Origin: a virus | Taxonomy: Duplodnaviria > Caudoviricetes | IMG/VR virus record: IMGVR_UViG_3300014204_000116 | Location: 32,001-96,000 of that record | Length of the DNA stretch: 64,000 nucleotides | Strand: one strand, 5' to 3' | Part shown: one piece after another, positions 1-64,000 of the stretch | Numbering within the stretch: the stretch's first letter is position 1 | Layout of the letters: every line of letters begins with the position of its first letter | Translations under genes and position numbers: made by a program | The notes under the pieces: model-generated | Told to the model about the DNA's origin: nothing | The model's database searches: none | The model's input: only the letters and a program-made list of their open reading frames with translations

Positions 1-2
1 GG

Positions 3-344
3 TTTCCAAATGTCAACCAGTGGGAATTTCAGCTAGACTCAGATCAGCTAATTTTGGAATCGTCTGTCAAGATGCTGCTACTCACATCCAAAGGTGAGCG
101 CGTAATGGAGCCGAATTACGGGACAAACATCCGGCGCATCCTGTTCGAATTGCAAATAGCTGGGATAGATAGTTTGCTACAGGATGAAATCGTGAGCGCT
201 TTAGCTCTCTGGGAGCCCCGTGTCGAGCTGCAATCACTCACGCTACAACGCGATCAAAACAACCGAAATGTCTGCATGAATTTGGTTCTTATATCCAAGC
301 TCAGCAAGCAGGCATTTGAAACAAGCGTTGAGTATGTGAGATGA
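3..344 (+). CDS. Baseplate wedge protein, T4 gp25/GPW-like (5' end truncated by the window)
   Basis: GERVMEPNYGT...LFE...IVSALALWEPRVEL is the gp25/GPW signature; the frame is open from the window start. Confidence 0.85.
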   Translation, partial: FPNVNQWEFQLDSDQLILESSVKMLLLTSKGERVMEPNYGTNIRRILFELQIAGIDSLLQDEIVSALALWEPRVELQSLTLQRDQNNRNVCMNLVLISKLSKQAFETSVEYVR

Positions 345-679
345 AAAAGGCTATAACCGTAGGAAGATCAGATTTTGTAAAGCAGTTGATGCGGCGCTCT
401 GGATTTAAGTACGTAGAGGCGTGCCAGGCATACGAAACGATGATATCCACCCTATCCGACGCTATTACGCGCGGTGATTACGTGTGCCTCGGCGAAATTG
501 GTGCCCTGGTCCCATCCATAGTGCCGCCGAAGCAAGTTCGAATGGGATTCGTAATGAAAAAGGGTGGAAAGACGGAGAAGCTCACGCGGGAATTCTTTTT
601 AGACAGCCGACTCAAGTATAAATTTCGGCTGTTCAAGGGTTTCGTCAAAAACCATCAATTACACTGGCCCGTGCAGTAG
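341..679 (+). CDS. HU/IHF-like DNA-binding protein
   Basis: Two N-terminal helices, LSDAITRGDYVCLGEIGAL, basic beta-arm and KFR motif; 112 aa. Confidence 0.7.
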   Translation: MKKAITVGRSDFVKQLMRRSGFKYVEACQAYETMISTLSDAITRGDYVCLGEIGALVPSIVPPKQVRMGFVMKKGGKTEKLTREFFLDSRLKYKFRLFKGFVKNHQLHWPVQ

Positions 680-682
680 TTA
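676..682 (+). promoter_or_regulatory. GTAGTTA motif, putative phage late promoter
   Basis: 6 nt before the ATG at 689; recurs before other structural and cargo genes. Confidence 0.55.
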
Positions 683-688
683 AGGCGT

Positions 689-2002
689 ATGTCAATAGAC
701 CCGTTATCTCTTCCGAGTGCCGCAGGTATCAACTACGGTGAAGGAGACGTTCGGCATTTCTCCGAGGGTGATGCCGTAGCAGTCCCCTCATTATCAAATC
801 CGACACGCCACCTGGCCCAGCGTGATTCTTTGATCGTCGATAAGCTGAATGAAGTAGTCTCCGAGGTCAACAACAAAGAGCAGATTGTGCCACTCCCGGT
901 GTATCGCACTGTCATCCCTGCCAATACCGAAGAGATCATCGCCAACCTGCGCATCCCTCCCAGCTATGAAGCCCGAGTGTTGAGTGCAGCGATTGGATCT
1001 AGTCCTATATCATCTAACGTCGAGCTGAATGTCCTGTGGAATAGCACTTTTGGGAACACCACCGGCACATCGGTCTTAACAACCGCCGCAGAGACAAATG
1101 GCGGCACCAAATTTTCGCCTAGTGGCGAGTTCATAATTTCTGTCAAGAATAAGGGTGATACAACACTCGATATCATGGCTAGTGTTACGCTTACCATGCG
1201 CCCGACGTCTACAGTTACAAGCGCACTGTTGCCCGCGCCATCGCTGGCACCCTCTGGTCCTCCGGGGCCTAAAGGAGATAAAGGAGATCTTGGCGGGGCT
1301 GGCCCTACTGGGCCTGCGGGAAGTCCAGGATTGATCTATCGAGGCCAGTGGGCTAAGACTCCTTACCCTCAGAATTATTCTGCGAATGACGTAGTAACTC
1401 ACAACTTCGCAGGGACTAGTGGATCTTCCTCATACGTGTGCTTGACACCCCACATCGCTGACGACATAAACAAACCGAACCCCACTTTAACACCGAGCAC
1501 TTACTGGGATTTCATCGCATCTGCGGGCGCTATTGGCGCGTCTGGAAGCGTAGGATCAGCCGGAACTACGGCATTGTTTGGCTTCAGCGATAACCTCGTT
1601 CAAGGAACGCTTATCACCAGCAGTGATTTCTACGGGGATATTTTCAACTCGACTTACAACTCGGCGAGTATACTGCCAGGCAAGACATATGGCTTATCGT
1701 TCCATGAGATATCCATGGTAGCTCCCGACAATAGCCCGAGTGGAATTTGCATGATACAGGCGCAAACCACCGCTTGTTTCTCTGGCACGCTGGCACTATA
1801 TCTCCCTGGGCTGATTAATGGAGGGCTGGCAGATTACAATCTTCAGCACTGCAACATAAACGTAACATCTCACGGTTCAATTGCAGATGTGGCTTCAGCG
1901 CTATTCGTAGTTCCTTCGGGCACAACCGGCGTTGAAATCGTTCAGTCAGGAACGGCGCGGCCAATATGGATATCTGTGAGTGGGCAGCAGCTAGTGCCTT
2001 AA
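689..2002 (+). CDS. Tail fibre/structural protein with a short collagen segment and a CBM-like module
   Basis: GPPGPKGDKGDLGGAGPTGPAGSPG followed by YRGQW...YSANDVV...SYVC...YWD. Confidence 0.7.
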   Translation: MSIDPLSLPSAAGINYGEGDVRHFSEGDAVAVPSLSNPTRHLAQRDSLIVDKLNEVVSEVNNKEQIVPLPVYRTVIPANTEEIIANLRIPPSYEARVLSAAIGSSPISSNVELNVLWNSTFGNTTGTSVLTTAAETNGGTKFSPSGEFIISVKNKGDTTLDIMASVTLTMRPTSTVTSALLPAPSLAPSGPPGPKGDKGDLGGAGPTGPAGSPGLIYRGQWAKTPYPQNYSANDVVTHNFAGTSGSSSYVCLTPHIADDINKPNPTLTPSTYWDFIASAGAIGASGSVGSAGTTALFGFSDNLVQGTLITSSDFYGDIFNSTYNSASILPGKTYGLSFHEISMVAPDNSPSGICMIQAQTTACFSGTLALYLPGLINGGLADYNLQHCNINVTSHGSIADVASALFVVPSGTTGVEIVQSGTARPIWISVSGQQLVP

Positions 2003-3135
2003 GAAGCGTAGAGCAGAGCGGCCCCAGGTAACCGTCTATCGTAATAATAGTCGGTATCTGAGTCAGGACCACCAAATATCCAAGATCCATCTTCGTCATT
2101 TGCAGAGAATAAGCAAACGTTTGTATACGCATTGCCAAATCCGCCTACGAATTTTACGCGCACGAATTGGACCGGGACACTGTCATTACCGGCTGTCGAA
2201 TACTTTAGGGTGCATGATCGGTTATTGGCCGATATCGAAAACGTCGTGGGCTTACGCCCGGCGTGACAAGACCCTGATACACCGCCTGCGCCTGTTGGAT
2301 TCAAGTCATACCAGATGACACTCAGTGAATATGGATTAGACCCAGAAGGCCACCCGACCGGTCCAGCCCCGTTTGTCTGCCATATGGTCTTAAACGTCGC
2401 AGTCGAAGTAGGCACCTTCAAATATATCGTGCCTTCCTGATCATCGTCTGCCGCGCGGTGGACGCGATTATACCATTGTGATCCTGAGTGCAGAGTGAAA
2501 AGCTTAGCACCCCGAGGAGTCTGAGGAGGGCCATAACCTGCGGATTGCATCGATACGTCACCAGGCAGCTTATAGGCCCGGCCATTAACCCCAATTGTGA
2601 CAGTATTCCTTCCGATAGTGTGCCCGTAAGTGTCGAGCACGTCCTCGGTGGTATGCGACGTTCCGCCATGGGCTTGTAACTCGCGTATGTCATCGATTGT
2701 CATGTTCGAATGCGCGAGCAAGAGTTGATTGTAGACGTACGCTTGTTCAAACGCATCGGCAGACGGCGAATACGTTACGAGAGTTTTTGACTGAATCGGC
2801 ACGCCTGGCATATTGCTGCCCGTCGTGGTACTGCTCAACCCACCATCACTTGTGGAATGAGGACCAGGATCACTCGGCGTGGCATAGTAAGATGTTAGCC
2901 TGCAAGGCACATAAATTGTGGTATCGTTCGGGGGATCTCCAAAGTGGAACGCAAGGACCATTTCCCCGATCCTATCCCCGCCATTGTCGTAATAGGGAGT
3001 GCTGACAATGTTTATCCCGTGGACCTTTGACATCGACCCGTTGATATGGGCATTCAAGTTCTTCTTGAGCTGGTCTAATTGGGAATTTAGCTCAGCAAGC
3101 TCGGCTTGAGTGAATAGTTGGACCTGGCTCGGCAT
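1999..3135 (-). CDS. Putative virion structural protein
   Basis: 378-aa S/T/G-rich, beta-type ORF among structural genes. Confidence 0.5.
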   Translation of the reverse strand: MPSQVQLFTQAELAELNSQLDQLKKNLNAHINGSMSKVHGINIVSTPYYDNGGDRIGEMVLAFHFGDPPNDTTIYVPCRLTSYYATPSDPGPHSTSDGGLSSTTTGSNMPGVPIQSKTLVTYSPSADAFEQAYVYNQLLLAHSNMTIDDIRELQAHGGTSHTTEDVLDTYGHTIGRNTVTIGVNGRAYKLPGDVSMQSAGYGPPQTPRGAKLFTLHSGSQWYNRVHRAADDDQEGTIYLKVPTSTATFKTIWQTNGAGPVGWPSGSNPYSLSVIWYDLNPTGAGGVSGSCHAGRKPTTFSISANNRSCTLKYSTAGNDSVPVQFVRVKFVGGFGNAYTNVCLFSANDEDGSWIFGGPDSDTDYYYDRRLPGAALLYAS

Positions 3136-3140
3136 AGTCT

Positions 3141-3755
3141 CTAATAAGGCCGCGTAGGGACGGCTTCTCCTGTTGTGGATTGTATCGCAATAGTGGCAAT
3201 TTCTGACAGAGTTTGGCCATTTGCGTTAGTTGCGATGCAGACGTAATTTCCCACGTCGGACTCTGAAAAATTAGAGAAGAATAGCGACGTGGACGTTGCG
3301 CCAGTGACTGGTATTCCGTCTTTGGTCCAGCGGATGAGTATCGGCGGAGTCCCGATAACCGTGCATTCAACCACTGCCTGATCACCCAGGGCGATAGCAG
3401 TGCTGGGTGGCTGCACCGTAAATGAGGGCGCTGTGGCCGTAGGAGATCCAGACCACGTGCCGGTGCTGACAAATACGCCAGAATCAATAGCTGGGATGTA
3501 GACACCGTAGTTTGTGCCATTAGCCGTAATCAGGAGCCTTAGCCAGCACGAGTTCTCAATCGTATGCTGAGTGTGAGCTTCATCAGACGGAGCTTCACTG
3601 GGAGTAATGGTCCAGGGAAGATCTACCTTATTCGTCTCGTTGTGCTGCCACCAATCCCCGGCCATGTGGGCAGCAATACCTCCTGCTGCACTCGCTGCTA
3701 CCTGTGTAGCAACGTCGCGTGTGGATTCGGTGGCAACGCTGGTCTCACTAGCCAT
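3141..3755 (-). CDS. Immunoglobulin I-set domain virion protein
   Basis: APSFTVQP...VECTVIGTPPILIRWTKDG...SDVGNYVCIATNANG. Confidence 0.85.
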   Translation of the reverse strand: MASETSVATESTRDVATQVAASAAGGIAAHMAGDWWQHNETNKVDLPWTITPSEAPSDEAHTQHTIENSCWLRLLITANGTNYGVYIPAIDSGVFVSTGTWSGSPTATAPSFTVQPPSTAIALGDQAVVECTVIGTPPILIRWTKDGIPVTGATSTSLFFSNFSESDVGNYVCIATNANGQTLSEIATIAIQSTTGEAVPTRPY

Positions 3756-3768
3756 GGCGAGTTCAGAG

Positions 3769-4305
3769 TTAGTCTAAGGGTGGAGCGGGAAGTAAAATAC
3801 CCTTCGCTCGACCGAGGGGGCCTCTTTCGGCACCAGGGCCAGTTGGCCTGCCGGTTGGCATAGCACGATCAATGATTTCACGCTCTTCTGGAGACAGCTT
3901 CGGCCCTTCCTCAAACTCGCCGCCTTCCTCGCCCTCTCCACCTTCAGGAGCGCCTTCACCACCCTCAAACGGCTCTTCCTCCTCACCGCTCGGCGGCGGT
4001 GGGAGTTTTCCGGCTTCAAGCTCGGTATCCCCTGGGGGTGCTTCATCGGCTGAGATTTCCTCCCCAGCTTCATCCTGGGTCTTTTTGGACGCATCGCGCT
4101 GCTCTTTAAACTCGGCACTGTCAACTCCAGGGGGCGCTACGTTGTCCAGCCAATACACCAGCTCGGCGTACATTTCGTCTGCCAGGGGCTCTGCGTGATC
4201 CTTTTCCAAGGCGTTTCGGATAGCCACTAGCTGCCCATAGCTGAGCGAAACGTCGTAATCGTTGAAAGTGTCTATACCGTCAAATTTAGCTTTCTTAATC
4301 TTCAT
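3769..4305 (-). CDS. Acidic Glu/Pro/Gly-rich hypothetical protein
   Basis: 178-aa ORF with a low-complexity acidic C-terminal half; GTAGTTA on the minus strand at 4333-4339. Confidence 0.65.
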   Translation of the reverse strand: MKIKKAKFDGIDTFNDYDVSLSYGQLVAIRNALEKDHAEPLADEMYAELVYWLDNVAPPGVDSAEFKEQRDASKKTQDEAGEEISADEAPPGDTELEAGKLPPPPSGEEEEPFEGGEGAPEGGEGEEGGEFEEGPKLSPEEREIIDRAMPTGRPTGPGAERGPLGRAKGILLPAPPLD

Positions 4306-4409
4306 AAGCTTTACGCTGGCCTTTGTCCTGTTTAACTACGCTCGCGCCCCAGAGATTGAATTAGCAGAACTTGTCTACAAATGGTTTCAGTTCTCTAAAA
4401 TACACATAT

Positions 4410-5678
4410 ATGAACAAAGTTCGATTTCATGAGCCGGTAACACTCAGCTTTCGCAAGTCGGCGGGCGGCTCCACAATGACGTTTGACGCCCACAGGGATT
4501 GGATTATACCCAACGCCCAATTGGATCGAATCATGCAGGATGCGAATATCAAGGCCCGCACCTACAAAATCTCCAAAATTGACAACTTGATACCAAACTT
4601 CAACGTTAATGTCCCCAAAAAGCCAGGGGCCAATCGAGCGCTAGTTTACAACGGCAGCGGTGGCTACGGCGACCAGCTAATGACGTGGCCCCTGACACTC
4701 ATACTGACGCGTATGGGCTACGAAGTGCACATGATGGTAGATCCCGGAAATCAAATTTGTTGGTGGAATGTTCCGTGGGTCAAATCGGTGCATGTCGTTC
4801 CGATGCAAGATGAAGTGTTTCAAATGTTTGACCACCACATCATCTTCGATACGGCGTGCAACATGATGGAGCATCCGAATCATCCGCATCCACTGGATTT
4901 GATGCTGCGAAAAATCGGAATAGATCCCAGTACGGTGCCAGACAACCTTAAAGTAGTCCGACCACTATTCACATCGGGAGAAATGGCAGCTACTTTACCC
5001 TACCGGGAGCGGCAGCTTGCACTGTACCAGTTTGCGAGCGCCAATCCTGTGCGCAATCTTCCTGCACCTGATAGCGCTTTTATGCTGAGCCGCCTGAGCG
5101 AAACTTTTCCGCAGTACACGTGGATGGCGCTCTACGACGAGTTCATCCCCAAAGAGTACGTCCAATCGGTGATGGAGGACGTGGTTGACCCTGATACAAA
5201 GGAGGTCAAAAAAGACGAAAAGGGCAACGTTCTCAAAAAGGTAAAGTTTCCGAACTGCATAGTTTTGTTTTGCCCTAACCTGCGGGAGCTGTGGGCGATC
5301 ACATCCCAGGCCAAAATCGTTGTAGCCCCCGACAGTATGATGGTCCACGTGGCGGGTTCATTGGGAATCCCGTGCGTCGGCCTGTGGGGGCCTTATGATC
5401 CCCGAAGTCGTGTAAAATATTACCAAAAGCACTACCCTGTGTTCAATGTGTCAGCTTGCCCCCAGGCCCCGTGTTCGCATTATTTGGCTACATTTCCGAA
5501 GTACTGCCCGCCCAGAGCCGGTCGTAACGTTTGCGAAGTTATGGCTGCGATTACCCCGGAGCAGGTAATTGATGGTATTCACTCACTCGTGCCAGAATCA
5601 AAACTGCAACCGAAGATCTCAGCAGAAGAGCCTGTGTTTGACAAGCCACCGTCTGTGGATATAATCAAAGAGCCGTGA
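4410..5678 (+). CDS. Glycosyltransferase family 9 (heptosyltransferase-like)
   Basis: GGYGDQL and APDSMMVHVAGSLGIPCVGLWGP motifs, C-terminal Cys cluster; ATG at 4410 preferred over TTG at 4371. Confidence 0.85.
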   Translation: MNKVRFHEPVTLSFRKSAGGSTMTFDAHRDWIIPNAQLDRIMQDANIKARTYKISKIDNLIPNFNVNVPKKPGANRALVYNGSGGYGDQLMTWPLTLILTRMGYEVHMMVDPGNQICWWNVPWVKSVHVVPMQDEVFQMFDHHIIFDTACNMMEHPNHPHPLDLMLRKIGIDPSTVPDNLKVVRPLFTSGEMAATLPYRERQLALYQFASANPVRNLPAPDSAFMLSRLSETFPQYTWMALYDEFIPKEYVQSVMEDVVDPDTKEVKKDEKGNVLKKVKFPNCIVLFCPNLRELWAITSQAKIVVAPDSMMVHVAGSLGIPCVGLWGPYDPRSRVKYYQKHYPVFNVSACPQAPCSHYLATFPKYCPPRAGRNVCEVMAAITPEQVIDGIHSLVPESKLQPKISAEEPVFDKPPSVDIIKEP

Positions 5679-7501
5679 TTACACTGCTCGAAAAAAGCAT
5701 TTATCTGTACTTGGCAGGCCCTCCGAACGATCTGTATGATCTGTCGGATGCTTTGAAAATTCAGCATCCTCAGCGGGATAAAATTGACCTGTACCATTTG
5801 TGGAAGAGGACCAAAGGCGAAAAAGGATGGGATGGCACGGTTAAGCCCCTCAAAGTTGATCGCTCCGGCCACGAGGCGTCCATCCTTCGGGGTCACAAGA
5901 GCAGGGTTCTCACAACAATGGGTAAACTGGGCATAGAAGTAAGCCCAAACAGCAAGCTGATAACCTCCCCGTTCGCAGAACTGACATCAAACGACATCAA
6001 CCCAGATTGCATCGCGGGTGATTTTCCCCTGGATCATAATCAGATACACTGCATCTTAAAATGGCTCCAGAACGGAATGGGCATTGGCAAGATCGCCGTC
6101 AATGGGGGAAAAACGGCAACTTTCGCTGGCTTCGCGGCTACGCTAAAAAGTTACATGGAAGATGCGCGTTTTGTCTACATAACCGACCGCGAACGTCTAC
6201 AGTCCCAGGTTGGGGATGAGATGCCAAAATTCTTGCCCGGCTGGGGCATTTCTATCTTCGGGGGAGGAGGGCAGGACTACGAGGGAAAGGACATGGTTAT
6301 CTGCACCTTGGCCATGCTGCGGACGCACAAGAATGACCTGGAGGCCCTCGGGTGGTTTAACACTTTCAACGCGGTGTTGTTCGACGAATGCCACCACGCC
6401 AACGCCGACAGCGCCGAAGAACTGATGCTGAGGTTTGGTGGTGCTTTCTTCCGCATTGGCGCGTCGGATACGGCGAGGGAAAAGGATATATTAGCCCAAA
6501 ACCGGATCACGGGACTTCTCGGGCCTGTGCTCATGCAGGTCGATCAGGTGGAGCTTATCGGCCTGGGGAGAAGTGCACAACCCCACATTTACGTCATAGA
6601 CGATAAAAGCTGGACTGGCCGGTATGATTTGGTTCCTTACACGCCCCAAGTTGGGACTACAGCCTGGGCACTTTTGGACGGCCAAACTGAGATGACCCAA
6701 GGGATTTATAAAGGCCCCGTCATAGAGCTGGATGATCAGGGCAACCAGGTAGTGGTGGATAAACGCATCTTGGAGGGGGTTAAATTTGTAAAGGTAACGG
6801 AGCCCAAGACTGTGCCGGGTTTGCACCTTATCGAGGTCAATGGGGTAGACTATGAAATTAACTCGTCGTACTGCCTCCTTGAACGTTCTGTAGACAGATG
6901 TATCGTAAGATTCAAAGAGCGAAATGATTTAATCACGGAATGGTCTACATTTTTTGCAAAACAGGGCAAGCGCACGCTGGTTGTGGCTACCCGGCTAATG
7001 CACATTCTTATCCTGGAGAGCCTCATCTGCAACGCCTACGATCCCGACCTTGTGCGCACGCTGACCGGTGAAGACTCGGTAGGCACCAAAAATAAAACTT
7101 TCGAGTGGTTCAAGAAGACCAAGGGCGCAATCCTCATTACTTCACTGGTAAAAGAGGGCGTCAGCATAAACGAAATAGAAGCAGGCGTCGTGGCCGACTA
7201 CATCGGAGATGCCGAATTTGCCAACCAGATCGTGGGCCGTTTTCTCCGCCGAAAAAAAGAGGGGGAGAACGTAACTGAAATCGCCTGGTTTCTCGACCGT
7301 CAACAGCGCCGGTTTGAGCGGGGCTGCAAGTCGGTCATACAGCGCCTAAGCGAAGCGGAAAAGGGCTTTATTTTTTACCATCCACTCGTGCATCCTTCAG
7401 ACCTTTCGTCTGAACCTCGGGGATATCAGGTTTGGGATAGCCAGCACGAGGGGGAGTGGCGAAAAGACGAGGGCGAGCTTCCTGCACATATTTCTCTGTA
7501 G
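5675..7501 (+). CDS. Superfamily 2 DExH helicase, UvsW-like
   Basis: Walker A VNGGKT, DECHH, EGVSI, QIVGRFLR. Confidence 0.85.
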   Translation: MITLLEKSIYLYLAGPPNDLYDLSDALKIQHPQRDKIDLYHLWKRTKGEKGWDGTVKPLKVDRSGHEASILRGHKSRVLTTMGKLGIEVSPNSKLITSPFAELTSNDINPDCIAGDFPLDHNQIHCILKWLQNGMGIGKIAVNGGKTATFAGFAATLKSYMEDARFVYITDRERLQSQVGDEMPKFLPGWGISIFGGGGQDYEGKDMVICTLAMLRTHKNDLEALGWFNTFNAVLFDECHHANADSAEELMLRFGGAFFRIGASDTAREKDILAQNRITGLLGPVLMQVDQVELIGLGRSAQPHIYVIDDKSWTGRYDLVPYTPQVGTTAWALLDGQTEMTQGIYKGPVIELDDQGNQVVVDKRILEGVKFVKVTEPKTVPGLHLIEVNGVDYEINSSYCLLERSVDRCIVRFKERNDLITEWSTFFAKQGKRTLVVATRLMHILILESLICNAYDPDLVRTLTGEDSVGTKNKTFEWFKKTKGAILITSLVKEGVSINEIEAGVVADYIGDAEFANQIVGRFLRRKKEGENVTEIAWFLDRQQRRFERGCKSVIQRLSEAEKGFIFYHPLVHPSDLSSEPRGYQVWDSQHEGEWRKDEGELPAHISL

Positions 7502-8290
7502 ACTTCCTTTTTTCCCGTTCTAGGAGTAGAGCACTAAGCTCAATTTTACTCTGTATACATCTACATTATTTCACGCCAAACGCGGAGGGCGTCAGGCTCG
7601 GACCTGTTAAAGCCGCCGTCTTGCCGAATCCGACGATAAGAACGGCTGCCCTGGTACGGCAGGACACGTAACTGAAAAATTACATATCCGTTAAACAGCC
7701 AATGTTGGCAAGCCACAAGCTTGTTTCAGAAACACCGGTCGTTTGAGGACCACGCGGTCGGTGTAAAGCGCGAATGCCCGAAATAATAGTAGGCGCGAGT
7801 TGGCCCGGTCTGTTCAAACACACGGCGTGCCGTGGCCAAAGACAGACGCAGTGGAAAGAGGTTTTCACTGGAGTACAAGATCCGGCTCAGCCCGAAAAAT
7901 ATCAGGCTGTACCTTGAGGAGTGCGAGATCCCTCTCCCGACCTGCATCAAGGGGAGACTGGATATTTAGCCCCGTCGCCCCACGCTTGAGTATACTGTGT
8001 GGTTTGCATAAAGCCGCAGGTTGCAGCCTGCGAACTGAGCACAGATCCCTGTTCCTATTCGATTTATTTCCGGCAAAACAACACCTGAAGTGTGCCCTTT
8101 GTTAGCCCGGAATTTATCAAGTCTATCCAATTCTACCTAAAACTGTGTAGAAATGGTTAGAAATCTGATGTCACCGCCATTAGGGAGTGGTGAAGAGACG
8201 ACATAGGGGCTCGGTGTGCCCACAGGACAGCACACCCGACGCCCAGGGGCTAACCCCGTTCGGGAGAACATGTACACATGTGATGACATA
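7502..8290 (+). ncRNA. Candidate large structured non-coding RNA (strand uncertain)
   Basis: About 790 nt with no credible ORF and at least 10 hairpins, some nested. Confidence 0.4.
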
Positions 8291-8298
8291 AAATTCTC

Positions 8299-8327
8299 TT
8301 GCCATCTGCTTTGCATTTTGCTACACT
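8299..8327 (+). promoter_or_regulatory. Sigma70-like promoter
   Basis: TTGCCA-N17-TACACT with TG extension. Confidence 0.55.
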
Positions 8328-8346
8328 CCTCAGCATTGGAACGATT

Positions 8347-8622
8347 ATGAGCCATAAAGCAAAGCTGAAACTCAAACAACCCGGTGATAAATCGGTTAGC
8401 GTCCACATGGAATGGATAGTCCAAGGCACTGATTACACCATTGTGAGGCATGTGCCGAATGGTAGTGTAAATTCCAGTGCAGCCAACCAACGCCGGATCA
8501 ACTGGTATGTTTCCGGCCCCAACGAAGAGATCATTTCAGTTCCAGCCAACATCCATAAGCATGAGGCCTCCATAGCCAGGTGGCTGCTTTCAGCAAGAAA
8601 GGACGCACATGAAAAAGATTAA
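8347..8622 (+). CDS. Hypothetical protein
   Basis: ATG downstream of the promoter; overlaps the next gene. Confidence 0.55.
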   Translation: MSHKAKLKLKQPGDKSVSVHMEWIVQGTDYTIVRHVPNGSVNSSAANQRRINWYVSGPNEEIISVPANIHKHEASIARWLLSARKDAHEKD

Positions 8623-9325
8623 CTGGACCAAAGCAAATGCGTGGATCGATAGCTACCTCACCCACATTACCAACCCGAACACCATCCCCTGTCGGTTTGG
8701 ACGGGCATGGCTGGAGCAGGAAGCCGTGAAGGTGGGCCTGGTTGAAGATGATGGCCAGAGTTGGGAGTTTATGGAAAGCCATGCGACCTGGTATAATGCA
8801 CTAATCAATACGGGTCGGCTCTACCTGGTGATCAACACGGAAAAGGCAGTATCGAACCGAGGCCAGAAAGGTGAGCCCACTACACTCGATGCCGTTCGTG
8901 ATCTCCTTTCTGAAGAGAAGCGTAACACACTTGCCGCCAATGTATTTCGCGACGTGCTGACAGCGGTGGGGGACATTAGCCCAGTTAATGGCCACACCAA
9001 AGTAGCACTTCACCCTGCACTCAAGCTCTTTCAGCAGCTCTTCGAGGAGGCCTGCAAGAATCCTGGCCCTGAGTCTGTAACGAATTATGTCCCTCGTGCG
9101 GTGTTTCACAAGCGCGCGCAAGAGGAGGGGATGTTAACGTCCGATTCCTGGGTAGACGCGTTGAAATGGGAAGAAGAGGTCGGGATGCCTGAATTTGCGC
9201 ACAAGTTGTTCGCCAAGCACCACAAGAAGGTAGGCTCTGATTTTACCCCGATGGAAAAGGGCAAGTGGAGAAACTACAGGAAGATGAAAGCTCTTCGCCT
9301 GGGTCAGCAGCTCAAGGGATCGTAG
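8609..9325 (+). CDS. Hypothetical protein
   Basis: 238-aa ORF with an AAGGA RBS. Confidence 0.7.
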   Translation: MKKINWTKANAWIDSYLTHITNPNTIPCRFGRAWLEQEAVKVGLVEDDGQSWEFMESHATWYNALINTGRLYLVINTEKAVSNRGQKGEPTTLDAVRDLLSEEKRNTLAANVFRDVLTAVGDISPVNGHTKVALHPALKLFQQLFEEACKNPGPESVTNYVPRAVFHKRAQEEGMLTSDSWVDALKWEEEVGMPEFAHKLFAKHHKKVGSDFTPMEKGKWRNYRKMKALRLGQQLKGS

Positions 9326-9355
9326 TATTACGGACAAACTTTCTGAACTTTTCTA

Positions 9356-9384
9356 TTGCATTCGTAATTGAGTACTGCTAGGAT
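9356..9384 (+). promoter_or_regulatory. Sigma70-like promoter, probably giving a leaderless mRNA
   Basis: TTGCAT-N17-TAGGAT, ending 6 nt before the GTG start. Confidence 0.6.
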
Positions 9385-9390
9385 GGCGGC

Positions 9391-10383
9391 GTGATAAACG
9401 AAACGACCACGACCCCTGACCTGAGCAGCTACGACTACTTCATCGTTGCATTGTCGGGTGGCAAAGACTCCGTTGCCTGCGCCCTCTGGCTGATCGAGCA
9501 GGGCGTTGATCTCTCCAAGATCGAGCTGTGGCATCACGATATCGACGGTCGCGAAGGATCTGATCTGATGGATTGGACCGTCACCCGCGATTACTGCAAG
9601 AAATTCGCTGCCGCATTCGGGCTGAAGATCTACTTCTCCTGGCTCCAGGGCGGTTTCGAACGCGAGATGAATCGCAACAACAGCCTCAAAGCCCCGACCT
9701 CCTGGGAAAACCCCGATGGCACCGTTGGCACCAGCGGCGGCGTCCGTGGCAAAGCCAACACCCGCCAGGTATTTCCCCAGGTAAGCGCTGATCTGTCCGT
9801 TCGCTGGTGCTCAGCATATCTGAAGATCGATGTAATGAGCGCAGCCATCTGTGGTCAGGAACGCTTCAACGGCAAGCGCACCCTCATCCTTACCGGCGAG
9901 CGCGCCGAAGAATCCTCCGCTCGCGCCAAGTATGCCACCTTCGAGCCCCATCGCGCCGACGCTCGTAACGGTCGCAAAGCCCGCCATATAGATCAGCTCC
10001 GCCCCGTTCACGGCTGGTCCACCCGGCAAGTCTGGGACATTATCGCGCGCCACAACGTGAATCCTCACCCTTGCTACCGCGCCGGTTTCGGTCGCTGCTC
10101 CTGCATGTTCTGCATTTTCGCCTCCGCCTGCCAGGCCGCTACATCCCGCCTGATTGATCCTGTCCGTCACGCCCGCGTTGCCGCATACGAAGCCAAGTTT
10201 GGCAAGACCATCAAGCGCAACAAGAGCCTGGATCAGCTCGCCGACGAGGGCACCCCTTACGCCGCTAGCCAAGCCGACATCGAAGCCTGCCGCAAGTCCA
10301 CCTTCGACGAAGCGATCATTCTCCCTGATGGCCAGTGGAAGTTACCCCTGGGAGCATTTGCTGAATCCTGTGGACCTGTGTAA
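9391..10383 (+). CDS. Phosphoadenosine phosphosulfate (PAPS) reductase family protein
   Basis: SGGKDS PP-loop, RWCSAYLK, GERAEES..RA, HPCY..G..RCSCMFC. Confidence 0.88.
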   Translation: MINETTTTPDLSSYDYFIVALSGGKDSVACALWLIEQGVDLSKIELWHHDIDGREGSDLMDWTVTRDYCKKFAAAFGLKIYFSWLQGGFEREMNRNNSLKAPTSWENPDGTVGTSGGVRGKANTRQVFPQVSADLSVRWCSAYLKIDVMSAAICGQERFNGKRTLILTGERAEESSARAKYATFEPHRADARNGRKARHIDQLRPVHGWSTRQVWDIIARHNVNPHPCYRAGFGRCSCMFCIFASACQAATSRLIDPVRHARVAAYEAKFGKTIKRNKSLDQLADEGTPYAASQADIEACRKSTFDEAIILPDGQWKLPLGAFAESCGPV

Positions 10384-10390
10384 TTAAGAT

Positions 10391-10657
10391 ATGCACTATC
10401 GAGCAATTCTAAACAAAACGCTGGAAAAGCTGAGGGCCATGGGCCACGACGCTGCATTGGTAAAGAAACTGGGCTATGCCGAGAACATGGACGAGCTGCA
10501 CAGTGTCTTGCGTGAATACGTCCTGGGCACCGACGCCAAAGTCAATGCCTTCCTAGACCAGGTGAAGGGCGAGCTTCAAGGTCAAGCATCTCAAGTAGTT
10601 GGCCGAATGCTCGATACCCCGGCGAGGAAATGCCCGAACTGTGGATACACTTTATGA
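10391..10657 (+). CDS. Hypothetical protein with a C-terminal Zn ribbon and a cargo-type motif
   Basis: GTAATTA 4 nt upstream; ASQVVGRMLD; CPNCG. Confidence 0.65.
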   Translation: MHYRAILNKTLEKLRAMGHDAALVKKLGYAENMDELHSVLREYVLGTDAKVNAFLDQVKGELQGQASQVVGRMLDTPARKCPNCGYTL

Positions 10658-10764
10658 GCAGGATTGCCAAGCAGATCGTAGGAGAAGCTGCCGAGAGAAT
10701 ACCCTACTGGGAGCGTGAAGAAAAACAGCAGCACATAGCCAACCTTAAGGGGAACCGTATTTAA
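10654..10764 (+). CDS. Small 36-aa ORF not in the supplied track (MSRIAKQIVGEAAE...)
   Basis: ATGA overlap with the upstream stop; fills the gap exactly; carries an IAKQIVGE motif. Confidence 0.5.
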   Translation: MSRIAKQIVGEAAERIPYWEREEKQQHIANLKGNRI

Positions 10765-10767
10765 TTT

Positions 10768-11094
10768 GTGGCACGCGAATCACAATTTGTAGACAGATAC
10801 CTCTCCCTGAATGGGAAGCGTGGATGGGACGACGGCCTTACGATTGGCTCATATCTCCATTCCGTTCTTGGGGGTAAGGCTAGACAATTTTCGGCCAAAT
10901 ATGCTGTTGCGCTGCAAAGGGCATGCTGGAATCGCGTCATGACAGGCAGGGCTCGAAAAGGAACGAGCAAGCTCGGGGGCACCGCTTACTATCCCACGCT
11001 CGATGTTAATGCAGTTGTAGACAGATTACTCGATATGCCGTCCAAGCCATCTGAGTCGGCCTACGACATCGATGATCCGCAACTCGGAGAATAG
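10768..11094 (+). CDS. Hypothetical protein
   Basis: GTATTTA 4 nt upstream; AVVDRLLD motif. Confidence 0.6.
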   Translation: MARESQFVDRYLSLNGKRGWDDGLTIGSYLHSVLGGKARQFSAKYAVALQRACWNRVMTGRARKGTSKLGGTAYYPTLDVNAVVDRLLDMPSKPSESAYDIDDPQLGE

Positions 11095-11102
11095 CACGAA
11101 GT

Positions 11103-12035
11103 ATGACCAACCTTAAGAAGATATTCAAGCCTGGGACCGTCTGGACGCGGACGAATCATCGCTTTCCCTACCGGAGAGACGGGAAGATAGTGGAGCCCAC
11201 TGGGAGTCCTGTCCAGGTCAAAGTAGTGCGCCTCTACCCCGATGCGGTAGCGTTTCAGCTCGATCACGAGACTATTTCGTATCTGTCCTGGCCGCAGCCG
11301 CCGCTGGAGGTTAGAGCTTCTCCCGATAAGGTCGAGATCTCGGACAACCAGGGTATTCTCCTGACCTACGTGAAGGTGCCATCTCTTTCCGAAGTCAACA
11401 AGGTCACCCTGGCCGACTTCCTCAGCAATGGCTTTTTGCTGATGAAACTCATCCCGTTCTGGTATGCCGTCCACTGGCGCGGTGAGAGGGTCGGGGCCGT
11501 CCGTATACCGTCTTGGAGCAACCCACAGCGGGTTGTCACCTGGCTGAACATGGCGAACCAGAAGATGCCGTTCGACTTATCTGTAGGCAATTTCCACAAC
11601 TGGATGAAGAGGCTGGAAGCAGAGAAGGTCATGCCAAAGTTTCCCATCTTGCCACGCGTATTGAACAAGGTTGCGGAGTCAGTTGTAGACAGCATGCTCG
11701 AAAACGCCGTGACCAAAGCAGCTATCCGCATCAAGGACGGTCGGATATTCAGCGGCCCCATCCATTGCATGGCAGTCTCAGTGATGCAGGATCAGAAAGT
11801 GCTATCGCCAGCAGAGGAAGATCTCGAAGGTGAGCTTCGGAATCTGGGTGCAGAGTTCGGCTGGCTGGACGAAGAAGGCCAGTTCCTTACCCGCCGCCAG
11901 GCTTACAAGCTCGCGGTCGCCTCCGGCCAGATAGCCGACACATACGGGCCTGATGGGGCTCTGACCCATGACATGCTCGACGATACGTCGATTGCCATCG
12001 ACGTAGAAGATAACGCTGAGGGCGTTAGTCCTTAA
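11103..12035 (+). CDS. Multi-domain hypothetical protein
   Basis: 310 aa; internal VAESVVDSMLE linker; C-terminal G(W)LDEEGQFLTRRQA phage domain. Confidence 0.7.
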   Translation: MTNLKKIFKPGTVWTRTNHRFPYRRDGKIVEPTGSPVQVKVVRLYPDAVAFQLDHETISYLSWPQPPLEVRASPDKVEISDNQGILLTYVKVPSLSEVNKVTLADFLSNGFLLMKLIPFWYAVHWRGERVGAVRIPSWSNPQRVVTWLNMANQKMPFDLSVGNFHNWMKRLEAEKVMPKFPILPRVLNKVAESVVDSMLENAVTKAAIRIKDGRIFSGPIHCMAVSVMQDQKVLSPAEEDLEGELRNLGAEFGWLDEEGQFLTRRQAYKLAVASGQIADTYGPDGALTHDMLDDTSIAIDVEDNAEGVSP

Positions 12036-12099
12036 CCATATCGCGCAAATCCGCAATATGGTTAGGGGAGTAAAGCATCGTAGACGCGTTCTTCTATAC

Positions 12100-12606
12100 A
12101 TGCTGGATAAAGTCTCTCGGCAAATGCTACGACATGTCTGCTACTGCCATCCCAGGGGAAACCCAAAAGATCCTTACCGCCATTTTGACATCAGCGAAGG
12201 CCACATGGTTCGGGGATCATTGTTCATCTGCAACGGGTGCGACCGTAGAAAGCGGTGGAAGTCTGCGGATCTTAGCGCGATTTGTAAGCATAACTCAGTC
12301 GAAAAGATAATCCATCGACTTTTGTTCGCGCACAAATGCCGGTTCATTCCCGGCTATTGCTTAGGAAATTTCAAGTTCGACTACGCAATACCACACCTTC
12401 GTGTTTTGGTGGAGATTGATGGAAAAACTTATCACAAGGAAGAAAAGCCTACAGAAGACGGCCTGCCTAAACCTTTAGTGCCGGGCACCAAAGCTTGGGT
12501 CGTCCACGAGCACGGCTGGAAATTAGTGCGGGTGCAGAATGGCCCACGGTTGAGAGAGCGGTTTATTGCAGAAGTGCTAAAAGCGTGCCAGGTAGTTAAG
12601 GCATGA
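12100..12606 (+). CDS. DUF559/Vsr-like PD-(D/E)xK endonuclease with an N-terminal Cys motif
   Basis: FKFDYAI..LRVLVEIDGKTYH...HGWKLVRV; start could be 12058. Confidence 0.75.
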   Translation: MLDKVSRQMLRHVCYCHPRGNPKDPYRHFDISEGHMVRGSLFICNGCDRRKRWKSADLSAICKHNSVEKIIHRLLFAHKCRFIPGYCLGNFKFDYAIPHLRVLVEIDGKTYHKEEKPTEDGLPKPLVPGTKAWVVHEHGWKLVRVQNGPRLRERFIAEVLKACQVVKA

Positions 12607-13430
12607 ACAATCCCGCGATTGCAGAGTGCGCTGTAGACATTATGCTAGATGCTTTTCCTGCCCAGCAGGAAGGTGTCGAGTCTTCATCTGCTGTTCCTAC
12701 GCCGCCCGCAGAGGGTGGGGTATCCTTTACGACGAGTGACATGCGCGATCTTTTCTACAGTTCGCACACTTACGGGCCAATCTTACTCCTGGTTAGTGAA
12801 GCGGACAAGTGGGAAGGCAGCACCCTGGATGGGCATGTCACGAGAATTAGCCATCAGTATTTGCACGAGAATACCATCATATTCCAATGGAGTGATTACA
12901 ACTACACCAGGGAATGGACTGATAAAGGTACCGGCGAAAGGATACCAGAAAAAGCTGCCTTGGCTATTGACGAGCTAATCGACAAAGTTGAGAAGCTAAT
13001 GACTCGGCATGTTCGAACAATTAGCAAGCACATCTACAGGGATTTGGAAAAAGAATACAATTATCTGAATAGCGAGGAAAGCGTTGCTGAGATTATCCGT
13101 GCAAATATTTACAAGTTCGACGAGGATGGCGAGTATGATGACAGCGAGGAAGGCGTGGAGTATGATGATCTGAGTGACAGGGCCAAAGAAAAAGCCCGAG
13201 AGTGGTACACATCAAACGGTATAGACTATGATTGGTGGGAGGACGTATGTGACACCTGGAAGAGTCGGCTAAATGAAATGGGATTTGGGAGTGGCCCAGA
13301 GTACGTCAATATAGGATTTTCTGGATTTTCCAGCCAAGGTGACGGAGCGTCGTTCACTTGCAAGTCTTTCGATATTCGGGCGTACGCTCGCTACCTGGTG
13401 TCTGGAAAAGCAAAGGATCTTGGCTTATGA
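12603..13430 (+). CDS. Mobile-element acidic protein of the GF(W/S)SQGDGA family, apparently circularly permuted
   Basis: Motifs LSDRAKEKAREWY, GFSSQGDGASF and IYRDLEKEYNYLNSEE..IRANIYKF; GTAGTTA upstream. Confidence 0.6.
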   Translation: MNNPAIAECAVDIMLDAFPAQQEGVESSSAVPTPPAEGGVSFTTSDMRDLFYSSHTYGPILLLVSEADKWEGSTLDGHVTRISHQYLHENTIIFQWSDYNYTREWTDKGTGERIPEKAALAIDELIDKVEKLMTRHVRTISKHIYRDLEKEYNYLNSEESVAEIIRANIYKFDEDGEYDDSEEGVEYDDLSDRAKEKAREWYTSNGIDYDWWEDVCDTWKSRLNEMGFGSGPEYVNIGFSGFSSQGDGASFTCKSFDIRAYARYLVSGKAKDLGL

Positions 13431-13717
13431 CTACTCTTGCCGAAAAGATCATTGGTGAGCCCAATAAACAACGGTTTGTCTCGCTATTCATGCACATGAA
13501 CTCGGAGGATCGGAAGCTCATCCACCACTGGAGTATCGATCACGATGATTCAGTTTCGAAAGTTTGCTTCTACATGACTCTGATTGGCCAGGGATTTATC
13601 GAGTTCATCTCGGATTACACCGATAGGCATAACGGGGATTTCAGGATGTACCCCTATGGGGCGTGGATTTGCGTGGAGCTAATGATACCTGATAGTAGCC
13701 CAGATAAGCTGCCCTGA
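13427..13717 (+). CDS. Hypothetical protein
   Basis: ATGA overlap; N-terminus MTTLAEKIIGE. Confidence 0.6.
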   Translation: MTTLAEKIIGEPNKQRFVSLFMHMNSEDRKLIHHWSIDHDDSVSKVCFYMTLIGQGFIEFISDYTDRHNGDFRMYPYGAWICVELMIPDSSPDKLP

Positions 13718-13763
13718 CTACATCTTCTGCACAACCCGTATTTTAATTACGGTAGTTATAGGG

Positions 13764-14225
13764 ATGGCTGTTGTTCTTACAACCGAGCAACTTGATTTTC
13801 TGGCAAAGACCGCCTCTTGGAAGTTCGATGTGGACTTCAAGGATCTGCGGGACAGCGTTACGTACACAGGCGACGGAGTAGATGACCTGGACATGCTCAT
13901 TAACAGGCTGACAGGCCCACTGTACATGCAGCCCAAGATCCTGTGCGATGTGGGCAAGCTGTTTAGTAGCTGGATAATCGTGACTGTAGATGATATTTAC
14001 GCGCTGAGAGGGCGCTACATAGAAATTCACGGTACAGCTAGCAAACCACCCGAGTATTACGATCAGCGCGCGGGCTCGACGATTGAAGTGACGGGCACCA
14101 CCTACGAGGCTGGGAACGTAGCGGGGCCAAACCCAGAGGGCAACTACGGCGACTTTACAGACTATGGAGATGGTCGGGGCCGGACTCATCCGTCTACAAC
14201 TCCTGACCAGGTGGTGGGGCTATGA
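13764..14225 (+). CDS. Hypothetical protein
   Basis: 153 aa; GTAGTTA at 13752-13758. Confidence 0.65.
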   Translation: MAVVLTTEQLDFLAKTASWKFDVDFKDLRDSVTYTGDGVDDLDMLINRLTGPLYMQPKILCDVGKLFSSWIIVTVDDIYALRGRYIEIHGTASKPPEYYDQRAGSTIEVTGTTYEAGNVAGPNPEGNYGDFTDYGDGRGRTHPSTTPDQVVGL

Positions 14226-15997
14226 GAACGGTTCACGAAGTTATAGCAGCTATGCCCGATGATTTTGGCATTGAACCTCGCGAAATAGTAAGAGCAGCAC
14301 TATTTCAAACGCGCGAAAAATTACTCGATGACTTCGGCCTGAAGAAGGATGACAAGGAAAACTACATAATACCGGATACTGGGTGGACAGAGCATTACTA
14401 CAATCTCTACGACCGGGCCAACTACCTGGCTTTCATTAAGCACTTTAAGCCGTGGGTAAAATCCAGCCCGCATGGAACTGAAGAAGGAGCGGTTATCCTG
14501 CATAGGTCGCTATTTTTCATGCCGACGTCCAAGATAAAAGAGCTTTTGGATGCCATCACGGATATTAAGGACAATTATCCAGTTCTTGATGAGGAGATCC
14601 TAAGTGATTTGGAAGTGGAATTGTCGGAGGAAGCCTGGGGGAGCACATATCGAAAAGAGTTCAAGAAACTGGTAAAAGATGCCGTCTCTCCCTTCTTTGA
14701 GGATATTACCCCCGAAGAAGGCGCATCACCCTGGGAGATGGTTGAAGATCTTTTGGACGGTGATGAAGGCGATGGTATACTCGATGATTTTTTTAGGTAT
14801 TATCAAGAGCACTCAAATGGCGATGACTGGGAGTTCGAAGATAGTGGTGGCGTAAGACTTCGATTGAAAAAGGTGGAGCAGGATATTTACAATAGTGATT
14901 TAGGTGTGAAATGGGCACGCGAGCTGAAAAACAAGCTATGGCCGGAAGACCCGAGGCAGCTAAAGTTTAAATTTGCCGAGTGCATTGTCGGGCATTTACT
15001 GGCGGGCTGCGTCACTCTGATAGAGTCGTCTGGAGCTGCCCGTATAATGGCCGCGCAACTCATGGAGGACAGCGGCCCCCATGAGTATTCGTGCGTAATG
15101 ATAGATCTTCCACCGGATATGTCGGCTAAAATCATTGCGTGGGGTCGGCAGCAGATTCCTAATGAGCAGCTTTTTGTAGACAAAGATGGTGGTAGCGGTC
15201 GGGAGGAAGAGATTCATGTAACCGTGAAATACGGACTTCACGACGCGATGCCGAATGAGGCGCTCAAGAAAATTTTCGGTAGCACTGCGCCATTTGAAAT
15301 AGAACTTGCCCCGATCAGCTTGTTTAGGAACGAGGGTCATGACGTCGTAAAAATGGAAGTTAGTAGTCCACAGCTTCGGGAGCTAAACCGGGTGATAACG
15401 GCATCGTGCGATTGCACGGATTCCTACCCGGAGTATAAGCCACATGTCACTCTGGCTTATGTCCGCCCCGGCACCTGTGACCGGTTGGAGGGAACATCCC
15501 CGTTTGATAACCCGATTAAAATGGGCGCGACCACTCTCAGGAAGGAAGGCCATTTTACGGCTAACCAGGTTGTCTTTTCGTCCAGAACTGGCATAAAGAA
15601 GAGCTATAGCTTAGGCCCGGAAGAGCCGGAGAAGGAACAAGTAGAAGAAGATGACAGCGCAGGCGAATCAACGCCCGGAATAGATCCGGCTGAGATTGCG
15701 CGTCCTTTTATCAGGGGTAAGGAAGTGTCATTGAAGAACCTTCGATTAGCGGCTAGCCGTGAACTCATAAGGTCGATCCATGTCAACAGAAGGGGCGTGG
15801 GTAGCTATCCTGAAGGAAGACTGACTTTCTTTTTTATGCGCGGTGCAAATAGATACGTTGATTTTTGTTCCCTAGGGGTGCTGGCTCAAGCACTTCGGGA
15901 ATGGCGAAACCTTAAGGGTGTCCCACTCTTCGTCGATAATGCGACAGCCGGTGTGGTTTCCTACCAGAATCCAGTTCTAGCGGCTTTGGCTCGCTGA
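14222..15997 (+). CDS. Multi-domain protein with a central 2H phosphoesterase (Acb1/LigT-like) domain
   Basis: Two HxT motifs, IHVTVKYG and YKPHVTLAY, flanked by acidic linkers and unrelated domains. Confidence 0.8.
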   Translation: MRTVHEVIAAMPDDFGIEPREIVRAALFQTREKLLDDFGLKKDDKENYIIPDTGWTEHYYNLYDRANYLAFIKHFKPWVKSSPHGTEEGAVILHRSLFFMPTSKIKELLDAITDIKDNYPVLDEEILSDLEVELSEEAWGSTYRKEFKKLVKDAVSPFFEDITPEEGASPWEMVEDLLDGDEGDGILDDFFRYYQEHSNGDDWEFEDSGGVRLRLKKVEQDIYNSDLGVKWARELKNKLWPEDPRQLKFKFAECIVGHLLAGCVTLIESSGAARIMAAQLMEDSGPHEYSCVMIDLPPDMSAKIIAWGRQQIPNEQLFVDKDGGSGREEEIHVTVKYGLHDAMPNEALKKIFGSTAPFEIELAPISLFRNEGHDVVKMEVSSPQLRELNRVITASCDCTDSYPEYKPHVTLAYVRPGTCDRLEGTSPFDNPIKMGATTLRKEGHFTANQVVFSSRTGIKKSYSLGPEEPEKEQVEEDDSAGESTPGIDPAEIARPFIRGKEVSLKNLRLAASRELIRSIHVNRRGVGSYPEGRLTFFFMRGANRYVDFCSLGVLAQALREWRNLKGVPLFVDNATAGVVSYQNPVLAALAR

Positions 15998-16015
15998 CCG
16001 TAGTTAAGCTGGCGT

Positions 16016-19000
16016 ATGTCGCTCCAAAACCTTAAGGAATCGTACCTGTACAACTTACTCCCGGCTGGAGTACTGGACATGGATGAGAACGGCCTTCTTG
16101 CAGCAGTTATAGGCGGCGTGCAAGACCGTTTGGGCGATCTGCGCTCATATGTCAGGAAATACGAGCTTTTCTTCGACACGACGGGGCTGGCGAACAAGAA
16201 CACGGTTGTCCTTGTCACATTCAGTACTGACTACGGCAAAGTTGTAACCAGATCCCTGGACATTCAGAATGATACCCCGTCTGTGGCCGGGGCAAGCCTC
16301 ACAGCATGGGCGGCTGAGCAGATGGATATCGATCAATCTCTCATCACGTCGTGCGTTTTTGGAGAGGATCTTCTGCGCTATGTCGATATCAACACGCTTC
16401 AGTATATCGCGGCCAGCGTAGGTGCGATTCTGTACGCTACCTCTGCCCAGTCTGGCACGGAGCAGTTGAATCAGCAACGAATCCTTGATAGCTATTTTCC
16501 TCGCCTTAAAGTAAAAGGCACAGTCCAGTCATTCGATGTCCTTGGCCGACTGCTAGGCTTCGATGACGTGCAGATCATTCCGTTATGGGGGCGTCTGAGC
16601 CCGAGAATTTCTAACGATTTTGGCAATCCTGCCAATGACGCAGATTTTGCACATTCTCCCCAGTATCAGCCACAGCAGGTAATCGGCGTTGCATACAATC
16701 CGTATTCAATGCGGGATGGGCCGTTCTACGCATGGTCGGGTACTGTTAGCGCCGACGAGTCTCTTGATTACTACTACCCAGAGGCGATCAACGGACGTCA
16801 GCCTTGGGTAAAAGTGTCGGTAACAGGCACCGTGGTGCATCCTGCCATTGGCCAAGTGGTTACTCTCGGAGGGGGCGGGCCGCATGTCAAAGCCTACGCC
16901 TTACTCGATTCGAACGGTCTTAAATTCGAGGCTGTTGGCGAAGGTGATAGCTTCAACGGCCTCCAGGTTGAATTTTCGGACTGGAACTCCGGTACTTCTC
17001 GAATCGTATCCATAGTGGATCGGCTGTCAGCGATCAAGTATCGCACGAGCTATTTTGACTCGGTTGTGACACTGACAGATGCAAGGGCTATCGAGCAATT
17101 TGGAACAGTGGCTGCAAAGCGGAGTGCAGACCTGGCCAGCATTCCAACGCTCGACAGCGATGGCACTGCATTGCCTCCCTATAGGCCTTGGTACTCTGGT
17201 AGCACTAAGGTGGATGTCGTCTACAACGACTATACCTACAAGGTCCAGGACGGGCCAATGCAGCTCGTTCCGAGCGATCCCAGGCTCCAGGCCACATCTT
17301 CCCAGACTCAGTTCAACGTGTCTGACATGCAGAGCGCGGCGGTTCAGTATGTCCAGGCTATTGAGGAAGTAAAGCCCGCGACTCGCTTACCTCGAAGAGT
17401 TAGCATAGGGTGGCTAAACAGGGATCAGGCGGCTTACGCTGCCTACTTGGAAGAGAGCCTGCTAGCTACACTCAGCGGGACAAGCGCTGAGGGTGTGGCC
17501 AGTGCCATAGGAAAGCCCTACATTGTAAACTTTACCATTGATTACGCAGGGACAGTGACAGAAGTACCTGCGGAGTATAATCCTGTATCCAGTGGAAGTT
17601 TGGTCAATTTTGTACTCCCGTCCGTAGTGTCTGGGACTTACAATCGTTCAACTGACTACTTCAAGATAGTGCCCATCGCTCCCGGCAGCATGTCCGTCTA
17701 CGCGAATTGGACCCCAGGCTCGACAGAAGTCATACGCTCATACGCTGGTACCGATGTTCTAACAGGATATCAGAGTCGTCCCGAGAGCGAAGCGGGCACT
17801 GCGACACCTTTTGAAACTGTAGACGAATTCCCCTGGCGCACAGAAGTTGTAAACGGGGGTGATCTTGTCGAGGTTAAGGGGTACGCGGTTTCCGTGGTGG
17901 CCGAATATGGCAAGCTCTCGGTGCAGAGTATGGTGGCAGTAAAGGATCAGACCGGCATGGACTACAACCTTTTTGGAGTTCCATCCACGGTTAAGCCATT
18001 CAAGATGGTTTTGGAGGCGAGGCCTACTGATTCAACCTACCAACCAGGGCAGTTGGCCATAGGTTACAGCAAAGGTTTTAAGAGCCTGGATGATATCCCG
18101 GCCAGTGACTTTAAGCTGCCGGGCCGATACTCCACTGACCTGGATGTCTATTTCCTGCCAGGATCACAGCTTTTCCACGTGGGCTTAGCCCAGGGCGTGC
18201 TGGTCGCGGATTTGCCGAAGTTTTTCGGCCCGCACCACCGTGATGGGCTGGTGGGCTGGCTTCCACTAAACGAGCACCCCGATGAAGGCGCAGTGGCTTT
18301 TGATCGTTCGTCCACGGCAACTACGCAGACGGTCAAGGGCTTCGAGCTGACTGGAAGCTTTGCAGACAGAAAATGGAGTGATGAACGCGGATGGTATTTG
18401 GACGTCAACAGGGGCGGAACGGTAGCCACGAGTGATCATCGCCAGCTTAAAACGGATTATACGCTGTCGATGTGGATCATGCCAGAGGGCACAGTATCGA
18501 CGACGGGCACCCTGCCAATATTTCAGCATGGCCCAGTTAAGCTAGACCTGCCTGATGACAAAAACGCGCTCATTCTCAGCGTGTTCAACACAGCGGGCAC
18601 TCATGAGCAAATTGCTTCAATTCCAGTCTCTCAAGGCACCTGGAACAATATCGTAGTTGGCCTGGATGATTGCTACACCTACTACGGGGCTGCCTTGCTC
18701 TCTGGGTCATTAGCCCTCGCGCCAAAGGCCAGCGCATATGAGTTTCAGAGCTTTGACGAAGTCGGCGATGCGATGATTGTAAGTTATGGTTCAAATCGTG
18801 GGTATGGCATCCAGGACATTCGCATATGGAGTGAGCTGAAGGATCAATCCGACGTAGATAAGATCCATCAGCACAACCCCACACCGACGATTTGCACGTA
18901 TTGGCCTGCTAACATTCTAATTGCCGGAACCGGTGACCGCTATGGAATGAAAGTCACCCCGTCTGGGTTTGTCTACCTCGACAAGATGCCGCCTGCGGTT

Positions 19001-20260
19001 CGCATGAATCAGCTCGCGCGCATTGTTTGCTACAATAGCATGGGTCGATACCAGGGGGAAGAACGACGGAAAGAAGTCGGACTTGGGGGAGGAACAACAC
19101 TGCCTAGCGTCTACGTGTTGGGCCAGCGGGGCTACAGCTTGTTTTCGACCGGAACTGCCGTGGTATCTACGGCCACGGGCGCGCTGCCTGGGTACAATGC
19201 CCTGTGGAACAGTGTCCAAAGTGGTACCATGACACTTGATCCGATGCAGAGCACTAATCCATGCCGCAGCACCATCTGGATCTCAGGCACCGATAATAGA
19301 GTTTACGAAGTCTATTTGGTCAGCTCGGGCACAGCCAACGCCCAGCTCTACGGGACATTACCCGCCGCTCCAACCGGGGCCAGCGTGCTTTTGTCAGACG
19401 GCGTGTTAAAGCTCGCGTGTGCCACGAATGGAAATGTATTCCAGACCTCGGGGACTGGGATCAATACCCCGCCTTTGTTCATGTATCTTAACTCCAGGGT
19501 GACTGATAATGCTACCCAGGCGTATTCTCAGTGGACTGGCCGGGATACACCCACCGCTTTTGGCAATAAGCAATCGCCTCCTGTGGCAGCCCTGGACAAA
19601 GCGGGGCAGCTTGAGTTCGAGTGCACGAGCACACTCTACCCTGGCAATTATCGGCTGACGATTACGTCGGGAAATATTGGAAAGGTCGATGAAGACTTCG
19701 ACGGATTTTCTGTAGAAATTAGCGTTGATACCCTTCTTTTGACAGGGCGTCTATGCCAGGGAAAGTCCGGTGCGGATTTTACTGCCACGGATATCTTTGA
19801 ATTTCAGGTCACGGAGGCCATTCCAGCCAACTGGTTCATGACAGTAAACTGGCTGAACGCTTACTCTAATCTGTCAAAAGGCGTGGCAAGAAAGCTTCGG
19901 ATTGATAGCTACAAGGTTGAGTGGATTCGCTCGGAATTGTTCAAAGTTGAAATGACTGGCACAAGTGGTCAACCACCGGCAATTACTGCGCAGGATACGA
20001 CTCAGTTTGATCCTGCGGTAGGCGGTGGCTGGCTGGCAACTATAAACAGCTACGGCACAGTTTGCCAGTGGAGGCATGAATCCCAGGTGTATCCGTCAAA
20101 CGATACTGTAGTATCGGTGGTGCCCTTATCTGATTTGCTGACTAGCAATACGTTGGATCGCAAAGATGACCAGATCATTACTTCATTTGCAGGTAACGAT
20201 GTTCTGGTGGAAGAAGCTGTCCCCGCGATGCCCGTATTTAGCACACCAACAGTAACATGA
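16016..20260 (+). CDS. Large baseplate/tail protein with a P2-gpI/wedge-like N-terminus and a LamG/ConA domain
   Basis: LKVKGTVQSFDVLGRLLGF; GLVGWLPLNE...TLSMWI...WNNIV...IQDIRIW; GTAGTTA at 16000-16006. Confidence 0.7.
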   Translation: MSLQNLKESYLYNLLPAGVLDMDENGLLAAVIGGVQDRLGDLRSYVRKYELFFDTTGLANKNTVVLVTFSTDYGKVVTRSLDIQNDTPSVAGASLTAWAAEQMDIDQSLITSCVFGEDLLRYVDINTLQYIAASVGAILYATSAQSGTEQLNQQRILDSYFPRLKVKGTVQSFDVLGRLLGFDDVQIIPLWGRLSPRISNDFGNPANDADFAHSPQYQPQQVIGVAYNPYSMRDGPFYAWSGTVSADESLDYYYPEAINGRQPWVKVSVTGTVVHPAIGQVVTLGGGGPHVKAYALLDSNGLKFEAVGEGDSFNGLQVEFSDWNSGTSRIVSIVDRLSAIKYRTSYFDSVVTLTDARAIEQFGTVAAKRSADLASIPTLDSDGTALPPYRPWYSGSTKVDVVYNDYTYKVQDGPMQLVPSDPRLQATSSQTQFNVSDMQSAAVQYVQAIEEVKPATRLPRRVSIGWLNRDQAAYAAYLEESLLATLSGTSAEGVASAIGKPYIVNFTIDYAGTVTEVPAEYNPVSSGSLVNFVLPSVVSGTYNRSTDYFKIVPIAPGSMSVYANWTPGSTEVIRSYAGTDVLTGYQSRPESEAGTATPFETVDEFPWRTEVVNGGDLVEVKGYAVSVVAEYGKLSVQSMVAVKDQTGMDYNLFGVPSTVKPFKMVLEARPTDSTYQPGQLAIGYSKGFKSLDDIPASDFKLPGRYSTDLDVYFLPGSQLFHVGLAQGVLVADLPKFFGPHHRDGLVGWLPLNEHPDEGAVAFDRSSTATTQTVKGFELTGSFADRKWSDERGWYLDVNRGGTVATSDHRQLKTDYTLSMWIMPEGTVSTTGTLPIFQHGPVKLDLPDDKNALILSVFNTAGTHEQIASIPVSQGTWNNIVVGLDDCYTYYGAALLSGSLALAPKASAYEFQSFDEVGDAMIVSYGSNRGYGIQDIRIWSELKDQSDVDKIHQHNPTPTICTYWPANILIAGTGDRYGMKVTPSGFVYLDKMPPAVRMNQLARIVCYNSMGRYQGEERRKEVGLGGGTTLPSVYVLGQRGYSLFSTGTAVVSTATGALPGYNALWNSVQSGTMTLDPMQSTNPCRSTIWISGTDNRVYEVYLVSSGTANAQLYGTLPAAPTGASVLLSDGVLKLACATNGNVFQTSGTGINTPPLFMYLNSRVTDNATQAYSQWTGRDTPTAFGNKQSPPVAALDKAGQLEFECTSTLYPGNYRLTITSGNIGKVDEDFDGFSVEISVDTLLLTGRLCQGKSGADFTATDIFEFQVTEAIPANWFMTVNWLNAYSNLSKGVARKLRIDSYKVEWIRSELFKVEMTGTSGQPPAITAQDTTQFDPAVGGGWLATINSYGTVCQWRHESQVYPSNDTVVSVVPLSDLLTSNTLDRKDDQIITSFAGNDVLVEEAVPAMPVFSTPTVT

Positions 20261-21435
20261 ACGTAGGAGACGTAAAAACATTCACCCTCCCAGGCACGTT
20301 GACTTCAGATATGAGGTACGTGTGGAAATGGTGGGATGGCCAGACGGATTGCACCACGGTCAACAGCATAAATAAGTCGTTGAACATGGGCGGAAATCCG
20401 TCCGATGGTTTTCTTCTGCGCTATACGGTGACGCCTGTTGATCCTCTCGGGCAATCAGCAGAGTATTCAGGTAATTTCGTGGCTAACAACCCTCCACAGA
20501 TCGTGGTGGGATCGGCGCGCCTATCTCAAAACGGGCAACAGGTAAACTTTGACACGACTGCGTCCGTAGACGTTTATGACCTGGAGGGGCAGCAGCTCAG
20601 CTATGCGTGGACGTCAGATGGCGTGTTTTTAGGCCATGGCACTGCAACGCCCATCGGTTTGATTCCTGGCACTTACTCGGGCACCTACTGCGGTCTGTTC
20701 TGGGGCACGCGCGTTTCTCTGGACTATACCGTCGAGCATATAGTCACGCTTGGCCTTAACGTTACCGATGCCTTAGGAGGAGAGACGGAAATAGAGTTTC
20801 CGCTCTACGGATACAGACTTGCAGATGCGGCCTATGCTCCAGTCGCATCTCCTCTGACACAGACCGATGAATCGTCCAGCCTCCCGATAGTCACAATCGG
20901 AGAGCCCGCTGTATTTTCGGTGTACGCCGCTACGCCTGTGGCAACAACGCGCTTTTCGTGGGTATTCTCGGGCACTAATGGATGGGCCTCCCCGACGTCC
21001 TCTGAAGGCGTGGCTAATACCCTGCCAGACGGATCTGTGCAGAGCACGGTAGTGAAGTCAACGATCAGCGAAGTGCCTGGGCACAAAATCGCAGAAGTTG
21101 ACGTTATTGACATAACGCATGATACGAGGGCACACATCGAAATTCCAATTGAGCTAGTGCTGAATGAATCACCAATAATCGATTCTACGGAATTTCTTCC
21201 TGCGGCTCCTGTAGCCGGGAATTGGGTAAAGTTTAGCGTGAACTACATTGATCCTAACGCGGACATCGCTACAGTCATTTGGAATTTTACTTCCCCGAGC
21301 GTGGTTCTTTATGGCAGGACAGTATGGGTTGATACCCTCGGGATGTCCTCTGGAAATGTCGTAGTCGGCACTTGCACAGTCTATGATCGGTTTAATGCCA
21401 CAGACTCTGAGGCTATCAGCGTTACGCTGGCATGA
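20257..21435 (+). CDS. PKD/Ig-like repeat virion protein
   Basis: Repeated N.PP.I / D.(E/N)G..LSY.W beta-sandwich motifs. Confidence 0.65.
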   Translation: MNVGDVKTFTLPGTLTSDMRYVWKWWDGQTDCTTVNSINKSLNMGGNPSDGFLLRYTVTPVDPLGQSAEYSGNFVANNPPQIVVGSARLSQNGQQVNFDTTASVDVYDLEGQQLSYAWTSDGVFLGHGTATPIGLIPGTYSGTYCGLFWGTRVSLDYTVEHIVTLGLNVTDALGGETEIEFPLYGYRLADAAYAPVASPLTQTDESSSLPIVTIGEPAVFSVYAATPVATTRFSWVFSGTNGWASPTSSEGVANTLPDGSVQSTVVKSTISEVPGHKIAEVDVIDITHDTRAHIEIPIELVLNESPIIDSTEFLPAAPVAGNWVKFSVNYIDPNADIATVIWNFTSPSVVLYGRTVWVDTLGMSSGNVVVGTCTVYDRFNATDSEAISVTLA

Positions 21436-21470
21436 CCGTATTATTACGGATACGGTTTTTCTATATTTTT
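21436..21470 (+). terminator. Putative intrinsic terminator overlapping a palindromic site
   Basis: CCGTAT-tattacgg-ATACGG followed by a T-tract. Confidence 0.5.
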
Positions 21471-21472
21471 CG

Positions 21473-21501
21473 TTGTGCTCCACTCTCAGGCCTGCTAAAG
21501 T
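21473..21501 (+). promoter_or_regulatory. Sigma70-like promoter
   Basis: TTGTGC-N17-TAAAGT with TG extension and a T-rich UP region. Confidence 0.45.
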
Positions 21502-21531
21502 AGGGCACGATGAAAACATCCTGGACCTCAA

Positions 21532-21700
21532 GATGATCATTTCTACCGTGGTAACTGCGACCTCGATGCTGGCCGTTTTAATACTGGCCGCGCTCTTTGT
21601 CCAGTCGAATGATCCACGGGATATGCTCCTAGGGTGGTTTGTCCTGGTGGTCTATGCTGGCGTTGGAATTCGCCGTTGGACCACGCGGCATGAGGAATAA
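21532..21700 (+). CDS. Small two-TM membrane protein (start approximate)
   Basis: Two hydrophobic segments in the 21383..21700 frame. Confidence 0.45.
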
Positions 21701-21708
21701 ACAAGACT

Positions 21709-21978
21709 ATGCAAGACGAAGCTTACTACAGCAGCAAATATCCCACCGTTCCACACCCGGTATTGACCAGCGTAATCGCTTACGTCAATCAGCACCGGGC
21801 AGTCGGCGGTTTCGTTCGATCCGTCCTGGAGAATGACCTCCAGCGGGCGCTTGGCAGCGCGGACGGTCGTAGTCTGGTGGCCTTGCGTGAAATAGCCAAA
21901 TTCGTATATTACGAAGTACCCAGTAATTGCTGTGGCAGCTCAAAAGCTGTTGCTGAGTGGCTAGGAGATCGGAGCTAA
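21709..21978 (+). CDS. Hypothetical phage protein
   Basis: GGFVRSVLENDL..A...AD...VPSNCCGS...V.EW pattern of small phage ORFs. Confidence 0.7.
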   Translation: MQDEAYYSSKYPTVPHPVLTSVIAYVNQHRAVGGFVRSVLENDLQRALGSADGRSLVALREIAKFVYYEVPSNCCGSSKAVAEWLGDRS

Positions 21979-21982
21979 AACT

Positions 21983-22477
21983 ATGAGCAAGACGGCTAAT
22001 GTGCAAAAGTCTAAGGGCACCCCGTGGTCGATAGGATACTATGACCGGCACAAGGGCATTGAGCGCGATTTGATCCCGTATTCCAGTCCACGCTCACGAA
22101 GTCTGTGGCTGGATGGCTGGGACAGCGCTGATGCGGAAATAATAGTTGAGAAAGGTGCACGGGATTATAAAGAGCTGGGGGTAGGCACCATTTTGGACAA
22201 CAGCATTGGCTGTGGTACGACCCTTTTCTACCAGGTTACCTGCCGCAAGGGCGACTTGATTACGGTCAGAAGGCTTAAGAGCCATTACTTAAATCACAAC
22301 CGGAAATCCCAAACGTGCGACGTGCTACCTCTTAGAGACCAGTTCGCCGGGGATGAGGAGGAAAAGAAGCTCCGGCTGAAGATCGGACATCGCGGAAAAT
22401 TGCAGATTGGCCCCATCAAACGCATGATCTGGTGGGGAATTTGGGACGGTAAGCCCAGTGCTCAGTGGTCAGCTTAA
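21983..22477 (+). CDS. Rmf/CrpP-like N-terminal motif fused to an unknown domain
   Basis: GY..RHKG.....PY.....SLWLDGW. Confidence 0.5.
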   Translation: MSKTANVQKSKGTPWSIGYYDRHKGIERDLIPYSSPRSRSLWLDGWDSADAEIIVEKGARDYKELGVGTILDNSIGCGTTLFYQVTCRKGDLITVRRLKSHYLNHNRKSQTCDVLPLRDQFAGDEEEKKLRLKIGHRGKLQIGPIKRMIWWGIWDGKPSAQWSA

Positions 22478-22489
22478 CAGATTACAATT

Positions 22490-22975
22490 ATGAAATTAAC
22501 ACCAGGACAGATCAAAGCTCTAATTATGCTTCACAACGCAAGTGCAACAGGCACGACCAGCCTAGTGCTACCCCAGTTGCCCGAGTGGTGGGAAAAGCAC
22601 ACTCCAGTTTCCATGCAGAGCTTTGCTGCTCTCGAATCTAAGGGCTTGGCCAAGATCTACCGGCATCGCACGTGTGCTTTAACCCAGAAAGGGAAATTCG
22701 AGATTTATCGGCAGAGCCGCCCCGAAGAATGCGGTGTGCCTGCGCCTAAAATTCGCCCAAATACATCGCAACCTGGCCCAAAGTCGCCGGGGGACGATGA
22801 GTCCGAATCATGGAATCCTCCCCCGCCTCCACACATGTCCAATGAGATGACATTTCCTGTGTATCTCACCGAGTCGGAGATCAATTTTCTCACGAGGTTG
22901 CTGACTCGCACAGAGAGCATGAGGGACAAAAGCAGGATACGCCGGATTCAGGATAAGTTGGAATCCGCAGGCTGA
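22490..22975 (+). CDS. Hypothetical protein with a possible winged-helix N-terminus
   Basis: KLTPGQ...ALESKGL...LTQKG. Confidence 0.6.
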   Translation: MKLTPGQIKALIMLHNASATGTTSLVLPQLPEWWEKHTPVSMQSFAALESKGLAKIYRHRTCALTQKGKFEIYRQSRPEECGVPAPKIRPNTSQPGPKSPGDDESESWNPPPPPHMSNEMTFPVYLTESEINFLTRLLTRTESMRDKSRIRRIQDKLESAG

Positions 22976-23295
22976 GCATATGAAAGGATAAGGCATGATT
23001 CGGCGCTGTATTCCATATTTACAGCCTTAAAACGCTGTTGGATAAGTAGCCTAAAAGGATAAGACATGATTTGGGAAATTGCGCACAATAGCTGGTGGTG
23101 TTACGATTGCCTTTGGCTGAATGAGCAAGTAACGGAAAATAATGCTTACTTCATAGCCACCTGGATGCCTCCGGTCAAGGCTCACGAGTGCGTGCCTAAT
23201 AGCCTGGCGATTGAACAACGGGCCATAAGCACGCCCAGGAAGCCGCGACCGATATTTCAACCGTGCTGGTCGGCGCGCAGATGGAAGAGCAAAAC

Positions 23296-23475
23296 ATGAA
23301 AAAGATATGGCACAAGCTGGTACAGTGGTTGTTCGGGCCTACCCAGGCCGAGGTTGAGGACTATAGGCGTCGGTTTCCACGGCGCTGTATGGTGTGCTCA
23401 TTCCACGCCTGGGGATACTCGAATGGCTTGACTGATGACCCCAGTCCACCTTCACATACCCACGAAAATGAGTAA
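23296..23475 (+). CDS. Small hypothetical protein
   Basis: ATGA-coupled; CxxC. Confidence 0.45.
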   Translation: MKKIWHKLVQWLFGPTQAEVEDYRRRFPRRCMVCSFHAWGYSNGLTDDPSPPSHTHENE

Positions 23476-24166
23476 TGACCTGGAAGCACTGTATGTCGAT
23501 ATGCGAAAGGGAGTCGAACTGATCCCTCGGAGGCGCGTCGAAACCGTTTGGGATAGGCTCAAGGCTCCCCTCCGCATCGGCCAGCGAGTATGGTGGTATT
23601 TTCAGGAGGATGCCAAGCTTGCGCGGAAGAGCGGTTTAAAGCCCCAAGATTGTGCCAGGTACAGTGGTATAATCATACCACAGCCTGGGTGCGACTGCCG
23701 AAGTCAAATGGAGCCGGAGGATGCTATCGTTGTCCACGATTGGTATCCCTTCGAAAAGCACCATTCTAGTGTGCAGTATACTACCTTGATCCGACTTCTT
23801 TTGGCTCCTGGCCTAGTGGAAATCTTTTTGCGTGGCCATAACCAGAATCCAGCCGAAATCCACTTGGCCGAAATTAACCCCAGGTTCAAATATGATTGTG
23901 GTCACTGCAAGGTCAATTGGTGCTGCGGGGAGCTTTGTGCTTGTGAAAATAAGTCTCTGTCCAAAGACTGGATCAAAACTCCACTTAGCCGCCAGCGCCA
24001 AGTCGTAAGATGGCAGGCCGAGCAACAAAAGTATTTCTATTTGCCAGACGCACCCGACAAATTCGAAAAATACACGGCGTTAAAAGCGCGCGTGCTGAAG
24101 TCACGCCAGAAGTGGTACGCGAAGCATCCAGAATTTCCATCATATGAAAATCATCAAAAGGGGTAA
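23468..24166 (+). CDS. Cys-rich hypothetical protein
   Basis: CGHC..NWCCGELCAC. Confidence 0.65.
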   Translation: MSNDLEALYVDMRKGVELIPRRRVETVWDRLKAPLRIGQRVWWYFQEDAKLARKSGLKPQDCARYSGIIIPQPGCDCRSQMEPEDAIVVHDWYPFEKHHSSVQYTTLIRLLLAPGLVEIFLRGHNQNPAEIHLAEINPRFKYDCGHCKVNWCCGELCACENKSLSKDWIKTPLSRQRQVVRWQAEQQKYFYLPDAPDKFEKYTALKARVLKSRQKWYAKHPEFPSYENHQKG

Positions 24167-24419
24167 ATTACCAAAGCCAAAATACGAATTCCGATTCGAG
24201 TGCTCTCACTGCGGGTTGATCGCCGTAGCTCTTCACGAAGAGGTTAAATTTGTGGAGGATCGCGGGGTGGATCACCCGACCTTAAACTGCCCAACGCAGG
24301 GGTGTGGTCACGTTGTCTATGGTAAGGCCATCGACAAAATATGGATTAGCCAGGTTATGGCGGATATCAAAAGTAATCATGGCAAAGTGCCAAGTTGGGT
24401 AAAGCTCGTGGATGTTTAA
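24144..24419 (+). CDS. Zn-ribbon protein
   Basis: CSHCG...CPTQGCGH; similar to 50335..50556. Confidence 0.65.
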   Translation: MKIIKRGKLPKPKYEFRFECSHCGLIAVALHEEVKFVEDRGVDHPTLNCPTQGCGHVVYGKAIDKIWISQVMADIKSNHGKVPSWVKLVDV

Positions 24420-24468
24420 TGCCCACTGGAGTCCGTACAACTACCGGTAGGGTTTTCTATCTTTTTTA

Positions 24469-24496
24469 TTGCATTCAAATCCCCATTTGATAGTAT
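24469..24496 (+). promoter_or_regulatory. Sigma70-like promoter, probably leaderless
   Basis: TTGCAT-N16-TAGTAT, ending 6 nt before the ATG. Confidence 0.55.
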
Positions 24497-24502
24497 TGGG
24501 GC

Positions 24503-25162
24503 ATGAGAAACGCATACGCTGCTGCTGATCACGTCGAATACTGCCGTCTCTGTGGTGCTGAAATCGTTCGTATGACCTATGCCAATGGCCAGCCTTATTA
24601 TACGGACGTTGTCATTGGCCCAAATGGCCAAAAGCGGGTTATCACTGGCTCGGGCAACCACCTTAACTGGAAGCGATCCCATGACTGCGTCGGGGAGGCC
24701 AAGCGCGTGTGGGAAGAAAGCGTCAGAAATCTCGAACGGTATACCCAGGAATTGGAAACACTCCGGCAGTCTGTCGCCGCCTATCGCACTCTCAGAGATG
24801 CTCCTGCGCCAACCACGCCTGCGCTGATCGAGACGGTTAAATCCTTGATGAGCAGCCTGTCCCAGGTGGAGGCGCAACTGGCTGAGAAGGAGAAGTCTGT
24901 TGCACAGTATCAGCCTTATGTCGCCCAGTTCAGGGCCAACTACGATAAGCTCGCTTCCGGCGTATCCATCATCCCCGAGTCTGCGGTGCAAGTCGGAAAG
25001 ACGGTTAAAGTGGTTAAGGGCCGCAAAGTTCCCGTTGGCACAGTTGGGCGTGTTTTTTGGATGGGGGAAGACCAATACAGGGAAGGCCAGATGCGCGTTG
25101 GTATAGCCACGGCAGACGGATCAAAGCACTATACCGCCGCCACCAATGTGGAGGTTTTATGA
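24503..25162 (+). CDS. Hypothetical protein with a Zn finger, coiled coil and SH3/KOW-like C-terminus
   Basis: CRLCG...HDC; VGKTVKVVKGRKVPVGTVGRVFW. Confidence 0.7.
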   Translation: MRNAYAAADHVEYCRLCGAEIVRMTYANGQPYYTDVVIGPNGQKRVITGSGNHLNWKRSHDCVGEAKRVWEESVRNLERYTQELETLRQSVAAYRTLRDAPAPTTPALIETVKSLMSSLSQVEAQLAEKEKSVAQYQPYVAQFRANYDKLASGVSIIPESAVQVGKTVKVVKGRKVPVGTVGRVFWMGEDQYREGQMRVGIATADGSKHYTAATNVEVL

Positions 25163-25321
25163 TGCAACTGAAAAGCCGTTGATCGGCGCGAACCAATCAA
25201 CGGCTGTTTTCTCCGCTAACGAGACAAGCGGAGATTGGCGGATGGGACCACCCTAAACCACGCATTAAATTGGTGCAGGAAAGTCCTGCTGTCAACATCT
25301 GAAATTTCTGAAATAAAATCG

Positions 25322-25350
25322 TTGACACCCTGCAACTAATTTGATAGATT
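25322..25350 (+). promoter_or_regulatory. Sigma70-like promoter
   Basis: TTGACA-N17-TAGATT. Confidence 0.7.
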
Positions 25351-25374
25351 ACACAAATAATAAAAGCTAAGCAT

Positions 25375-26274
25375 ATGGACAGCAAGGATAATAATAAAAC
25401 GGCAGCTATTGCAACGGCCAACGAGATTGGTCAGCGCTTTCAAAAGGTGCTAACGGCGGCTGGTTTCAGCCTCGAAGTCCGTGGAAAACCTGGCGAGGAC
25501 AACTCGCCGCATAGCGTTTGGATATCATTTCCCCAGCACAGCGATAGCTGGAGAGAACGTGCCAGCATTAAGATTCAGGGAAAATGGCGATTTAAGGGAT
25601 CAACAATGGAGTACAGCCCCTTGCTGGAATTGCGCACAAATAAGCGCATAGGCTCTACGTGCAGAATGCGCAAATACACCAACTTGAGTGACGCCAACAT
25701 CCAAAAGATCTGCCGTGAGATGTTGAAGCGAGTTGAGCAATACGCTGAATCCCGGCAGCAGGAGAAGCAGGTTCAGCAAGAGCAGGACGAGCTGAAAGCG
25801 CTTCGCCGAGAGATTTTAAAAGGCCTTGTTGTACCTCCAGCCATGTCCGTGCACATCGTTCAAGAGACAGATGCGTGGACCGGGGATAAATCCTCCAGGT
25901 TTTCCCTCGAATTCAAGACCTATGGAACTCCTTCCCTTCGGGATATGAGGTTTAACCGCGAGCAATTGGGCGCTATTTGCGCGGGGTTTAGAAAAGCCCT
26001 GGGGCTGGATACGGCTTACGTAATCCGAGTTGAGCCCGAGATCGCCGGGGTGGATAATAAAGGGCCAAAACCACGCACTTATCGTGGAGTCGGGTGTACG
26101 ATGACAACCCGCTATGTCAGCGAGGCCCACATATATGCCACGGAGATCGAAGCCAACAACGCTTTAAAAGAATTGCCAGATGCTTACCTTACGAACGCCA
26201 AGGTCGTGCGTTACGCCGACGAGTTTCTCAGCGATCCCACAGGCCAACTTTTGGATGCCTGGGTAAGAGGGTAG
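25375..26274 (+). CDS. Hypothetical protein
   Basis: 299-aa ORF behind the promoter. Confidence 0.7.
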   Translation: MDSKDNNKTAAIATANEIGQRFQKVLTAAGFSLEVRGKPGEDNSPHSVWISFPQHSDSWRERASIKIQGKWRFKGSTMEYSPLLELRTNKRIGSTCRMRKYTNLSDANIQKICREMLKRVEQYAESRQQEKQVQQEQDELKALRREILKGLVVPPAMSVHIVQETDAWTGDKSSRFSLEFKTYGTPSLRDMRFNREQLGAICAGFRKALGLDTAYVIRVEPEIAGVDNKGPKPRTYRGVGCTMTTRYVSEAHIYATEIEANNALKELPDAYLTNAKVVRYADEFLSDPTGQLLDAWVRG

Positions 26275-26286
26275 AAGGGCTAATTT

Positions 26287-26730
26287 ATGAGCAGAACACG
26301 AAAACCAAAACCAGTAGATCCTCCCGAACAATTGGGATGCCCGTGGTGTGGGGAGAGTTTCATCACTGCTGCGCTAAAGCGCAAAGCGGGCATAACTGTA
26401 TCGGCGCGCTTGGTCTGTTTTACATGCCGGGCACAGGGGCCGATAGCACCGACATTGGCCGAGGCATGCCTAAAGTGGGATACGCGTGTTTCGACTGCTA
26501 CGGATTCCCACAAGGTCAGCAATGAGCACAACGAACATCATGAATGTAGCACAGCGAATGGCACTGTTAGAGCGGAAAATGAACAACCGATCACCCAAGG
26601 CGTCCAAGCGTCTACAACACAGCCTGGCAGCTCTACAGTGGGATCTCCTGTTCAACTGCCTGGGGGAAAAAGATCAGTCCCTGGTGAGGAACCGGACGCA
26701 TCCATGCCTAAGCCATTCCCCCAAGCGTAA
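26287..26730 (+). CDS. Lar-family (restriction alleviation) Zn-ribbon protein
   Basis: CPWCG...CFTCRAQGP...EACLKWDTR. Confidence 0.65.
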   Translation: MSRTRKPKPVDPPEQLGCPWCGESFITAALKRKAGITVSARLVCFTCRAQGPIAPTLAEACLKWDTRVSTATDSHKVSNEHNEHHECSTANGTVRAENEQPITQGVQASTTQPGSSTVGSPVQLPGGKRSVPGEEPDASMPKPFPQA

Positions 26731-26786
26731 CTGACAATTTTCCTGACGCTACACGGAAATCGTGGCATATTCACAGGCGCACAAAT

Positions 26787-27206
26787 ATGAGTGAGTTTGA
26801 CCTAGTTTTTCAGGACTTGTTGGCGAGCGAACCAGCGCGCGAGTCTGCCCAGATTGCCCGGCACAAGGAAAAGGAACACTGGAGGATGGTGGCGGGTGGT
26901 TTTAGCCATATTGCAGAAATGGGGGCGGTGCTGGCAGCTCTTGACCGCCCGATCCCCCTTATGCTTGATGGGCCCCCAGGCACGATATTTTATCCTAGCA
27001 TAGCCAGCTTTAGCCTGAAGCCGGTGGTTGAGCAATCGGAAGCTGATGTCATCTATGCTCCATCGGATGAACTTTTGACGCCAGGACATCCAGCCAAGGT
27101 TATGTACGGCCATTACTTGAAGAATCGAGCGCGCACAGTCGCTGTGGATATGAGCGAGGGTAAGTCTCGCCAGGTTATGTGCAGCCTGGAAATGCGATGC
27201 ACTTAG
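26787..27206 (+). CDS. Hypothetical protein
   Basis: 139-aa ORF in a + strand gene run. Confidence 0.6.
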   Translation: MSEFDLVFQDLLASEPARESAQIARHKEKEHWRMVAGGFSHIAEMGAVLAALDRPIPLMLDGPPGTIFYPSIASFSLKPVVEQSEADVIYAPSDELLTPGHPAKVMYGHYLKNRARTVAVDMSEGKSRQVMCSLEMRCT

Positions 27207-27233
27207 AACTAAGCGGATTCAATTAAACTACGT

Positions 27234-27644
27234 ATGAACGCAGGAAAAGGTGATACACGTCGGCCCACAGACGAGAAGAAAGTCGCTGAGAATTGGCCCG
27301 CCGATCTCGGCCCAGAAGATGGCAAGGTGAAGCGCTTTCACAAAGTCTACGGTGGGTCAGCTACGACGGCGCATAAATTGGTCTGCTCATTTGGAAGGGT
27401 GAACAAGTTCTCGCCTTACATAGAGTATGTCCACCACGGCGCTAAGGTTACGGTCAGAGAAGATCTCAAAGGCACACACCGTGATCATTGCCTGTGCTTT
27501 AGCTGTGCTAAGTTCAGGCCAAACAACCACGGAGAAAACTGCCGAGTTGCCAATGACACGTTTGCCAATTGCGCGAAGCACAACCTCACTACACCCGTAT
27601 TCGAGTGCCTGAATTTTGTAGAAGGAGAACCAGATGCTTCGTAG
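27234..27644 (+). CDS. Cys-rich hypothetical protein
   Basis: AGKGDTRRP N-terminus; CLCFSC...C. Confidence 0.65.
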   Translation: MNAGKGDTRRPTDEKKVAENWPADLGPEDGKVKRFHKVYGGSATTAHKLVCSFGRVNKFSPYIEYVHHGAKVTVREDLKGTHRDHCLCFSCAKFRPNNHGENCRVANDTFANCAKHNLTTPVFECLNFVEGEPDAS

Positions 27645-27963
27645 GCTTATCCAGGCTATCGGCCACTGTGGGGGCGCTCTACTTGGGTACGATTTGTGCA
27701 TTGCATCTTGCCGGGATGAGCACGGTGTCTTTCGGTGGCGATTCAAATGGGCTAGGATCGAAATAAAGCGGAAAACACGTTACGTCCTTGCCTGGAGTTT
27801 CAGGGCAGGGGATAAGACACAATTTTTCAAAACGTACGATTCATACGCCGAGGCACTCCCGTGGGCGGATGCACTCGTTATTCGCGGGGACTGCTCCTGC
27901 GTAGAAATCTGGCAAGAGGATACTGTAGACCGCCTCGTGTCACGACGAACAAAGGTCTGCTAA
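27634..27963 (+). CDS. Hypothetical protein
   Basis: AAGGAG RBS; overlaps the previous gene. Confidence 0.55.
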   Translation: MLRRLIQAIGHCGGALLGYDLCIASCRDEHGVFRWRFKWARIEIKRKTRYVLAWSFRAGDKTQFFKTYDSYAEALPWADALVIRGDCSCVEIWQEDTVDRLVSRRTKVC

Positions 27964-27974
27964 AGGATAAGCAT

Positions 27975-28313
27975 ATGGATACAAATTCTGATATTCAAGT
28001 GGTGGAAAATGCCGTCGTCACGACTGGCGATAAGCCCGAGGTAGTGGTGGCAGCGCCGGAGAGCCTGGAAAGCCTGGCCGACAAGATCGTGGATGCCGGG
28101 CAGCAAATCCAGGTGGTCAGCGTGGATCGGGCAAAAACGGGTGAAGAGAAAGAGGCGAAAGAGGAGATGGTGGATCATGTCGCCAGGATACCAAATCCCA
28201 GTTGCAAATATTGCTATGGGCGCGGGCACCTGGGCAAGGATCTTAAGAGCGGTCGCTATGTCCATTGCCGGTGCGTTATGACTAAGGAAGAACGGAAATC
28301 TCGCCGGGCTTAG
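27975..28313 (+). CDS. Protein with a CxxCxGxG Zn finger
   Basis: CKYCYGRG...CRC; AAGGA RBS. Confidence 0.65.
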   Translation: MDTNSDIQVVENAVVTTGDKPEVVVAAPESLESLADKIVDAGQQIQVVSVDRAKTGEEKEAKEEMVDHVARIPNPSCKYCYGRGHLGKDLKSGRYVHCRCVMTKEERKSRRA

Positions 28314-28336
28314 GGTCTCATTTCGCGCAGTCTGCT

Positions 28337-28378
28337 AAACTCCGTCCTGACACGCAGTTAGGGCGGAGTTTTTATTTT
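28337..28378 (+). terminator. Intrinsic terminator
   Basis: AAACTCCGTCCTGAC/GTTAGGGCGGAGTTT stem followed by a T-tract. Confidence 0.75.
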
Positions 28379-28388
28379 ATCTTTTTTG

Positions 28389-28417
28389 TTGCACTGCAAT
28401 TGTCGCTCTGCTATATT
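28389..28417 (+). promoter_or_regulatory. Sigma70-like promoter
   Basis: TTGCAC-N17-TATATT with TG extension. Confidence 0.65.
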
Positions 28418-28468
28418 CTAGGCAGTGAAAGGCACAGTGTGTGCTCGAAGCGCAAAGAAAGACGAAAT

Positions 28469-29161
28469 ATGAGTAAGACAAAATCAACGAAAAACGGAAT
28501 GGTTCCCCTGGCTTCTACTGGCGTCCCTTTGGCTCCGCCCGAAGTTTCTCCCGAAGTCAACAAGACCTGCCTGGAGATCTCCATCCACGGCGATGCGGTG
28601 ACCCGCTACAACAAGCATGCGAAGGACGAAAAGGAGGCCAAGAAGGCGAAGGATAAGGCTCGGCCCGAGGTCGAGGTCGAAGCCCTGGACGAACTGTTCA
28701 AGTTCAACGTGGAAAACCCGAAGAACGTCAAAACTACCATTAAGGTCACGGATGACGAGGGTGCAAAGGCCAATGTCTCCTTCAAGAATGCCTATGCCCC
28801 ACTTTCCGACGTCCAGGAAGTGCTGAACAAACTGCGCACGCTCGGCGTTAGTGATCCGAACCGCTTTGTCCAGAAGAAGGTCGTCATCGGTTTTGATACC
28901 GATGTGTTCTACGACAAGCTCGACGGAAGCTTGAAGCTCGATCTCTACCTGGCGATGATGAATGCCATCCAGGACGTGGCTGCGAATCACGGAGTTCCAT
29001 CGCCATTCACCAGCCATGAGGTTCTGACCGTAAAGGACAGCTTCCACGAGGATCGCTGGAATATCGGCGCGAATGAATCTCCTGAAAATCGTGCGGATGC
29101 CCAGGCCTGGCTCCGCGAGACGTTCAAAAACACGGTGTCTATCACCCCGGTGGCGCAGTAG
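28469..29161 (+). CDS. Hypothetical protein with strongly biased codon usage
   Basis: 230 aa; flanked by a promoter and a strong hairpin at 29171-29206. Confidence 0.7.
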   Translation: MSKTKSTKNGMVPLASTGVPLAPPEVSPEVNKTCLEISIHGDAVTRYNKHAKDEKEAKKAKDKARPEVEVEALDELFKFNVENPKNVKTTIKVTDDEGAKANVSFKNAYAPLSDVQEVLNKLRTLGVSDPNRFVQKKVVIGFDTDVFYDKLDGSLKLDLYLAMMNAIQDVAANHGVPSPFTSHEVLTVKDSFHEDRWNIGANESPENRADAQAWLRETFKNTVSITPVAQ

Positions 29162-29223
29162 CGTTAACCAGCGCCCGCCATCCTATGCGGTTAGGGTGGT
29201 GGGCGCGCAACCTCTTCTGGATC

Positions 29224-29982
29224 ATGAATACAACTCAGAAATACGAAAACAGTCTACAGACCGGCGTGCGTTGGGCTTGGTCCAGCGTGGTCGCTATGTC
29301 CTGGGCTTGCATTTTTTACCGCATCTTTCGCACGATATTTCCTGCTCGTAAGGCTCTGTCGGTGCCGGACCCTCGCGACATCGTATCGGAGAACGCCGAG
29401 TATTTGCGCAAGGCAGAGCTTACTGTCGGTAAGTTTAAAGAGGCCCTGCGCGAGGAAGCGGAGATTTTGGAGAAAACCAAGTCTCTGCCTATCGTCAACA
29501 GGCCGACATCCGAGTCGAGCTATTTCGGTGACTTGTTCGAAACTCCAGAAGAGAGTCTACGCCGCCTGATCTCTGGCCTTGTCGTAGTCAGGAAGGATGC
29601 AGCGCGCAAGTTACTTGCACAGGTAGAAGTTCCGACCAAACGCCAGGCAGCACAGGTCAGGCGGCTGGCGGCAGTCCTGGATCGAGACGATGCGAGAACG
29701 GCAGCGCTCCGCGAGAAGTTCCAACGCCAGTTTGAAGAGGATGATCGCCGTAACATCCCCAAGCTGTATGACTACTTGGTGAAGAACGGGCACTTAGACC
29801 CAAGGATCACGCTGGAGCAATTCCGCCGAAGAGCGTACCCAGAGCCGCTTATTTCCGGCAAACCTCTCGACGTAAGCAAGTTTACGGGAGTTCTAAAATT
29901 GGCGGCTGCGATTGTGATCCCGTCCTGGGTTGTTCTGACGATTGCCGCCCGAATAATCGCACCAGAACTGTTCCCATTTTGA
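29224..29982 (+). CDS. Membrane-anchored coiled-coil protein
   Basis: Hydrophobic segments at both ends. Confidence 0.6.
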   Translation: MNTTQKYENSLQTGVRWAWSSVVAMSWACIFYRIFRTIFPARKALSVPDPRDIVSENAEYLRKAELTVGKFKEALREEAEILEKTKSLPIVNRPTSESSYFGDLFETPEESLRRLISGLVVVRKDAARKLLAQVEVPTKRQAAQVRRLAAVLDRDDARTAALREKFQRQFEEDDRRNIPKLYDYLVKNGHLDPRITLEQFRRRAYPEPLISGKPLDVSKFTGVLKLAAAIVIPSWVVLTIAARIIAPELFPF

Positions 29983-30001
29983 CAAAATTCCTGTTCTTAT
30001 T

Positions 30002-30364
30002 ATGATGGCAAGACCAAAAGGTAAACGTGACGTGGCAGAGATAAAATCCGCCATCGAGGAATGTATGGCGGGTGCTACGCTAACGAGTATCGCCGAGCGC
30101 CGAGGAGTGAGCCAGCCGACCATATCCTACTGGTTGCACAAATGGGGTAAGGTGTATTACCCCACCTTTAAATTGCGCAAGCAGGGCCGCAGGCAGGCTG
30201 TCGTCCCAACGAAGCGCGATCAGCGCATTCTTAAGGCCATTGCCTCGGGCAGGACGTTCGGAGAGGTCGCCAACAAGCACCGGATCAGCCGGACGAGGGT
30301 GGCATCCATATGTAAGACCTGGGCTGACCGGGCTTACAAAGTTCCTGTTACACCCGAGGGCTAA
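30002..30364 (+). CDS. Double helix-turn-helix DNA-binding protein
   Basis: TLTSIAERRGVSQPTISYWL and TFGEVANKHRISRTRV. Confidence 0.8.
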   Translation: MMARPKGKRDVAEIKSAIEECMAGATLTSIAERRGVSQPTISYWLHKWGKVYYPTFKLRKQGRRQAVVPTKRDQRILKAIASGRTFGEVANKHRISRTRVASICKTWADRAYKVPVTPEG

Positions 30365-31200
30365 CTCCGGCCTAGAGCGACTTGCAGCGCGTGCACCAAA
30401 GTGTTGTAAGTAGCAGCCTGGCTAGCACTAAGGCCGTATCCTATACTGTAATACTGAAATGCAGTTGCGGTCGCGCCAAAGTAAGATCCAGCTTCTGCGG
30501 AACTTCCTGTAGCTGAGCCATGGCTTACACCAATTCCGCATGACCATTCTGAGGGCTTAGAGTAGTCCAGCGCGACAGATTCTACAGACGTCCCATTAAG
30601 GTATAGATATGCGTTACTACCTGAATAATGCGTGGTAATTCTAAACCCAGCCGTTGTGCCACTACCACCTGTTCCAAAGGTTCCCCAAGCAAATGAGGGA
30701 GTTGTAGAGTAGTCATTGTAGACTAAATAGTGCCGAGTTGCTACAGAGCTCCTGAATACTCCCATTGGCCGTAGGTTAAATGCGTCCTTGCAATACATTG
30801 CCAGGTGCAAGTTAGTGCCGTCTGCTGATATGTAGTCGAGCCTTACGCCAGAATCGAGATATTTATAAGAAATCGTTGGGATATACCCCGCTGATTCAAC
30901 ATAGTTTGTGCCATTGACAGCCCCGACCATATTGGAAATAGTTGATTGTACCGTTGGCTGATACTTCAGCTTCACCAGAGCTGCCGTAAGATCGTTTCCA
31001 GCAAATACTCCGATATCAAGCAGGCTATCCCATATGCGGGCGGTTTTACACCCGGCTACGAAGGTTCGCACCTTGGCAACTGTGGAATCGCTAACCGTAG
31101 AGCCTGCGGCTATTATTCTAGCTTTCCAGTTGTCAACTTCGACGGTTCCTGACGACGTGGACGCCAAAAACCAAGGGTTCATTATGGTAGTTGGAATCAT
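30361..31200 (-). CDS. Tail-fibre-associated lectin-like protein
   Basis: S/T/G-rich beta protein, YLYLNG motif; coupled to the upstream fibre gene. Confidence 0.55.
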   Translation of the reverse strand: MIPTTIMNPWFLASTSSGTVEVDNWKARIIAAGSTVSDSTVAKVRTFVAGCKTARIWDSLLDIGVFAGNDLTAALVKLKYQPTVQSTISNMVGAVNGTNYVESAGYIPTISYKYLDSGVRLDYISADGTNLHLAMYCKDAFNLRPMGVFRSSVATRHYLVYNDYSTTPSFAWGTFGTGGSGTTAGFRITTHYSGSNAYLYLNGTSVESVALDYSKPSEWSCGIGVSHGSATGSSAEAGSYFGATATAFQYYSIGYGLSASQAATYNTLVHALQVALGRS

Positions 31201-31201
31201 A

Positions 31202-32683
31202 CTATGCCTGGGCTACCCAAGCTGCAACAATATCGGTCTGGCTTTGGCCAAAACAAGTAAGGGACAGGACAGCGTATTTTCCAGCAGTAAGCGTATTCGA
31301 TCCAGCACACGATGTGCCTAGCCACGACCAATTTTCTCCGAAATAGATGGCGCTGGCAGTTCCGTTTGTAGACATTCTTACACTGATCCAATTTCCGGCT
31401 GAGACATTGCTCGTGGCAAAAGATGTTGGTGCGCTGATAGCGATAGAACGAAGTCGAGGCGTGCTGCTTGAGAGATCTAGCGTAATTGTGCCTGTGGCCG
31501 GGAGCAGAGTGCCATATTCCACCATGTCTGACCAGCGTATGTCTCCGGCTGTAGACGAATTCTTTTTAAGTACCTGGCCTATTGTTCCCCCAGTGACGAT
31601 AGAAGAAACGGACGCTGTTCCTGCCCAAGCCGTATTCAAAGCTGACACTGCAATGGAATTGGCAGCACTGGCCGCATTTGTCCCTACCCAAGCTGTATTC
31701 AAGGCTGACACTGCAATGGAGTTGGCAGCTTTTGCAGCATTTGTTCCTACCCAAGCCGTGTTTAATGCAGTTACGGCGGTTCTGTTTAGACTTTTTTCTA
31801 CGTCTAAAGTCACGGACAGAGAATAATCTGCCATGTAATAAGCGTTGTCAGCAGCACTCTTGGCCAAATATGCGGCGTATGTTCCTGCCCAAGCCGTATT
31901 CAAAGCTGACACTGCAATGGAATTGGCAGCACTGGCCGCATTTGTCCCTACCCAAGCGGTGCCCAGCGCTGTAGTGGCAACTGAAAAGGCAGCCGTTGCC
32001 TGACTATTCGCACCTGCTGCTGCATCAGTGCCTGTCACGGCTAAGCTAAAAGCATCCCGCCCCCACATGTCTGCTGAATCTGCGGCTTGTGTGCCACTCC
32101 AGGCCGTGGTTAAAGCCTGATCCGCTAGGGCATAAGCTTGATCGGCTGCGTTCGTACCGGCGACCGCTAAGCTAAAAGCATCCCGCCCCCACATGTCTGC
32201 TGAATTTGCCGCAGTCGTGCCTGCTACGCCTAGATTGTAAGCTTGCTGCAACAGGGGCATGAATGCACCGACGGAGTTAGTGCCGGAAAGAGCCAAAGCT
32301 TGGTTGGCGATAGCGAGCGCGGCAGCGGCAGCGTTTGTGCCAGTCTCAGCCAGGCTGTAAGCTTGATCAAATAGGCCGACCGAGTAGTTTGTACCATTCC
32401 AGACGTCGAGCAACCAATCTCCAGCGTAGGCAGGATTGGCCACTGTCACATCAGCCTCAATTTGAACCAGGTGTGCCCAGGTCGTATATTCTGTTACATC
32501 GAAAACGGTGGGAAGAGCAACATTTGTATTAGCTACCAGGGCGATCCAATTATGCCCCTGACTGTCGGTAGCGGCATCTCGGCTGACGTAAGCCGTGGAC
32601 CCACTCCATGCGCCAGTAAAAGTGATAATGTCGCCACTAATTACTTTCCTGCCCGCCGAGGATATGTACGCATAGAGAGCCAT
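31202..32683 (-). CDS. Tail fibre-like protein with Ala-rich repeats
   Basis: Repeated AWxGTNAAxAANSIAVSALNT; GGTIGQVLKKNS fibre motif; GTATTTA on the minus strand at 32690-32696. Confidence 0.7.
   Translation of the reverse strand: MALYAYISSAGRKVISGDIITFTGAWSGSTAYVSRDAATDSQGHNWIALVANTNVALPTVFDVTEYTTWAHLVQIEADVTVANPAYAGDWLLDVWNGTNYSVGLFDQAYSLAETGTNAAAAALAIANQALALSGTNSVGAFMPLLQQAYNLGVAGTTAANSADMWGRDAFSLAVAGTNAADQAYALADQALTTAWSGTQAADSADMWGRDAFSLAVTGTDAAAGANSQATAAFSVATTALGTAWVGTNAASAANSIAVSALNTAWAGTYAAYLAKSAADNAYYMADYSLSVTLDVEKSLNRTAVTALNTAWVGTNAAKAANSIAVSALNTAWVGTNAASAANSIAVSALNTAWAGTASVSSIVTGGTIGQVLKKNSSTAGDIRWSDMVEYGTLLPATGTITLDLSSSTPRLRSIAISAPTSFATSNVSAGNWISVRMSTNGTASAIYFGENWSWLGTSCAGSNTLTAGKYAVLSLTCFGQSQTDIVAAWVAQA
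31615..31960 (-). repeat. 63-bp coding repeats (21-aa unit)
   Basis: Near-identical CCCAAGCCGTATTCAAAGCTGACACTGCAATGGAATTGGCAGC copies at about 31625, 31687 and 31888. Confidence 0.85.
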
Positions 32684-32751
32684 ATGGTTTAAATACGATG
32701 GGAGCTGGATTAATCTGGGGTTTCATGCGCGGAGGCGCGGGTAGTTAGTAC

Positions 32752-33096
32752 GTGATCGCGCGATACGTTGTTGAAGTTCTGCTTGAAGAACAGCCCAATT
32801 TTAAACGGGCTGATCAGGTGTTTAACGGCGAAATACCGTTTGGGTTCATAGGGGTTGTAGACAATGGCCATGTCCGAGCATCTGTGGGTGGGCTTGAATA
32901 CGTGGATCACTCTGAGCTGGGGTATACGCAGGAGACGGGCCGATGGCGCTTCGCGACCAATAGGCGTATCCCGGTTGTACTCTGGACAACTCCACCGACG
33001 ATGGCGCAGATATTCGAGGTCGAGGAGTGGCTAAAGAAGAAGGGCTACGAGGTAGCCAGTCATACACAAGATTTCAACAAATGGCGCGGCTTTTGA
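32752..33096 (+). CDS. Hypothetical protein with an N-terminal cargo-type motif
   Basis: GTAGTTA 4 nt upstream; MIARYVVEVLLEE. Confidence 0.7.
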   Translation: MIARYVVEVLLEEQPNFKRADQVFNGEIPFGFIGVVDNGHVRASVGGLEYVDHSELGYTQETGRWRFATNRRIPVVLWTTPPTMAQIFEVEEWLKKKGYEVASHTQDFNKWRGF

Positions 33097-33108
33097 GTTC
33101 TATACACT

Positions 33109-36100
33109 ATGCTCGATCCGAAGAAGAAGGTGGATAATTTGATAGGGCTGGTGAGTGGAACAAGTGCGTCCGCACAGCCTACCTCTTCGCTTTATCAGGC
33201 AATCCATGTGGAGCCGAGTAAAGAGCCCGGCTATGTGGTAACAGCTTCTCCTCTCCCTCCGAATGATCCATTGGCCTTCATAGGCTGTGTCGATACGGAT
33301 ACCCTGGGAACTAATCCCATCGTTGACAATGCAGATGGCAAGGCCTGGTATGTGGATTACTACCGCATGCTGGAAGCTTACATAAATTCTTCAGATTGGG
33401 CACTGGCTGATGGAAAGAACTGGCGCGCTCTGGCTGCTACTCCAAGGGCTTTACAGTCCATGTTTTCTTCACCCCGGCAGGCAGCTATGGCTTCTCTGGG
33501 TGAGCCCATGGTTCAACGGCGCATCATCCGTTATGGCCTGGCTAATGAATCAGACTTGGCTGAGCGCATTGAAGATGCCGTATCGTGGGAACGGAGGCTG
33601 CATGTCATCTCGCAAGCACTGGCACGATCTGGATGGAAGCCAGGCAGGATAGGACTGCATGCCGGAACAGATACCGTATTCGCCATCGGAGAATGTGGCG
33701 GAGAAATCCCTAGCAAGGTTATGGCTATTGTCCATACAGCCTTAGGCGAAGCAGGCCTTGTGACTGAGGATCTCCGCGTAGCCCGGCGAGGGACATCTTC
33801 TGGCGGTCCATGGCAGGCCAGCTTTAGTCTGTTACATGAGGAGGATGATGACTTTGAAGATATCCGCCCCGAGGATATCGCTACTCCGGCCATCGAGCAG
33901 CATCCAGGCATGAAGTCTGCCAACTTAGCGCATTCAATTGCACGTTCATTAAAGACTCGCGTACCGGCATTCTCATCTCTCACCCTGGATACAACGTCGT
34001 TTATTCGGGATAAAAGAGGATGGCCGATGCTAAGGTTCTTTGTGTCAGTATGGGAAAAGTGGCCGATGTGGGGATCTGATGTCAAACCAGGAGAGTCTCC
34101 GGTTGTGACTTACTATAGCACAGAGGACATTATCAAAGCCATAAAAGATACATGCGCTGAACTTGGGCTAGTGATGTATCCATATCCTCATCAGGATGTC
34201 CAGGTAATAGATGGCATCTCTATAGAGAAGCATGTGCATCATTACTCAATTGTGTTCCTAACCCATGGAGTTGAGTATCTATCCAAGTCCCCTCTTTACC
34301 AAATTGGAGAGTCTAAGTCTCCGGTTAAAGATACCGAGGGATCACTGGATCATCAGTATCTCAGTAAAGTTAGGGATGTCCTCGAAAAAGATGCAAGCTG
34401 GAAGATGTTGATCGCATCGGTTCGCCCTACAGAGTATCCCCTCAAAGAGAGTATCCTGATTCGTGCAACTCTTAAACCTCGCTATCCCATGTGCGAAAGA
34501 GAGGCATCAGAATGCGTAGAGTCTATCCTTAAAGATGCGAATCTTTGCCCAAAAGTTATCTTTTGCCGTATGCAGGAGGATGGCAACTACGGTGTGTCCT
34601 GGAGGATGAAGTCACATGATCACGATAAAGATCGCCGGGAGATTATCATCTGTGAGTCTGGGATAAATCCCGCCGATGCTCCTCTGCTGCAAGATGACCA
34701 GGATGCGCTGGGAGACCTATCCAAGTTTAAGCGCCTTGTTGGGATGGTTATGTCCAATGCTCCACGGGATATGGAACTTTCGCAGGCTACGAGCAGGCCT
34801 ACATGTGATCTGAGCCGAGCATCTGAGTTTACGGCCCGGATTGAAACTCAGCATGTGGACGTGACATCCATCAGCCGTTTCATCCTGGACTCCATGGACA
34901 TGCTGAACATGCACCCGGTGCATGCACCCAATCCATTCTCAAGTATCTCCTACAACGGGTATCAAGTATCTGTGCGCATCCCTTACACCCGAGATGCGAT
35001 GGCTCGAAAAACTTTAAGATACGATGCGGATAACGGGGCATCTATCGATGATAAGTTTCAAGTCTCCGAGGCAGATGAGTCTGGCTTAGATCCTTCAGAT
35101 GTAGAATGGGCTCGGCATACGCTATCGAAGGTTGATCCGTGGTGGAATGATCGGCGAAGGGTATTAGACATTTCGACTGAGTTGCATAATGCGGGATTTG
35201 ATGGAGATGTTACACTCTTTGTCCAGCCCAGGGAATACAGCGCCAGATCCTATACCCCATTGTTTGGAACTTTTATCGTTCATCTAAGGGCGCTTAATCC
35301 CGAGGAGGTAAAGGATCGGAAGGATGTATGTGCCAGGGTGAATTCCATATTTCAAAAGTTCTTCGACATCGACATCCAGCCCTACAGCATACGGGAGCAG
35401 TACGAGGGCAAGTGGAAGCACTCCTCACGGGAGGATAGGCGTTCCCACATAGGATGGTATACTATCTTGATCGGCAGTGTAACTCTTCGTAACACTCCCA
35501 AGAAGGGAAGTTTTTCTCCTGAAACCATCACCATCGCCATTGGTGAGTCCGAAGATATACAACCCTCCGAGTTATGGAGATCTTTCACTTGGGGATGGAA
35601 AGTAAAGCATGTAGAATCAGGCCCCATGTGGTATAATCGGGGATTCTATGTCTATAGAGGCGCTTACTGGACTCCTTACGTTGATAGTGTCTACTACGGC
35701 CCGTCTGCAATTGGCATCCAGCGCTTTATCAATTACATGGAATGGCTGGAAGCTACTTGGCAGCCGGTGGGTAAGGAAGCCCCTTATGACTGGCTTGTGC
35801 GGGCATCCAAATTGAAGAAAAGGGAGGAGTTCGAGCGGCTGAATCCTCCGAAGGCTGAAGATATCCTGGGAGAGAGTGCTGAAATAGATCCGGCTGATCT
35901 GTGGAAATCTCATATCGCCGGATGGAGAATAAAGCAGGCATCCTCCGAGGAGAGTAGTGTAGCGCTAACGGGATACTACATCTACAAGGGAGATTCCTTT
36001 AAAGACTCTGTCGGAAGTAGGCTGCGCTGGGGAAATGATCCAAAGGGCATAGAGCGCGCGGCCCATTACATGAACTGGCTGGAACGGGAATGGGAGCCCT

Positions 36101-37227
36101 ATGTCTATGGTGAATATATCCGTGTAAGCGACTGGCTGGATATAGCAAGAGTCAAAGGCAAGGAAAAGGAGTACGTTAAACTCTTTCCCGAGGCTGCCAC
36201 GCCCGATCCGATGCAAGAGGATACCCCCGAAGAAAAGATAGATCCCTGGGAGTTGCTCTACTACACAGATCCCAGTGTGCAAGAGCGCGCGATGCTGTCG
36301 AGCCTGGCTGCCAAGATAAAGTCGATGGGCTACACGGGCGGGCTAAGCTCGGACATGATCGGGAGTGGTGGAGTAGTAGAACTCTACCTGCACACAGGCG
36401 TCTACTGGGATAAGGTCAATTATCCCGACATTGCAAAGCAAGAGGATGCCCTCCTTAAAGAACGTGCAGAAGGATTGAATAAAGCCGTAGTGGATCTTCT
36501 GAGAAAGTATCGCTACGAAGTGGATACTCTTACTGCCACTCAAGGCCACGACTTCAACTGGGCCACCGACAATCTTGTCAAAACCGGATGGGGCACCGAT
36601 CTATACGCCCCTAAAGAGGATAACGACTCATACATCGAGATTATACTAACGGGATACGTCCTATTCAGACGTCCCGATTACCGAGGGCCGTACAGCGCCA
36701 AAAGCTTCCGGTCTAAGGATAAGAAGATGACCATCACGATCCCCGAGGCCCTGGAAAACCATCCCCTCGACCTGACAATAGAAAGTATGATCCAGGACAA
36801 CTCCAACGAAGAGATGGGCGTAGACATGAGAGATATCTACAACCAAGCCTTCAGCCAAAGCCTGGCCGCAACCAAAGCCCCTCTCAAGAAGATGGCCGAC
36901 CATCTCAAAGGACTAGGATATACCGGCACCATCCGAATAGTTCCCTCCCTATTCGATAGGCCCAACAATCTGCATACGTTCATCCTCATCCCCAAAAACG
37001 TAGCCCCCAGTATGACGCCAATCATACAGAGCGAGGAAGATGTTGATGCCGCAATAGAAGCAGCAGGTTACCAGGACTACGCCAAGAAAGAAGCCCCAGG
37101 CAATAAGTATTACACCATCTTCGATAGTTACTCCTATGCCCGCAAAGGTGTAGAGGCCCTCTACCTCAAAGCACAATTACCTATCCTGGGGCCTAGACCT
37201 CTCTATACCGTGGAATACTCCTTCTGA
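33109..37227 (+). CDS. Mosaic polyprotein-like protein, 1372 aa
   Basis: Domains separated by acidic h-x-E...[IL]DPx[DE] linkers; contains a tandem duplicated ~110-aa domain. Confidence 0.75.
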   Translation: MLDPKKKVDNLIGLVSGTSASAQPTSSLYQAIHVEPSKEPGYVVTASPLPPNDPLAFIGCVDTDTLGTNPIVDNADGKAWYVDYYRMLEAYINSSDWALADGKNWRALAATPRALQSMFSSPRQAAMASLGEPMVQRRIIRYGLANESDLAERIEDAVSWERRLHVISQALARSGWKPGRIGLHAGTDTVFAIGECGGEIPSKVMAIVHTALGEAGLVTEDLRVARRGTSSGGPWQASFSLLHEEDDDFEDIRPEDIATPAIEQHPGMKSANLAHSIARSLKTRVPAFSSLTLDTTSFIRDKRGWPMLRFFVSVWEKWPMWGSDVKPGESPVVTYYSTEDIIKAIKDTCAELGLVMYPYPHQDVQVIDGISIEKHVHHYSIVFLTHGVEYLSKSPLYQIGESKSPVKDTEGSLDHQYLSKVRDVLEKDASWKMLIASVRPTEYPLKESILIRATLKPRYPMCEREASECVESILKDANLCPKVIFCRMQEDGNYGVSWRMKSHDHDKDRREIIICESGINPADAPLLQDDQDALGDLSKFKRLVGMVMSNAPRDMELSQATSRPTCDLSRASEFTARIETQHVDVTSISRFILDSMDMLNMHPVHAPNPFSSISYNGYQVSVRIPYTRDAMARKTLRYDADNGASIDDKFQVSEADESGLDPSDVEWARHTLSKVDPWWNDRRRVLDISTELHNAGFDGDVTLFVQPREYSARSYTPLFGTFIVHLRALNPEEVKDRKDVCARVNSIFQKFFDIDIQPYSIREQYEGKWKHSSREDRRSHIGWYTILIGSVTLRNTPKKGSFSPETITIAIGESEDIQPSELWRSFTWGWKVKHVESGPMWYNRGFYVYRGAYWTPYVDSVYYGPSAIGIQRFINYMEWLEATWQPVGKEAPYDWLVRASKLKKREEFERLNPPKAEDILGESAEIDPADLWKSHIAGWRIKQASSEESSVALTGYYIYKGDSFKDSVGSRLRWGNDPKGIERAAHYMNWLEREWEPYVYGEYIRVSDWLDIARVKGKEKEYVKLFPEAATPDPMQEDTPEEKIDPWELLYYTDPSVQERAMLSSLAAKIKSMGYTGGLSSDMIGSGGVVELYLHTGVYWDKVNYPDIAKQEDALLKERAEGLNKAVVDLLRKYRYEVDTLTATQGHDFNWATDNLVKTGWGTDLYAPKEDNDSYIEIILTGYVLFRRPDYRGPYSAKSFRSKDKKMTITIPEALENHPLDLTIESMIQDNSNEEMGVDMRDIYNQAFSQSLAATKAPLKKMADHLKGLGYTGTIRIVPSLFDRPNNLHTFILIPKNVAPSMTPIIQSEEDVDAAIEAAGYQDYAKKEAPGNKYYTIFDSYSYARKGVEALYLKAQLPILGPRPLYTVEYSF

Positions 37228-37538
37228 AGAAGAACAGGGGATAGCACATTCCCGAACGGTATCATCCAGGATCTATTCCTGCACATATTCCCCTATAAGC
37301 CCCGAGCGGGAATACCTACACCGCTATTAGCCTAATGCAGACGTAATCACCCAGTGTTTATGTGGGTGACCTCGATCCTTTTCTATCAAATACGCTGGCA
37401 AACTAATTTGCGAATCTATAATTTACGTGAGCAAAAAGTGACGTTGAGCCCCTTGACAGAAGGGTATTTTAGCAGTTTACTCTTCTCTAAAGAGAAGAGT
37501 ATGTGGAGAGGAGCGGGTGATTATCAGCCCCTATCTTA

Positions 37539-37588
37539 CCGCCAATTGACCGCCAATTGACTGCTTATTGACCATGTATTGACCGTGG
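37539..37588 (+). repeat. 11-bp phased direct repeats (ATTGAC core x4) in intergenic DNA
   Basis: ccgccaattga ccgccaattga ctgcttattga ccatgtattga ccgtgg. Confidence 0.8.
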
Positions 37589-37729
37589 TATCATCCCGCG
37601 TATCCTCCATTTGTGCCATTTTGCTGGGCATTTCGCATCTTTTGAACATCCCAAGAAGAGGTCTAGGGGAGAGATGCCAGGATGCGTAAACCCTTGTAAA
37701 TAGGGGGAGCGTCATGAAATTCTGTGGTG

Positions 37730-37758
37730 TTGACATTGGGGCCAAAAGCTGCTAATGT
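37730..37758 (+). promoter_or_regulatory. Sigma70-like promoter
   Basis: TTGACA-N17-TAATGT with TG extension. Confidence 0.65.
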
Positions 37759-37766
37759 GGCTGCCT

Positions 37767-38369
37767 ATGAGAATGGCCATCGTATCCGCCAATCGCCGAA
37801 GCATTCAATTCTCGAATAAGCCCTTCAAAGGTGCGCGCAAGATCCAGCTTATCCACAGAACGCCGGACTCCATTGACTCCATAATGCAAAGTCCTGGTTG
37901 GCCTGGCCTCCGGGCCTACATGTCCGTCTGTAATGCGTGCTGGTCGGATCTTCTATACATCATGGGTCGGAGCGGGCTCGTCCTGTTCTGGAAATACGGT
38001 GTGGCCGGGAAGACGGGGTATGGAGCGCGCGAGCGGAGGCCCAAGTTCCCACGCAAGATGTTTAATGGCGGATTCCTGGCCATGCACACAGATCTCACAG
38101 GGGATTTCTGCATACCCATCTACCAGCATTTCCATTGCAAGGAGAGAACGGATAGCGAACGACCTCAGAAGACTGGCTCATATTACTACTTGTCATACGA
38201 CATCAAGCTAAACCCCAAAGTGTGCAAGACACCCAGGGAGAAACACGCTGCTCGGGAAAGAGGACATGCTGTTATTGATCTCCTGTGCGCGGATCATCCT
38301 AGAGTCGGGCCGTGGCTCAAGAAACATCCTGGAAAGCATGCTCATCAGTGGTTGCAGGAGAACTTTTAA
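37767..38369 (+). CDS. Hypothetical protein
   Basis: ATG 8 nt after the -10 element. Confidence 0.6.
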   Translation: MRMAIVSANRRSIQFSNKPFKGARKIQLIHRTPDSIDSIMQSPGWPGLRAYMSVCNACWSDLLYIMGRSGLVLFWKYGVAGKTGYGARERRPKFPRKMFNGGFLAMHTDLTGDFCIPIYQHFHCKERTDSERPQKTGSYYYLSYDIKLNPKVCKTPREKHAARERGHAVIDLLCADHPRVGPWLKKHPGKHAHQWLQENF

Positions 38370-38416
38370 ATCACGGGCTTGACAACACACAACAAATAGT
38401 CCATCATCCGAATGCT

Positions 38417-39370
38417 ATGGCAATGCTTCCCTCTATCCGCGCGTCTCTTCACTACGAAGACATCAACCTGATTCCCCAGCTAAAGCCGGGTGTCGTCCTC
38501 GATGCGAAGGTGCAGAACGAGATGTCTCGCGTCATCGTGCCTCCTATGGAGTCCATCGTTGGGGAGACATTTGCGGTGAGGGCGTTGCAACTGGGGCTGT
38601 CTGTTTGCCTGCCTCGCTTCAGATCTGTGGATGAGCAGAAGCAGATCTTTTGTGCCGTCAAGAAGCAAGTTTCGGAGGACGTGTTCTCGCGCAACCTGTA
38701 TGTGGCAGTCAAGGTCAACGACATGAAGCGTGTCCAGGCACTAGGGCATCACAAGATAATTGTAGACGATTTGAATGGTTATGCCGCCGAGGCCATTCAG
38801 TTTGCGCGCACCCTGGTGGAAGAGGGCAAGTCTGTGATCACGGCCAACGTATGCACCCAGGAAGGGATATTAGCCTATCCGGTTGGAGCAGATGTCAGGG
38901 TCGGGATAGGCTTGGGGTCCACCAGCAATTCTGCCGTGTTTAACGGGGTCACCAGGGGCGCAGTTACATCCATACTCGATTGCGCTGATAGAGGCGAAGG
39001 TCGGCGCATTATTGCAGACGGAGGCATCAAAAACCCCGCCTGCGCGGCCAAGGCTTTTGGATTGGGGGCCAACTATGTGATGATGGGCTACTATTTCAAG
39101 AGAGCCTTTTCGGCCCAGAACGTCCTCGACCAGAATTATGATTACCACGGCATCGAAAGTGCTTCGCAGCATTTTAAGACAATGGGCAGCATAGAGCTGC
39201 CGACCGAGGGATACACCATCCATTACGACAAGGGCGATGTCTGCAATATACGTACCCTGGTGGAAGATCTCTGCTACGGACTTTCCAGCGCGGTCAACTA
39301 CAGTGGGTTTAACACCCTTCACGGTTTCATCGGCAACGGCGCGTTCGAGATCAATCACCCAAGAGAATGA
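38417..39370 (+). CDS. GMP reductase/IMP dehydrogenase-family protein, divergent
   Basis: LHYEDINLIP, ANVCTQEG, VGIGLGS, IIADGGIK...KAFGLGANYVMMG; Ser at the catalytic Cys position. Confidence 0.85.
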   Translation: MAMLPSIRASLHYEDINLIPQLKPGVVLDAKVQNEMSRVIVPPMESIVGETFAVRALQLGLSVCLPRFRSVDEQKQIFCAVKKQVSEDVFSRNLYVAVKVNDMKRVQALGHHKIIVDDLNGYAAEAIQFARTLVEEGKSVITANVCTQEGILAYPVGADVRVGIGLGSTSNSAVFNGVTRGAVTSILDCADRGEGRRIIADGGIKNPACAAKAFGLGANYVMMGYYFKRAFSAQNVLDQNYDYHGIESASQHFKTMGSIELPTEGYTIHYDKGDVCNIRTLVEDLCYGLSSAVNYSGFNTLHGFIGNGAFEINHPRE

Positions 39371-39497
39371 GACCACCTTCCATCCATGGCCCGCAATACC
39401 TGGCTATCACAATCCTGCTTTATTGCATCGCATTTCGAGTAGCGGTAGCCGGGGTATACATTCTGATGCGGATTATCAAGGAGTGGAGGAACAAAAT

Positions 39498-39962
39498 ATG
39501 AATGATTCAAAAGATGCAAAGACTCAAGAACCGACGCGCTACGTGCTCGGGCTGATGTGGCGGAGCGACAATATTTCCCTCGTTGTGATACGAAAGAAAA
39601 AGCCCGCATGGCAGGCAGGCCTGCTAAACGGCGTGGGCGGAAAGATTGAGCCCGGCGAAACCGAGCTGGAAGCCATGATCCGCGAGTTCAAGGAGGAGAC
39701 CGGTGTAGACACGGCGCACGTAGGATGGCGGAAGTTTTGCGAGATGCACGGCGAGGGATACATGGTATCCTGCTTTACAGCGAAAAACGCCGAGGCCTGG
39801 CATAAGGCAAGGTTCACTGAATACGAGGCTGTCGAGAAGCGCAATCGGATGTGGCTGGTCTGGGAGGAGTGCGTTCCCCATCTGCTGACGCTTATCGATC
39901 TCTCCCTGGACAAAACAATACCGGAAGGTTCCTTTGCCACCCTTCATTTCCCACGGCACTAA
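39498..39962 (+). CDS. Nudix hydrolase
   Basis: Nudix box GKIEPGETELEAMIREFKEETGV; GGAGGA RBS. Confidence 0.9.
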   Translation: MNDSKDAKTQEPTRYVLGLMWRSDNISLVVIRKKKPAWQAGLLNGVGGKIEPGETELEAMIREFKEETGVDTAHVGWRKFCEMHGEGYMVSCFTAKNAEAWHKARFTEYEAVEKRNRMWLVWEECVPHLLTLIDLSLDKTIPEGSFATLHFPRH

Positions 39963-39977
39963 AACCCACCTACACCT

Positions 39978-40226
39978 ATGTTCAAGTATATCCTCTTCGA
40001 AGACGAGCAATCCCTCCCCCACCTGCGCATCTTCGATTTCCTCTCCGAGAGCCACGCCGATGTAAAGAATTCGGCCCCTCCGGGGTGGCATGTCGTCGGG
40101 GCCGGGGAGTTTCATTGCGAATCCATGTCCCTTATCCGTGGATCTGTAACACTCAATATGGCGCACACTAAAGAGGGGTGTATCGACGACACCAAGCTGG
40201 CCAATCAACTCTATAACGCGGCATGA
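39978..40226 (+). CDS. Hypothetical protein
   Basis: 82-aa ORF in the gene run. Confidence 0.6.
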   Translation: MFKYILFEDEQSLPHLRIFDFLSESHADVKNSAPPGWHVVGAGEFHCESMSLIRGSVTLNMAHTKEGCIDDTKLANQLYNAA

Positions 40227-40411
40227 AGAATCGAATGAGACATCGAATGCACCGCTACCTCGAAAGTCTCTGCGCTGAGCACTGCCGCCTGGAGCCAAAT
40301 GCCAGACGGCTCCCGAACTGGCTGTTTAAAGTCGTTAGCTTTCTGGAGCACAGGCTCCGCCCCAAGCCCTACAAGTCTTACGCTGCGCACAAATAAACTC
40401 CCCTACAACAC

Positions 40412-41746
40412 ATGAAAAAGATCTCCTTCCCTCGCCCGATCCCGGTTCCCCTGTACTACCTGAAGCATCCTGCTCTCCGCCAAGTAGGCTGTCCAGTCTG
40501 CCACTCGCATAATGTCGCCATCGATCTGGGCAACACGGCTGTGGTGAAAGGGCCGGTAAAGCATCCGACTCTGGGGCCTATATTGGGCGAAGTATTCTCG
40601 GTGGTATGCCATTGTGCCATGGAGCATTCTTTCGTATTGCGCCTGGCCAACCACCGGAATACCTCTTTGGTGTGGACCGATGTCGCTATCGTTGCCACTT
40701 TACCGGATTCCATGGATGCTATTAAGAATGTCACGATAGATCCTCCCGTTGCCGCTCAGCAGGCATTCGATTTGTCCGCAGGAGGCAATGTGGTCACGGA
40801 TCACATGGACAAGCTGGAAAAGACTGGCATCCTTGGCGACGAAGACAAGGCTCTCTACGACGCGATGCAAAAGCATCAGCCTCCCGCAAAACCTATCGAC
40901 GAGATCCCAGGCAACAGTCTTGACGACGACCTCTACCACGAGGCCAAAGAGCCAGACGAGATGGATCATGAGCCGGAAGAGGGCAAGTGCGCAGAGTGCG
41001 AAGACACGGAGTGTAATAACAACCCGAATAATCCGACCAATCTGACCAATACTTTTCCAGGTGAATCTCCCAACACCGACTATTGCCATGCTGGTCTGTC
41101 TGTCACAGATTCTCTCTACGATATCAAGGAGTTTGGTGGCGTGCAGGATACTTGCATCTGCTGCCCCAACGTCGTATGCCCGGTAAACATGAAGGTCCAG
41201 AAGATGCTTCGCACTCGCAAATACAATCTGGACAGTTGTAACGGCGAGATTGTAACGAAGCCAATTGAGCCGCACGATAGATTTTTCGAGGAACTCCAGG
41301 AGATCCACGAAGAGAGGCTAGACCATTATGAGAAGGCCCTCAAGAGCCAAAGTCTCAATATCCTGCCCAATGTCGCAAAGAGGCTTTTGGCTAACCTGGC
41401 CGAAGTGAATAAGCTGAGCATACCCTCCTTCATAAAGGTCTACAAATTGAGGGAACAACTGGTGAGGGAAGAAGTTGGCTTGCGAACGGTGTTATGCAAG
41501 ATCCTGAGCATGCAGCCCGAAGATCCCATGGATGCACCGGCCTCGGAGGCCAGCCCGCAGCCGAATAAAAAGCTTGCTAATACGAAAAATGTAGACAATA
41601 ATGCTCCCAAGAAAGCACTCGTGCCTGGGTGCCCGGAGAAACTCACGGTGAGCCAGGCCAAGAGCGATCAGTGCCAGAAGTCTTTCTGCAAGGGCTGCGA
41701 GAAGACCAGTTGTCCGGCACATCCCGATCATAAGCCAAAAGTATGA
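40412..41746 (+). CDS. Cys-rich multi-Zn-finger hypothetical protein
   Basis: Several CxxC clusters; ATGA-coupled to the Imm5-like array. Confidence 0.7.
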   Translation: MKKISFPRPIPVPLYYLKHPALRQVGCPVCHSHNVAIDLGNTAVVKGPVKHPTLGPILGEVFSVVCHCAMEHSFVLRLANHRNTSLVWTDVAIVATLPDSMDAIKNVTIDPPVAAQQAFDLSAGGNVVTDHMDKLEKTGILGDEDKALYDAMQKHQPPAKPIDEIPGNSLDDDLYHEAKEPDEMDHEPEEGKCAECEDTECNNNPNNPTNLTNTFPGESPNTDYCHAGLSVTDSLYDIKEFGGVQDTCICCPNVVCPVNMKVQKMLRTRKYNLDSCNGEIVTKPIEPHDRFFEELQEIHEERLDHYEKALKSQSLNILPNVAKRLLANLAEVNKLSIPSFIKVYKLREQLVREEVGLRTVLCKILSMQPEDPMDAPASEASPQPNKKLANTKNVDNNAPKKALVPGCPEKLTVSQAKSDQCQKSFCKGCEKTSCPAHPDHKPKV

Positions 41747-42312
41747 ATAAGACCACGAACAAGCCAAAAACTAAATGGGCACGCGCCAAGCGTCGGGAGG
41801 GGATAAAAGCCTGGAACGAAGTTCCTGCTCCATCCGTCCTTATCGACGTCCTTAGCCAAATCAGCGCTCCCAGGGCAGTCTTTGTGGAGGTCAGCATAGT
41901 TATTGCCGAGGCGGTTCTCCCCAAATTCGAGGCAAAGCTGCCCAAGGACACCCGACCTCGGCGGGCGATAGATACGGCCAAAGCCTGGCTCAAGGACGGG
42001 ACCGTATTGAATGGCGATGATCTTGTTGGGGCTGTCTGGGCTTCTCATTCTGGTCGAGTACTGGCTCGGGATGTTTCTTACGCTGCCTGGACCGCTTACT
42101 ATGCTGCTTGCACCGCCCACGCTGCTGCCGATACCAAGTCTAATGACGCCTATGCCTATGATGCTACGGTCCACTATGCTTCCACTACGGTTTCTCATGC
42201 CATCGACGCAGGCCTTGATTGCCAGCGCGCGATGGGCATCATTAAGAAGATAGGACACAAGCACTTTAAATTCCTGCGCGAGGCTAGCACAAATGAACAA
42301 GCCAAAGGCTAA
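41743..42312 (+). CDS. Imm5-like domain protein, copy 1 (no DPAEF leader)
   Basis: AEAVLPKFE...DTRPRRAIDTAKAWL. Confidence 0.75.
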   Translation: MNKTTNKPKTKWARAKRREGIKAWNEVPAPSVLIDVLSQISAPRAVFVEVSIVIAEAVLPKFEAKLPKDTRPRRAIDTAKAWLKDGTVLNGDDLVGAVWASHSGRVLARDVSYAAWTAYYAACTAHAAADTKSNDAYAYDATVHYASTTVSHAIDAGLDCQRAMGIIKKIGHKHFKFLREASTNEQAKG

Positions 42313-42808
42313 AACCACGGGCCTGACTAAACTCGCTCGGGATCGCATCAAATACCAGGCGGAGATCAAGGCCTGGAACAAAGCTGATACCCTGAGGGAG
42401 GCCATCCACGTCCTTGCGGATATCAAAGCTCCCCAAGCGGCCTTTGTAGAGATCGGCATAGCAGCCGCTGTCGCAGTTCTTCCCGTGTTCGAAAAGAGTC
42501 GCCCCGATGATCCTCGATCTCGCAAGGCAATAGAGGCGCTCAAAGCTTTGCTTAGGCGCGGGACAAAGATCGACGATGCCATTGTTCATGATACTAGTGC
42601 TGCTGCCTGGATTGCTGACCGGAACGCTTCTTATGCGGCCTGGTCTGCTTACTACGCCCTCCAAAGCGCTCAGAGCAAGGATACTTCGGCGTATTATGCT
42701 TACTATGCAGTTTCCCATGCCGTTGGAGCGGGTCTTCGCCACCAGCGAGCAATAAGGATCATCAAGCGAATCGGGCACAAATACTTCGCATTCCTGAGCA
42801 AGCGCTAA
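42293..42808 (+). CDS. Imm5-like domain protein, copy 2 (no DPAEF leader)
   Basis: VLPVFEKSRPDDPRSRKAIEA. Confidence 0.75.
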   Translation: MNKPKAKTTGLTKLARDRIKYQAEIKAWNKADTLREAIHVLADIKAPQAAFVEIGIAAAVAVLPVFEKSRPDDPRSRKAIEALKALLRRGTKIDDAIVHDTSAAAWIADRNASYAAWSAYYALQSAQSKDTSAYYAYYAVSHAVGAGLRHQRAIRIIKRIGHKYFAFLSKR

Positions 42809-42812
42809 GCGA

Positions 42813-43454
42813 ATGAGTGCAAAACTCCAAGCTCTAGACCCTGCCGAATTTGTCCAGTCCTATACCGCAGACAAGTACAAGATGGAGATTGGCGCTTGGG
42901 ACAATGCTACCACTCCGGGGGATCTTCTCTACGCCCTTAAATCTCTCAAAGCTCCCTGCGCAGCCTACGTAGAAATGGGAATAATCATTTCCGAAGAAGC
43001 TCTTTCACAATTTGAGGGTGTGTATCCCAATGATCCTCGGCCTCGACAGGCAGTAGACGCTGCTAAAGCCTGGCTTAAGAATAGAACAGCGGCCAATGAG
43101 GGTGCTCTTAATAAGGCTACCGATAATGCCTACGCTGCTTATAACGCTAAGCTCCAGGCTGCCAGTATCACTTCTGAAACTAGCCGTGCTTGCAAGGGCA
43201 AGGAGGTTCAATTTCGTGCGGCTCAGGCTGCTGCACAGGCCGCTTCTGCTGCACAGGCCGCTTGTAGTGCTTCTTGCCACATATGTGATGCTGATGCCGA
43301 GATTGACTGTGCTTCTTGTGCAGCTTCGGCGACTGCTGGGGTAGCTAACGATGTTGCCCACTATGCCGTCAGGGCAGGTCGCCCCGTTAAAGATGTGATG
43401 GACATCATCAAGGAAGTAGGGCATAGATACTACACGTTTTTGAAGCAGAGCTAA
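42813..43454 (+). CDS. Imm5-like domain protein, copy 3
   Basis: LDPAEFV...PNDPRPRQAVDAAKAWL...GHRYYTFL. Confidence 0.8.
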   Translation: MSAKLQALDPAEFVQSYTADKYKMEIGAWDNATTPGDLLYALKSLKAPCAAYVEMGIIISEEALSQFEGVYPNDPRPRQAVDAAKAWLKNRTAANEGALNKATDNAYAAYNAKLQAASITSETSRACKGKEVQFRAAQAAAQAASAAQAACSASCHICDADAEIDCASCAASATAGVANDVAHYAVRAGRPVKDVMDIIKEVGHRYYTFLKQS

Positions 43455-44006
43455 ATGAACACAACAACCGAGATCACAGTCCCAGCCGAATTTGTTCGAG
43501 CTTTCACGGCGGACAAATACAGGAAAGAGATTGTGACTTGGCATACATCTTCTGCCCCGAGTGATCTTGTCATGGTTCTTAGAAACCTCAAAGCTCCCAG
43601 GGCAGCCTTCGTAGAGATTGGCGTAGCCCTGGCCGAGGGAGTTCTTCCAAAATACGAGAGCAGATATCCAGCAGATCTCCGCCCTCGGAAGACAATAGAC
43701 GCTGCAAAAGCTTGGCTTAGAGATGGATCAACAGCCAATGCTCAGGTTGCTGACAGGGAGACCCAGACTTTCTATATCATCACAAAAGTGGCCGACGCTA
43801 TTAGCTCAAATAATGCTACCATTAGCGCAAATAATGCTGCTTATGCGGCTGCTTGCGCTGCCTGGGTTGTCACTGCTGCCCTCTCTAATGTTTCCGTCGT
43901 TATGGCTGTCACTTACGCCATGAATGCAGGTCTCTCTCACCAATGCGTAATTGATATCATCAAAGAAGTGGGTCAGCGATACTTCGCATTCCTAAAGCAA
44001 GCCTGA
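43455..44006 (+). CDS. Imm5-like domain protein, copy 4
   Basis: Same conserved frame. Confidence 0.8.
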   Translation: MNTTTEITVPAEFVRAFTADKYRKEIVTWHTSSAPSDLVMVLRNLKAPRAAFVEIGVALAEGVLPKYESRYPADLRPRKTIDAAKAWLRDGSTANAQVADRETQTFYIITKVADAISSNNATISANNAAYAAACAAWVVTAALSNVSVVMAVTYAMNAGLSHQCVIDIIKEVGQRYFAFLKQA

Positions 44007-44555
44007 ATGAATGCAATAGCCGAATCTCTAGATCCAGCCGAGTTTGTCCGATCCTACACCACGGACAAATATGGGGAGGAGATTGCAGCCTGGAGCGGGG
44101 CTACTCTTCCCGAGGATCTCATCGACGTCCTTAAGGATCTTAAGGTTCCCCAGATAGCTTATGCAGAGATCAGTGCAGCGCTGTCAGAAGCAGTTCTCCC
44201 CATATTTGAAAAGGAGCATCCCGATGATCCCGAACCTCGGCAAGCCATAGGGATTATCAAATCCTGGCTTAAGGATCAAACAGAAGCCAATGTTCGAGCT
44301 GCTAAGCAACTTTGGGTTTTTCACGCTGCCAATACCTCTTCCGATGCTGCTGTCGATGATCCTGCTGGGGCTGCTGCTTATGCGGCCCATACTGTTCTTT
44401 GTCATGCTATTCTTTCCATCGCTTCTCCTTTTCCTGCTCTATCTGCCCAACGGGCTGCTTTTACAGCCAGCCGGGCGGGCCTCCCTAACCGGCGCGCGAT
44501 GAGCCTGGTAAAAGAAGTGGGCCACAAGTATTTTGCATTTTTGAGCAAGGGCTGA
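44007..44555 (+). CDS. Imm5-like domain protein, copy 5
   Basis: Same conserved frame. Confidence 0.8.
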   Translation: MNAIAESLDPAEFVRSYTTDKYGEEIAAWSGATLPEDLIDVLKDLKVPQIAYAEISAALSEAVLPIFEKEHPDDPEPRQAIGIIKSWLKDQTEANVRAAKQLWVFHAANTSSDAAVDDPAGAAAYAAHTVLCHAILSIASPFPALSAQRAAFTASRAGLPNRRAMSLVKEVGHKYFAFLSKG

Positions 44556-45071
44556 ATGAGCACGACACTCCAAATTGTAGACCCCGCCGAGTTCGTGAAA
44601 GACTTCACGACGGCCAAGTATGCGCGGGAAATCAAGACCTGGAATGATCCCTCTTCTACCCCTAAGAATCTTGCCCATATCCTTCTCGATCTTAAAGCCC
44701 CCACGGCAGCCCTCGCAGAAATTGGTCTAACGTTGGCAGAAGAAGTTCTTCCGGTGTTTGAGAAGAAGTGCCCTAGCGACCCCCGGCCCAGGAAAGCTGT
44801 AAAGGCGGGAAAAGCCTGGCTTAAAGACAGAACGGAAGCTAATTACAATGCTGCTCAAATCAGCTCTTGGGCTGCTGCCGATGCTGCTCGGGCTGCCAGT
44901 GATGCTAATTCAGAAGATGCTTCCAATGCCGCCTGGACTGCCACTCACGCCCTTCACAACATCGAAGTTGCAGTTTTTTACGCGCGCTACGCCGGGCTTC
45001 CCAATCAACGTGCATTCGGCATCATCAAGAAGGTGGGCCACGATTACTTCGCATTCCTGAGTGAGAACTGA
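44556..45071 (+). CDS. Imm5-like domain protein, copy 6
   Basis: Same conserved frame. Confidence 0.8.
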   Translation: MSTTLQIVDPAEFVKDFTTAKYAREIKTWNDPSSTPKNLAHILLDLKAPTAALAEIGLTLAEEVLPVFEKKCPSDPRPRKAVKAGKAWLKDRTEANYNAAQISSWAAADAARAASDANSEDASNAAWTATHALHNIEVAVFYARYAGLPNQRAFGIIKKVGHDYFAFLSEN

Positions 45072-45749
45072 ATGAGTGCAACAACCCGAACTGTAGACCC
45101 TGCTGAATTCGTGAAGTCCTTCATGGAGGACAAGTATAGCAGGGAGATCAAGAACTGGAACGAAGTTTACGCGCCAGAGAGTCTCATCTTTATTCTCAAA
45201 GATCTCAAAGCTCCCCATGTAATCTACGCAGAAATTAGCGTAGCCTTGGCGGAAGAAGTCCTTCCGAGATATGAAGAGAAATACCCCAAAGATCTCCGTC
45301 CCCGACAGGCGATAAAATTCGCCAGAGATTGGCTCAACGATAGGACAATGAACAACGCTGCTTGTGCTGCTTGTGCTGCTGCCGCTGCTGCCGCGCGCGA
45401 GGCTGTTGATGCTGCCAATAGCGATATGTGGGCTGTTAATTCTGATGATTCGAATGATTCTGATGATTTTACGGTCGTTACCCCACAGGCCGTTAATGCT
45501 GCTCGGGCCGCGTATGATGCGGTTTCTTCTGCTGCCTGGGCGGGTGCCCACGTTACTCGGGCAGCTTCCAACATCAATTATGCTTCTCACTACGCGGGCC
45601 ATGCCGCCGATAATGCCGCCAGAGCAGGTCTTTCTGATCAGCGCATAATGGACATCATTAGAGTAATAGGGCATAGGTATTATACGTTTTTGAAGCAAAA
45701 CTATCGACATTACACTTTTGAAGTAAAGACGAATGAGCACAATGACTGA
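45072..45749 (+). CDS. Imm5-like domain protein, copy 7
   Basis: Same conserved frame; longer core and extended C-terminus. Confidence 0.8.
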   Translation: MSATTRTVDPAEFVKSFMEDKYSREIKNWNEVYAPESLIFILKDLKAPHVIYAEISVALAEEVLPRYEEKYPKDLRPRQAIKFARDWLNDRTMNNAACAACAAAAAAAREAVDAANSDMWAVNSDDSNDSDDFTVVTPQAVNAARAAYDAVSSAAWAGAHVTRAASNINYASHYAGHAADNAARAGLSDQRIMDIIRVIGHRYYTFLKQNYRHYTFEVKTNEHND

Positions 45750-46305
45750 GGCTTTAGACCCGGCTACGTTTGTCCAGTCTTACCTGGTGGACAAATATAA
45801 GGCTGAGATTGTAGCCTGGAACGAGGCTCCCTCTCCAAACGCTTTTATCGATATTCTTCGGGATCTCAATGCTTCCAAAGCTGCTTTTGTAGAGATCTGC
45901 GTGGCGTTGGCTGAGGAAGTTCTTCCGGTGTTCGAAAAGGAATTTCCCAAAGATCTCCGCCCTCGGAAAGCAATAGAAGCAGCCAAAGCCTGGCTTAAAG
46001 ATCGAACAGCCGCTAATACCCGAGCTGCTGCTGTTGCTTCTGATGCCGCTTCCAATGCTGCTGTTAATTCTACCGCTATTAAACTTGTTTCTGTTCTTGA
46101 AACTTGGTCTGCTTCTGTCGTTGTCGGTGCTGCTGCTTGGGCTGCCAGCAGAGCTGCTAGTGCTGCTGCTGATACTTCTTATGCTTCTGACTTCACATTT
46201 TGCACCGCTGACGATGCCACTAGAGCAGGTCTTCCTGGGCATCGTATAATGGACATCTTCAGGGAAGTGGGCTACAAGTATTATGCGTTTTTGAAGCCAA
46301 GATGA
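45733..46305 (+). CDS. Imm5-like domain protein, copy 8
   Basis: Same conserved frame. Confidence 0.8.
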   Translation: MSTMTEALDPATFVQSYLVDKYKAEIVAWNEAPSPNAFIDILRDLNASKAAFVEICVALAEEVLPVFEKEFPKDLRPRKAIEAAKAWLKDRTAANTRAAAVASDAASNAAVNSTAIKLVSVLETWSASVVVGAAAWAASRAASAAADTSYASDFTFCTADDATRAGLPGHRIMDIFREVGYKYYAFLKPR

Positions 46306-46851
46306 ATGAGCACAACAACCATAGATCCCTCCGAGTTCGTTAAGTCTTACACTGCGGAAAGGTATAAGGCTGAGATTAAGGCCTGGAACAAAGCCATTAC
46401 TCCAAGTGCTCTCATCAACTTCCTTAGAGCCTTCAAAGCCCCTAAGGCAGTCTTTGTAGAGATCGGCATAGCGCTTGCAGAAGAAGTTCTGCAAGAATTT
46501 GAGAAGAGATGCCCCAAAGATCGCTGTCCTCATCGAGCAATAAAAGCTGCCAAAGCTTGGCTTAACAATAGAACGGAAGCTAATGCCCAAGCGGCCCGCG
46601 TTAGGGCTACGGAGGTTTACGAAATTTCTTGGGCTTGTGCTACTTCTAATGACGCTGTTAGCAGTACTTATGCCGCTCGTACTGCGGCTTGGGCTGCCCA
46701 CGCTGCTGAAGCGGAGACTCCTGTTGATGCCGCGTACAATACTGACAACGCGCTCGCTTATGCCCTGGCGGCAGATCTTCCTCCCGTACGCGCGCTTGAC
46801 ATCATCAAGGAAGTAGGATATAGATATTATACATTTTTGAAACAGAATTGA
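46306..46851 (+). CDS. Imm5-like domain protein, copy 9
   Basis: Same conserved frame. Confidence 0.8.
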   Translation: MSTTTIDPSEFVKSYTAERYKAEIKAWNKAITPSALINFLRAFKAPKAVFVEIGIALAEEVLQEFEKRCPKDRCPHRAIKAAKAWLNNRTEANAQAARVRATEVYEISWACATSNDAVSSTYAARTAAWAAHAAEAETPVDAAYNTDNALAYALAADLPPVRALDIIKEVGYRYYTFLKQN

Positions 46852-46865
46852 TCGAATATGGCCGG

Positions 46866-47405
46866 ATGAGCACGACAACCGAAATTGTAGACCCCGCTGA
46901 ATTTGTCCAGTCCTTTACTGCGGCCAAATATCAGAGAGTGGTAGACGCCTGGAGCAATACTCTTTCTCCAGGATGTTTTATCAACGCTTTGGCATCCGCC
47001 AAAGCCCCCAAGGCAGTCTATGTAGAGATCTGCCTGGCGTTCGCAGACGAAATTCTGTCGGTGTTTGAAGAGAAGCACCCTGAAGACTTCCGCCCTCGAA
47101 GGGCAGTAGAAGCAGCCAGGGCCTGGCTTGAGAATAGAACCACTGCTAACGAAGAAGCTGCGCGCAAAGCTGCTGGGGAGGCTTCTCTCGTGGCTTTTAT
47201 CTATTGCGACGACAACACCACTCGTGCTGCTACCTGGGCTACCTGGGCTACCGCTAATACCGCTGGGGCCACGTTTTCTTACGCTGCCTATAATGCTGTC
47301 CAAGCCGTTATCTACGCTATTGGAGCCGGTATTCCTCAACAGCATCTCATGGATATCATTCGGGATGTGGTCCATAGATACTACGCATTTTTGAGCCTGT
47401 GTTAA
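46866..47405 (+). CDS. Imm5-like domain protein, copy 10
   Basis: The MSTTTEIVDPAEF start matches the paralogues. Confidence 0.8.
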   Translation: MSTTTEIVDPAEFVQSFTAAKYQRVVDAWSNTLSPGCFINALASAKAPKAVYVEICLAFADEILSVFEEKHPEDFRPRRAVEAARAWLENRTTANEEAARKAAGEASLVAFIYCDDNTTRAATWATWATANTAGATFSYAAYNAVQAVIYAIGAGIPQQHLMDIIRDVVHRYYAFLSLC

Positions 47406-47996
47406 ATGAGTGCGACCGCTGAAACTTTAGATCCTGCTACATTCGTTCAGTCTTATATTGTGACCAAGTATAAGAAGGAGATCGAAGCCTGGGGCAAATC
47501 TGCCATTCCAGAAGAACTCATTAGCATTCTTAAAGACCTCAGGGCTCCCAAGGCAGCTTTTGCAGAGATCAGCATAATTCTTGCAGAAGGCATTCTTCCT
47601 GCAATTGAATTAAGGCATCCTGGAGATCTCCGCCCACGTAGGGCGTTAGAAGCTGCAAAAGTCTACTTTAATAAAGATACCGAAGATAATGCTAAAGCCG
47701 TTACCGAAGCTATCGACCACGCATTTAAAGCCGAAGCCGAAGCTACCGGCCATGCTGAATCTGCTGCTGCTGCCTACGCTATTTGTTATGCTGCTCGTGC
47801 CTCTTGTGCCCGCAATATTGAGGAAGCGTCTAATAATGCTGCTTGGACTGCTTATTATGCCACGGCAACATTCCGCATAAAAGCATCCTATGACGCTGTT
47901 GAGGCGACTTCTGCGGTCCTTAACCAGCAGCATATACTGGATGTCATAAGGAAAGTGGGCCGCAAACATTTTGCATTCTTAAACAAGGCCAAATGA
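47406..47996 (+). CDS. Imm5-like domain protein, copy 11
   Basis: Same conserved frame. Confidence 0.8.
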   Translation: MSATAETLDPATFVQSYIVTKYKKEIEAWGKSAIPEELISILKDLRAPKAAFAEISIILAEGILPAIELRHPGDLRPRRALEAAKVYFNKDTEDNAKAVTEAIDHAFKAEAEATGHAESAAAAYAICYAARASCARNIEEASNNAAWTAYYATATFRIKASYDAVEATSAVLNQQHILDVIRKVGRKHFAFLNKAK

Positions 47997-48631
47997 GCAC
48001 GCTAACCGAAACTTTAAATCCTGCCGAGTTCGTTCAGTCCTATACCCTGCAAAAATATCGGAGGGAGATCGAGGCCTGGGGAAAAGCCGCTACTCCAGGT
48101 GATCTCATCAATGTTCTCAGAATCATCGGCGCTCCGAAAGCCACCTATGTGGAGATCAGCATAGCTCTTGCCGAAGAAGTTCTCCCTGTGTTTGAAAAGG
48201 AATGTCCTCAAGATCCCCGTCCTCGGCAAGCCGTAGAAGCGGCCAAAGCTTGGCTTGTGGGCGGGACACAGGCTAATGTTGAGGCTTCTGCAAAAAGTGC
48301 TGAGGGGGCTTTTAATGCTGTTTGGAATATTAACGCGCTTATGGCAGGGGAGGCCAGGTATGCCGGTCGTGTTGCCTACTGCGCTGCTTATGCTGCTGCT
48401 TATCCTGTGAGTAATGCTGATCAAGCTGCTGTCACTTTCGCTATTGCCTACGCTGTTACCACTTCCGTAGGATATGCCTCTTACACCGCTGCCTGCGCTG
48501 ATCAATCTGCCCAGGCGGCTTATAGTGCTGCTTATTATGCCGTTGAAGCAGGCTTTTCTAATCGTCTTGCGGTGGATATCGTTAGAAGGGTGGGCTGTAG
48601 GTATTTTGCATTCTTGAGGAAAACCAAATGA
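47993..48631 (+). CDS. Imm5-like domain protein, copy 12
   Basis: Same conserved frame. Confidence 0.8.
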   Translation: MSTLTETLNPAEFVQSYTLQKYRREIEAWGKAATPGDLINVLRIIGAPKATYVEISIALAEEVLPVFEKECPQDPRPRQAVEAAKAWLVGGTQANVEASAKSAEGAFNAVWNINALMAGEARYAGRVAYCAAYAAAYPVSNADQAAVTFAIAYAVTTSVGYASYTAACADQSAQAAYSAAYYAVEAGFSNRLAVDIVRRVGCRYFAFLRKTK

Positions 48632-49215
48632 GCCCGACAGCCAAAATTGTAGACCCTGCCGAGTTCGTTCAATCCTTTACTGCGACCAAGTATAAGGAGG
48701 GGATCGAGGTTTGGCGTGATGCTGAGACGCCAGCGGATCTTATTTTTGCTCTTCGAACCCTTAAGGCCCCCAAGGCAGCCTATGCCGAAATTAGTGCAGC
48801 CCTTGCCGAAGAAGTTCTACCGGCATTCGAAAAGAAGTACCCTTGTGATCTTCGGCCTCGGAAAGCCGTAGAGGCTGCCAAAGCTTGGATTAAGAATAGA
48901 ACAGCGGCTAATGCCAGGGCGGCAGAAGAAGCTTCCAACGATGCGTGGCATGCTGCCGATTATGCTACCGACGCTACCTTAATGATGGTTGCCAATGATG
49001 GTGCTGCTGATGCAGCTTCTGCTGCCTACAACGCCGCTGCTGTTGCTTCTGCCGCCTACCCTATTTTCAATGCTTGCCATGTCGAGGGTGATTACACCAT
49101 CTATGCCATTTACGGCACCGTTGACGCCGCCAAGACGGGCATACCCAATCAGCGCATACTGGACACGATCAAAGAAGTGGGCTATAGATATTTTTCGTTC
49201 TTGAAGCCGAGCTGA
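48628..49215 (+). CDS. Imm5-like domain protein, copy 13
   Basis: Same conserved frame. Confidence 0.8.
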   Translation: MSPTAKIVDPAEFVQSFTATKYKEGIEVWRDAETPADLIFALRTLKAPKAAYAEISAALAEEVLPAFEKKYPCDLRPRKAVEAAKAWIKNRTAANARAAEEASNDAWHAADYATDATLMMVANDGAADAASAAYNAAAVASAAYPIFNACHVEGDYTIYAIYGTVDAAKTGIPNQRILDTIKEVGYRYFSFLKPS

Positions 49216-49228
49216 ATGAGTACAGCGA

Positions 49229-49816
49229 ATGAGTACAATGAGTACGACGACTGCCATCATAGATCCTGCTGAATTTGTCCGGTCTTACACCGAAGCCAAA
49301 TACTGGAAGGAGATCAGGAGCTGGAATGAGGCTGAGGCCCCGGAGGATCTTATCGATGTCCTCAGAGTTCTCAAAGCTCCTAAGATAGCCTTTGTAGAGG
49401 TTGTTGTAGCACTCGCCGAAGAGGTTTTTCCGACGTTCAAGAAGAAGCACCCCAAAGATCTCCGACCTCGGCAAGCAATAGATGCGGCCAAAGCTTGGTT
49501 TAAGGACCAAACGGAAACCAATACTAATGCCGTGAGGGTTGCTGCCATTGCTGCTAATAGAGCTGCCCATGATTGTGCTGCCCGCGCCGATTGTGCCGCT
49601 CAGGCTGCTACCGACAGCGCTTACGTCGCTGGCAATGCTGCTTCTATCACTGCCTATATCGATGATGTCGAGTATCCTGTCGCCTATTCCACTGTTGTTT
49701 CTTATGCCTGCATCGCTACCAGTAATGCTATTCGGGCAGGTCTTTCCGTCGAATGCGCAATGGATATCATTAGGAAAGCGGGTCATAAGCGTTTTGCATT
49801 CTTAAGATTAGATTAA
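49229..49816 (+). CDS. Imm5-like domain protein, copy 14
   Basis: Same conserved frame. Confidence 0.8.
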   Translation: MSTMSTTTAIIDPAEFVRSYTEAKYWKEIRSWNEAEAPEDLIDVLRVLKAPKIAFVEVVVALAEEVFPTFKKKHPKDLRPRQAIDAAKAWFKDQTETNTNAVRVAAIAANRAAHDCAARADCAAQAATDSAYVAGNAASITAYIDDVEYPVAYSTVVSYACIATSNAIRAGLSVECAMDIIRKAGHKRFAFLRLD

Positions 49817-49823
49817 ATATATC

Positions 49824-49852
49824 TTGAAATGGAGGCAAGAATTGTCTATCCT
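49824..49852 (+). promoter_or_regulatory. Sigma70-like promoter
   Basis: TTGAAA-N17-TATCCT. Confidence 0.5.
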
Positions 49853-49869
49853 GCATACGAACCGATAAT

Positions 49870-50148
49870 ATGAACACGGACACTACCAGGACGGAGAAAC
49901 TCTTGCTTAGCATTGCTGCCGATTTCAAGCGGGGTGCCCAGCCAATGAATCCGGCATGGCTGAGTGAGAATAATGTGGAGTTGAGGGAACTCGAAGCCCT
50001 CGGGAGCAAGCTCGACATTATCATCCGAGGGTGGGCTCTGGCACCAGGTAGAGTCCGGGCTGCGATCCTGGCTTGTGCACTTTCTGATGACAAACAGTCA
50101 GCCGAGTACAAGGCGACCGTGGTGCTGAAGGCAATAGAAGGGATTTGA
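49870..50148 (+). CDS. Hypothetical protein
   Basis: 92-aa ORF after the promoter. Confidence 0.6.
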   Translation: MNTDTTRTEKLLLSIAADFKRGAQPMNPAWLSENNVELRELEALGSKLDIIIRGWALAPGRVRAAILACALSDDKQSAEYKATVVLKAIEGI

Positions 50149-50149
50149 A

Positions 50150-50338
50150 ATGAGCATAGAAGTGTGGGTGGATACGGAGGATCTGGCCGATGTAATCAAC
50201 GGCAAGAAGACGAAATTTATAGGGCACTGCTACGAGGCGAAGGACCGGTGGTGTGCTCGGTACAAGGTAATATTCGGGATGGACTGGCATGTCCGCGAAG
50301 TCGATGGGGACTGCATCACAATGGAGAAAAACGCATGA
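50150..50338 (+). CDS. Small hypothetical protein
   Basis: Tightly packed ORF. Confidence 0.55.
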   Translation: MSIEVWVDTEDLADVINGKKTKFIGHCYEAKDRWCARYKVIFGMDWHVREVDGDCITMEKNA

Positions 50339-50556
50339 TCACGCTCGTAAAAGGAATGCTGCGCCAGGAGGCTGCAAAGCTGAAGTTTCCGTGGTGGCTG
50401 GGCCGGGTAGCCCACTGCCCAAATTGCGGCGGGCAATTCAAGTTGGAGAAAAACGACAGCGTCAATGACATGAATCAGCGCGAGGACTTACCGCCCCACG
50501 CCGAGGTTGTGTGCCCAACGGTAGGATGTAGCCACATTATCTGGCTAAGGCGATGA
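50335..50556 (+). CDS. Zn-ribbon protein
   Basis: CPNCG...CPTVGCSH; resembles 24144..24419. Confidence 0.6.
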   Translation: MITLVKGMLRQEAAKLKFPWWLGRVAHCPNCGGQFKLEKNDSVNDMNQREDLPPHAEVVCPTVGCSHIIWLRR

Positions 50557-50629
50557 CTACCCTCTGCAAAAAATACCTGGAGATCGTCCGTAACTACAAA
50601 ATAGTTGAGCGTGATGCCACTCGGCAGCG

Positions 50630-50944
50630 ATGAAAAAGCCAAAGAAAAGAGTTATGACACCGATGAAAAAGCCAAAGAAAACACTGGAGATCGAGACTAC
50701 GGTGGCAGTTGTAGAAGAGATTGCCGAGGCCACAATGAGTGTACTGACGATTGGCAGCTTTTCGAGCGATCTTTTTAGCTCGAAGACGCGCCGGGTATGG
50801 AGACGTGCAACCACCATGGCTGATCGCTATAAGGACTGCGACGTGGATGTCAATTTTATATTACCTACTTTGGCAAATACGAAAAAGAAGAATTGCACAT
50901 TTACCGTGTCAGCTCCGGTGCGCGAGAAGATTACCCGAGGTTAA
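50630..50944 (+). CDS. Hypothetical protein
   Basis: Duplicated MKKPKK N-terminus. Confidence 0.5.
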   Translation: MKKPKKRVMTPMKKPKKTLEIETTVAVVEEIAEATMSVLTIGSFSSDLFSSKTRRVWRRATTMADRYKDCDVDVNFILPTLANTKKKNCTFTVSAPVREKITRG

Positions 50945-50947
50945 ACC

Positions 50948-51205
50948 ATGAATCGCGGCCAGGCCAGAAAGTTCGCTTTGGAGTGCAGTACTCCAACCAC
51001 AGAGATCATATACATGGAGACCCCTCATTCTGAATCCCGAGAGATGGGAAAGATCAACTGGCACGTTAAGTGTGGTGACACCTTTACCATCAACGGCATT
51101 ACAGTGCGCGTGAAAGGCCACGGTCCCATTGACTCTCTGCATCAGCGCGCGCTGGTAGGGCCTGCTCCTGCCGATCACGATCCGAACGGGGTGGCACCAC
51201 ATTAA
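50948..51205 (+). CDS. Hypothetical protein
   Basis: GAGG RBS. Confidence 0.55.
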   Translation: MNRGQARKFALECSTPTTEIIYMETPHSESREMGKINWHVKCGDTFTINGITVRVKGHGPIDSLHQRALVGPAPADHDPNGVAPH

Positions 51206-51279
51206 TTTAAGTTTTTGATTGCAATTTCACAGGGATCACTTAGGGTAGCAGTTGTAACGGTGGTTAAACCAATAAACCA

Positions 51280-51474
51280 ATGAGTAAAGAGCAGATGTCC
51301 AAGGCCCAAGTCGAATTGCTGCTGGCCATCAGCCACGGCAGGAAATACGTGGCGAGCTGGTATCCGAGTGCAAACAAACTCGTGGCATATGGCTACGCGC
51401 AGTGGGTGGGAAACAAGCTCGAAATAACCGAGGCCGGACTTCAGGCTCTCGCGACAAGACCGGAGGCAAAATGA
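51280..51474 (+). CDS. Small winged-helix-like protein
   Basis: MSKAQ..LL...KLVAYGYA...ITEAG. Confidence 0.55.
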   Translation: MSKEQMSKAQVELLLAISHGRKYVASWYPSANKLVAYGYAQWVGNKLEITEAGLQALATRPEAK

Positions 51475-51692
51475 AAGTAGTAGTCAACGAACATGATCAC
51501 AGTTTTAACATCGTATTGACCGCCGAGTCCATGGCAGACATGTCTTCTATCGTGAGACTCGGAATGAACTCTGTCAAGGCGGTGACGTATAAGCAAGCCA
51601 ATGTCTACCAGGGAGGGGCAGCAACCATGGACATCTCGTTTGACAAGCGTAGAAACGCGGGCTCAATCGTTCCAGTCAAGGGAGTAGTATAG
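51471..51692 (+). CDS. Hypothetical protein
   Basis: GGAGG RBS and ATGA overlap. Confidence 0.6.
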   Translation: MKVVVNEHDHSFNIVLTAESMADMSSIVRLGMNSVKAVTYKQANVYQGGAATMDISFDKRRNAGSIVPVKGVV

Positions 51693-51695
51693 CCC

Positions 51696-51947
51696 ATGCA
51701 AAAGACCATCCATATCACGCACCAGGTAGTCCTCACCTATGACAAGGCCAAGTTCACCAAGGAGTTCATGGCCAACTTCCAGGCGCATTTCTACCCTTTT
51801 ACGACTGTGGATCAGCACCTGAACCACATCGCATATTCCATAGTCAGGGGCACCGTTGCGCATTCGTCGGATTTTCTTGAAGGCTACGGCAAGCTTAGCA
51901 GTTGGGGTATTACGTGGGATCTGGTAACCTTAGAACCGGGAGAATAA
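51696..51947 (+). CDS. Hypothetical protein
   Basis: Tightly packed ORF. Confidence 0.6.
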   Translation: MQKTIHITHQVVLTYDKAKFTKEFMANFQAHFYPFTTVDQHLNHIAYSIVRGTVAHSSDFLEGYGKLSSWGITWDLVTLEPGE

Positions 51948-51948
51948 A

Positions 51949-52224
51949 ATGGCACGAGTAAAAGCAAAATTTTTCGTCGAGCTGCCCTCCAAGAAGGGCC
52001 AAAAGCAAAAGCAAAAGCGGCGTAAGCCTACTTCCAAGGAAATGGTAGAGGCTGACGACCTGCGGCTAGAGATCGAGTCCAGGCGGCACAGCTTAGAGTG
52101 TGCAAAGCAGGAGCTAGCCCGCGCGGAAGCCCGGTGCGAGCATAATGTCAATTTCGAAAAGGATATGGAAGGATACGTCGTCCGTAGCTGCTATATCTGC
52201 GGGCATCCCAAGGGCATCCTGTAG
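51949..52224 (+). CDS. Hypothetical protein with a C-terminal CxxC
   Basis: CEH...CYICG. Confidence 0.6.
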   Translation: MARVKAKFFVELPSKKGQKQKQKRRKPTSKEMVEADDLRLEIESRRHSLECAKQELARAEARCEHNVNFEKDMEGYVVRSCYICGHPKGIL

Positions 52225-52248
52225 ACATCCTGAATTAAGTTCTAGTAA

Positions 52249-52596
52249 GTGAATCTGATTATGCTAACGATTGTAGACAAAACTGTCGAACTGTTTCAAG
52301 AGGCCGTGGAGAACAGTGGCAACCATTACCTCTACTTTGAACTCGCCTACACCAAGCAGACCAAATGGATGTGCTGGCTTCAGAACCGGGAGGGCGGCGA
52401 GGATCACAAGTACAATTTCATCCCACCGGGCCAGGCCGATGAACCCGGTGTAGCCTGCGTGCCTATCAAGAACTTTCTCCAGGCATGGAAGAACAACGGA
52501 TGGAAGCCGTATAACCCACCGGCTGTCCACCCCAATACGCCCCATCCGTTCGACGGCAAGTGGGGAGTGGCCGACGCTTCCTCGGAGGAAAAATGA
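52249..52596 (+). CDS. Hypothetical protein
   Basis: 115-aa ORF. Confidence 0.55.
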   Translation: MNLIMLTIVDKTVELFQEAVENSGNHYLYFELAYTKQTKWMCWLQNREGGEDHKYNFIPPGQADEPGVACVPIKNFLQAWKNNGWKPYNPPAVHPNTPHPFDGKWGVADASSEEK

Positions 52597-52647
52597 GAGT
52601 ATCATCCGGTGCATGCGAAACTGTAACAATCTAACGGTTTGGAAGCG

Positions 52648-52881
52648 ATGAGAGTTACCCGACTAGTCTTAATCGAACGCGACATCAAGTGCTGCTACAA
52701 AGAGTGTCCTTACATGAAAGTCGAAGGGGCAGAGAGCTTGATGGTGTGCGAACATCCTGAAGCCCCGGAAGTGAATGGTCGCAAAGGACTTATTATCAGT
52801 CATCCCGACTGTATAATCGGATTTCCCAAGGAGTGTCCACTTGCCAAAATTACACCCACTCGATGGGACAAAAAACCATGA
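52648..52881 (+). CDS. Small Cys-rich protein
   Basis: C..ECPY...CEHP...FPKECPL. Confidence 0.55.
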   Translation: MRVTRLVLIERDIKCCYKECPYMKVEGAESLMVCEHPEAPEVNGRKGLIISHPDCIIGFPKECPLAKITPTRWDKKP

Positions 52882-53246
52882 ACACACGCACATTCATTAA
52901 GACCGGCCTGACCGCCCTGGCGGCAGCAATCGCGGCCCCGTTTATCGCCAGCAGGATCAAGCCGGTTACCACCGACGAGGTCAAGCGCGCCTTCTCCAAT
53001 CCAATGGGCACGAGGAGTAACCCGGACAAGCGCTGCTTCTACCGATTGGACAGAAACGGGTGCAATCCCCACCGTCAGCCGATTTACTTTCTCGGCAAAG
53101 GCGACCTGTTTGTATTCGCTGATCCTGTCACCAAAGAGTGTTCACGAATCCATATCGTGACGGAGAAGCCACGGCTTGTTGAGGCACCAAAGGGATTTCC
53201 AGAGCCCCTGACCTGGTGCATCTCCTGCAAGCCATACAACGCGTGA
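52878..53246 (+). CDS. Hypothetical protein with a Tat-like N-terminal signal
   Basis: MNTRTFIKTGLTALAAAIAAP. Confidence 0.55.
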   Translation: MNTRTFIKTGLTALAAAIAAPFIASRIKPVTTDEVKRAFSNPMGTRSNPDKRCFYRLDRNGCNPHRQPIYFLGKGDLFVFADPVTKECSRIHIVTEKPRLVEAPKGFPEPLTWCISCKPYNA

Positions 53247-53396
53247 TCCCCAAAGGATGAAGACTATAGGTGAAGCATTCGTCCTGGGCCTGATGATCGG
53301 CATCCTGATCGGCGCACTGTTCACGACCATCTATCTTGTCTGCTATTACAGCCATGGCTATCGCCACGGTATAACACTCACAGAACTACCTAACTT

Positions 53397-54434
53397 ATGA
53401 ACGAATCGGAACTGAACGAATCGGAACTGCACGAATCGGAACTGAACGAATCGGAACTGAACGAATTGGAACTGCGTGGATGGAAACCGGTTGTGTCTGG
53501 CGTCGAGGACAACTGGATGCTTACCGCCACTTTCGCTGAGGACTTTAGACGTGACGGCTTCGAGATCGTTGATTCGCCGTCGTTCGAGAACGATGGCAAT
53601 ATCGTGCACGTGAAGACGTATCCTGTAACGTGTGAGATCGCTGCGATCCCGCCCATGGAGGCCGTGAAGAGCCCCAAAATATACGTGGAAGTTCGAAACT
53701 ACTGCCGGTTCAAAGGCATCACCCACGTCTACCAGGTTGTCATCAGGCGCGAGGTAATCCGTGGATTGGTATCCCCAAGTCTGTATGTCTACGTCCGGGG
53801 GCGCAGGGTTGTTCCCGACGATCAACCGGCATCCACTACAAGCAGGAATCGTGAGAAGGTCGGGGATGCCCGCCTGGGGTTTTATCCCTACTTCATGGAT
53901 GGCCAGCTTAAGTGGCATCCAGAACCCCGCATTGCCGCCGATCTACTGTACACCGAGATGGAGGGCAAGCTAGATGCTAAATCTAGCAAATTCGTTATTT
54001 ACGCGGTTTACGAGGGTGAAAAAATGACACACCGCGTAGGGAAGACCCACGTAATCGACATTAGGGATCGAACCGTGAGGTTCTTTTCCTGGCTGGCAAA
54101 CAGGGCTATGCCTTCTTACAGCGATTATCTCTATGTGACGGGCTTGTCCATCGCTATGCGTGCGACAAGCGACCGCGAAGCAGCAGTTAGTGCACTAATT
54201 CGTAGCTGCCAGACCCAGCTCGAAGAAGCCTTTACACGACTGTCCAGGATGCGGGAAACCAATCCCAGGTGGGAAATGGTGTTCCAGGAGGAGGGCACCA
54301 CGCCTGATAACCCTGACTATACCCCAGTTGTAGCGGGTACGATGACCGTGTTGCCAGACAATACCCTGGCCTACCTGTTCGATGCGGGTGAGCCCCATCC
54401 CGGCGATCCCCGTCTTTCCACCAAAAAGCACTAA
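53397..54434 (+). CDS. Hypothetical protein with N-terminal (NESEL)5 repeats
   Basis: 345-aa ORF. Confidence 0.7.
   Translation: MNESELNESELHESELNESELNELELRGWKPVVSGVEDNWMLTATFAEDFRRDGFEIVDSPSFENDGNIVHVKTYPVTCEIAAIPPMEAVKSPKIYVEVRNYCRFKGITHVYQVVIRREVIRGLVSPSLYVYVRGRRVVPDDQPASTTSRNREKVGDARLGFYPYFMDGQLKWHPEPRIAADLLYTEMEGKLDAKSSKFVIYAVYEGEKMTHRVGKTHVIDIRDRTVRFFSWLANRAMPSYSDYLYVTGLSIAMRATSDREAAVSALIRSCQTQLEEAFTRLSRMRETNPRWEMVFQEEGTTPDNPDYTPVVAGTMTVLPDNTLAYLFDAGEPHPGDPRLSTKKH
53400..53474 (+). repeat. 15-bp tandem repeat AACGAATCGGAACTG x5
   Basis: Directly visible, with two single-base variants. Confidence 0.9.
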
Positions 54435-54450
54435 GCATAAATATTCAAGT

Positions 54451-54660
54451 ATGACACAAGACGACCGGCTTACACTATTTTTAGGCCAGCTCGCGGATAG
54501 TAAAGAGCCGTTAGGCTTGACAGCAGGCGAGCGCGGATTTGCAGACGATTGCAGGTTTGCTTTCAATCTCTCCCCAAAGATGAAGAAGTTCGCCCTCAAG
54601 CTGTTCGATAAGTATGGCCGACTTATAGGCTGGAAGAGCCTGGAAGAGCCTCCTCACTAG
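54451..54660 (+). CDS. Small hypothetical protein
   Basis: ATG after the previous stop. Confidence 0.5.
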   Translation: MTQDDRLTLFLGQLADSKEPLGLTAGERGFADDCRFAFNLSPKMKKFALKLFDKYGRLIGWKSLEEPPH

Positions 54661-54669
54661 CCTTGTGCT

Positions 54670-54676
54670 GTAGTTA
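54670..54676 (+). promoter_or_regulatory. GTAGTTA motif, putative late promoter
   Basis: 8 nt before the polyprotein ATG. Confidence 0.55.
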
Positions 54677-54684
54677 CCTACAGC

Positions 54685-57600
54685 ATGAAGTGTCGGATCA
54701 AAGACTGCCACGGTTACGTGGCTCCCCACGCAACTGAGGAGTCGCGCGTACACGATCTTTGCCCGGCTCATTCCGAGGGCCTTTTAATGACGGCGGAGGA
54801 AGTTGTAGACGAAGCTTTAGACCCTGCCGAGTTCGTTAAATCCTTCACAGCAGCCAAGTACAGGGATCAGATCAGGCGTTGGGACAAAGCTTCCACCGTG
54901 GGGGAGGTCATCGAGATATTGCAACATCTCCGCGCGCCAAAACGAACTTATGCAGAAATCAGCATAGCCCTTGCCGAAAAAGTTCTTCCGGTGTTCGAAA
55001 AGGAATTTCCCAAAGATCTTCGCCCCCGGCAGGCAGTAGAGGCTACCAAAGCCTGTCTTAAGGACCAGACGCCAGCAGTTGTTCAAGCGGCGGTTAATGC
55101 CGCTAATGGTGCTAACGATGCTTCTATCGCTTCCACTATGCACGCTGCTGCTTCCAACGCTGCTTCGGCTGCTTCCAACGCTGCTTGGACTGGTGCTGAC
55201 GGTGCTGACGGTGCTGGCGTTGGTGGAGCTATGTGGGCTGCCGTTGATACTGCCAACACTGCTGCTTATGCTATTAACGCGGGCCTTACCAAGCAGCATG
55301 CGTTGAACATCATCCAGGAAATTGGTGAGAAATACTTTTCGTTTTTGGCCCAATGGGTCAGGAATCCCAAGGCTGAAAAGGTAGCGGAAGCCGACGAAAC
55401 TTTAGATCCTGCCAAATTCGTTAAGTCTTACACCACGACTAAATATAAAAATGAGATTGAGCGCTGGAACAAAGTTTCCACCACAGGGGATGCCCTCGCA
55501 ATACTGCAATTTCTCCGCGCTCCGAAGGTAGCTTACACAGAAATTAGCATAACACTAGCGGAAGAAGTTCTTCCGAAGTTCGAAAAGAAGTATCCTAAAG
55601 ATCTCCGCCCTCGGAAAGCTATAGAGGCTGCCAAAGCTTGGACTAAGAGTCAAACGTCAGCAAATGTTCAAGCGGCTACTTTTGCTGCCGATGCTGCTTA
55701 CAACGCTTCCGTCGCTACCTTCGCCAATGCTGCAATGGCCGCTTCTAATGCAGCATTGGCTGCTTCCAATGCTGCTGCTCAGGCTGGCGCTGATACTACT
55801 GAACGGGCTGCTATCAATGCTGCCAATGCCGCTTATAACGCTATTAGTGCAGGTCTTACCAAGCAGCACGCGTTGGGTGTCATTAAGGGAATTGGTGAGA
55901 AATACTTTTCGTTTTTGATTCGAGGCTGGGGTAAGCACACGTCTGAAAAGGTGGCGGAAGCCGACGAAACTTTAGATCCTGCTGAGTTTGTTCAGTCCTT
56001 TACTGTGGCCAAATACAAGGATGAGATTGAGCGTTGGACCAAATCTCCTACTGTGGGGACTCTTATCGGCGTCCTTAAAGCCATCAAAACCTCCAAGGCA
56101 GTCTTTGTCGAGATCGGGATAGCTATTGCCGAAGAGGCTCTCTCGGTGTTCGAAAATAAGCACCCCGGAGATCTCCAAGATCTTCGCCCTCGGAAAGCTT
56201 TGGAAATAGCTAAAGCCTGGCTTAAGGATCAAACGGAAGCTAATGCTCAGGCTGCTCAGCATGTAGCTTATGAGATTTACGACGCTTATGTTGATTATGG
56301 CACTAACGCTGTTGCTTATGCCGCCCAAGCTGCTGCTTATCCTAAAGCTGCGGGCAGCTATGTCACTTATGCTGCTAGTTCCGCTATTAAGGCAGGCATT
56401 CCTTCTCAGCGATTAGTGGATATTATTCGAGAAATAGGGCATAAGCATTTTGGATTCCTACCCCAAGGATCGGGTGAAACAGCAGCAGAGCCAGTTGTAG
56501 ACGAAGCTCTCGATCCTTCCGAGTTTGTTCAGTCCTATACCACAGACAAGTATAAGAAGGAGATCAAGACTTGGAATAAAAATAGTACTCCAGGGAGCCT
56601 CATTGACGTCCTCAAAGCTCTCAAAGCCCCCAAGACAGCCTACGTAGAAATAGGGGTAATTCTTGCAGAAGAAGTTCTTCCGGTGTTCGAAAAGGAGTTC
56701 CCTAAAGATCTCCGCCCTCGGAAAGCTATAGAGGCCACAAGAGCCTGGCTTAAAGACAGTTCATTAGTTGCTGGCGATGTTGCCGCTGGAGCTATTAAGG
56801 CTGCCGATGAAATTGAAGCTTTTAATAAGGGCGACAGTAACTTTAAGGTCTGGAATACTCACGCCAAGGCCACTCATGCTGCTAAAGTGGCTGCCTTTGC
56901 TGCTTGGTCCGCCTTTGCCTCTTCTAACGTAGGCTTGGCAATTTCTAGCGCGCATTACGCCACTATTGATGCCATAGGCGCGGGCCTCACCAGCCAGCAC
57001 GCGATGGATGTCGTTAGGGAAGTTGGCGGGAGATACTTTTCGTTCTTAACTCAAGGATCGAGTAAAAAGGTAACAAAGGCAGTTGTAGACGAAGCTCTAG
57101 ATCCTGCTGAGTTCGTTCAGTCTTATAATCTGGCCAGGCACAGGAAAGAGATCGAGACCTGGGGAAAAGTTTACAGTCCGATGGCTCTTATTAACGTACT
57201 GCACACTCTCAAAGCTCCCCAGGCAGCCTTTGTACAAATTAGTATAGCCCTGGCCGAAGAAGCTCTTCCGAAATTTGAAAAGAAATATCCTAAAGATCTA
57301 CGACCTCGGAAAGCCATAGAAGCGGCTAAAGCCTGGCTTAAGGACGGAACAACGGCCAATGCTGACGCTGCTGAAGCCGCTGGTAAAGAAGCCATGGCGG
57401 CTGTTGCTATGACTAATCGTAGTAGTAGTCCTTACATGGCTTCTCGGGCCGCTGCTCGGGCCGCTGCTCAAGCCGCTTACATCACTTGCGTTTCTCCCAC
57501 TAGCGACCATGTTTACGCTTACGCGGATGCCACTGCCCTACACTCGGGTAAAGCGGGTGTACCCAAGCAACGTGCGATGGATATCATCCGGGAAGTGGGG

Positions 57601-60600
57601 CACGCATATTTTGGGTTCTTAGCCCAGGGATCAAGTAAAAAGGTAGCGGAAGCCGATGAGACTTTGGACTCTGCCGAGTTCGTTAAGTCCTACACTACGA
57701 CTAAGTATCAAAAGGAGATCGAAGCCTGGAATAAGGCTACTACTCCTGATGCTCTTACCAGCGTCCTTAAGTCTCTTAAAGCTCCGAAGGCAGCCCGTGT
57801 AGAAATCAGTGCAGCTCTCGCGGGAGAAGTTCTTTCGGTGTTCGAAAATACATACCCAGGAGATCTCCGCCCTCGGAAAGCAATAAAAGCTGCCAAAGCC
57901 TGGCTCCAGGATAAGACAACAGCCAATGCCCTGCTGGCTGACGCTGCCGCTGACGCTGCCGATGAAGCTGCCTGGACTGCTTACTATGCTGCTTGCGCTG
58001 CCCAAGCTGATGTCGATGATGGCAGGCCTTCTTGTGCCGCTCATGCCGCTTGGGCTGCCTGGAGTGCCGCTCAGACGGCTACATACAACGTTGTTAACGA
58101 TGCCCACGATGCAGCTAATTATGCCTTAAAGGCGGGTCTTTCTAACCAGCGCATAATGGACATCGTCAAGGATATAGGTGAAGGATACTTTTCGTTCTTA
58201 ATCCCAGGCCAGCCCGGTAAAGTAGTCGAAGCTGGTGAAGCTTTAGATCCGTCCGAGTTCGTTAAGTCTTACCATACGAGCAAGTACAAAAATGAGATAA
58301 AGGCCTGGGGCACCGCCACCGCTCCAAACACTCTGATCGACATTCTCGAACGTCTCAAAGCTTCCAAGAATGCCTACACGGCGGTAAGCGCAGCACTCGC
58401 CGAAGAAGTTCTTCCTGCATTCGAGAAGAGATATCCTGCCGATCCTCGGCCTCGACAGGCAGTAGAAGCTGCCAAAGATTGGCTTGAAGGCAAGATAGTA
58501 AATAACGCTAATGCTGCCGCTCGTGCTGCCAGTGCTGCCTCCGATGCTCGGGCCACCGCCTATGATCGTCTCCCTGGCGTCGATAGAGATGCCGATGCCG
58601 CTGCTTACGCTGCTGCTTACGCCGCTGGTTCTACCACTGGTTCTGCCTACGGTGCTTACAACGCTGTTTATTACGCTGTTATGGCAGGCCTCCCCCAGTC
58701 GCGTGCCGTGGTTATTATCAAGGAAGTGGGCGAGAAATACTTTTCGTTCTTAGGTAGGGGTCCAAGTGAAGGCGTGGCTGAAGTGATTGTGACAAATTTG
58801 CTGGATGAAGTCTTAGATCCAGCCGAATTTGTCCGGTCCTATACCACGGCCAAATATCAGAAGGAGATCGCGGAATGGAACAAATCTACCACTCCAGAGG
58901 CTCTTCTCTACGCCCTTAAATCTCTCAAAGCTCCGAGAGAAATTTTTGTAGAAATTTGTCTGGCATTTGCAGAAGAAGCTCTTCCGATATTCGAAAGTAA
59001 GTTCCCTGAGGATCTCCGCCCACGTAAGGCTATAAAAGCCACCAAGGCTTGGCTTAGGAATAGGACAGTGGAAAATGCTCGTAAGGCTGACCGGGCTGCT
59101 TATGCCTCCGACGAGGCTGCCTCGGCTGCTATTAAGGCCTCGGCCTACGCTGCTGTTGCTTCTGCTGCTGCTCATGCTGCTTCTCGCGCGGCTTGGAGTG
59201 TTAATTCTGCACACGATGTTTTTATTGGCTTTGTCGGGAATACTACTTCGGCTGCCACCTGTGCTACTGAAGCAGGCATCTCTAACCAGCGCGCCATGGA
59301 CATCGTTAGGGAAGTAGGCCACAGATACTTTTCGTTTTTAGACCAGGGCTCCACAGAGGGCGTGGCTGAGGCAATCGTAACAAATTTGCTGGATGAGACT
59401 TTAGACCCTGCCGAGTTCGTTAAGTCTTACACCACGACCAAATATCAGGACGAGATCGAGGACTGGAATAGGGCTATTACTCCGAAGGGTCTTATTGACA
59501 CCCTTACAACTATCAGAGTTCCAGGGGCAGTTTTCGTAGAGATTAGCATAGCTCTCGCAGAAAAGACTCTTCCGGCATTCGAAAGGACGCACCCAAAAGA
59601 GCTTAAGCCACGGAAAACTTTGGAAGCAGCTAAAGCTTGGCTTAAAAACAGGACAAGTGCCAATGCCCGTGTTGCTCGTGCTGCTGCTGATGAAGTCGCC
59701 ATTGGCATATCCGCTGCTAACGGTGCTCGGGCTGCCGCGTGGGCGGCTTACGGCGCTGCTTTTCCTGAGTCTGCCTCTCTTTTTACTGCATATGCCGTTG
59801 GTGACGCCGTTCACGGGGGCCTTACCAACGGTCAGGTGATGGACATCGTCAGGGAAATCGGCCATAGATACTTTTCGTTCTTAGCTCGGGGCTCGGGTGA
59901 AACTAATGAAGCCCTGGACCCCTCCGAGTTTGTCCGGTCCTACAACGCGACCAAATACCGCGAAGAAATAATAGACTGGACTAGTACTTCTACCCCAAAG
60001 GGTCTCATCTTTATTCTCAAGACTCTCAATGCTCCCAAAGCAGCCTTTGTCGAGATTGGCATAGCCCTTGCAGAGGAAGCTCTTCCGATATTTGAAAAGG
60101 AGTTCCCCGAGGATCTTCGCCCTCGGAAAGCTTTGGAAATAGCTAAAGCCTGGCTTAAGGATCAAACGGAAGCTAATGCTCAGGCTGCTGCTGATGCGGC
60201 GGCTGCCGCCTCTACGACCTGGTGGTCTTCCGATGCTACTGCCTATGCCCGTAATAATGCTGCTAGTGCTGTCTACGAGGTTCTTTGGATAGTTGGGACT
60301 GATACCACGAGCAGAGTTGTGGCCACTGCTAATGTGGCTTATTATGCCACTAAAGCAGGCCTTCTCCCTCAGCGCGTGTTTGACGTCGTTAGAAAAATCG
60401 GTGAGAAATACTTCTCGTTCTTAGGCCCGGACACGGATGTAAATGTAGTGGAAGCCAGCGAAGCTTTAGATCCTGCTGAGTTTGTCCAGTCCTATACCCT
60501 GGACAAATATAGGGATAAGATTGAAATTTGGAACAAGTCTACTAACGAAAAGGATCTCCTCTATGTCCTTAGGGATATTGGGGCTCCCAAGACAGCCTAC

Positions 60601-63600
60601 GTAGAAATTGGCCTAGCTTGCGCAGAAGGAGTTCTTCCGGCATTCGAAAAGAAATACCCCGGAGAACTTCGTCCCCGACAAGCGCTAGAAGCTTTAAGAA
60701 CTTGGCTTAAAGACCCATCGCCAGCTAATGCCCACGCTGTTAAGGCTGCTGCTCAGGCCGCTGACGCTGCTGCTCAATTGGCTGCTGTTGACGCTGCTAA
60801 AGCTGAGGACGCCGCTGAAGCTGCTGAAGCTGCGGGTGGTTACTACACCACAGATCACGATATTGACAGAGCTTCTTGGGCTGCCAATGCAGCAGCCAAT
60901 GCTGCCTGGATTATCGGTGTTGTTTATACAGCGCTTGATGCCATTGGCACTGTCTATTACGCCACTAAAGCAGGCCTTCCCCTCCAGCGTGCATTGGATA
61001 TTGTCAGAGGAGTGGGTGCGAAATACTTCTCGTTCTTAGGCCAGGGGCCGAGTGAAAAGGTGGCGGAAGCCCACGAAATGTTAGATCCTTCTGAGTTTGT
61101 TAAGTATTACCACCGGGGCAAATACAGGGAAGAGATTGGGGCTTGGAACGAAACTGACAATCCAGAGATTCTTGTTGCTGTTCTCCGGGCTCTCAATGTT
61201 CCGAAAGTGGCTTATGCAGAGATCAGCGTAGCACTCGCTGAAAAAGTTCTTCCTGTATTCGAGAAGAGGTATCCTAATGATCCTCGGCCTCGACAGGCGG
61301 TAGAAGCTGCCAAAACTTGGCTTGGAGCTAGAACAGTGGCCAATGCCGAGGCTGCGGAAAAAGCTATTGTCGCTGTCTATGCAATTGCTCACATAACCAG
61401 TGCTTCTGCTTCTGTTATTTTTTACGCTGCCCGAGTCGTTCGTAATGCCAAAACTGATCTGGGTGTTGGTAGCACTTCTGCTTATGTTGCCGCCTCTGAA
61501 GCTGCTGGCTACGCCGCTCACTATGCCGTTAAAGCAGGCATTTTCACACAGGAGGTCATAGGCATAATTAAGGAAGTGGGGCACAAGTATTTTTCATTTT
61601 TAGGCCAGGGAACAACCGAGGGCATGTCCGAAGCGATTGTAACAGGTTTGCTAGGTGAAACTTTAGATCCTTCTGAGTTTGTTAAGTCTTACACCCTGAG
61701 CAAATACCAGGTAGAGATTGAAGTTTGGAACAAAGCGTCTATTCCAAAAGATCTTACCGGCGTATTGCAACGTCTTAAAGCTCCCAAAGCTGCCTACGTA
61801 GAGTTTGGCATAGCCGTTGCCGAAGAAGTTCTATCGGTATTCGAGAAGAGGTATCCTAATGATCCTCGGCCTCGTCAGGCAATAGAGGCTGCCAAAACTT
61901 GGCTTAACGACCAAACGGAGGCTAATGCTCTTGCGGCTCGTGCTATTGCTCTTGCCGCTTCTGACGAAGATGTTTCTGATCGGCCTGCCTGCTCTGCTCA
62001 TGCTGCCGCTAATGTCGCTTGGTCTGCTGCCTCTTATTCTGCTTACATTATCTATTCCCTGTATGCTATGGCTGATGCAGCCAGGGTAGGCCTTCCCAGG
62101 CAGCGCATAATGGACATTGGCAGGGAAATAGGCCATAAATACTTTTCATTCTTAGGCCAGGGCACGGATGCAAATGTAACGGAAGCCCTCGATGCTTTAG
62201 ATCCTTCTGCATTCTTTCAATCCTACACGCTGGCCAAATACAAGAAGGACATTAAAGATTGGGGTAAAGCTACGACTTCAGAGGATTTTATCCGTGTCCT
62301 CCATAATATCAATGCTCCCAAGGCAGCTTTTGTAGAGATAGGAATAGCGTGCTCAGAAGAATTACTTCCGATGTTTGAGAAGAACCACCCAGGAAAGGAT
62401 CAACCTCGGAACGCGGTAGAAGCGGCCAAAGCTTGGCTCAAGAACCAGACAACAGCTAATGCCAAAGCTGCCCGTTTTGCAGCAGTTGAGGCTCGGGAAT
62501 TTGCTTCCGATAGCTGGGCGACTGATGCTATGGCTGCTTGTGTCGCTTCGGCTGCTTCTGAAGCCGCTGCTGCCGCTGCTCATGCTCCTACTCCTTCTGC
62601 TTCTGGCCCTAGCTACTCTGCTGTTGCTGCCGGGGGTTCTATCTACTATGCCATGAGGGTCGGTCTTTCTTCCCAGAGCGCAGCCAATATCGTTAAGGAA
62701 GTGGGAAAGAGATATATCTGGTTCTTGAACCAAGATGGGATAAGCAGCGTGGCTGAAACAGCCGTGGCCAACTTGCTGGACGAAGCCTTAGATCCTGCCG
62801 AGTTTGTTAAGTCCTACACCCTTGACAAATACAGCGATGAGATTGAAACGTGGAACAAAGCTACCACTACAACGGCTCTTATCAACGTATTGAAATCTCT
62901 TAAATCTCCTGGTGCAGCCTTCGTAGAGATTAGTGCAGCTCTCGCAGAAGAAGTCCTCCCGGTATTTGAAAAAGCGGCACCTAATGATCTCCGGCCTCGG
63001 AAAGCTGTAGAGGTCGCAAAAGACTGGCTTAAGGGCAGGGCAACAGGTGATGCCGATGCTCTCAGTGGCGCTGCTCTGGCCGCTTACGAGGTTCTTACCA
63101 GAGCTGCGACTGCGGCTTTTGATATTGAGTCTACCTGGGCCGCTGTTCAAGCCGCCGATCAGGCCGCTGCCGCTGCTCGGGCTGCTGCTTGGACCGCTAA
63201 CGTTGTAAGCAACAACAACATTAATGCCGATGCCAGGGACGTGGCTAACGTGGTTTTTTATTCTGTCAGGGCAGGCCTCCATAACCGGCACGTGATGAGC
63301 ATCGTCAAGAAGGTGGGCGAGAAATACTTTTCGTTCTTAAGCCGGGGCTCGAAAAAAAGGCAGCCAAAAGCCACTCCAGGCAAGTTGCCCGAAGATAACG
63401 CCGATCAGTCCATACTCTATCATTTGGCAGACGTGGCTAAGTATTCTGACAGGTGGCATGCTTACGTATTAAATTCTGCCGGGGAAAAGATCTATTTGAC
63501 GCCAGACAGCACGCTTACTAAAGATCCAATCCTGTGGACGACGCAACAGCGCGCGCGGGTGATAGGTAGCCATTACTGGCAAAGTGTACAGTGGGAGCGC

Positions 63601-63648
63601 GTTCCCTATGATATCGCAAAGTCCAGCGAAGAAAGTGGTGGGGTGTAA
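54685..63648 (+). CDS. Polyprotein of 15 tandem Imm5-like domains plus a unique C-terminal domain
   Basis: 15 units of the form E(A/T)LDP(A/S)EFV.S...DLRPR.A.EAAKAWL...GxKYFSFL, joined by acidic linkers. Confidence 0.9.
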   Translation: MKCRIKDCHGYVAPHATEESRVHDLCPAHSEGLLMTAEEVVDEALDPAEFVKSFTAAKYRDQIRRWDKASTVGEVIEILQHLRAPKRTYAEISIALAEKVLPVFEKEFPKDLRPRQAVEATKACLKDQTPAVVQAAVNAANGANDASIASTMHAAASNAASAASNAAWTGADGADGAGVGGAMWAAVDTANTAAYAINAGLTKQHALNIIQEIGEKYFSFLAQWVRNPKAEKVAEADETLDPAKFVKSYTTTKYKNEIERWNKVSTTGDALAILQFLRAPKVAYTEISITLAEEVLPKFEKKYPKDLRPRKAIEAAKAWTKSQTSANVQAATFAADAAYNASVATFANAAMAASNAALAASNAAAQAGADTTERAAINAANAAYNAISAGLTKQHALGVIKGIGEKYFSFLIRGWGKHTSEKVAEADETLDPAEFVQSFTVAKYKDEIERWTKSPTVGTLIGVLKAIKTSKAVFVEIGIAIAEEALSVFENKHPGDLQDLRPRKALEIAKAWLKDQTEANAQAAQHVAYEIYDAYVDYGTNAVAYAAQAAAYPKAAGSYVTYAASSAIKAGIPSQRLVDIIREIGHKHFGFLPQGSGETAAEPVVDEALDPSEFVQSYTTDKYKKEIKTWNKNSTPGSLIDVLKALKAPKTAYVEIGVILAEEVLPVFEKEFPKDLRPRKAIEATRAWLKDSSLVAGDVAAGAIKAADEIEAFNKGDSNFKVWNTHAKATHAAKVAAFAAWSAFASSNVGLAISSAHYATIDAIGAGLTSQHAMDVVREVGGRYFSFLTQGSSKKVTKAVVDEALDPAEFVQSYNLARHRKEIETWGKVYSPMALINVLHTLKAPQAAFVQISIALAEEALPKFEKKYPKDLRPRKAIEAAKAWLKDGTTANADAAEAAGKEAMAAVAMTNRSSSPYMASRAAARAAAQAAYITCVSPTSDHVYAYADATALHSGKAGVPKQRAMDIIREVGHAYFGFLAQGSSKKVAEADETLDSAEFVKSYTTTKYQKEIEAWNKATTPDALTSVLKSLKAPKAARVEISAALAGEVLSVFENTYPGDLRPRKAIKAAKAWLQDKTTANALLADAAADAADEAAWTAYYAACAAQADVDDGRPSCAAHAAWAAWSAAQTATYNVVNDAHDAANYALKAGLSNQRIMDIVKDIGEGYFSFLIPGQPGKVVEAGEALDPSEFVKSYHTSKYKNEIKAWGTATAPNTLIDILERLKASKNAYTAVSAALAEEVLPAFEKRYPADPRPRQAVEAAKDWLEGKIVNNANAAARAASAASDARATAYDRLPGVDRDADAAAYAAAYAAGSTTGSAYGAYNAVYYAVMAGLPQSRAVVIIKEVGEKYFSFLGRGPSEGVAEVIVTNLLDEVLDPAEFVRSYTTAKYQKEIAEWNKSTTPEALLYALKSLKAPREIFVEICLAFAEEALPIFESKFPEDLRPRKAIKATKAWLRNRTVENARKADRAAYASDEAASAAIKASAYAAVASAAAHAASRAAWSVNSAHDVFIGFVGNTTSAATCATEAGISNQRAMDIVREVGHRYFSFLDQGSTEGVAEAIVTNLLDETLDPAEFVKSYTTTKYQDEIEDWNRAITPKGLIDTLTTIRVPGAVFVEISIALAEKTLPAFERTHPKELKPRKTLEAAKAWLKNRTSANARVARAAADEVAIGISAANGARAAAWAAYGAAFPESASLFTAYAVGDAVHGGLTNGQVMDIVREIGHRYFSFLARGSGETNEALDPSEFVRSYNATKYREEIIDWTSTSTPKGLIFILKTLNAPKAAFVEIGIALAEEALPIFEKEFPEDLRPRKALEIAKAWLKDQTEANAQAAADAAAAASTTWWSSDATAYARNNAASAVYEVLWIVGTDTTSRVVATANVAYYATKAGLLPQRVFDVVRKIGEKYFSFLGPDTDVNVVEASEALDPAEFVQSYTLDKYRDKIEIWNKSTNEKDLLYVLRDIGAPKTAYVEIGLACAEGVLPAFEKKYPGELRPRQALEALRTWLKDPSPANAHAVKAAAQAADAAAQLAAVDAAKAEDAAEAAEAAGGYYTTDHDIDRASWAANAAANAAWIIGVVYTALDAIGTVYYATKAGLPLQRALDIVRGVGAKYFSFLGQGPSEKVAEAHEMLDPSEFVKYYHRGKYREEIGAWNETDNPEILVAVLRALNVPKVAYAEISVALAEKVLPVFEKRYPNDPRPRQAVEAAKTWLGARTVANAEAAEKAIVAVYAIAHITSASASVIFYAARVVRNAKTDLGVGSTSAYVAASEAAGYAAHYAVKAGIFTQEVIGIIKEVGHKYFSFLGQGTTEGMSEAIVTGLLGETLDPSEFVKSYTLSKYQVEIEVWNKASIPKDLTGVLQRLKAPKAAYVEFGIAVAEEVLSVFEKRYPNDPRPRQAIEAAKTWLNDQTEANALAARAIALAASDEDVSDRPACSAHAAANVAWSAASYSAYIIYSLYAMADAARVGLPRQRIMDIGREIGHKYFSFLGQGTDANVTEALDALDPSAFFQSYTLAKYKKDIKDWGKATTSEDFIRVLHNINAPKAAFVEIGIACSEELLPMFEKNHPGKDQPRNAVEAAKAWLKNQTTANAKAARFAAVEAREFASDSWATDAMAACVASAASEAAAAAAHAPTPSASGPSYSAVAAGGSIYYAMRVGLSSQSAANIVKEVGKRYIWFLNQDGISSVAETAVANLLDEALDPAEFVKSYTLDKYSDEIETWNKATTTTALINVLKSLKSPGAAFVEISAALAEEVLPVFEKAAPNDLRPRKAVEVAKDWLKGRATGDADALSGAALAAYEVLTRAATAAFDIESTWAAVQAADQAAAAARAAAWTANVVSNNNINADARDVANVVFYSVRAGLHNRHVMSIVKKVGEKYFSFLSRGSKKRQPKATPGKLPEDNADQSILYHLADVAKYSDRWHAYVLNSAGEKIYLTPDSTLTKDPILWTTQQRARVIGSHYWQSVQWERVPYDIAKSSEESGGV

Positions 63649-63653
63649 TTAGT

Positions 63654-64000
63654 ATGCAGATGAACGCGGAGCACATAGTAGGCACTTTGATCGGTGAAGG
63701 CGAGAGCGATGATTCCCGTCTTCTGCGCGATATTGCCAAGGTGGGGATGGATACACCCTGGCTGGCCGCGAGGAGAGCCTGGGATAATGCCGATCCACCG
63801 GATAAGGCCTGGACTGCCGTGTTTAACGCCATTGGATTTATCGGTGGCCGTGCTGATTACATGGCCGTCATGTTGAATCGCCTTGAGCGCGAGGCTCGCA
63901 CACGGGGTATAGATTTTGGGGAAATGTGGCCACAGGTTGATCTACACCTATCGGCTGCCTCTATTCCAACGGACATTCGAGACATAGTACATCGTATCTG
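63654..64000 (+). CDS. Hypothetical protein with an N-terminal cargo-type motif (3' end truncated)
   Basis: GTAATTA at 63645-63651; MQMNAEHIVGTLIGEGE; frame open to the window end. Confidence 0.65.
   Translation, partial: MQMNAEHIVGTLIGEGESDDSRLLRDIAKVGMDTPWLAARRAWDNADPPDKAWTAVFNAIGFIGGRADYMAVMLNRLEREARTRGIDFGEMWPQVDLHLSAASIPTDIRDIVHRI

What the first reader, a model, noticed from the sequence alone, without database searches (positions are those of the whole stretch)
10391..64000. Shared amphipathic tag A-E-x-h-V-x-x-L-L-[DEG]-(E) in unrelated proteins: a putative capsid-targeting sequence
Seen in non-homologous ORFs: ASQVVGRMLD (10391), IAKQIVGE (10654), AVVDRLLD (10768), VAESVVDSMLE (11103), IAECAVDIMLD (12603), LAEKIIGE (13427), FAECIVGHLL and ARIMAAQLMED (14222), IARYVVEVLLEE (32752) and NAEHIVGTLIGE (63654). 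It also occurs in four polyprotein linkers: VAEVIVTNLLDE, VAEAIVTNLLDE, MSEAIVTGLLGE and VAETAVANLLDE. I did not see it in the small sigma70-driven ORFs. Established: T4 internal proteins carry a short N-terminal capsid-targeting sequence that is removed after Glu. Inference: a portable packaging tag, usable internally, that defines a set of injected cargo proteins.
Basis: partly seen in the sequence, partly recalled or inferred. Interest (0 to 1): 0.82.

Follow-up and report, generated by a model that had tools for sequence, protein, structure and literature searches.

The report
Capsid-address-like tag on phage proteins
An uncultured giant relative of phage T4 attaches the same 11-residue acidic helix (A-E-x-I-V-x-x-L-L-x-E) to about 16 unrelated late proteins. 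It most likely works like T4's peptide that loads proteins into the capsid and is then cut off, but neither packaging nor cutting has been shown.

Summary
All 14 peptides are in the sequence. A scoring matrix trained on the window's 11 full instances finds 9 more in the rest of the 160-kb contig, against 0.1 in shuffled proteins. The carriers share no detectable similarity by BLAST, apart from two Imm5-like polyproteins and one paralogue pair.

The tag sits at N-termini (7 of 13 non-linker hits), near C-termini (4) or at domain junctions. Its codons vary, so selection acts on the peptide. AlphaFold models it as a low-confidence helix outside well-folded domains.

Tagged genes are enriched behind the GTAGTTA element that precedes structural genes (p = 5e-4). 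Orthologues in two distant relatives keep the tag. Those relatives encode a gp21-type head protease, and next to it a small protein starting ...ILGE|AE. The invariant positions (V-6, L-3, L-2, E0) have the spacing of the four residues mapped as functional in T4's capsid-targeting sequence.

Best reading (about 0.55): an expanded T4-style capsid-address and Glu-cleavage tag, carried by cargo that includes an Acb1-like enzyme and the Imm5-like arrays. Packaging, cutting and injection are all inferred, and this contig lacks the protease and capsid genes.

This scan reached the same reading earlier on another window of this genome, and noted similar tags in other genomes. Novelty: new variant of a known kind.

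The parts
10586..10618 (+). Tag ASQVVGRMLDT, 12 residues before the C-terminus of ORF 10391-10657 (88 aa)
   Evidence: 25.0 bits
10654..10686 (+). N-terminal half-tag MSRIAKQIVGE of a 36-aa ORF that ends at an in-frame TAA (10762-10764)
11005..11037 (+). Tag VNAVVDRLLDM, 18 residues before the C-terminus of ORF 10768-11094
   Evidence: 24.0 bits
11673..11705 (+). Internal tag AESVVDSMLEN at residue 191 of ORF 11103-12035 (310 aa)
   Evidence: 25.4 bits
12592..12598 (+). GTAGTTA late-gene element, 4 nt before the ATG of tagged gene 12603-13430
12621..12653 (+). N-terminal tag AECAVDIMLDA (residues 7-17) of ORF 12603-13430 (275 aa). The body (residues 46-264) is homologous to an internal module of a 1190-aa tagged protein in relative G1
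13427..13459 (+). N-terminal half-tag MTTLAEKIIGE of ORF 13427-13717
14975..15070 (+). Two tags (AECIVGHLLAG, then ARIMAAQLMED) at the junction just before the Acb1-like 2H phosphoesterase domain of ORF 14222-15997. In relative G2 the orthologous domain is a stand-alone protein that starts with the equivalent tag
32741..32747 (+). GTAGTTA element, 4 nt before the GTG start of tagged gene 32752-33096
32758..32790 (+). N-terminal tag ARYVVEVLLEE (residues 3-13) of ORF 32752-33096 (114 aa)
   Evidence: 23.0 bits
54670..54676 (+). GTAGTTA element, 8 nt before the ATG of the 2987-aa Imm5-like polyprotein
54685..63648 (+). 2987-aa chain of Imm5-like units. Every unit junction found ends in Glu before x-L-D-P/S. 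Four junctions carry the full tag; the others carry a short form such as V-A-E-A-D-E, which reads as the tag without its I-V-x-x-L-L core
58777..58809 (+). Linker tag AEVIVTNLLDE, preceded by GTG (Val)
59365..59397 (+). Linker tag AEAIVTNLLDE, preceded by GTG (Val)
61627..61659 (+). Linker tag SEAIVTGLLGE, preceded by ATG (Met)
62752..62784 (+). Linker tag AETAVANLLDE, preceded by GTG (Val)
63666..63698 (+). N-terminal tag AEHIVGTLIGE (residues 5-15) of a 521-aa orphan protein that starts at 63654 and runs off the window

Best explanation
The motif is a portable, acidic, amphipathic helix of about 11 residues. The consensus is A-E-x-[IV]-V-x-x-[LM]-[LI]-x-E. It is appended to the N-terminus of otherwise unrelated late proteins, less often near the C-terminus or at a domain junction.

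The likely mechanism is inferred by analogy with phage T4. The hydrophobic face (positions -7/-6 and -3/-2 from the final Glu) docks the protein onto the scaffolding core while the prohead assembles. A gp21-type, Glu-specific prohead protease then cuts after L-x-E. This frees the mature protein inside the capsid, and it enters the host with the DNA.

Tags ending in Asp, Gly or another residue would still address the protein but would not be cut at that spot. In the Imm5-like polyproteins the same element, and a shortened A-x-E form of it, would mark the places where the chain is cut into units.

Shown: the tag is real, portable, kept at the protein level, placed at termini or junctions, associated with late genes, and retained in orthologues. 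Inferred: docking, cleavage, packaging and injection.
For: - **Enrichment and train/test validation**.
- **Terminal placement:** 11 of 13 non-linker hits are at termini.
- **Carriers unrelated** by BLAST.
- **Codons:** all four Ala codons and six Leu codons are used at conserved positions, so the repeat is in the peptide and not the DNA.
- **Structure:** AlphaFold models give tag helices at pLDDT 50-60 flanking domains above 90.
- **Late-gene link:** 7 of 16 tagged genes directly follow GTAGTTA, which also precedes the portal gene (for its identity), a baseplate hub-like gene (named from its N-terminal sequence only), a tail-fibre gene and the gene next to the sheath gene. Only 15 of 182 untagged genes follow it (Fisher p = 5e-4).
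- **T4-type portal** (PF07230, E = 9e-18) on the same contig.
- **Relatives G1, G2 and G3** carry adjacent gp21-type protease and gp23-type capsid genes (phrog_207 in G1 and G2).
- **Head-module neighbour:** in G1 and G2 a conserved small protein just upstream of the protease starts MDSTIKRILGE|AE and MNKSAIVAKLLGE|AE.
- **Four orthologue pairs keep the tag** although it is N-terminal in one phage and internal in the other.
- **T4 mapping:** CTS targeting depends on IPIII residues 4 and 7, and processing on residues 8 and 10. Asp at 10 blocks cutting but not targeting (PMC9026906). These are positions -6, -3, -2 and 0. In this tag they are V (22/22), L/M (22/22), L/I/M (22/22) and E (12/22).
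- **T4 sequences read from the record:** MKTYQEFIAE, MAKINELLRE, MELITELFDE.
- **Best T4 match:** the top hit of the window-trained matrix in 100 kb of T4 is prohead core protein gp68 (14.8 bits; the next is 8.1).
- **Plausible cargo:** an Acb1-like 2H enzyme and Imm5-like units.
Against: - No protease, scaffold or major capsid gene is on this contig. CheckV rates it 72% complete, so the enzyme is inferred from relatives whose helicase is only about 42% identical.
- The T4 tags themselves score poorly with this matrix, so there is no sequence-level membership.
- Ten of 22 tags lack the terminal Glu.
- Four tags lie near C-termini, one at the very end.
- Only 4 of the 13 unit junctions found in the large polyprotein carry the full tag.
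- Stand-alone Imm5-like genes also have Glu before x-L-D-P. That Glu may therefore belong to the domain rather than to a cleavage site.
- Several tagged genes lie in a baseplate/tail-fibre neighbourhood.
- The relatives G1 and G2 show no enrichment of the strict motif.
- There are no proteomic data of any kind.
Confidence: 0.55

Rival explanations
1. The helix is a docking peptide for some other shared hub, not the capsid core. Candidates are a baseplate or tail assembly platform, a chaperone, or an ejection or membrane complex. On this reading the tagged proteins are not capsid cargo.
For: Three tagged genes (genome 142024, 143316, 145429) follow a weak gp53-like baseplate gene and precede tail-fibre genes. 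C-terminal and uncleavable (D/G-ending) tags fit a pure binding role. No head protease is seen on the contig.
Against: In relatives the tag heads a conserved small protein encoded beside the head protease. Its spacing equals that of the mapped T4 CTS residues. The best T4 match is a prohead core protein. In T4 the internal-protein genes are also scattered among unrelated genes.
Confidence: 0.2
2. The element is only a linker or processing mark, or a relic of former N-termini left by gene fusion. It has no addressing function.
For: All six full-tag linkers are preceded by an ATG or GTG codon. Orthologues switch between stand-alone and fused forms exactly at tags. A shortened A-x-E form is present at the other junctions.
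Against: A relic would not keep V/L/L invariant in 22 copies across about 16 unrelated families with diverse codons. It would also not sit at the true N-termini of single-domain proteins right behind their start signals.
Confidence: 0.12
3. The helix is an integral structural element of the individual domains that happens to look alike, such as the N-terminal helix of the 2H family or a generic amphipathic helix. The resemblance would come from convergence or composition.
For: 60% of 143 representatives of the 2H family carry phi-phi-(x)-E in the 10 residues before the domain, whether that is N-terminal or internal. That could be a family feature.
Against: The motif is 20- to 90-fold enriched over shuffles. 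T4 Acb1 and solved Acb1 structures start at the first strand without such a helix. The helix is modelled with low confidence next to high-confidence domains. The same 11-mer occurs on about 16 unrelated families.
Confidence: 0.05

Closest known systems
Phage T4 capsid-targeting sequence (CTS) of internal proteins IPI-III, and the gp21-removed propeptides of Alt, gp24, gp22, gp67 and gp68
   Same: Both are short peptides of 10-19 residues placed at the N-terminus of otherwise unrelated, fast-evolving proteins. Hydrophobic residues sit at -6 and -3, an aliphatic residue at -2, and Glu at the cut position. C-terminal propeptides also occur in T4 Alt (PMC5694885). T-even internal proteins are diverse defence-countering proteins that share only the CTS (PMC3012670).
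   Different: The consensus differs and is one helical turn longer (A-E-x-I-V-x-x-L-L-x-E against M-K-T-Y-Q-E-F-I-A-E). T4 tags are not detected by this matrix. About 16 families carry the tag here, against a handful in T4. The tag is also used at internal junctions of very long polyproteins and near C-termini. Many copies lack the Glu. Nothing has been shown experimentally.
Propeptide processing in giant phages phiKZ, 201phi2-1 and SPN3US (S/A/G-x-E motif; protease gp175/gp245)
   Same: Cleavage follows Glu after a three-residue motif, on many head and ejection proteins. The short polyprotein linkers here read A/V/T-x-E (PMC5694885).
   Different: Those phages have no conserved helical address peptide. 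Their protease family (S80) is only distantly related to gp21, whereas relatives of this phage match the gp21 family itself.
Polyvalent proteins of phages and conjugative elements (Iyer et al. 2017, PMC5512222)
   Same: These are long multi-domain conflict proteins encoded among late genes and predicted to be packaged and injected. The 2H phosphoesterase is one of their listed domains. Homologues of the window's 2H domain occur inside proteins of 1000-2400 aa.
   Different: Polyvalent proteins mix different domains and often carry their own peptidase domain. Here one chain repeats a single Imm5-like domain at least 13 times, Pfam reported no peptidase domain, and the junctions carry an address-like helix.
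Encapsulin cargo-loading peptides
   Same: Both are short portable peptides that direct unrelated cargo into an HK97-fold shell (from general knowledge).
   Different: Encapsulin peptides are usually C-terminal, have a different consensus and are not removed. This is a functional analogy only and was not tested.

Membership tests
T4-type capsid-targeting sequence / gp21-removed propeptide | Short (10-19 aa) N-terminal peptide shared by otherwise unrelated proteins | tested here: met
   Seven proteins with at least 14 bits have the tag's final residue at residue 13-26, and there are two half-tags. The carriers are unrelated. However, 4 copies are near C-termini and 8 are internal.
T4-type capsid-targeting sequence / gp21-removed propeptide | Targeting determinants: hydrophobic residues at IPIII positions 4 and 7 (that is, -6 and -3 from the cut) | tested here: met
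   V at -6 in 22/22 copies and L/M at -3 in 22/22. The T4 mapping is from PMC9026906.
T4-type capsid-targeting sequence / gp21-removed propeptide | Processing determinants: aliphatic residue at -2 and Glu at 0 (L/I-x-E) | tested here: inconclusive
   L/I/M at -2 in 22/22 copies, but Glu at 0 in only 12/22, with 2 more having Glu at -1. In T4, Asp at this position blocks cutting but not targeting.
T4-type capsid-targeting sequence / gp21-removed propeptide | Sequence similarity to the T4 CTS itself | tested here: not met
   The N-termini of T4 IPII/III, Alt and gp24 are not among the top hits of the matrix. The top hit is an internal segment of gp68.
T4-type capsid-targeting sequence / gp21-removed propeptide | The phage encodes a gp21-family prohead protease with a scaffold core and T4-type head genes | tested here: inconclusive
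   The own contig has no PF03420 or PF07068 hit, but it does have a T4-type portal. By synteny the head module falls in the missing part. Relatives G1, G2 and G3 have the protease and capsid genes.
T4-type capsid-targeting sequence / gp21-removed propeptide | The protein is found in the capsid with the tag removed, and the tag suffices to package a foreign protein | not testable with these tools
   The phage is uncultured and there are no proteomic data.
Polyvalent proteins (Iyer et al. 2017) | Two to 15 different conflict-related domains in one polypeptide, often with a peptidase domain | tested here: not met
   The 2987-aa protein repeats one Imm5-like domain and Pfam reported no peptidase family for it. 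The 591-aa protein has a single recognised 2H domain.
phiKZ/SPN3US-type processing (S/A/G-x-E) | Small residue at P3 and Glu at P1 | tested here: inconclusive
   Short linkers read A/V/T-x-E, while full tags read L/I-x-E. The protease of relatives matches the gp21 family. The S80 family was not tested.

The most novel reading that the evidence does not exclude
The tag is a general address code of a large, uncultured clade of T4-like giant phages. It would let any protein be loaded into the capsid as a stand-alone gene or as a module of a cleavable polyprotein. This phage would use it to inject a ready-made arsenal: an Acb1-like nuclease for cyclic-nucleotide signals, more than 15 Imm5-like toxin inhibitors, and a dozen orphan proteins.

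The finding that 60% of 143 representatives of a 4719-member 2H family carry the same ...L-L-E element right before the domain would then mean that pre-packaged counter-defence enzymes are common in nature.
Probability: 0.35. Interest if true: 0.8.

Novelty: new variant of a known kind. Interest (0 to 1): 0.6.

Why it matters
If the tag does address proteins to the capsid, it gives a sequence-only way to list the injected protein arsenal of uncultured giant phages. Here that arsenal would hold about 16 families, most of them orphans. It also flags those orphans as candidate counter-defence factors.

It would show that T4's handful of internal proteins is the small end of a much larger system that includes cleavable polyproteins. 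It would also offer a second, different address peptide for loading foreign proteins into phage heads.

Tried and rejected
**Searches for close relatives that found nothing**
- A search of the phage collection with 6 kb of DNA found no match.
- Single-protein searches of the viral contigs with two tagged proteins and with the helicase found no relatives.
- A degenerate DNA pattern for A-E-x-I-V-x-x-L-L-D-E gave 19 single hits in viral contigs. None is related, and about that many were expected by chance by my own rough estimate.
- The genome collection held no relative, and the metagenome collection gave only short contigs.
- The 521-aa tagged protein has no homologue other than itself among 5.8 billion proteins.
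- A search with one tagged Imm5 unit returned only distant Imm5-like proteins that do not cover the tag.

**Annotation attempts that gave nothing**
- Pfam and PHROGs give nothing for most tagged proteins.
- ESM Atlas gives nothing usable for two of them.

**Ideas tested and dropped**
- The looser pattern phi-phi-x-E at N-termini is only weakly enriched (16 against 8.7 expected) and not at all in G2, so I dropped it as a criterion.
- Long 2H-containing proteins from other phages do not show periodic tags. The polyprotein-with-tags layout is therefore not general for that family.
- The idea that a relic Shine-Dalgarno sequence precedes the linker tags was rejected. The GAGG lies only 2 nt from the ATG/GTG.
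- A DNA-level repeat was rejected on codon diversity.
Full report
**What the window is.** The window is bases 32001-96000 of a single 159,890-bp IMG/VR virus contig that CheckV rates 72% complete. The contig encodes a contractile-tail phage distantly related to T4-like phages.
- The sheath protein gives only 24-29% identity to cultured myoviruses.
- There is a gp6-like baseplate wedge and a UvsW-like helicase.
- Just upstream of the window there is a T4-type portal protein (PF07230, E = 9e-18).
- No gp21-type protease or gp23-type capsid gene is on the contig.
- Synteny with two relatives places that head module in the part the contig lacks.

**The observation.** All 14 quoted peptides are present. 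The finding's coordinates are mostly gene starts rather than motif positions. Two items are half-tags and one (ARIMAAQLMED) is a weak variant.

The motif is far from chance.
- A regex derived from the list gives 15 hits in 198 ORFs, against 0.6 in shuffled proteins.
- To avoid circularity I trained a position matrix on the window's 11 full instances only. The rest of the genome then gives 9 hits of at least 14 bits, against 0.1 expected.
- In a six-frame scan only two hits of at least 14 bits lie outside credible coding frames: one in a frame with no start codon, and one in an ORF antisense to the Imm5 array. The called ORFs hold 20 such hits, counting that antisense one.
- A hundred kilobases of T4 give one hit at that level.
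- Two related giant phages give none.

**Anatomy of the tag.** Across 22 copies, position 5 is always Val, position 8 is Leu or Met, and position 9 is Leu, Ile or Met. Position 1 is mostly Ala and position 2 mostly Glu. Position 11 is Glu in 12 copies, and Asp, Gly or another residue in the rest.
- Conserved positions use all four Ala codons and six Leu codons. Unrelated copies share 51% of their bases on average, so the repeat is kept at the peptide level, not as DNA.
- Of 13 non-linker hits, 7 start within the first 16 residues (p = 6e-6), 4 end within 20 residues of the C-terminus, and 2 lie at internal positions, one just upstream of the 2H domain.
- After the tag there is usually a Gly/Pro/Ser/acidic stretch.
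- Two AlphaFold models with useful alignments agree. One covers the Acb1-like domain with its upstream tags, the other an Imm5-like unit with a tag on each side. In both, the tags are helices with pLDDT of only 50-60, next to domains above 90.

**Who carries it.** By all-against-all BLAST the carriers are unrelated, except the two Imm5-like polyproteins and one paralogue pair. That makes about 16 families, most with no Pfam, PHROG or Atlas match.

Two cargo types are recognisable.
- One is a 2H phosphoesterase related to anti-CBASS Acb1, with both H-x-T motifs.
- The other is the Imm5-like unit. Its model weakly resembles chain B of 7jtu, an entry titled as a type VI secretion deaminase toxin (probability 0.91, TM 0.44-0.48). 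From memory, not checked here, that chain is the immunity protein of the complex.

**Link to late genes.** GTAGTTA lies 3-10 nt before the start codons of about 20 genes. These include the portal gene, a gene whose product looks like a baseplate hub (judged from its N-terminal sequence only), a tail-fibre gene, the gene next to the sheath gene and a 1414-aa LamG-like protein. Seven of 16 tagged genes follow this element directly, against 15 of 182 untagged genes (odds ratio 8.7, p = 5e-4). Other tagged genes lie downstream of such genes on the same strand and may be co-transcribed. The element also confirms the start codons that put the tags at the N-terminus.

**Relatives.** Helicase homologues at 50-60% identity exist on contigs of 200-250 kb, but their DNA could not be reached. 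Two more distant relatives were read whole: G1 (238 kb) and G2 (203 kb), with helicase about 42% identical. They share 47-54 proteins with this phage in the same order. Both encode adjacent genes for a gp21-type protease, fused to a coiled-coil scaffold-like part, and a gp23-type capsid protein.

The strict motif is not enriched in G1 or G2, so the expansion is specific to this lineage. The tag itself is older than that.
- Four orthologue pairs keep it at the homologous place.
- It can be N-terminal in one phage and internal in the other. The stand-alone Acb1-like protein of G2 begins with the element that is internal in the window's 591-aa protein.
- The body of the window's 275-aa tagged protein is an internal module of a 1190-aa G1 protein. 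That G1 protein itself begins MKTADTILRLLLE.
- In both relatives, a conserved small charged protein encoded just upstream of the protease gene starts MDSTIKRILGE|AE (G1) or MNKSAIVAKLLGE|AE (G2). In T4 that position is held by the prohead core genes 67 and 68.

**Comparison with T4.** The T4 record gives these N-terminal peptides:

| T4 protein | N-terminal peptide |
|---|---|
| IPII, IPIII | MKTYQEFIAE |
| gp24 | MAKINELLRE |
| Alt | MELITELFDE |
| gp22 | MLKEQLIAE |

According to a review of the T4 work, targeting depends mainly on IPIII residues 4 and 7, and processing on residues 8 and 10. Asp at position 10 blocks cutting but not targeting (PMC9026906). Counted from the cut, these are positions -6, -3, -2 and 0. 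Those are exactly the invariant Val, Leu, Leu and the frequent Glu of this tag.

The T4 tags themselves are not picked up by the matrix. Its best T4 hit, by a wide margin, is an internal segment of prohead core protein gp68 (INTIVENMLDD). The resemblance is therefore in grammar and function, not in sequence. T-even internal proteins are described as diverse counter-defence proteins that share only the targeting sequence (PMC3012670). T4 Alt also loses a C-terminal piece (PMC5694885).

**A wider pattern.** An exhaustive search with the tag-plus-2H segment found 4719 homologues. Among 143 cluster representatives with enough upstream sequence:
- 60% have phi-phi-(x)-E in the ten residues before the domain, against 7.7% of control windows.
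- 30% have the full phi-phi-x-x-phi-phi-(x)-E, against 1.3% of control windows.
- The rates are the same whether the domain is N-terminal (38/60) or internal (48/83).

T4 Acb1 and solved Acb1 structures have no such helix. This fits a widely used tag, but a family-specific helix is not excluded. Long proteins holding this domain do not show tags at their other junctions.

**The polyprotein.** All 13 unit junctions found in the 2987-aa chain end in Glu before x-L-D-P/S.
- Four junctions carry the full tag.
- The others carry forms such as K-V-A-E-A-D-E. These read as the tag without its I-V-x-x-L-L core and fit the A-x-E rule of giant-phage proteases.
- All six full-tag linkers in the two polyproteins are preceded by an ATG or GTG codon. 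That suggests they derive from N-terminally tagged stand-alone genes.
- Stand-alone array genes also have Glu at this place (MSATAE|TLDP). The Glu alone is therefore not independent evidence for cutting.

**Reading.** The best-supported mechanism is a T4-style address-and-cut tag, expanded to about 16 families and used inside polyproteins (confidence about 0.55). The main rival is a docking helix for another hub, favoured by the baseplate neighbourhood of some tagged genes and by C-terminal or uncleavable copies (0.2). A mere linker or fusion relic (0.12) and an integral structural helix (0.05) fit the data poorly.

**Novelty.** The principle is known from T4, and related ideas exist for polyvalent proteins (PMC5512222). 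Three things are new here: the consensus, the scale, and the internal use in chains of Imm5-like units.

This scan reached the same reading before on another window of this genome (e1-5754791) and noted comparable tags in other uncultured phages. Those are unchecked notes, not independent evidence.

- the train/test statistics;
- the retention of the tag in orthologues;
- the tagged small protein encoded beside the protease gene in relatives;
- the portal on the own contig;
- the residue-by-residue match with the mapped T4 determinants;
- the survey of the 2H family.

Noticed in passing
window 676, 12592, 13752, 16000, 32741, 54670 (and about 15 more in the genome): GTAGTTA lies 3-10 nt before the start codons of late and structural genes: 25 copies on the + strand against about 10 expected. 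At genome 134462 it forms the palindrome GTAGTTAACTAC between two divergent genes. It is too close to the ATG for an ordinary -10 element with a leader, so it may mark leaderless late mRNAs or be a translation signal.
   Followed up: partly
window 10654-11094: An in-frame TAA (10762-10764) separates a 36-aa ORF that begins with a half-tag from ORF 10768-11094, which ends with a C-terminal tag. If read through, the two would form one protein of 146 residues (147 codons including the read-through stop) tagged at both ends.
   Followed up: no
window 14945-14975, and homologues P0140, P0147, P0179, P0188, P0204 and others: Where the 2H domain is internal, a second conserved motif [ED]-D-P-x-Q-[LM]-x-[LF]-x-[LF] often sits shortly before the tag. 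In the window it reads EDPRQLKFKF-AECIVGHLL. Its meaning is unknown.
   Followed up: partly
L083:14235-15851 (G1) and L084:17334-18998 (G2): In the relatives the gp21-type protease domain is fused to a coiled-coil, scaffold-like C-terminal part of about 350 aa, giving one protease-scaffold protein.
   Followed up: partly
genome 137325-141665 (L005:12325-16665): A 1446-aa protein carries two intein-like insertions (Hint plus LAGLIDADG, and an Intein_splicing domain) in a host protein that is 64% identical to its G1 counterpart over 501 aligned residues. Several helicase relatives also carry inteins.
   Followed up: no
genome 29624-31595 (L002:14601-16595), just upstream of the window: A T4-type portal protein (PF07230, E = 9e-18) is preceded by GTAGTTA. 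In this clade it lies far from the protease and capsid genes, unlike the 20-67-68-21-22-23 block of T4.
   Followed up: partly
window 63654 onward (genome 95654-97219): The 521-aa tagged orphan protein is recorded on a second contig of 225,968 bp, probably a fuller copy of this genome. The tool needed to read it was closed.
   Followed up: no
window 44910-46878 and 49169-50111, minus strand: Long minus-strand ORFs overlap the Imm5-like gene array in antisense. One even scores 14.6 bits with the tag matrix. They look like artefacts of the Ala-rich repeats rather than genes.
   Followed up: no

Follow-up and report, generated by a model that had tools for sequence, protein, structure and literature searches.

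The DNA analysed here, a window of 64,000 nucleotides, encodes the same small Imm5-like domain again and again. This raises the question of what a phage might do with so many diverged copies of a putative immunity protein, and why some of them are fused into a single chain. ORF listing and translation bore out the first-pass annotation in its count of 14 separate genes (41743-49816) and 15 fused units, the latter in a 2987-aa ORF at 54685-63648 (denoted polyprotein 1). Its total of 29 members has to be raised to at least 33, because a 1434-aa ORF beyond the window (polyprotein 2, genome positions 119009-123313) holds four more. The repertoire thus comprises 14 array genes and 19 units across two polyproteins, ~19 kb in total. 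The carrier is a ~226-kb T4-type jumbo phage (gp21/gp23) of lytic type; its record, a virus record and not a bacterial chromosome, encodes terminase, sheath, gp23 and gp21 genes. The polyprotein 1 ORF recurs with 100% identity in a complete, independent ENA assembly of the same phage (225,968 bp), and the one JGI assembly that splits it differs solely by one-base deletions in short homopolymers. The long ORF is therefore no assembly artefact.

Organization of the array and the polyproteins

The 14 array genes all lie on the plus strand, encode proteins of 171-225 aa and adjoin each other by stop-ATG abutments or overlaps. Genes 1 (41743..42312, 189 aa) and 2 (42293..42808, 171 aa) have divergent basic N-termini. 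They are followed by gene 3 (42813..43454, 213 aa, with a core of 88 residues), gene 4 (43455..44006, 183 aa), gene 5 (44007..44555, 182 aa), gene 6 (44556..45071, 171 aa) and gene 7 (45072..45749, 225 aa), whose core of 85 residues is among the longest. Gene 8 (45733..46305, 190 aa) supplied the unit used for the structure model. The remaining members are gene 9 (46306..46851, 181 aa), gene 10 (46848..47405, 185 aa when read from a TTG, with an ATG six codons inward as the likelier start), gene 11 (47406..47996, 196 aa), gene 12 (47993..48631, 212 aa), gene 13 (48628..49215, 195 aa) and gene 14 (49229..49816, 195 aa).

Polyprotein 1, likewise on the plus strand, consists of a 43-aa leader, 15 Imm5-like units and a 102-aa C-terminal domain; its unit limits were set by an LDP[AS]EF start motif and an ...FL end motif. 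The leader (54685..54813) contains Cys and His residues and ends in V-D-E directly ahead of the first unit. Units P1 (54814..55347), P2 (55399..55917), P3 (55969..56460), P4 (56506..57048), P5 (57094..57621), P6 (57661..58200) and P7 (58240..58752) are succeeded by a long linker (58753..58809) that ends in …VAE-VIVTNLLDE and is predicted to be disordered. A second linker of this long, tag-bearing type (59341..59397) separates P8 (58810..59340) from P9 (59398..59883). Downstream lie P10 (59911..60423), P11 (60463..61038) and P12 (61078..61602), a third long tag linker (61603..61659), P13 (61660..62154), P14 (62194..62727), a fourth (62728..62784) and P15 (62785..63339). Searches for a family or for homologues of the C-terminal domain (63340..63645) returned none. 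The next gene on the same strand, which encodes 521 aa, starts at 63654, carries the N-terminal tag …AEHIVGTLIGE and runs past position 64000, the end of the window. In polyprotein 2, the units are flanked by two unrelated domains, referred to as N-domain and C-domain.

Family, fold and variable core

To compare the copies we used an alignment of the units from the array genes and both polyproteins (A1, 33 rows). All three parts described in the first-pass annotation, a conserved N-terminal half, a conserved C-terminal helix and a core of variable length, are seen in it; residues W29, L42, F186 and L187 are invariant, and the core spans 45-88 residues. The assignment to the Imm5-like family was upheld by profile matches to Pfam Imm5_like (PF21805), for which the curated gathering cut-off is 25 bits. 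Single array genes scored 34.7 bits (E 1.8e-8) and 27.3 bits (E 3.6e-6), with one gene at 22.3, and residues 1-1000 of polyprotein 1 reached 102.4 bits (E 2.2e-29). Scanning the whole genome yielded 31 matches, 25 of them above the cut-off. The 'immunity' label that Pfam attaches to Imm5_like is itself a prediction.

The AF2 model of array gene 8 is all-alpha, with nine helices and a pLDDT of 94.7. Each unit, of ~19 kDa and with a pI between 5.1 and 10.1, is built from the conserved frame and an alanine-rich helical hairpin of 45-88 residues, which supports the idea of a constant scaffold with a variable, helical region. The best match among solved structures was 7jtu_B, or SsdAI (rmsd 3.1 over 148 aligned residues; Foldseek probability 0.96), at a Z-score of 11.6, within the range below ~13 in which helical bundles may merely share a common arrangement of helices; DUF416 followed at Z 9.9. 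The best viral match for the fold was an 'Imm-5-like domain-containing protein'. SsdAI (PDB 7JTU chain B) confers immunity to SsdA, a T6SS toxin that deaminates ssDNA; it binds this toxin directly and neutralises it by means of a protrusion that enters the active site (PMC7901873). It resembles our units in structure only, being all-alpha and matching nearly the whole unit; sequence identity is 10%, and SsdAI was not found in a sequence search with the A1 profile. The alanine-rich hairpin is the likely binding surface.

Imm5 has been associated with DYW deaminase and CdiA-CT toxins (PMC3482391). Among known families, the closest to our units are Imm5_like (PF21805) and Imm5 (PF14423), putative immunity proteins from polymorphic toxin systems (Zhang et al. 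2012, PMC3482391); shared features are an HMM score above the cut-off, the all-alpha fold and the AE..L..FE / P.D.RPR motif region. Our units differ in an additional conserved N-terminal extension of ~45 residues, in their jumbo phage carrier, in their 33 copies, some joined by protease-type linkers, and in the lack of an adjoining toxin gene: Pfam and PHROG scans covering part of the genome detected no toxin domain among the neighbours.

The copies are old and diverged, and their tree is star-like and long-tipped. Synonymous sites are close to saturation (pS 0.64 in the frame and 0.62 in the core), with pN values of 0.30 (frame) and 0.52 (core). In the comparison of core and frame proposed in the first-pass annotation, the frame is under purifying selection; in the core, saturation prevents dN/dS from telling diversifying from relaxed evolution and the near-neutral ratio may be mere relaxed constraint. 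All 33 units are intact. The core consists of 34.8% alanine, encoded by GCT in 60% of cases compared with 24% in other genes, at helix-like spacings of 3, 4 and 7; it also contains short repeats in tandem with periods of 9, 12, 18 and 21, along with decayed GCT-repeat signatures. Over the parts compared, 21.5 kb for two other assemblies and 5 kb for a third, all three agree with the record at 99.98-100% identity. Diversification is not ongoing, and the hairpins are now static; they would have diversified long ago through turnover of short, in-frame GCT-GCT-NNN repeats together with point mutation. The units do not look like the target of a diversity-generating retroelement: the 160-kb record, part of the ~226-kb genome, contains no RVT_1 reverse-transcriptase match, and the cores are unequal in length.

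Linkers, tags and the maturation protease

The suggestion that the polyprotein is cleavable gained ground from the linkers, which fit a Glu-specific prohead protease, and from a gp21-family protease encoded by the phage. In the 225,968-bp assembly, which is 100% identical to the record over the 47 kb overlap, we found Peptidase_S77, the T4 gp21 family (L096 1683-3371, E 1.2e-16), fused to a coiled-coil, scaffold-like region, as well as the Gp23 capsid protein (E 2e-27). T4 gp21 cleaves after Glu in L/I-x-E (PMC9026906); we took as a processing site a motif ending in Glu, of the form L/I-x-E in T4 and S/A-x-E in phiKZ. By sequence fit, [A/V/L/T]-x-E stands directly ahead of 18 of the 19 polyprotein units, and the linkers often hold a second aliphatic-x-Glu site. 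When the tag of the polyprotein 2 C-domain is included, giving 19 Glu sites, P3 is Leu in 6, Ala in 6, Val in 5 and Thr in 1. Thus, at 12 of the 19 sites P3 is Ala, Val or Thr and not the Leu or Ile of T4, which speaks against T4-like cutting; site specificity is further weakened by aliphatic-x-Glu triplets being common, some of them within units. In a two-unit model (P7-P8; pTM 0.48), the linker had a pLDDT below 50.

In its long form, the linker corresponds to a tag shared across the genome, hydrophobic-V-x-x-L-L-x-E, present in five inter-unit linkers and ahead of the polyprotein 2 C-domain. Its strict version occurs 14 times, compared with 0.85 in shuffles. Five other proteins have it at residues 6-8, including those encoded by the gene that follows polyprotein 1 and by the one that precedes polyprotein 2; a looser form stands at the head of the gene following polyprotein 2. 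Altogether, the tag is found at residues 1-8 of at least six other proteins, and some tagged genes are sited among conserved late genes. Within the window, tags likewise stand ahead of an Acb1-like counter-defence domain.

T4 loads its internal proteins via N-terminal capsid-targeting sequences of 10-19 residues, and one of them, IPI*, is an injected anti-restriction protein that inhibits a host defence enzyme (PMC9026906). With IPI, IPII, IPIII and Alt of T4 our system has in common a gp21-family protease, a gp23-type capsid protein, a short, hydrophobic, Glu-ending tag at the N-termini of accessory proteins and a variable, non-core cargo. The tag sequence differs, however, and it also stands between polyprotein domains, so one precursor would give many cargo proteins. 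Against the likeness to capsid-targeting sequences, most tags in the polyproteins are internal and polyprotein 1 opens with its Cys/His leader and not with a clean tag; a cargo of 320 kDa is, moreover, large for packaging. In one relative, the polyprotein 2 orthologue (P0151) comprises N-domain, tag and C-domain and lacks the units; phage G006 encodes the C-domain by itself, as a protein that starts with this phage's variant of the tag. A relative of the N-domain occurs in fusion with an HExxH peptidase motif. Cleavage and packaging may occur, and are better supported than before.

Origin and possible function of the repertoire

A copy-number comparison in related phages, as called for in the first-pass annotation, revealed no Imm5-like unit in 14 records of jumbo phages whose capsid proteins are 70-85% identical; 5 of these records are at least 90% complete, and the search was backed by a positive control. 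On this genomic comparison, the repertoire is a lineage-specific gain. Elsewhere, most members of the Imm5_like family are small, solitary genes in phages of ~40 kb.

Describing the locus as a candidate new system was too strong, since bacterial polyimmunity loci and proteins and the capsid-targeted internal proteins of T4 are known kinds. Zhang et al. (2012) define a polyimmunity locus by at least four paralogues from a single immunity family that follow each other on one strand, with small spacing and no toxin between them, and the closely abutting or overlapping genes of our array fit this description. Such homogeneous bacterial loci, which would guard the cell against non-kin toxins (PMC3482391), also lack adjoining toxin genes and have fused, multi-domain counterparts, the polyimmunity proteins. 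Here, in contrast, the carrier is a phage and not a bacterial chromosome, loci and fused proteins reside in one genome (formats which, according to that paper, tend not to co-occur), and 15 units of the same family follow each other in one chain, separated by linkers like maturation-protease sites. Iyer et al. (2017, PMC5512222) describe polyvalent proteins, giant chains of many domains that are presumably packaged and then delivered together with the DNA. Polyprotein 2 is alike in joining two unrelated domains to units; however, polyvalent proteins join different enzymatic domains, whereas polyprotein 1 repeats a single diversified domain that is non-enzymatic, and no Pfam polyvalent-associated domain was matched in the scanned proteins. 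The novelty lies in the scale, in a homopolymeric polyprotein whose linkers resemble protease sites and in the lineage-specific gain.

The best explanation overall, to which we would give about an even chance from the sequences at hand, is a lineage-specific Imm5-like repertoire whose array would be expressed and whose polyproteins would be packaged, cleaved and ejected as neutralisers. Alternatively, the polyproteins might be made after infection, like the array genes, and stay whole, serving in the cytoplasm as polyvalent 'polyimmunity proteins', their linkers being mere flexible spacers and the motif having another role. Such proteins reach up to 10 domains in bacteria (PMC3482391), and other Imm5-like proteins with 2-12 units have different, unrelated linkers that bear no sign of cleavage. 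We consider this unlikely, because the tag that forms the long linker also stands at the head of unrelated proteins and, in relatives, ahead of cargo domains, the phage encodes a Glu-specific protease family, and the predicted cut products match free-standing genes. Less probable still is a structural role, in which the units would form a scaffold, an inner body or a filling of the head, chopped by the prohead protease and devoid of a binding function. The scaffold and core proteins of T4 are indeed helical and cleaved at many L/I-x-E sites, and the presence of tags in genes among the late genes fits this reading. Yet the units are missing from the 14 phages of the same capsid type, belong to a family found mainly as single genes in small phages, vary widely in pI and include 14 copies that carry no tag, and the protease is already fused to a scaffold-like region of its own.

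A gene prone to repeats might have been amplified neutrally or selfishly, its single copies serving no function, which could account for repeat-derived cores in which pN approaches pS; this is very unlikely in view of the intactness of every unit despite saturated synonymous sites, a frame pN well below pS and the conservation of the linker motifs. We regard as the least probable of all an active hypervariation, by a retroelement or by slippage, that would alter the cores in each generation: the core repeats are short and decayed, and the other assemblies are virtually identical over the parts compared.

Under the packaged-repertoire model, the 14 array modules would be produced in the infected cell from one operon. 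The tag would carry the polyproteins into the prohead core, in the manner of the capsid-targeting sequences of T4 internal proteins, where the gp21-type protease would cut after the linker Glu and release monomers resembling the array proteins. We propose that these monomers are ejected along with the DNA and that neutralisers would therefore be present ahead of phage gene expression. By analogy with SsdAI, every module would attach to a single toxin-like effector and block it; candidate targets are host proteins of abortive infection or defence, or interbacterial toxins striking the infected cell.

The broader idea that a dsDNA phage uses a polyprotein strategy in which ~19 neutralisers would be loaded into the capsid, cut and injected, with 14 more coming from the operon later, is tentative and somewhat less than evenly likely. 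If true, it would protect the phage immediately and broadly from a range of toxin-like effectors, whether of host defence or of interbacterial origin.

Copy number and gene organization of the Imm5-like repertoire

The first-pass annotation had described 29 Imm5-like units in about 17 kb, encoded both as separate genes and as one long fusion. ORF listing and translation located both formats on the plus strand: an array of 14 genes of 171–225 aa at 41743–49816, and a 2987-aa ORF at 54685–63648 (polyprotein 1) that comprises a 43-residue leader, 15 units, each bounded by an LDP[AS]EF motif at the start and an FL motif at the end, and a 102-residue tail. The window covers bases 32001–96000 of the 159,890-bp IMG/VR record. 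A Pfam Imm5_like scan over the whole record yielded 31 matches and revealed a third carrier beyond the window, a 1434-aa ORF at record positions 119009–123313 (polyprotein 2), in which four units lie between an N-domain of ∼430 and a C-domain of ∼230 residues. The earlier count thus gives way to at least 33 units in ∼19.3 kb, or ∼8.5% of the 226-kb genome. The proposed family membership was confirmed, as the units score above the curated Pfam Imm5_like cut-off; matches to Imm5 were weaker, and PHROGs assigned the units to an unnamed family. No homologue of 56–179 aa was found for the tail domain of polyprotein 1. Upstream of polyprotein 1, a 345-aa gene (53397–54434) has at its start a perfect tandem repeat of 15 nt (53398–53474, 5.1 copies) that encodes NESEL pentapeptides.

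The genes of the array are joined by TAAATG or TGAATG junctions or by overlaps of 4 to 20 bases, and the first overlaps the stop codon of a 444-aa gene upstream, an arrangement that points to a single translationally coupled operon. Shine-Dalgarno-like sequences were found neither at the array gene starts nor at the start of polyprotein 1 (window 41700–54700), possibly a sign of a host that can do without such sequences. A promoter and terminator scan gave no signal above shuffles.

Fold and evolution of the units

The 33-row alignment of the units (denoted A1) falls into three regions: a conserved N-terminal part of ∼100 residues, a core of 45–88 residues that cannot be aligned with confidence, and a conserved C-terminal helix. 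AlphaFold2, supplied with A1, returned a nine-helix bundle with a mean pLDDT of 94.7, in which the variable part runs from midway through helix 6 across helix 7 into the beginning of helix 8 and is therefore a helical hairpin. The constant scaffold with a variable face that had been proposed is accordingly borne out by A1 and the model as a conserved frame and a variable hairpin; the binder role proposed with it is one that we only infer.

An exhaustive structural search placed 7jtu_B first (Z 11.6, rmsd 3.1 Å over 148 residues), with DUF416 proteins ranking behind it (Z 9.9). This chain is SsdAI, the immunity protein of the type VI ssDNA deaminase toxin SsdA. Foldseek against the PDB again retrieved 7jtu_B with a probability of 0.96, yet gave zero matches at E ≤ 1e-3, and Z values of this size are suggestive only in helical bundles. 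A search of PDB sequences with the A1 profile yielded nothing significant, an ESM Atlas feature search with the N-domain of polyprotein 2 returned no usable match, and the Atlas shape search gave TM < 0.5 throughout. Imm5 accompanies DYW-type deaminase and CdiA-CT toxins (PMC3482391), and SsdAI is an all-alpha protein with a protrusion that enters the SsdA active site and blocks the toxin (PMC7901873). The 7jtu_B match agrees with both reports. By analogy with the family, the targets could be deaminase-type or CdiA-CT-type toxins, which could be either effectors of host defence or interbacterial weapons aimed at the infected cell.

The copies are old, since synonymous differences between them are near saturation (mean pairwise pS of 0.64 in the frame and 0.62 in the core; lowest frame value 0.45). 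Every copy is intact, and nothing points to a recent duplication or to gene conversion among them. In the maximum-likelihood tree, which is star-shaped with tips ∼0.9 changes per site long, two pairs alone are well supported, array and polyprotein units separate weakly, and no order of duplication is resolved. Mean non-synonymous differences are 0.30 in the frame versus 0.52 in the core. The comparison of core and frame that had been suggested thus established purifying selection on the frame (0.30 against a pS of 0.64). For the core, pS and pN fit relaxation and diversification alike, and dN/dS does not tell the two apart, as synonymous differences are close to saturation and the core cannot be aligned reliably.

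The cores contain 34.8% alanine, encoded by GCT in 60% of cases (24% in other genes), and are rich in short, decayed tandem repeats that keep the reading frame, are based on GCT-GCT-NNN and have periods of 9, 12, 18 or 21. The alanines are spaced by 3, 4 and 7 residues, as expected for a single helix face, and the remaining positions are occupied by Tyr, Trp, Ser, Thr, Asp and Asn. The record is 99.98–100% identical to three further assemblies of this phage over the stretches compared (21.5 kb across polyprotein 1 for two of them, 5 kb for the third); the sole departures, all in one assembly, are a single substitution and the loss of single bases from homopolymers. A reverse transcriptase (RVT_1) had no match within the 160-kb record. 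The repertoire is therefore diversified but static.

Linkers, a shared tag and the head-maturation genes

An aliphatic-x-Glu motif precedes 18 of the 19 polyprotein units and is followed by Ala, Thr, Val or Met. The P3 residue is Leu (6), Ala (6), Val (5) or Thr (1) when the site before the polyprotein 2 C-domain is included, and most linkers carry a second V/M-x-E a few residues upstream. Five inter-unit linkers, as well as the stretch before that C-domain, contain the longer form hydrophobic-V-x-x-L-L-x-E, which we term the tag. In its strict form the tag occurs 14 times in the ORFs of the genome (0.85 ± 0.88 in shuffles), and a looser form occurs seven times within the first 40 residues (1.7 expected). 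It lies at residues 6–8 of unrelated proteins, including the products of the genes directly after polyprotein 1 and directly before polyprotein 2 and of two genes near the terminase; the gene directly after polyprotein 2 is headed by the looser form. Altogether, a dozen unrelated proteins carry the tag, ending in E or D, at their N-termini, at a few C-termini or between domains (examples in the window at 12603–12650, 32752–32800 and 63654–63700). In a two-unit model built from 17 neighbouring pairs (pTM 0.48), the units form separate bundles joined by a linker of pLDDT 30–42 that lacks secondary structure, which suggests an exposed linker and a beads-on-a-string arrangement.

One tagged candidate is a 591-aa protein (window 14222–15997) with a 2H-phosphoesterase/Acb1-like domain of the anti-CBASS type at residues ∼328–434, preceded by two tag-like stretches at residues ∼251–285. 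Acb1 is a counter-defence fold, and the protein may be a capsid-delivered counter-defence enzyme. Pfam and PHROGs searches of the flanking and tagged proteins identified IMPDH, NUDIX, Acb1/2H, Laminin_G_3, an intein-bearing terminase and sheath, and no other families. The large terminase gene (record 137325–141665; positions 1325–5662 of stretch L005; 1446 aa) has two intein-type insertions, one with Hint and LAGLIDADG domains, the other with an intein splicing domain and HNH.

Walking from the proteins at the record ends led to a 225,968-bp ENA contig (ERZ27247350 k141_2050970) that is 100% identical to the record over overlaps of 14.2, 11.7 and 21.6 kb; the IMG/VR record is thus a 160-kb part of a 226-kb genome. 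The protease and capsid genes sit just upstream of the record's 5′ end, and PF03420, which was not found in the 160-kb record, was found in this longer assembly. In L096, a part of the contig, a 563-aa prohead protease (1683–3374) matches Peptidase_S77, the T4 gp21 family, in its N-terminal part (E 1.2e-16) and is followed by a gp23-type major capsid protein (3422–4876; E 2e-27), which bears L-D-E-V nine residues ahead of the start of its Pfam domain. The C-terminal ∼370 residues of the protease resemble a coiled-coil scaffold. The cleavage site of T4 gp21 is L/I-x-E, cut after the Glu, and that of phiKZ-type enzymes is S/A-x-E; T4 internal proteins are loaded through N-terminal capsid-targeting sequences of 10–19 residues that gp21 later removes, and one of these proteins, IPI*, is injected and inhibits a restriction enzyme of the host (PMC9026906).

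The array proteins start 5–7 residues ahead of the unit N-terminus predicted after polyprotein cleavage, and six of them keep the Glu at the equivalent position in A1. As they have no tag, both their synthesis and their action probably take place within the infected cell.

Distribution, rival explanations and meaning

The closest orthologue of polyprotein 2, P0151 (657 aa; stretch L088, 10001–11974), is encoded on a syntenic 26.9-kb contig (Logan SRR10566890) and consists of the N-domain (51% identity), a tag and the C-domain (36% identity), with zero units and the same small tagged genes on its flanks; three further relatives resemble it in layout. The related 238-kb phage G006 encodes the C-domain as a stand-alone protein of 221 aa. 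At its head stands a G006-specific variant of the tag (x-I-L-x-H-L-L-E-D and then acidic residues), which occurs on at least five G006 proteins. These unit-free frames and the separate tagged C-domain suggest that the tag behaves as a portable address ahead of cargo domains, and the comparison indicates that in our phage four units were inserted just ahead of a tagged C-domain within a conserved two-domain protein. Two paralogous late-gene pairs (record 144898–145425 and 146127–146582, 175 and 151 aa; 149541–150809 and 150811–152004, 422 and 397 aa) are kept in G006, with lineage-specific tagged genes inserted between their members.

The A1 profile retrieved 6,044 representatives of 50%-identity clusters among 1.84 billion (E ≤ 1e-3). 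Most IMG/VR occurrences are single genes of 140–250 aa in ∼40-kb phages, with occasional arrays of 3–5 and some fusions; five other jumbo records hold 1–3 copies each. Proteins with 2–4 units are common, and an unrelated 3069-aa protein (stretch L087, 10001–19210; 618,894-bp contig of NCBI GCA_004196255.1) has 12 distant units with conserved proline-rich linkers, an N-terminal ParB-like motif and a NUDIX domain, in a phage-like setting with sigma factors, a TnpB gene and numerous small genes that lack annotation. Neither megablast of 30000–54000 nor tblastn with the polyprotein or a single unit found a match among INPHARED phages, where the sole match to a typical small-phage homologue was a weak one in one archaeal virus. 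The capsid protein is common to 71 IMG/VR contigs, most at 60–91% identity. The suggested copy-number comparison in related phages turned up no identical arrays: none of 14 long capsid-related records (70–85% identity; five at least 90% complete, 211–238 kb) holds a unit. Sixty-five of 205 ORFs have a G006 counterpart, none of them located between 65 and 100 kb on the record, and the flanking 444-aa and 521-aa genes have no relatives in IMG/VR or in five near-complete related phages. Given the unit-free capsid relatives and this pattern of shared ORFs, the repertoire and most tagged genes are accessory cargo, specific to this lineage, within a clade whose head is conserved.

We give about an even chance to a diversified library of immunity-protein-like binders, one part of which would be expressed after entry, while the other would enter the capsid as tag-linked polyproteins and be cut into monomers by the gp21-type protease. 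For the polyproteins, cleavage and packaging would be the most economical reading of the protease, the fitting sites, the shared tag, the exposed linker, the comparative anatomy and the tagged cargo. That they instead act uncut in the cytoplasm, as polyimmunity proteins, seems rather unlikely to us. A purely structural role of the units is improbable: they are missing from sister phages, are of mixed charge (pI 5.1–10.1) and belong to a family that is widespread as single small genes. Neutral amplification is very hard to reconcile with frames that stay intact under saturated synonymous change, and an active hypervariation system is the account we credit least, given the identical assemblies and the lack of a reverse transcriptase in the 160-kb record.

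The Imm5-like family, bacterial polyimmunity loci and proteins, T4 capsid targeting with gp21 processing, phage polyvalent proteins and small phage Imm5-like arrays were already known. What is new is the size of the repertoire (33 units), a homopolymeric polyprotein with linkers that appear to be the phage's own tag and predicted protease sites, and comparative evidence suggesting unit insertion at the tag within a conserved two-domain protein. The finding marks a jumbo phage clade with tag-plus-cargo modules swapped between lineages. If the binder-library reading is true, a phage can carry a counterpart to the polyimmunity loci of bacteria, and the T4-type system of capsid targeting and proteolysis lends itself to combinatorial use, one precursor yielding many different cargo proteins, which would be of interest for engineered protein delivery by phages. 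The 33 natural variants on one scaffold would then also offer a tractable entry to the targets of the widespread, uncharacterised Imm5-like family.
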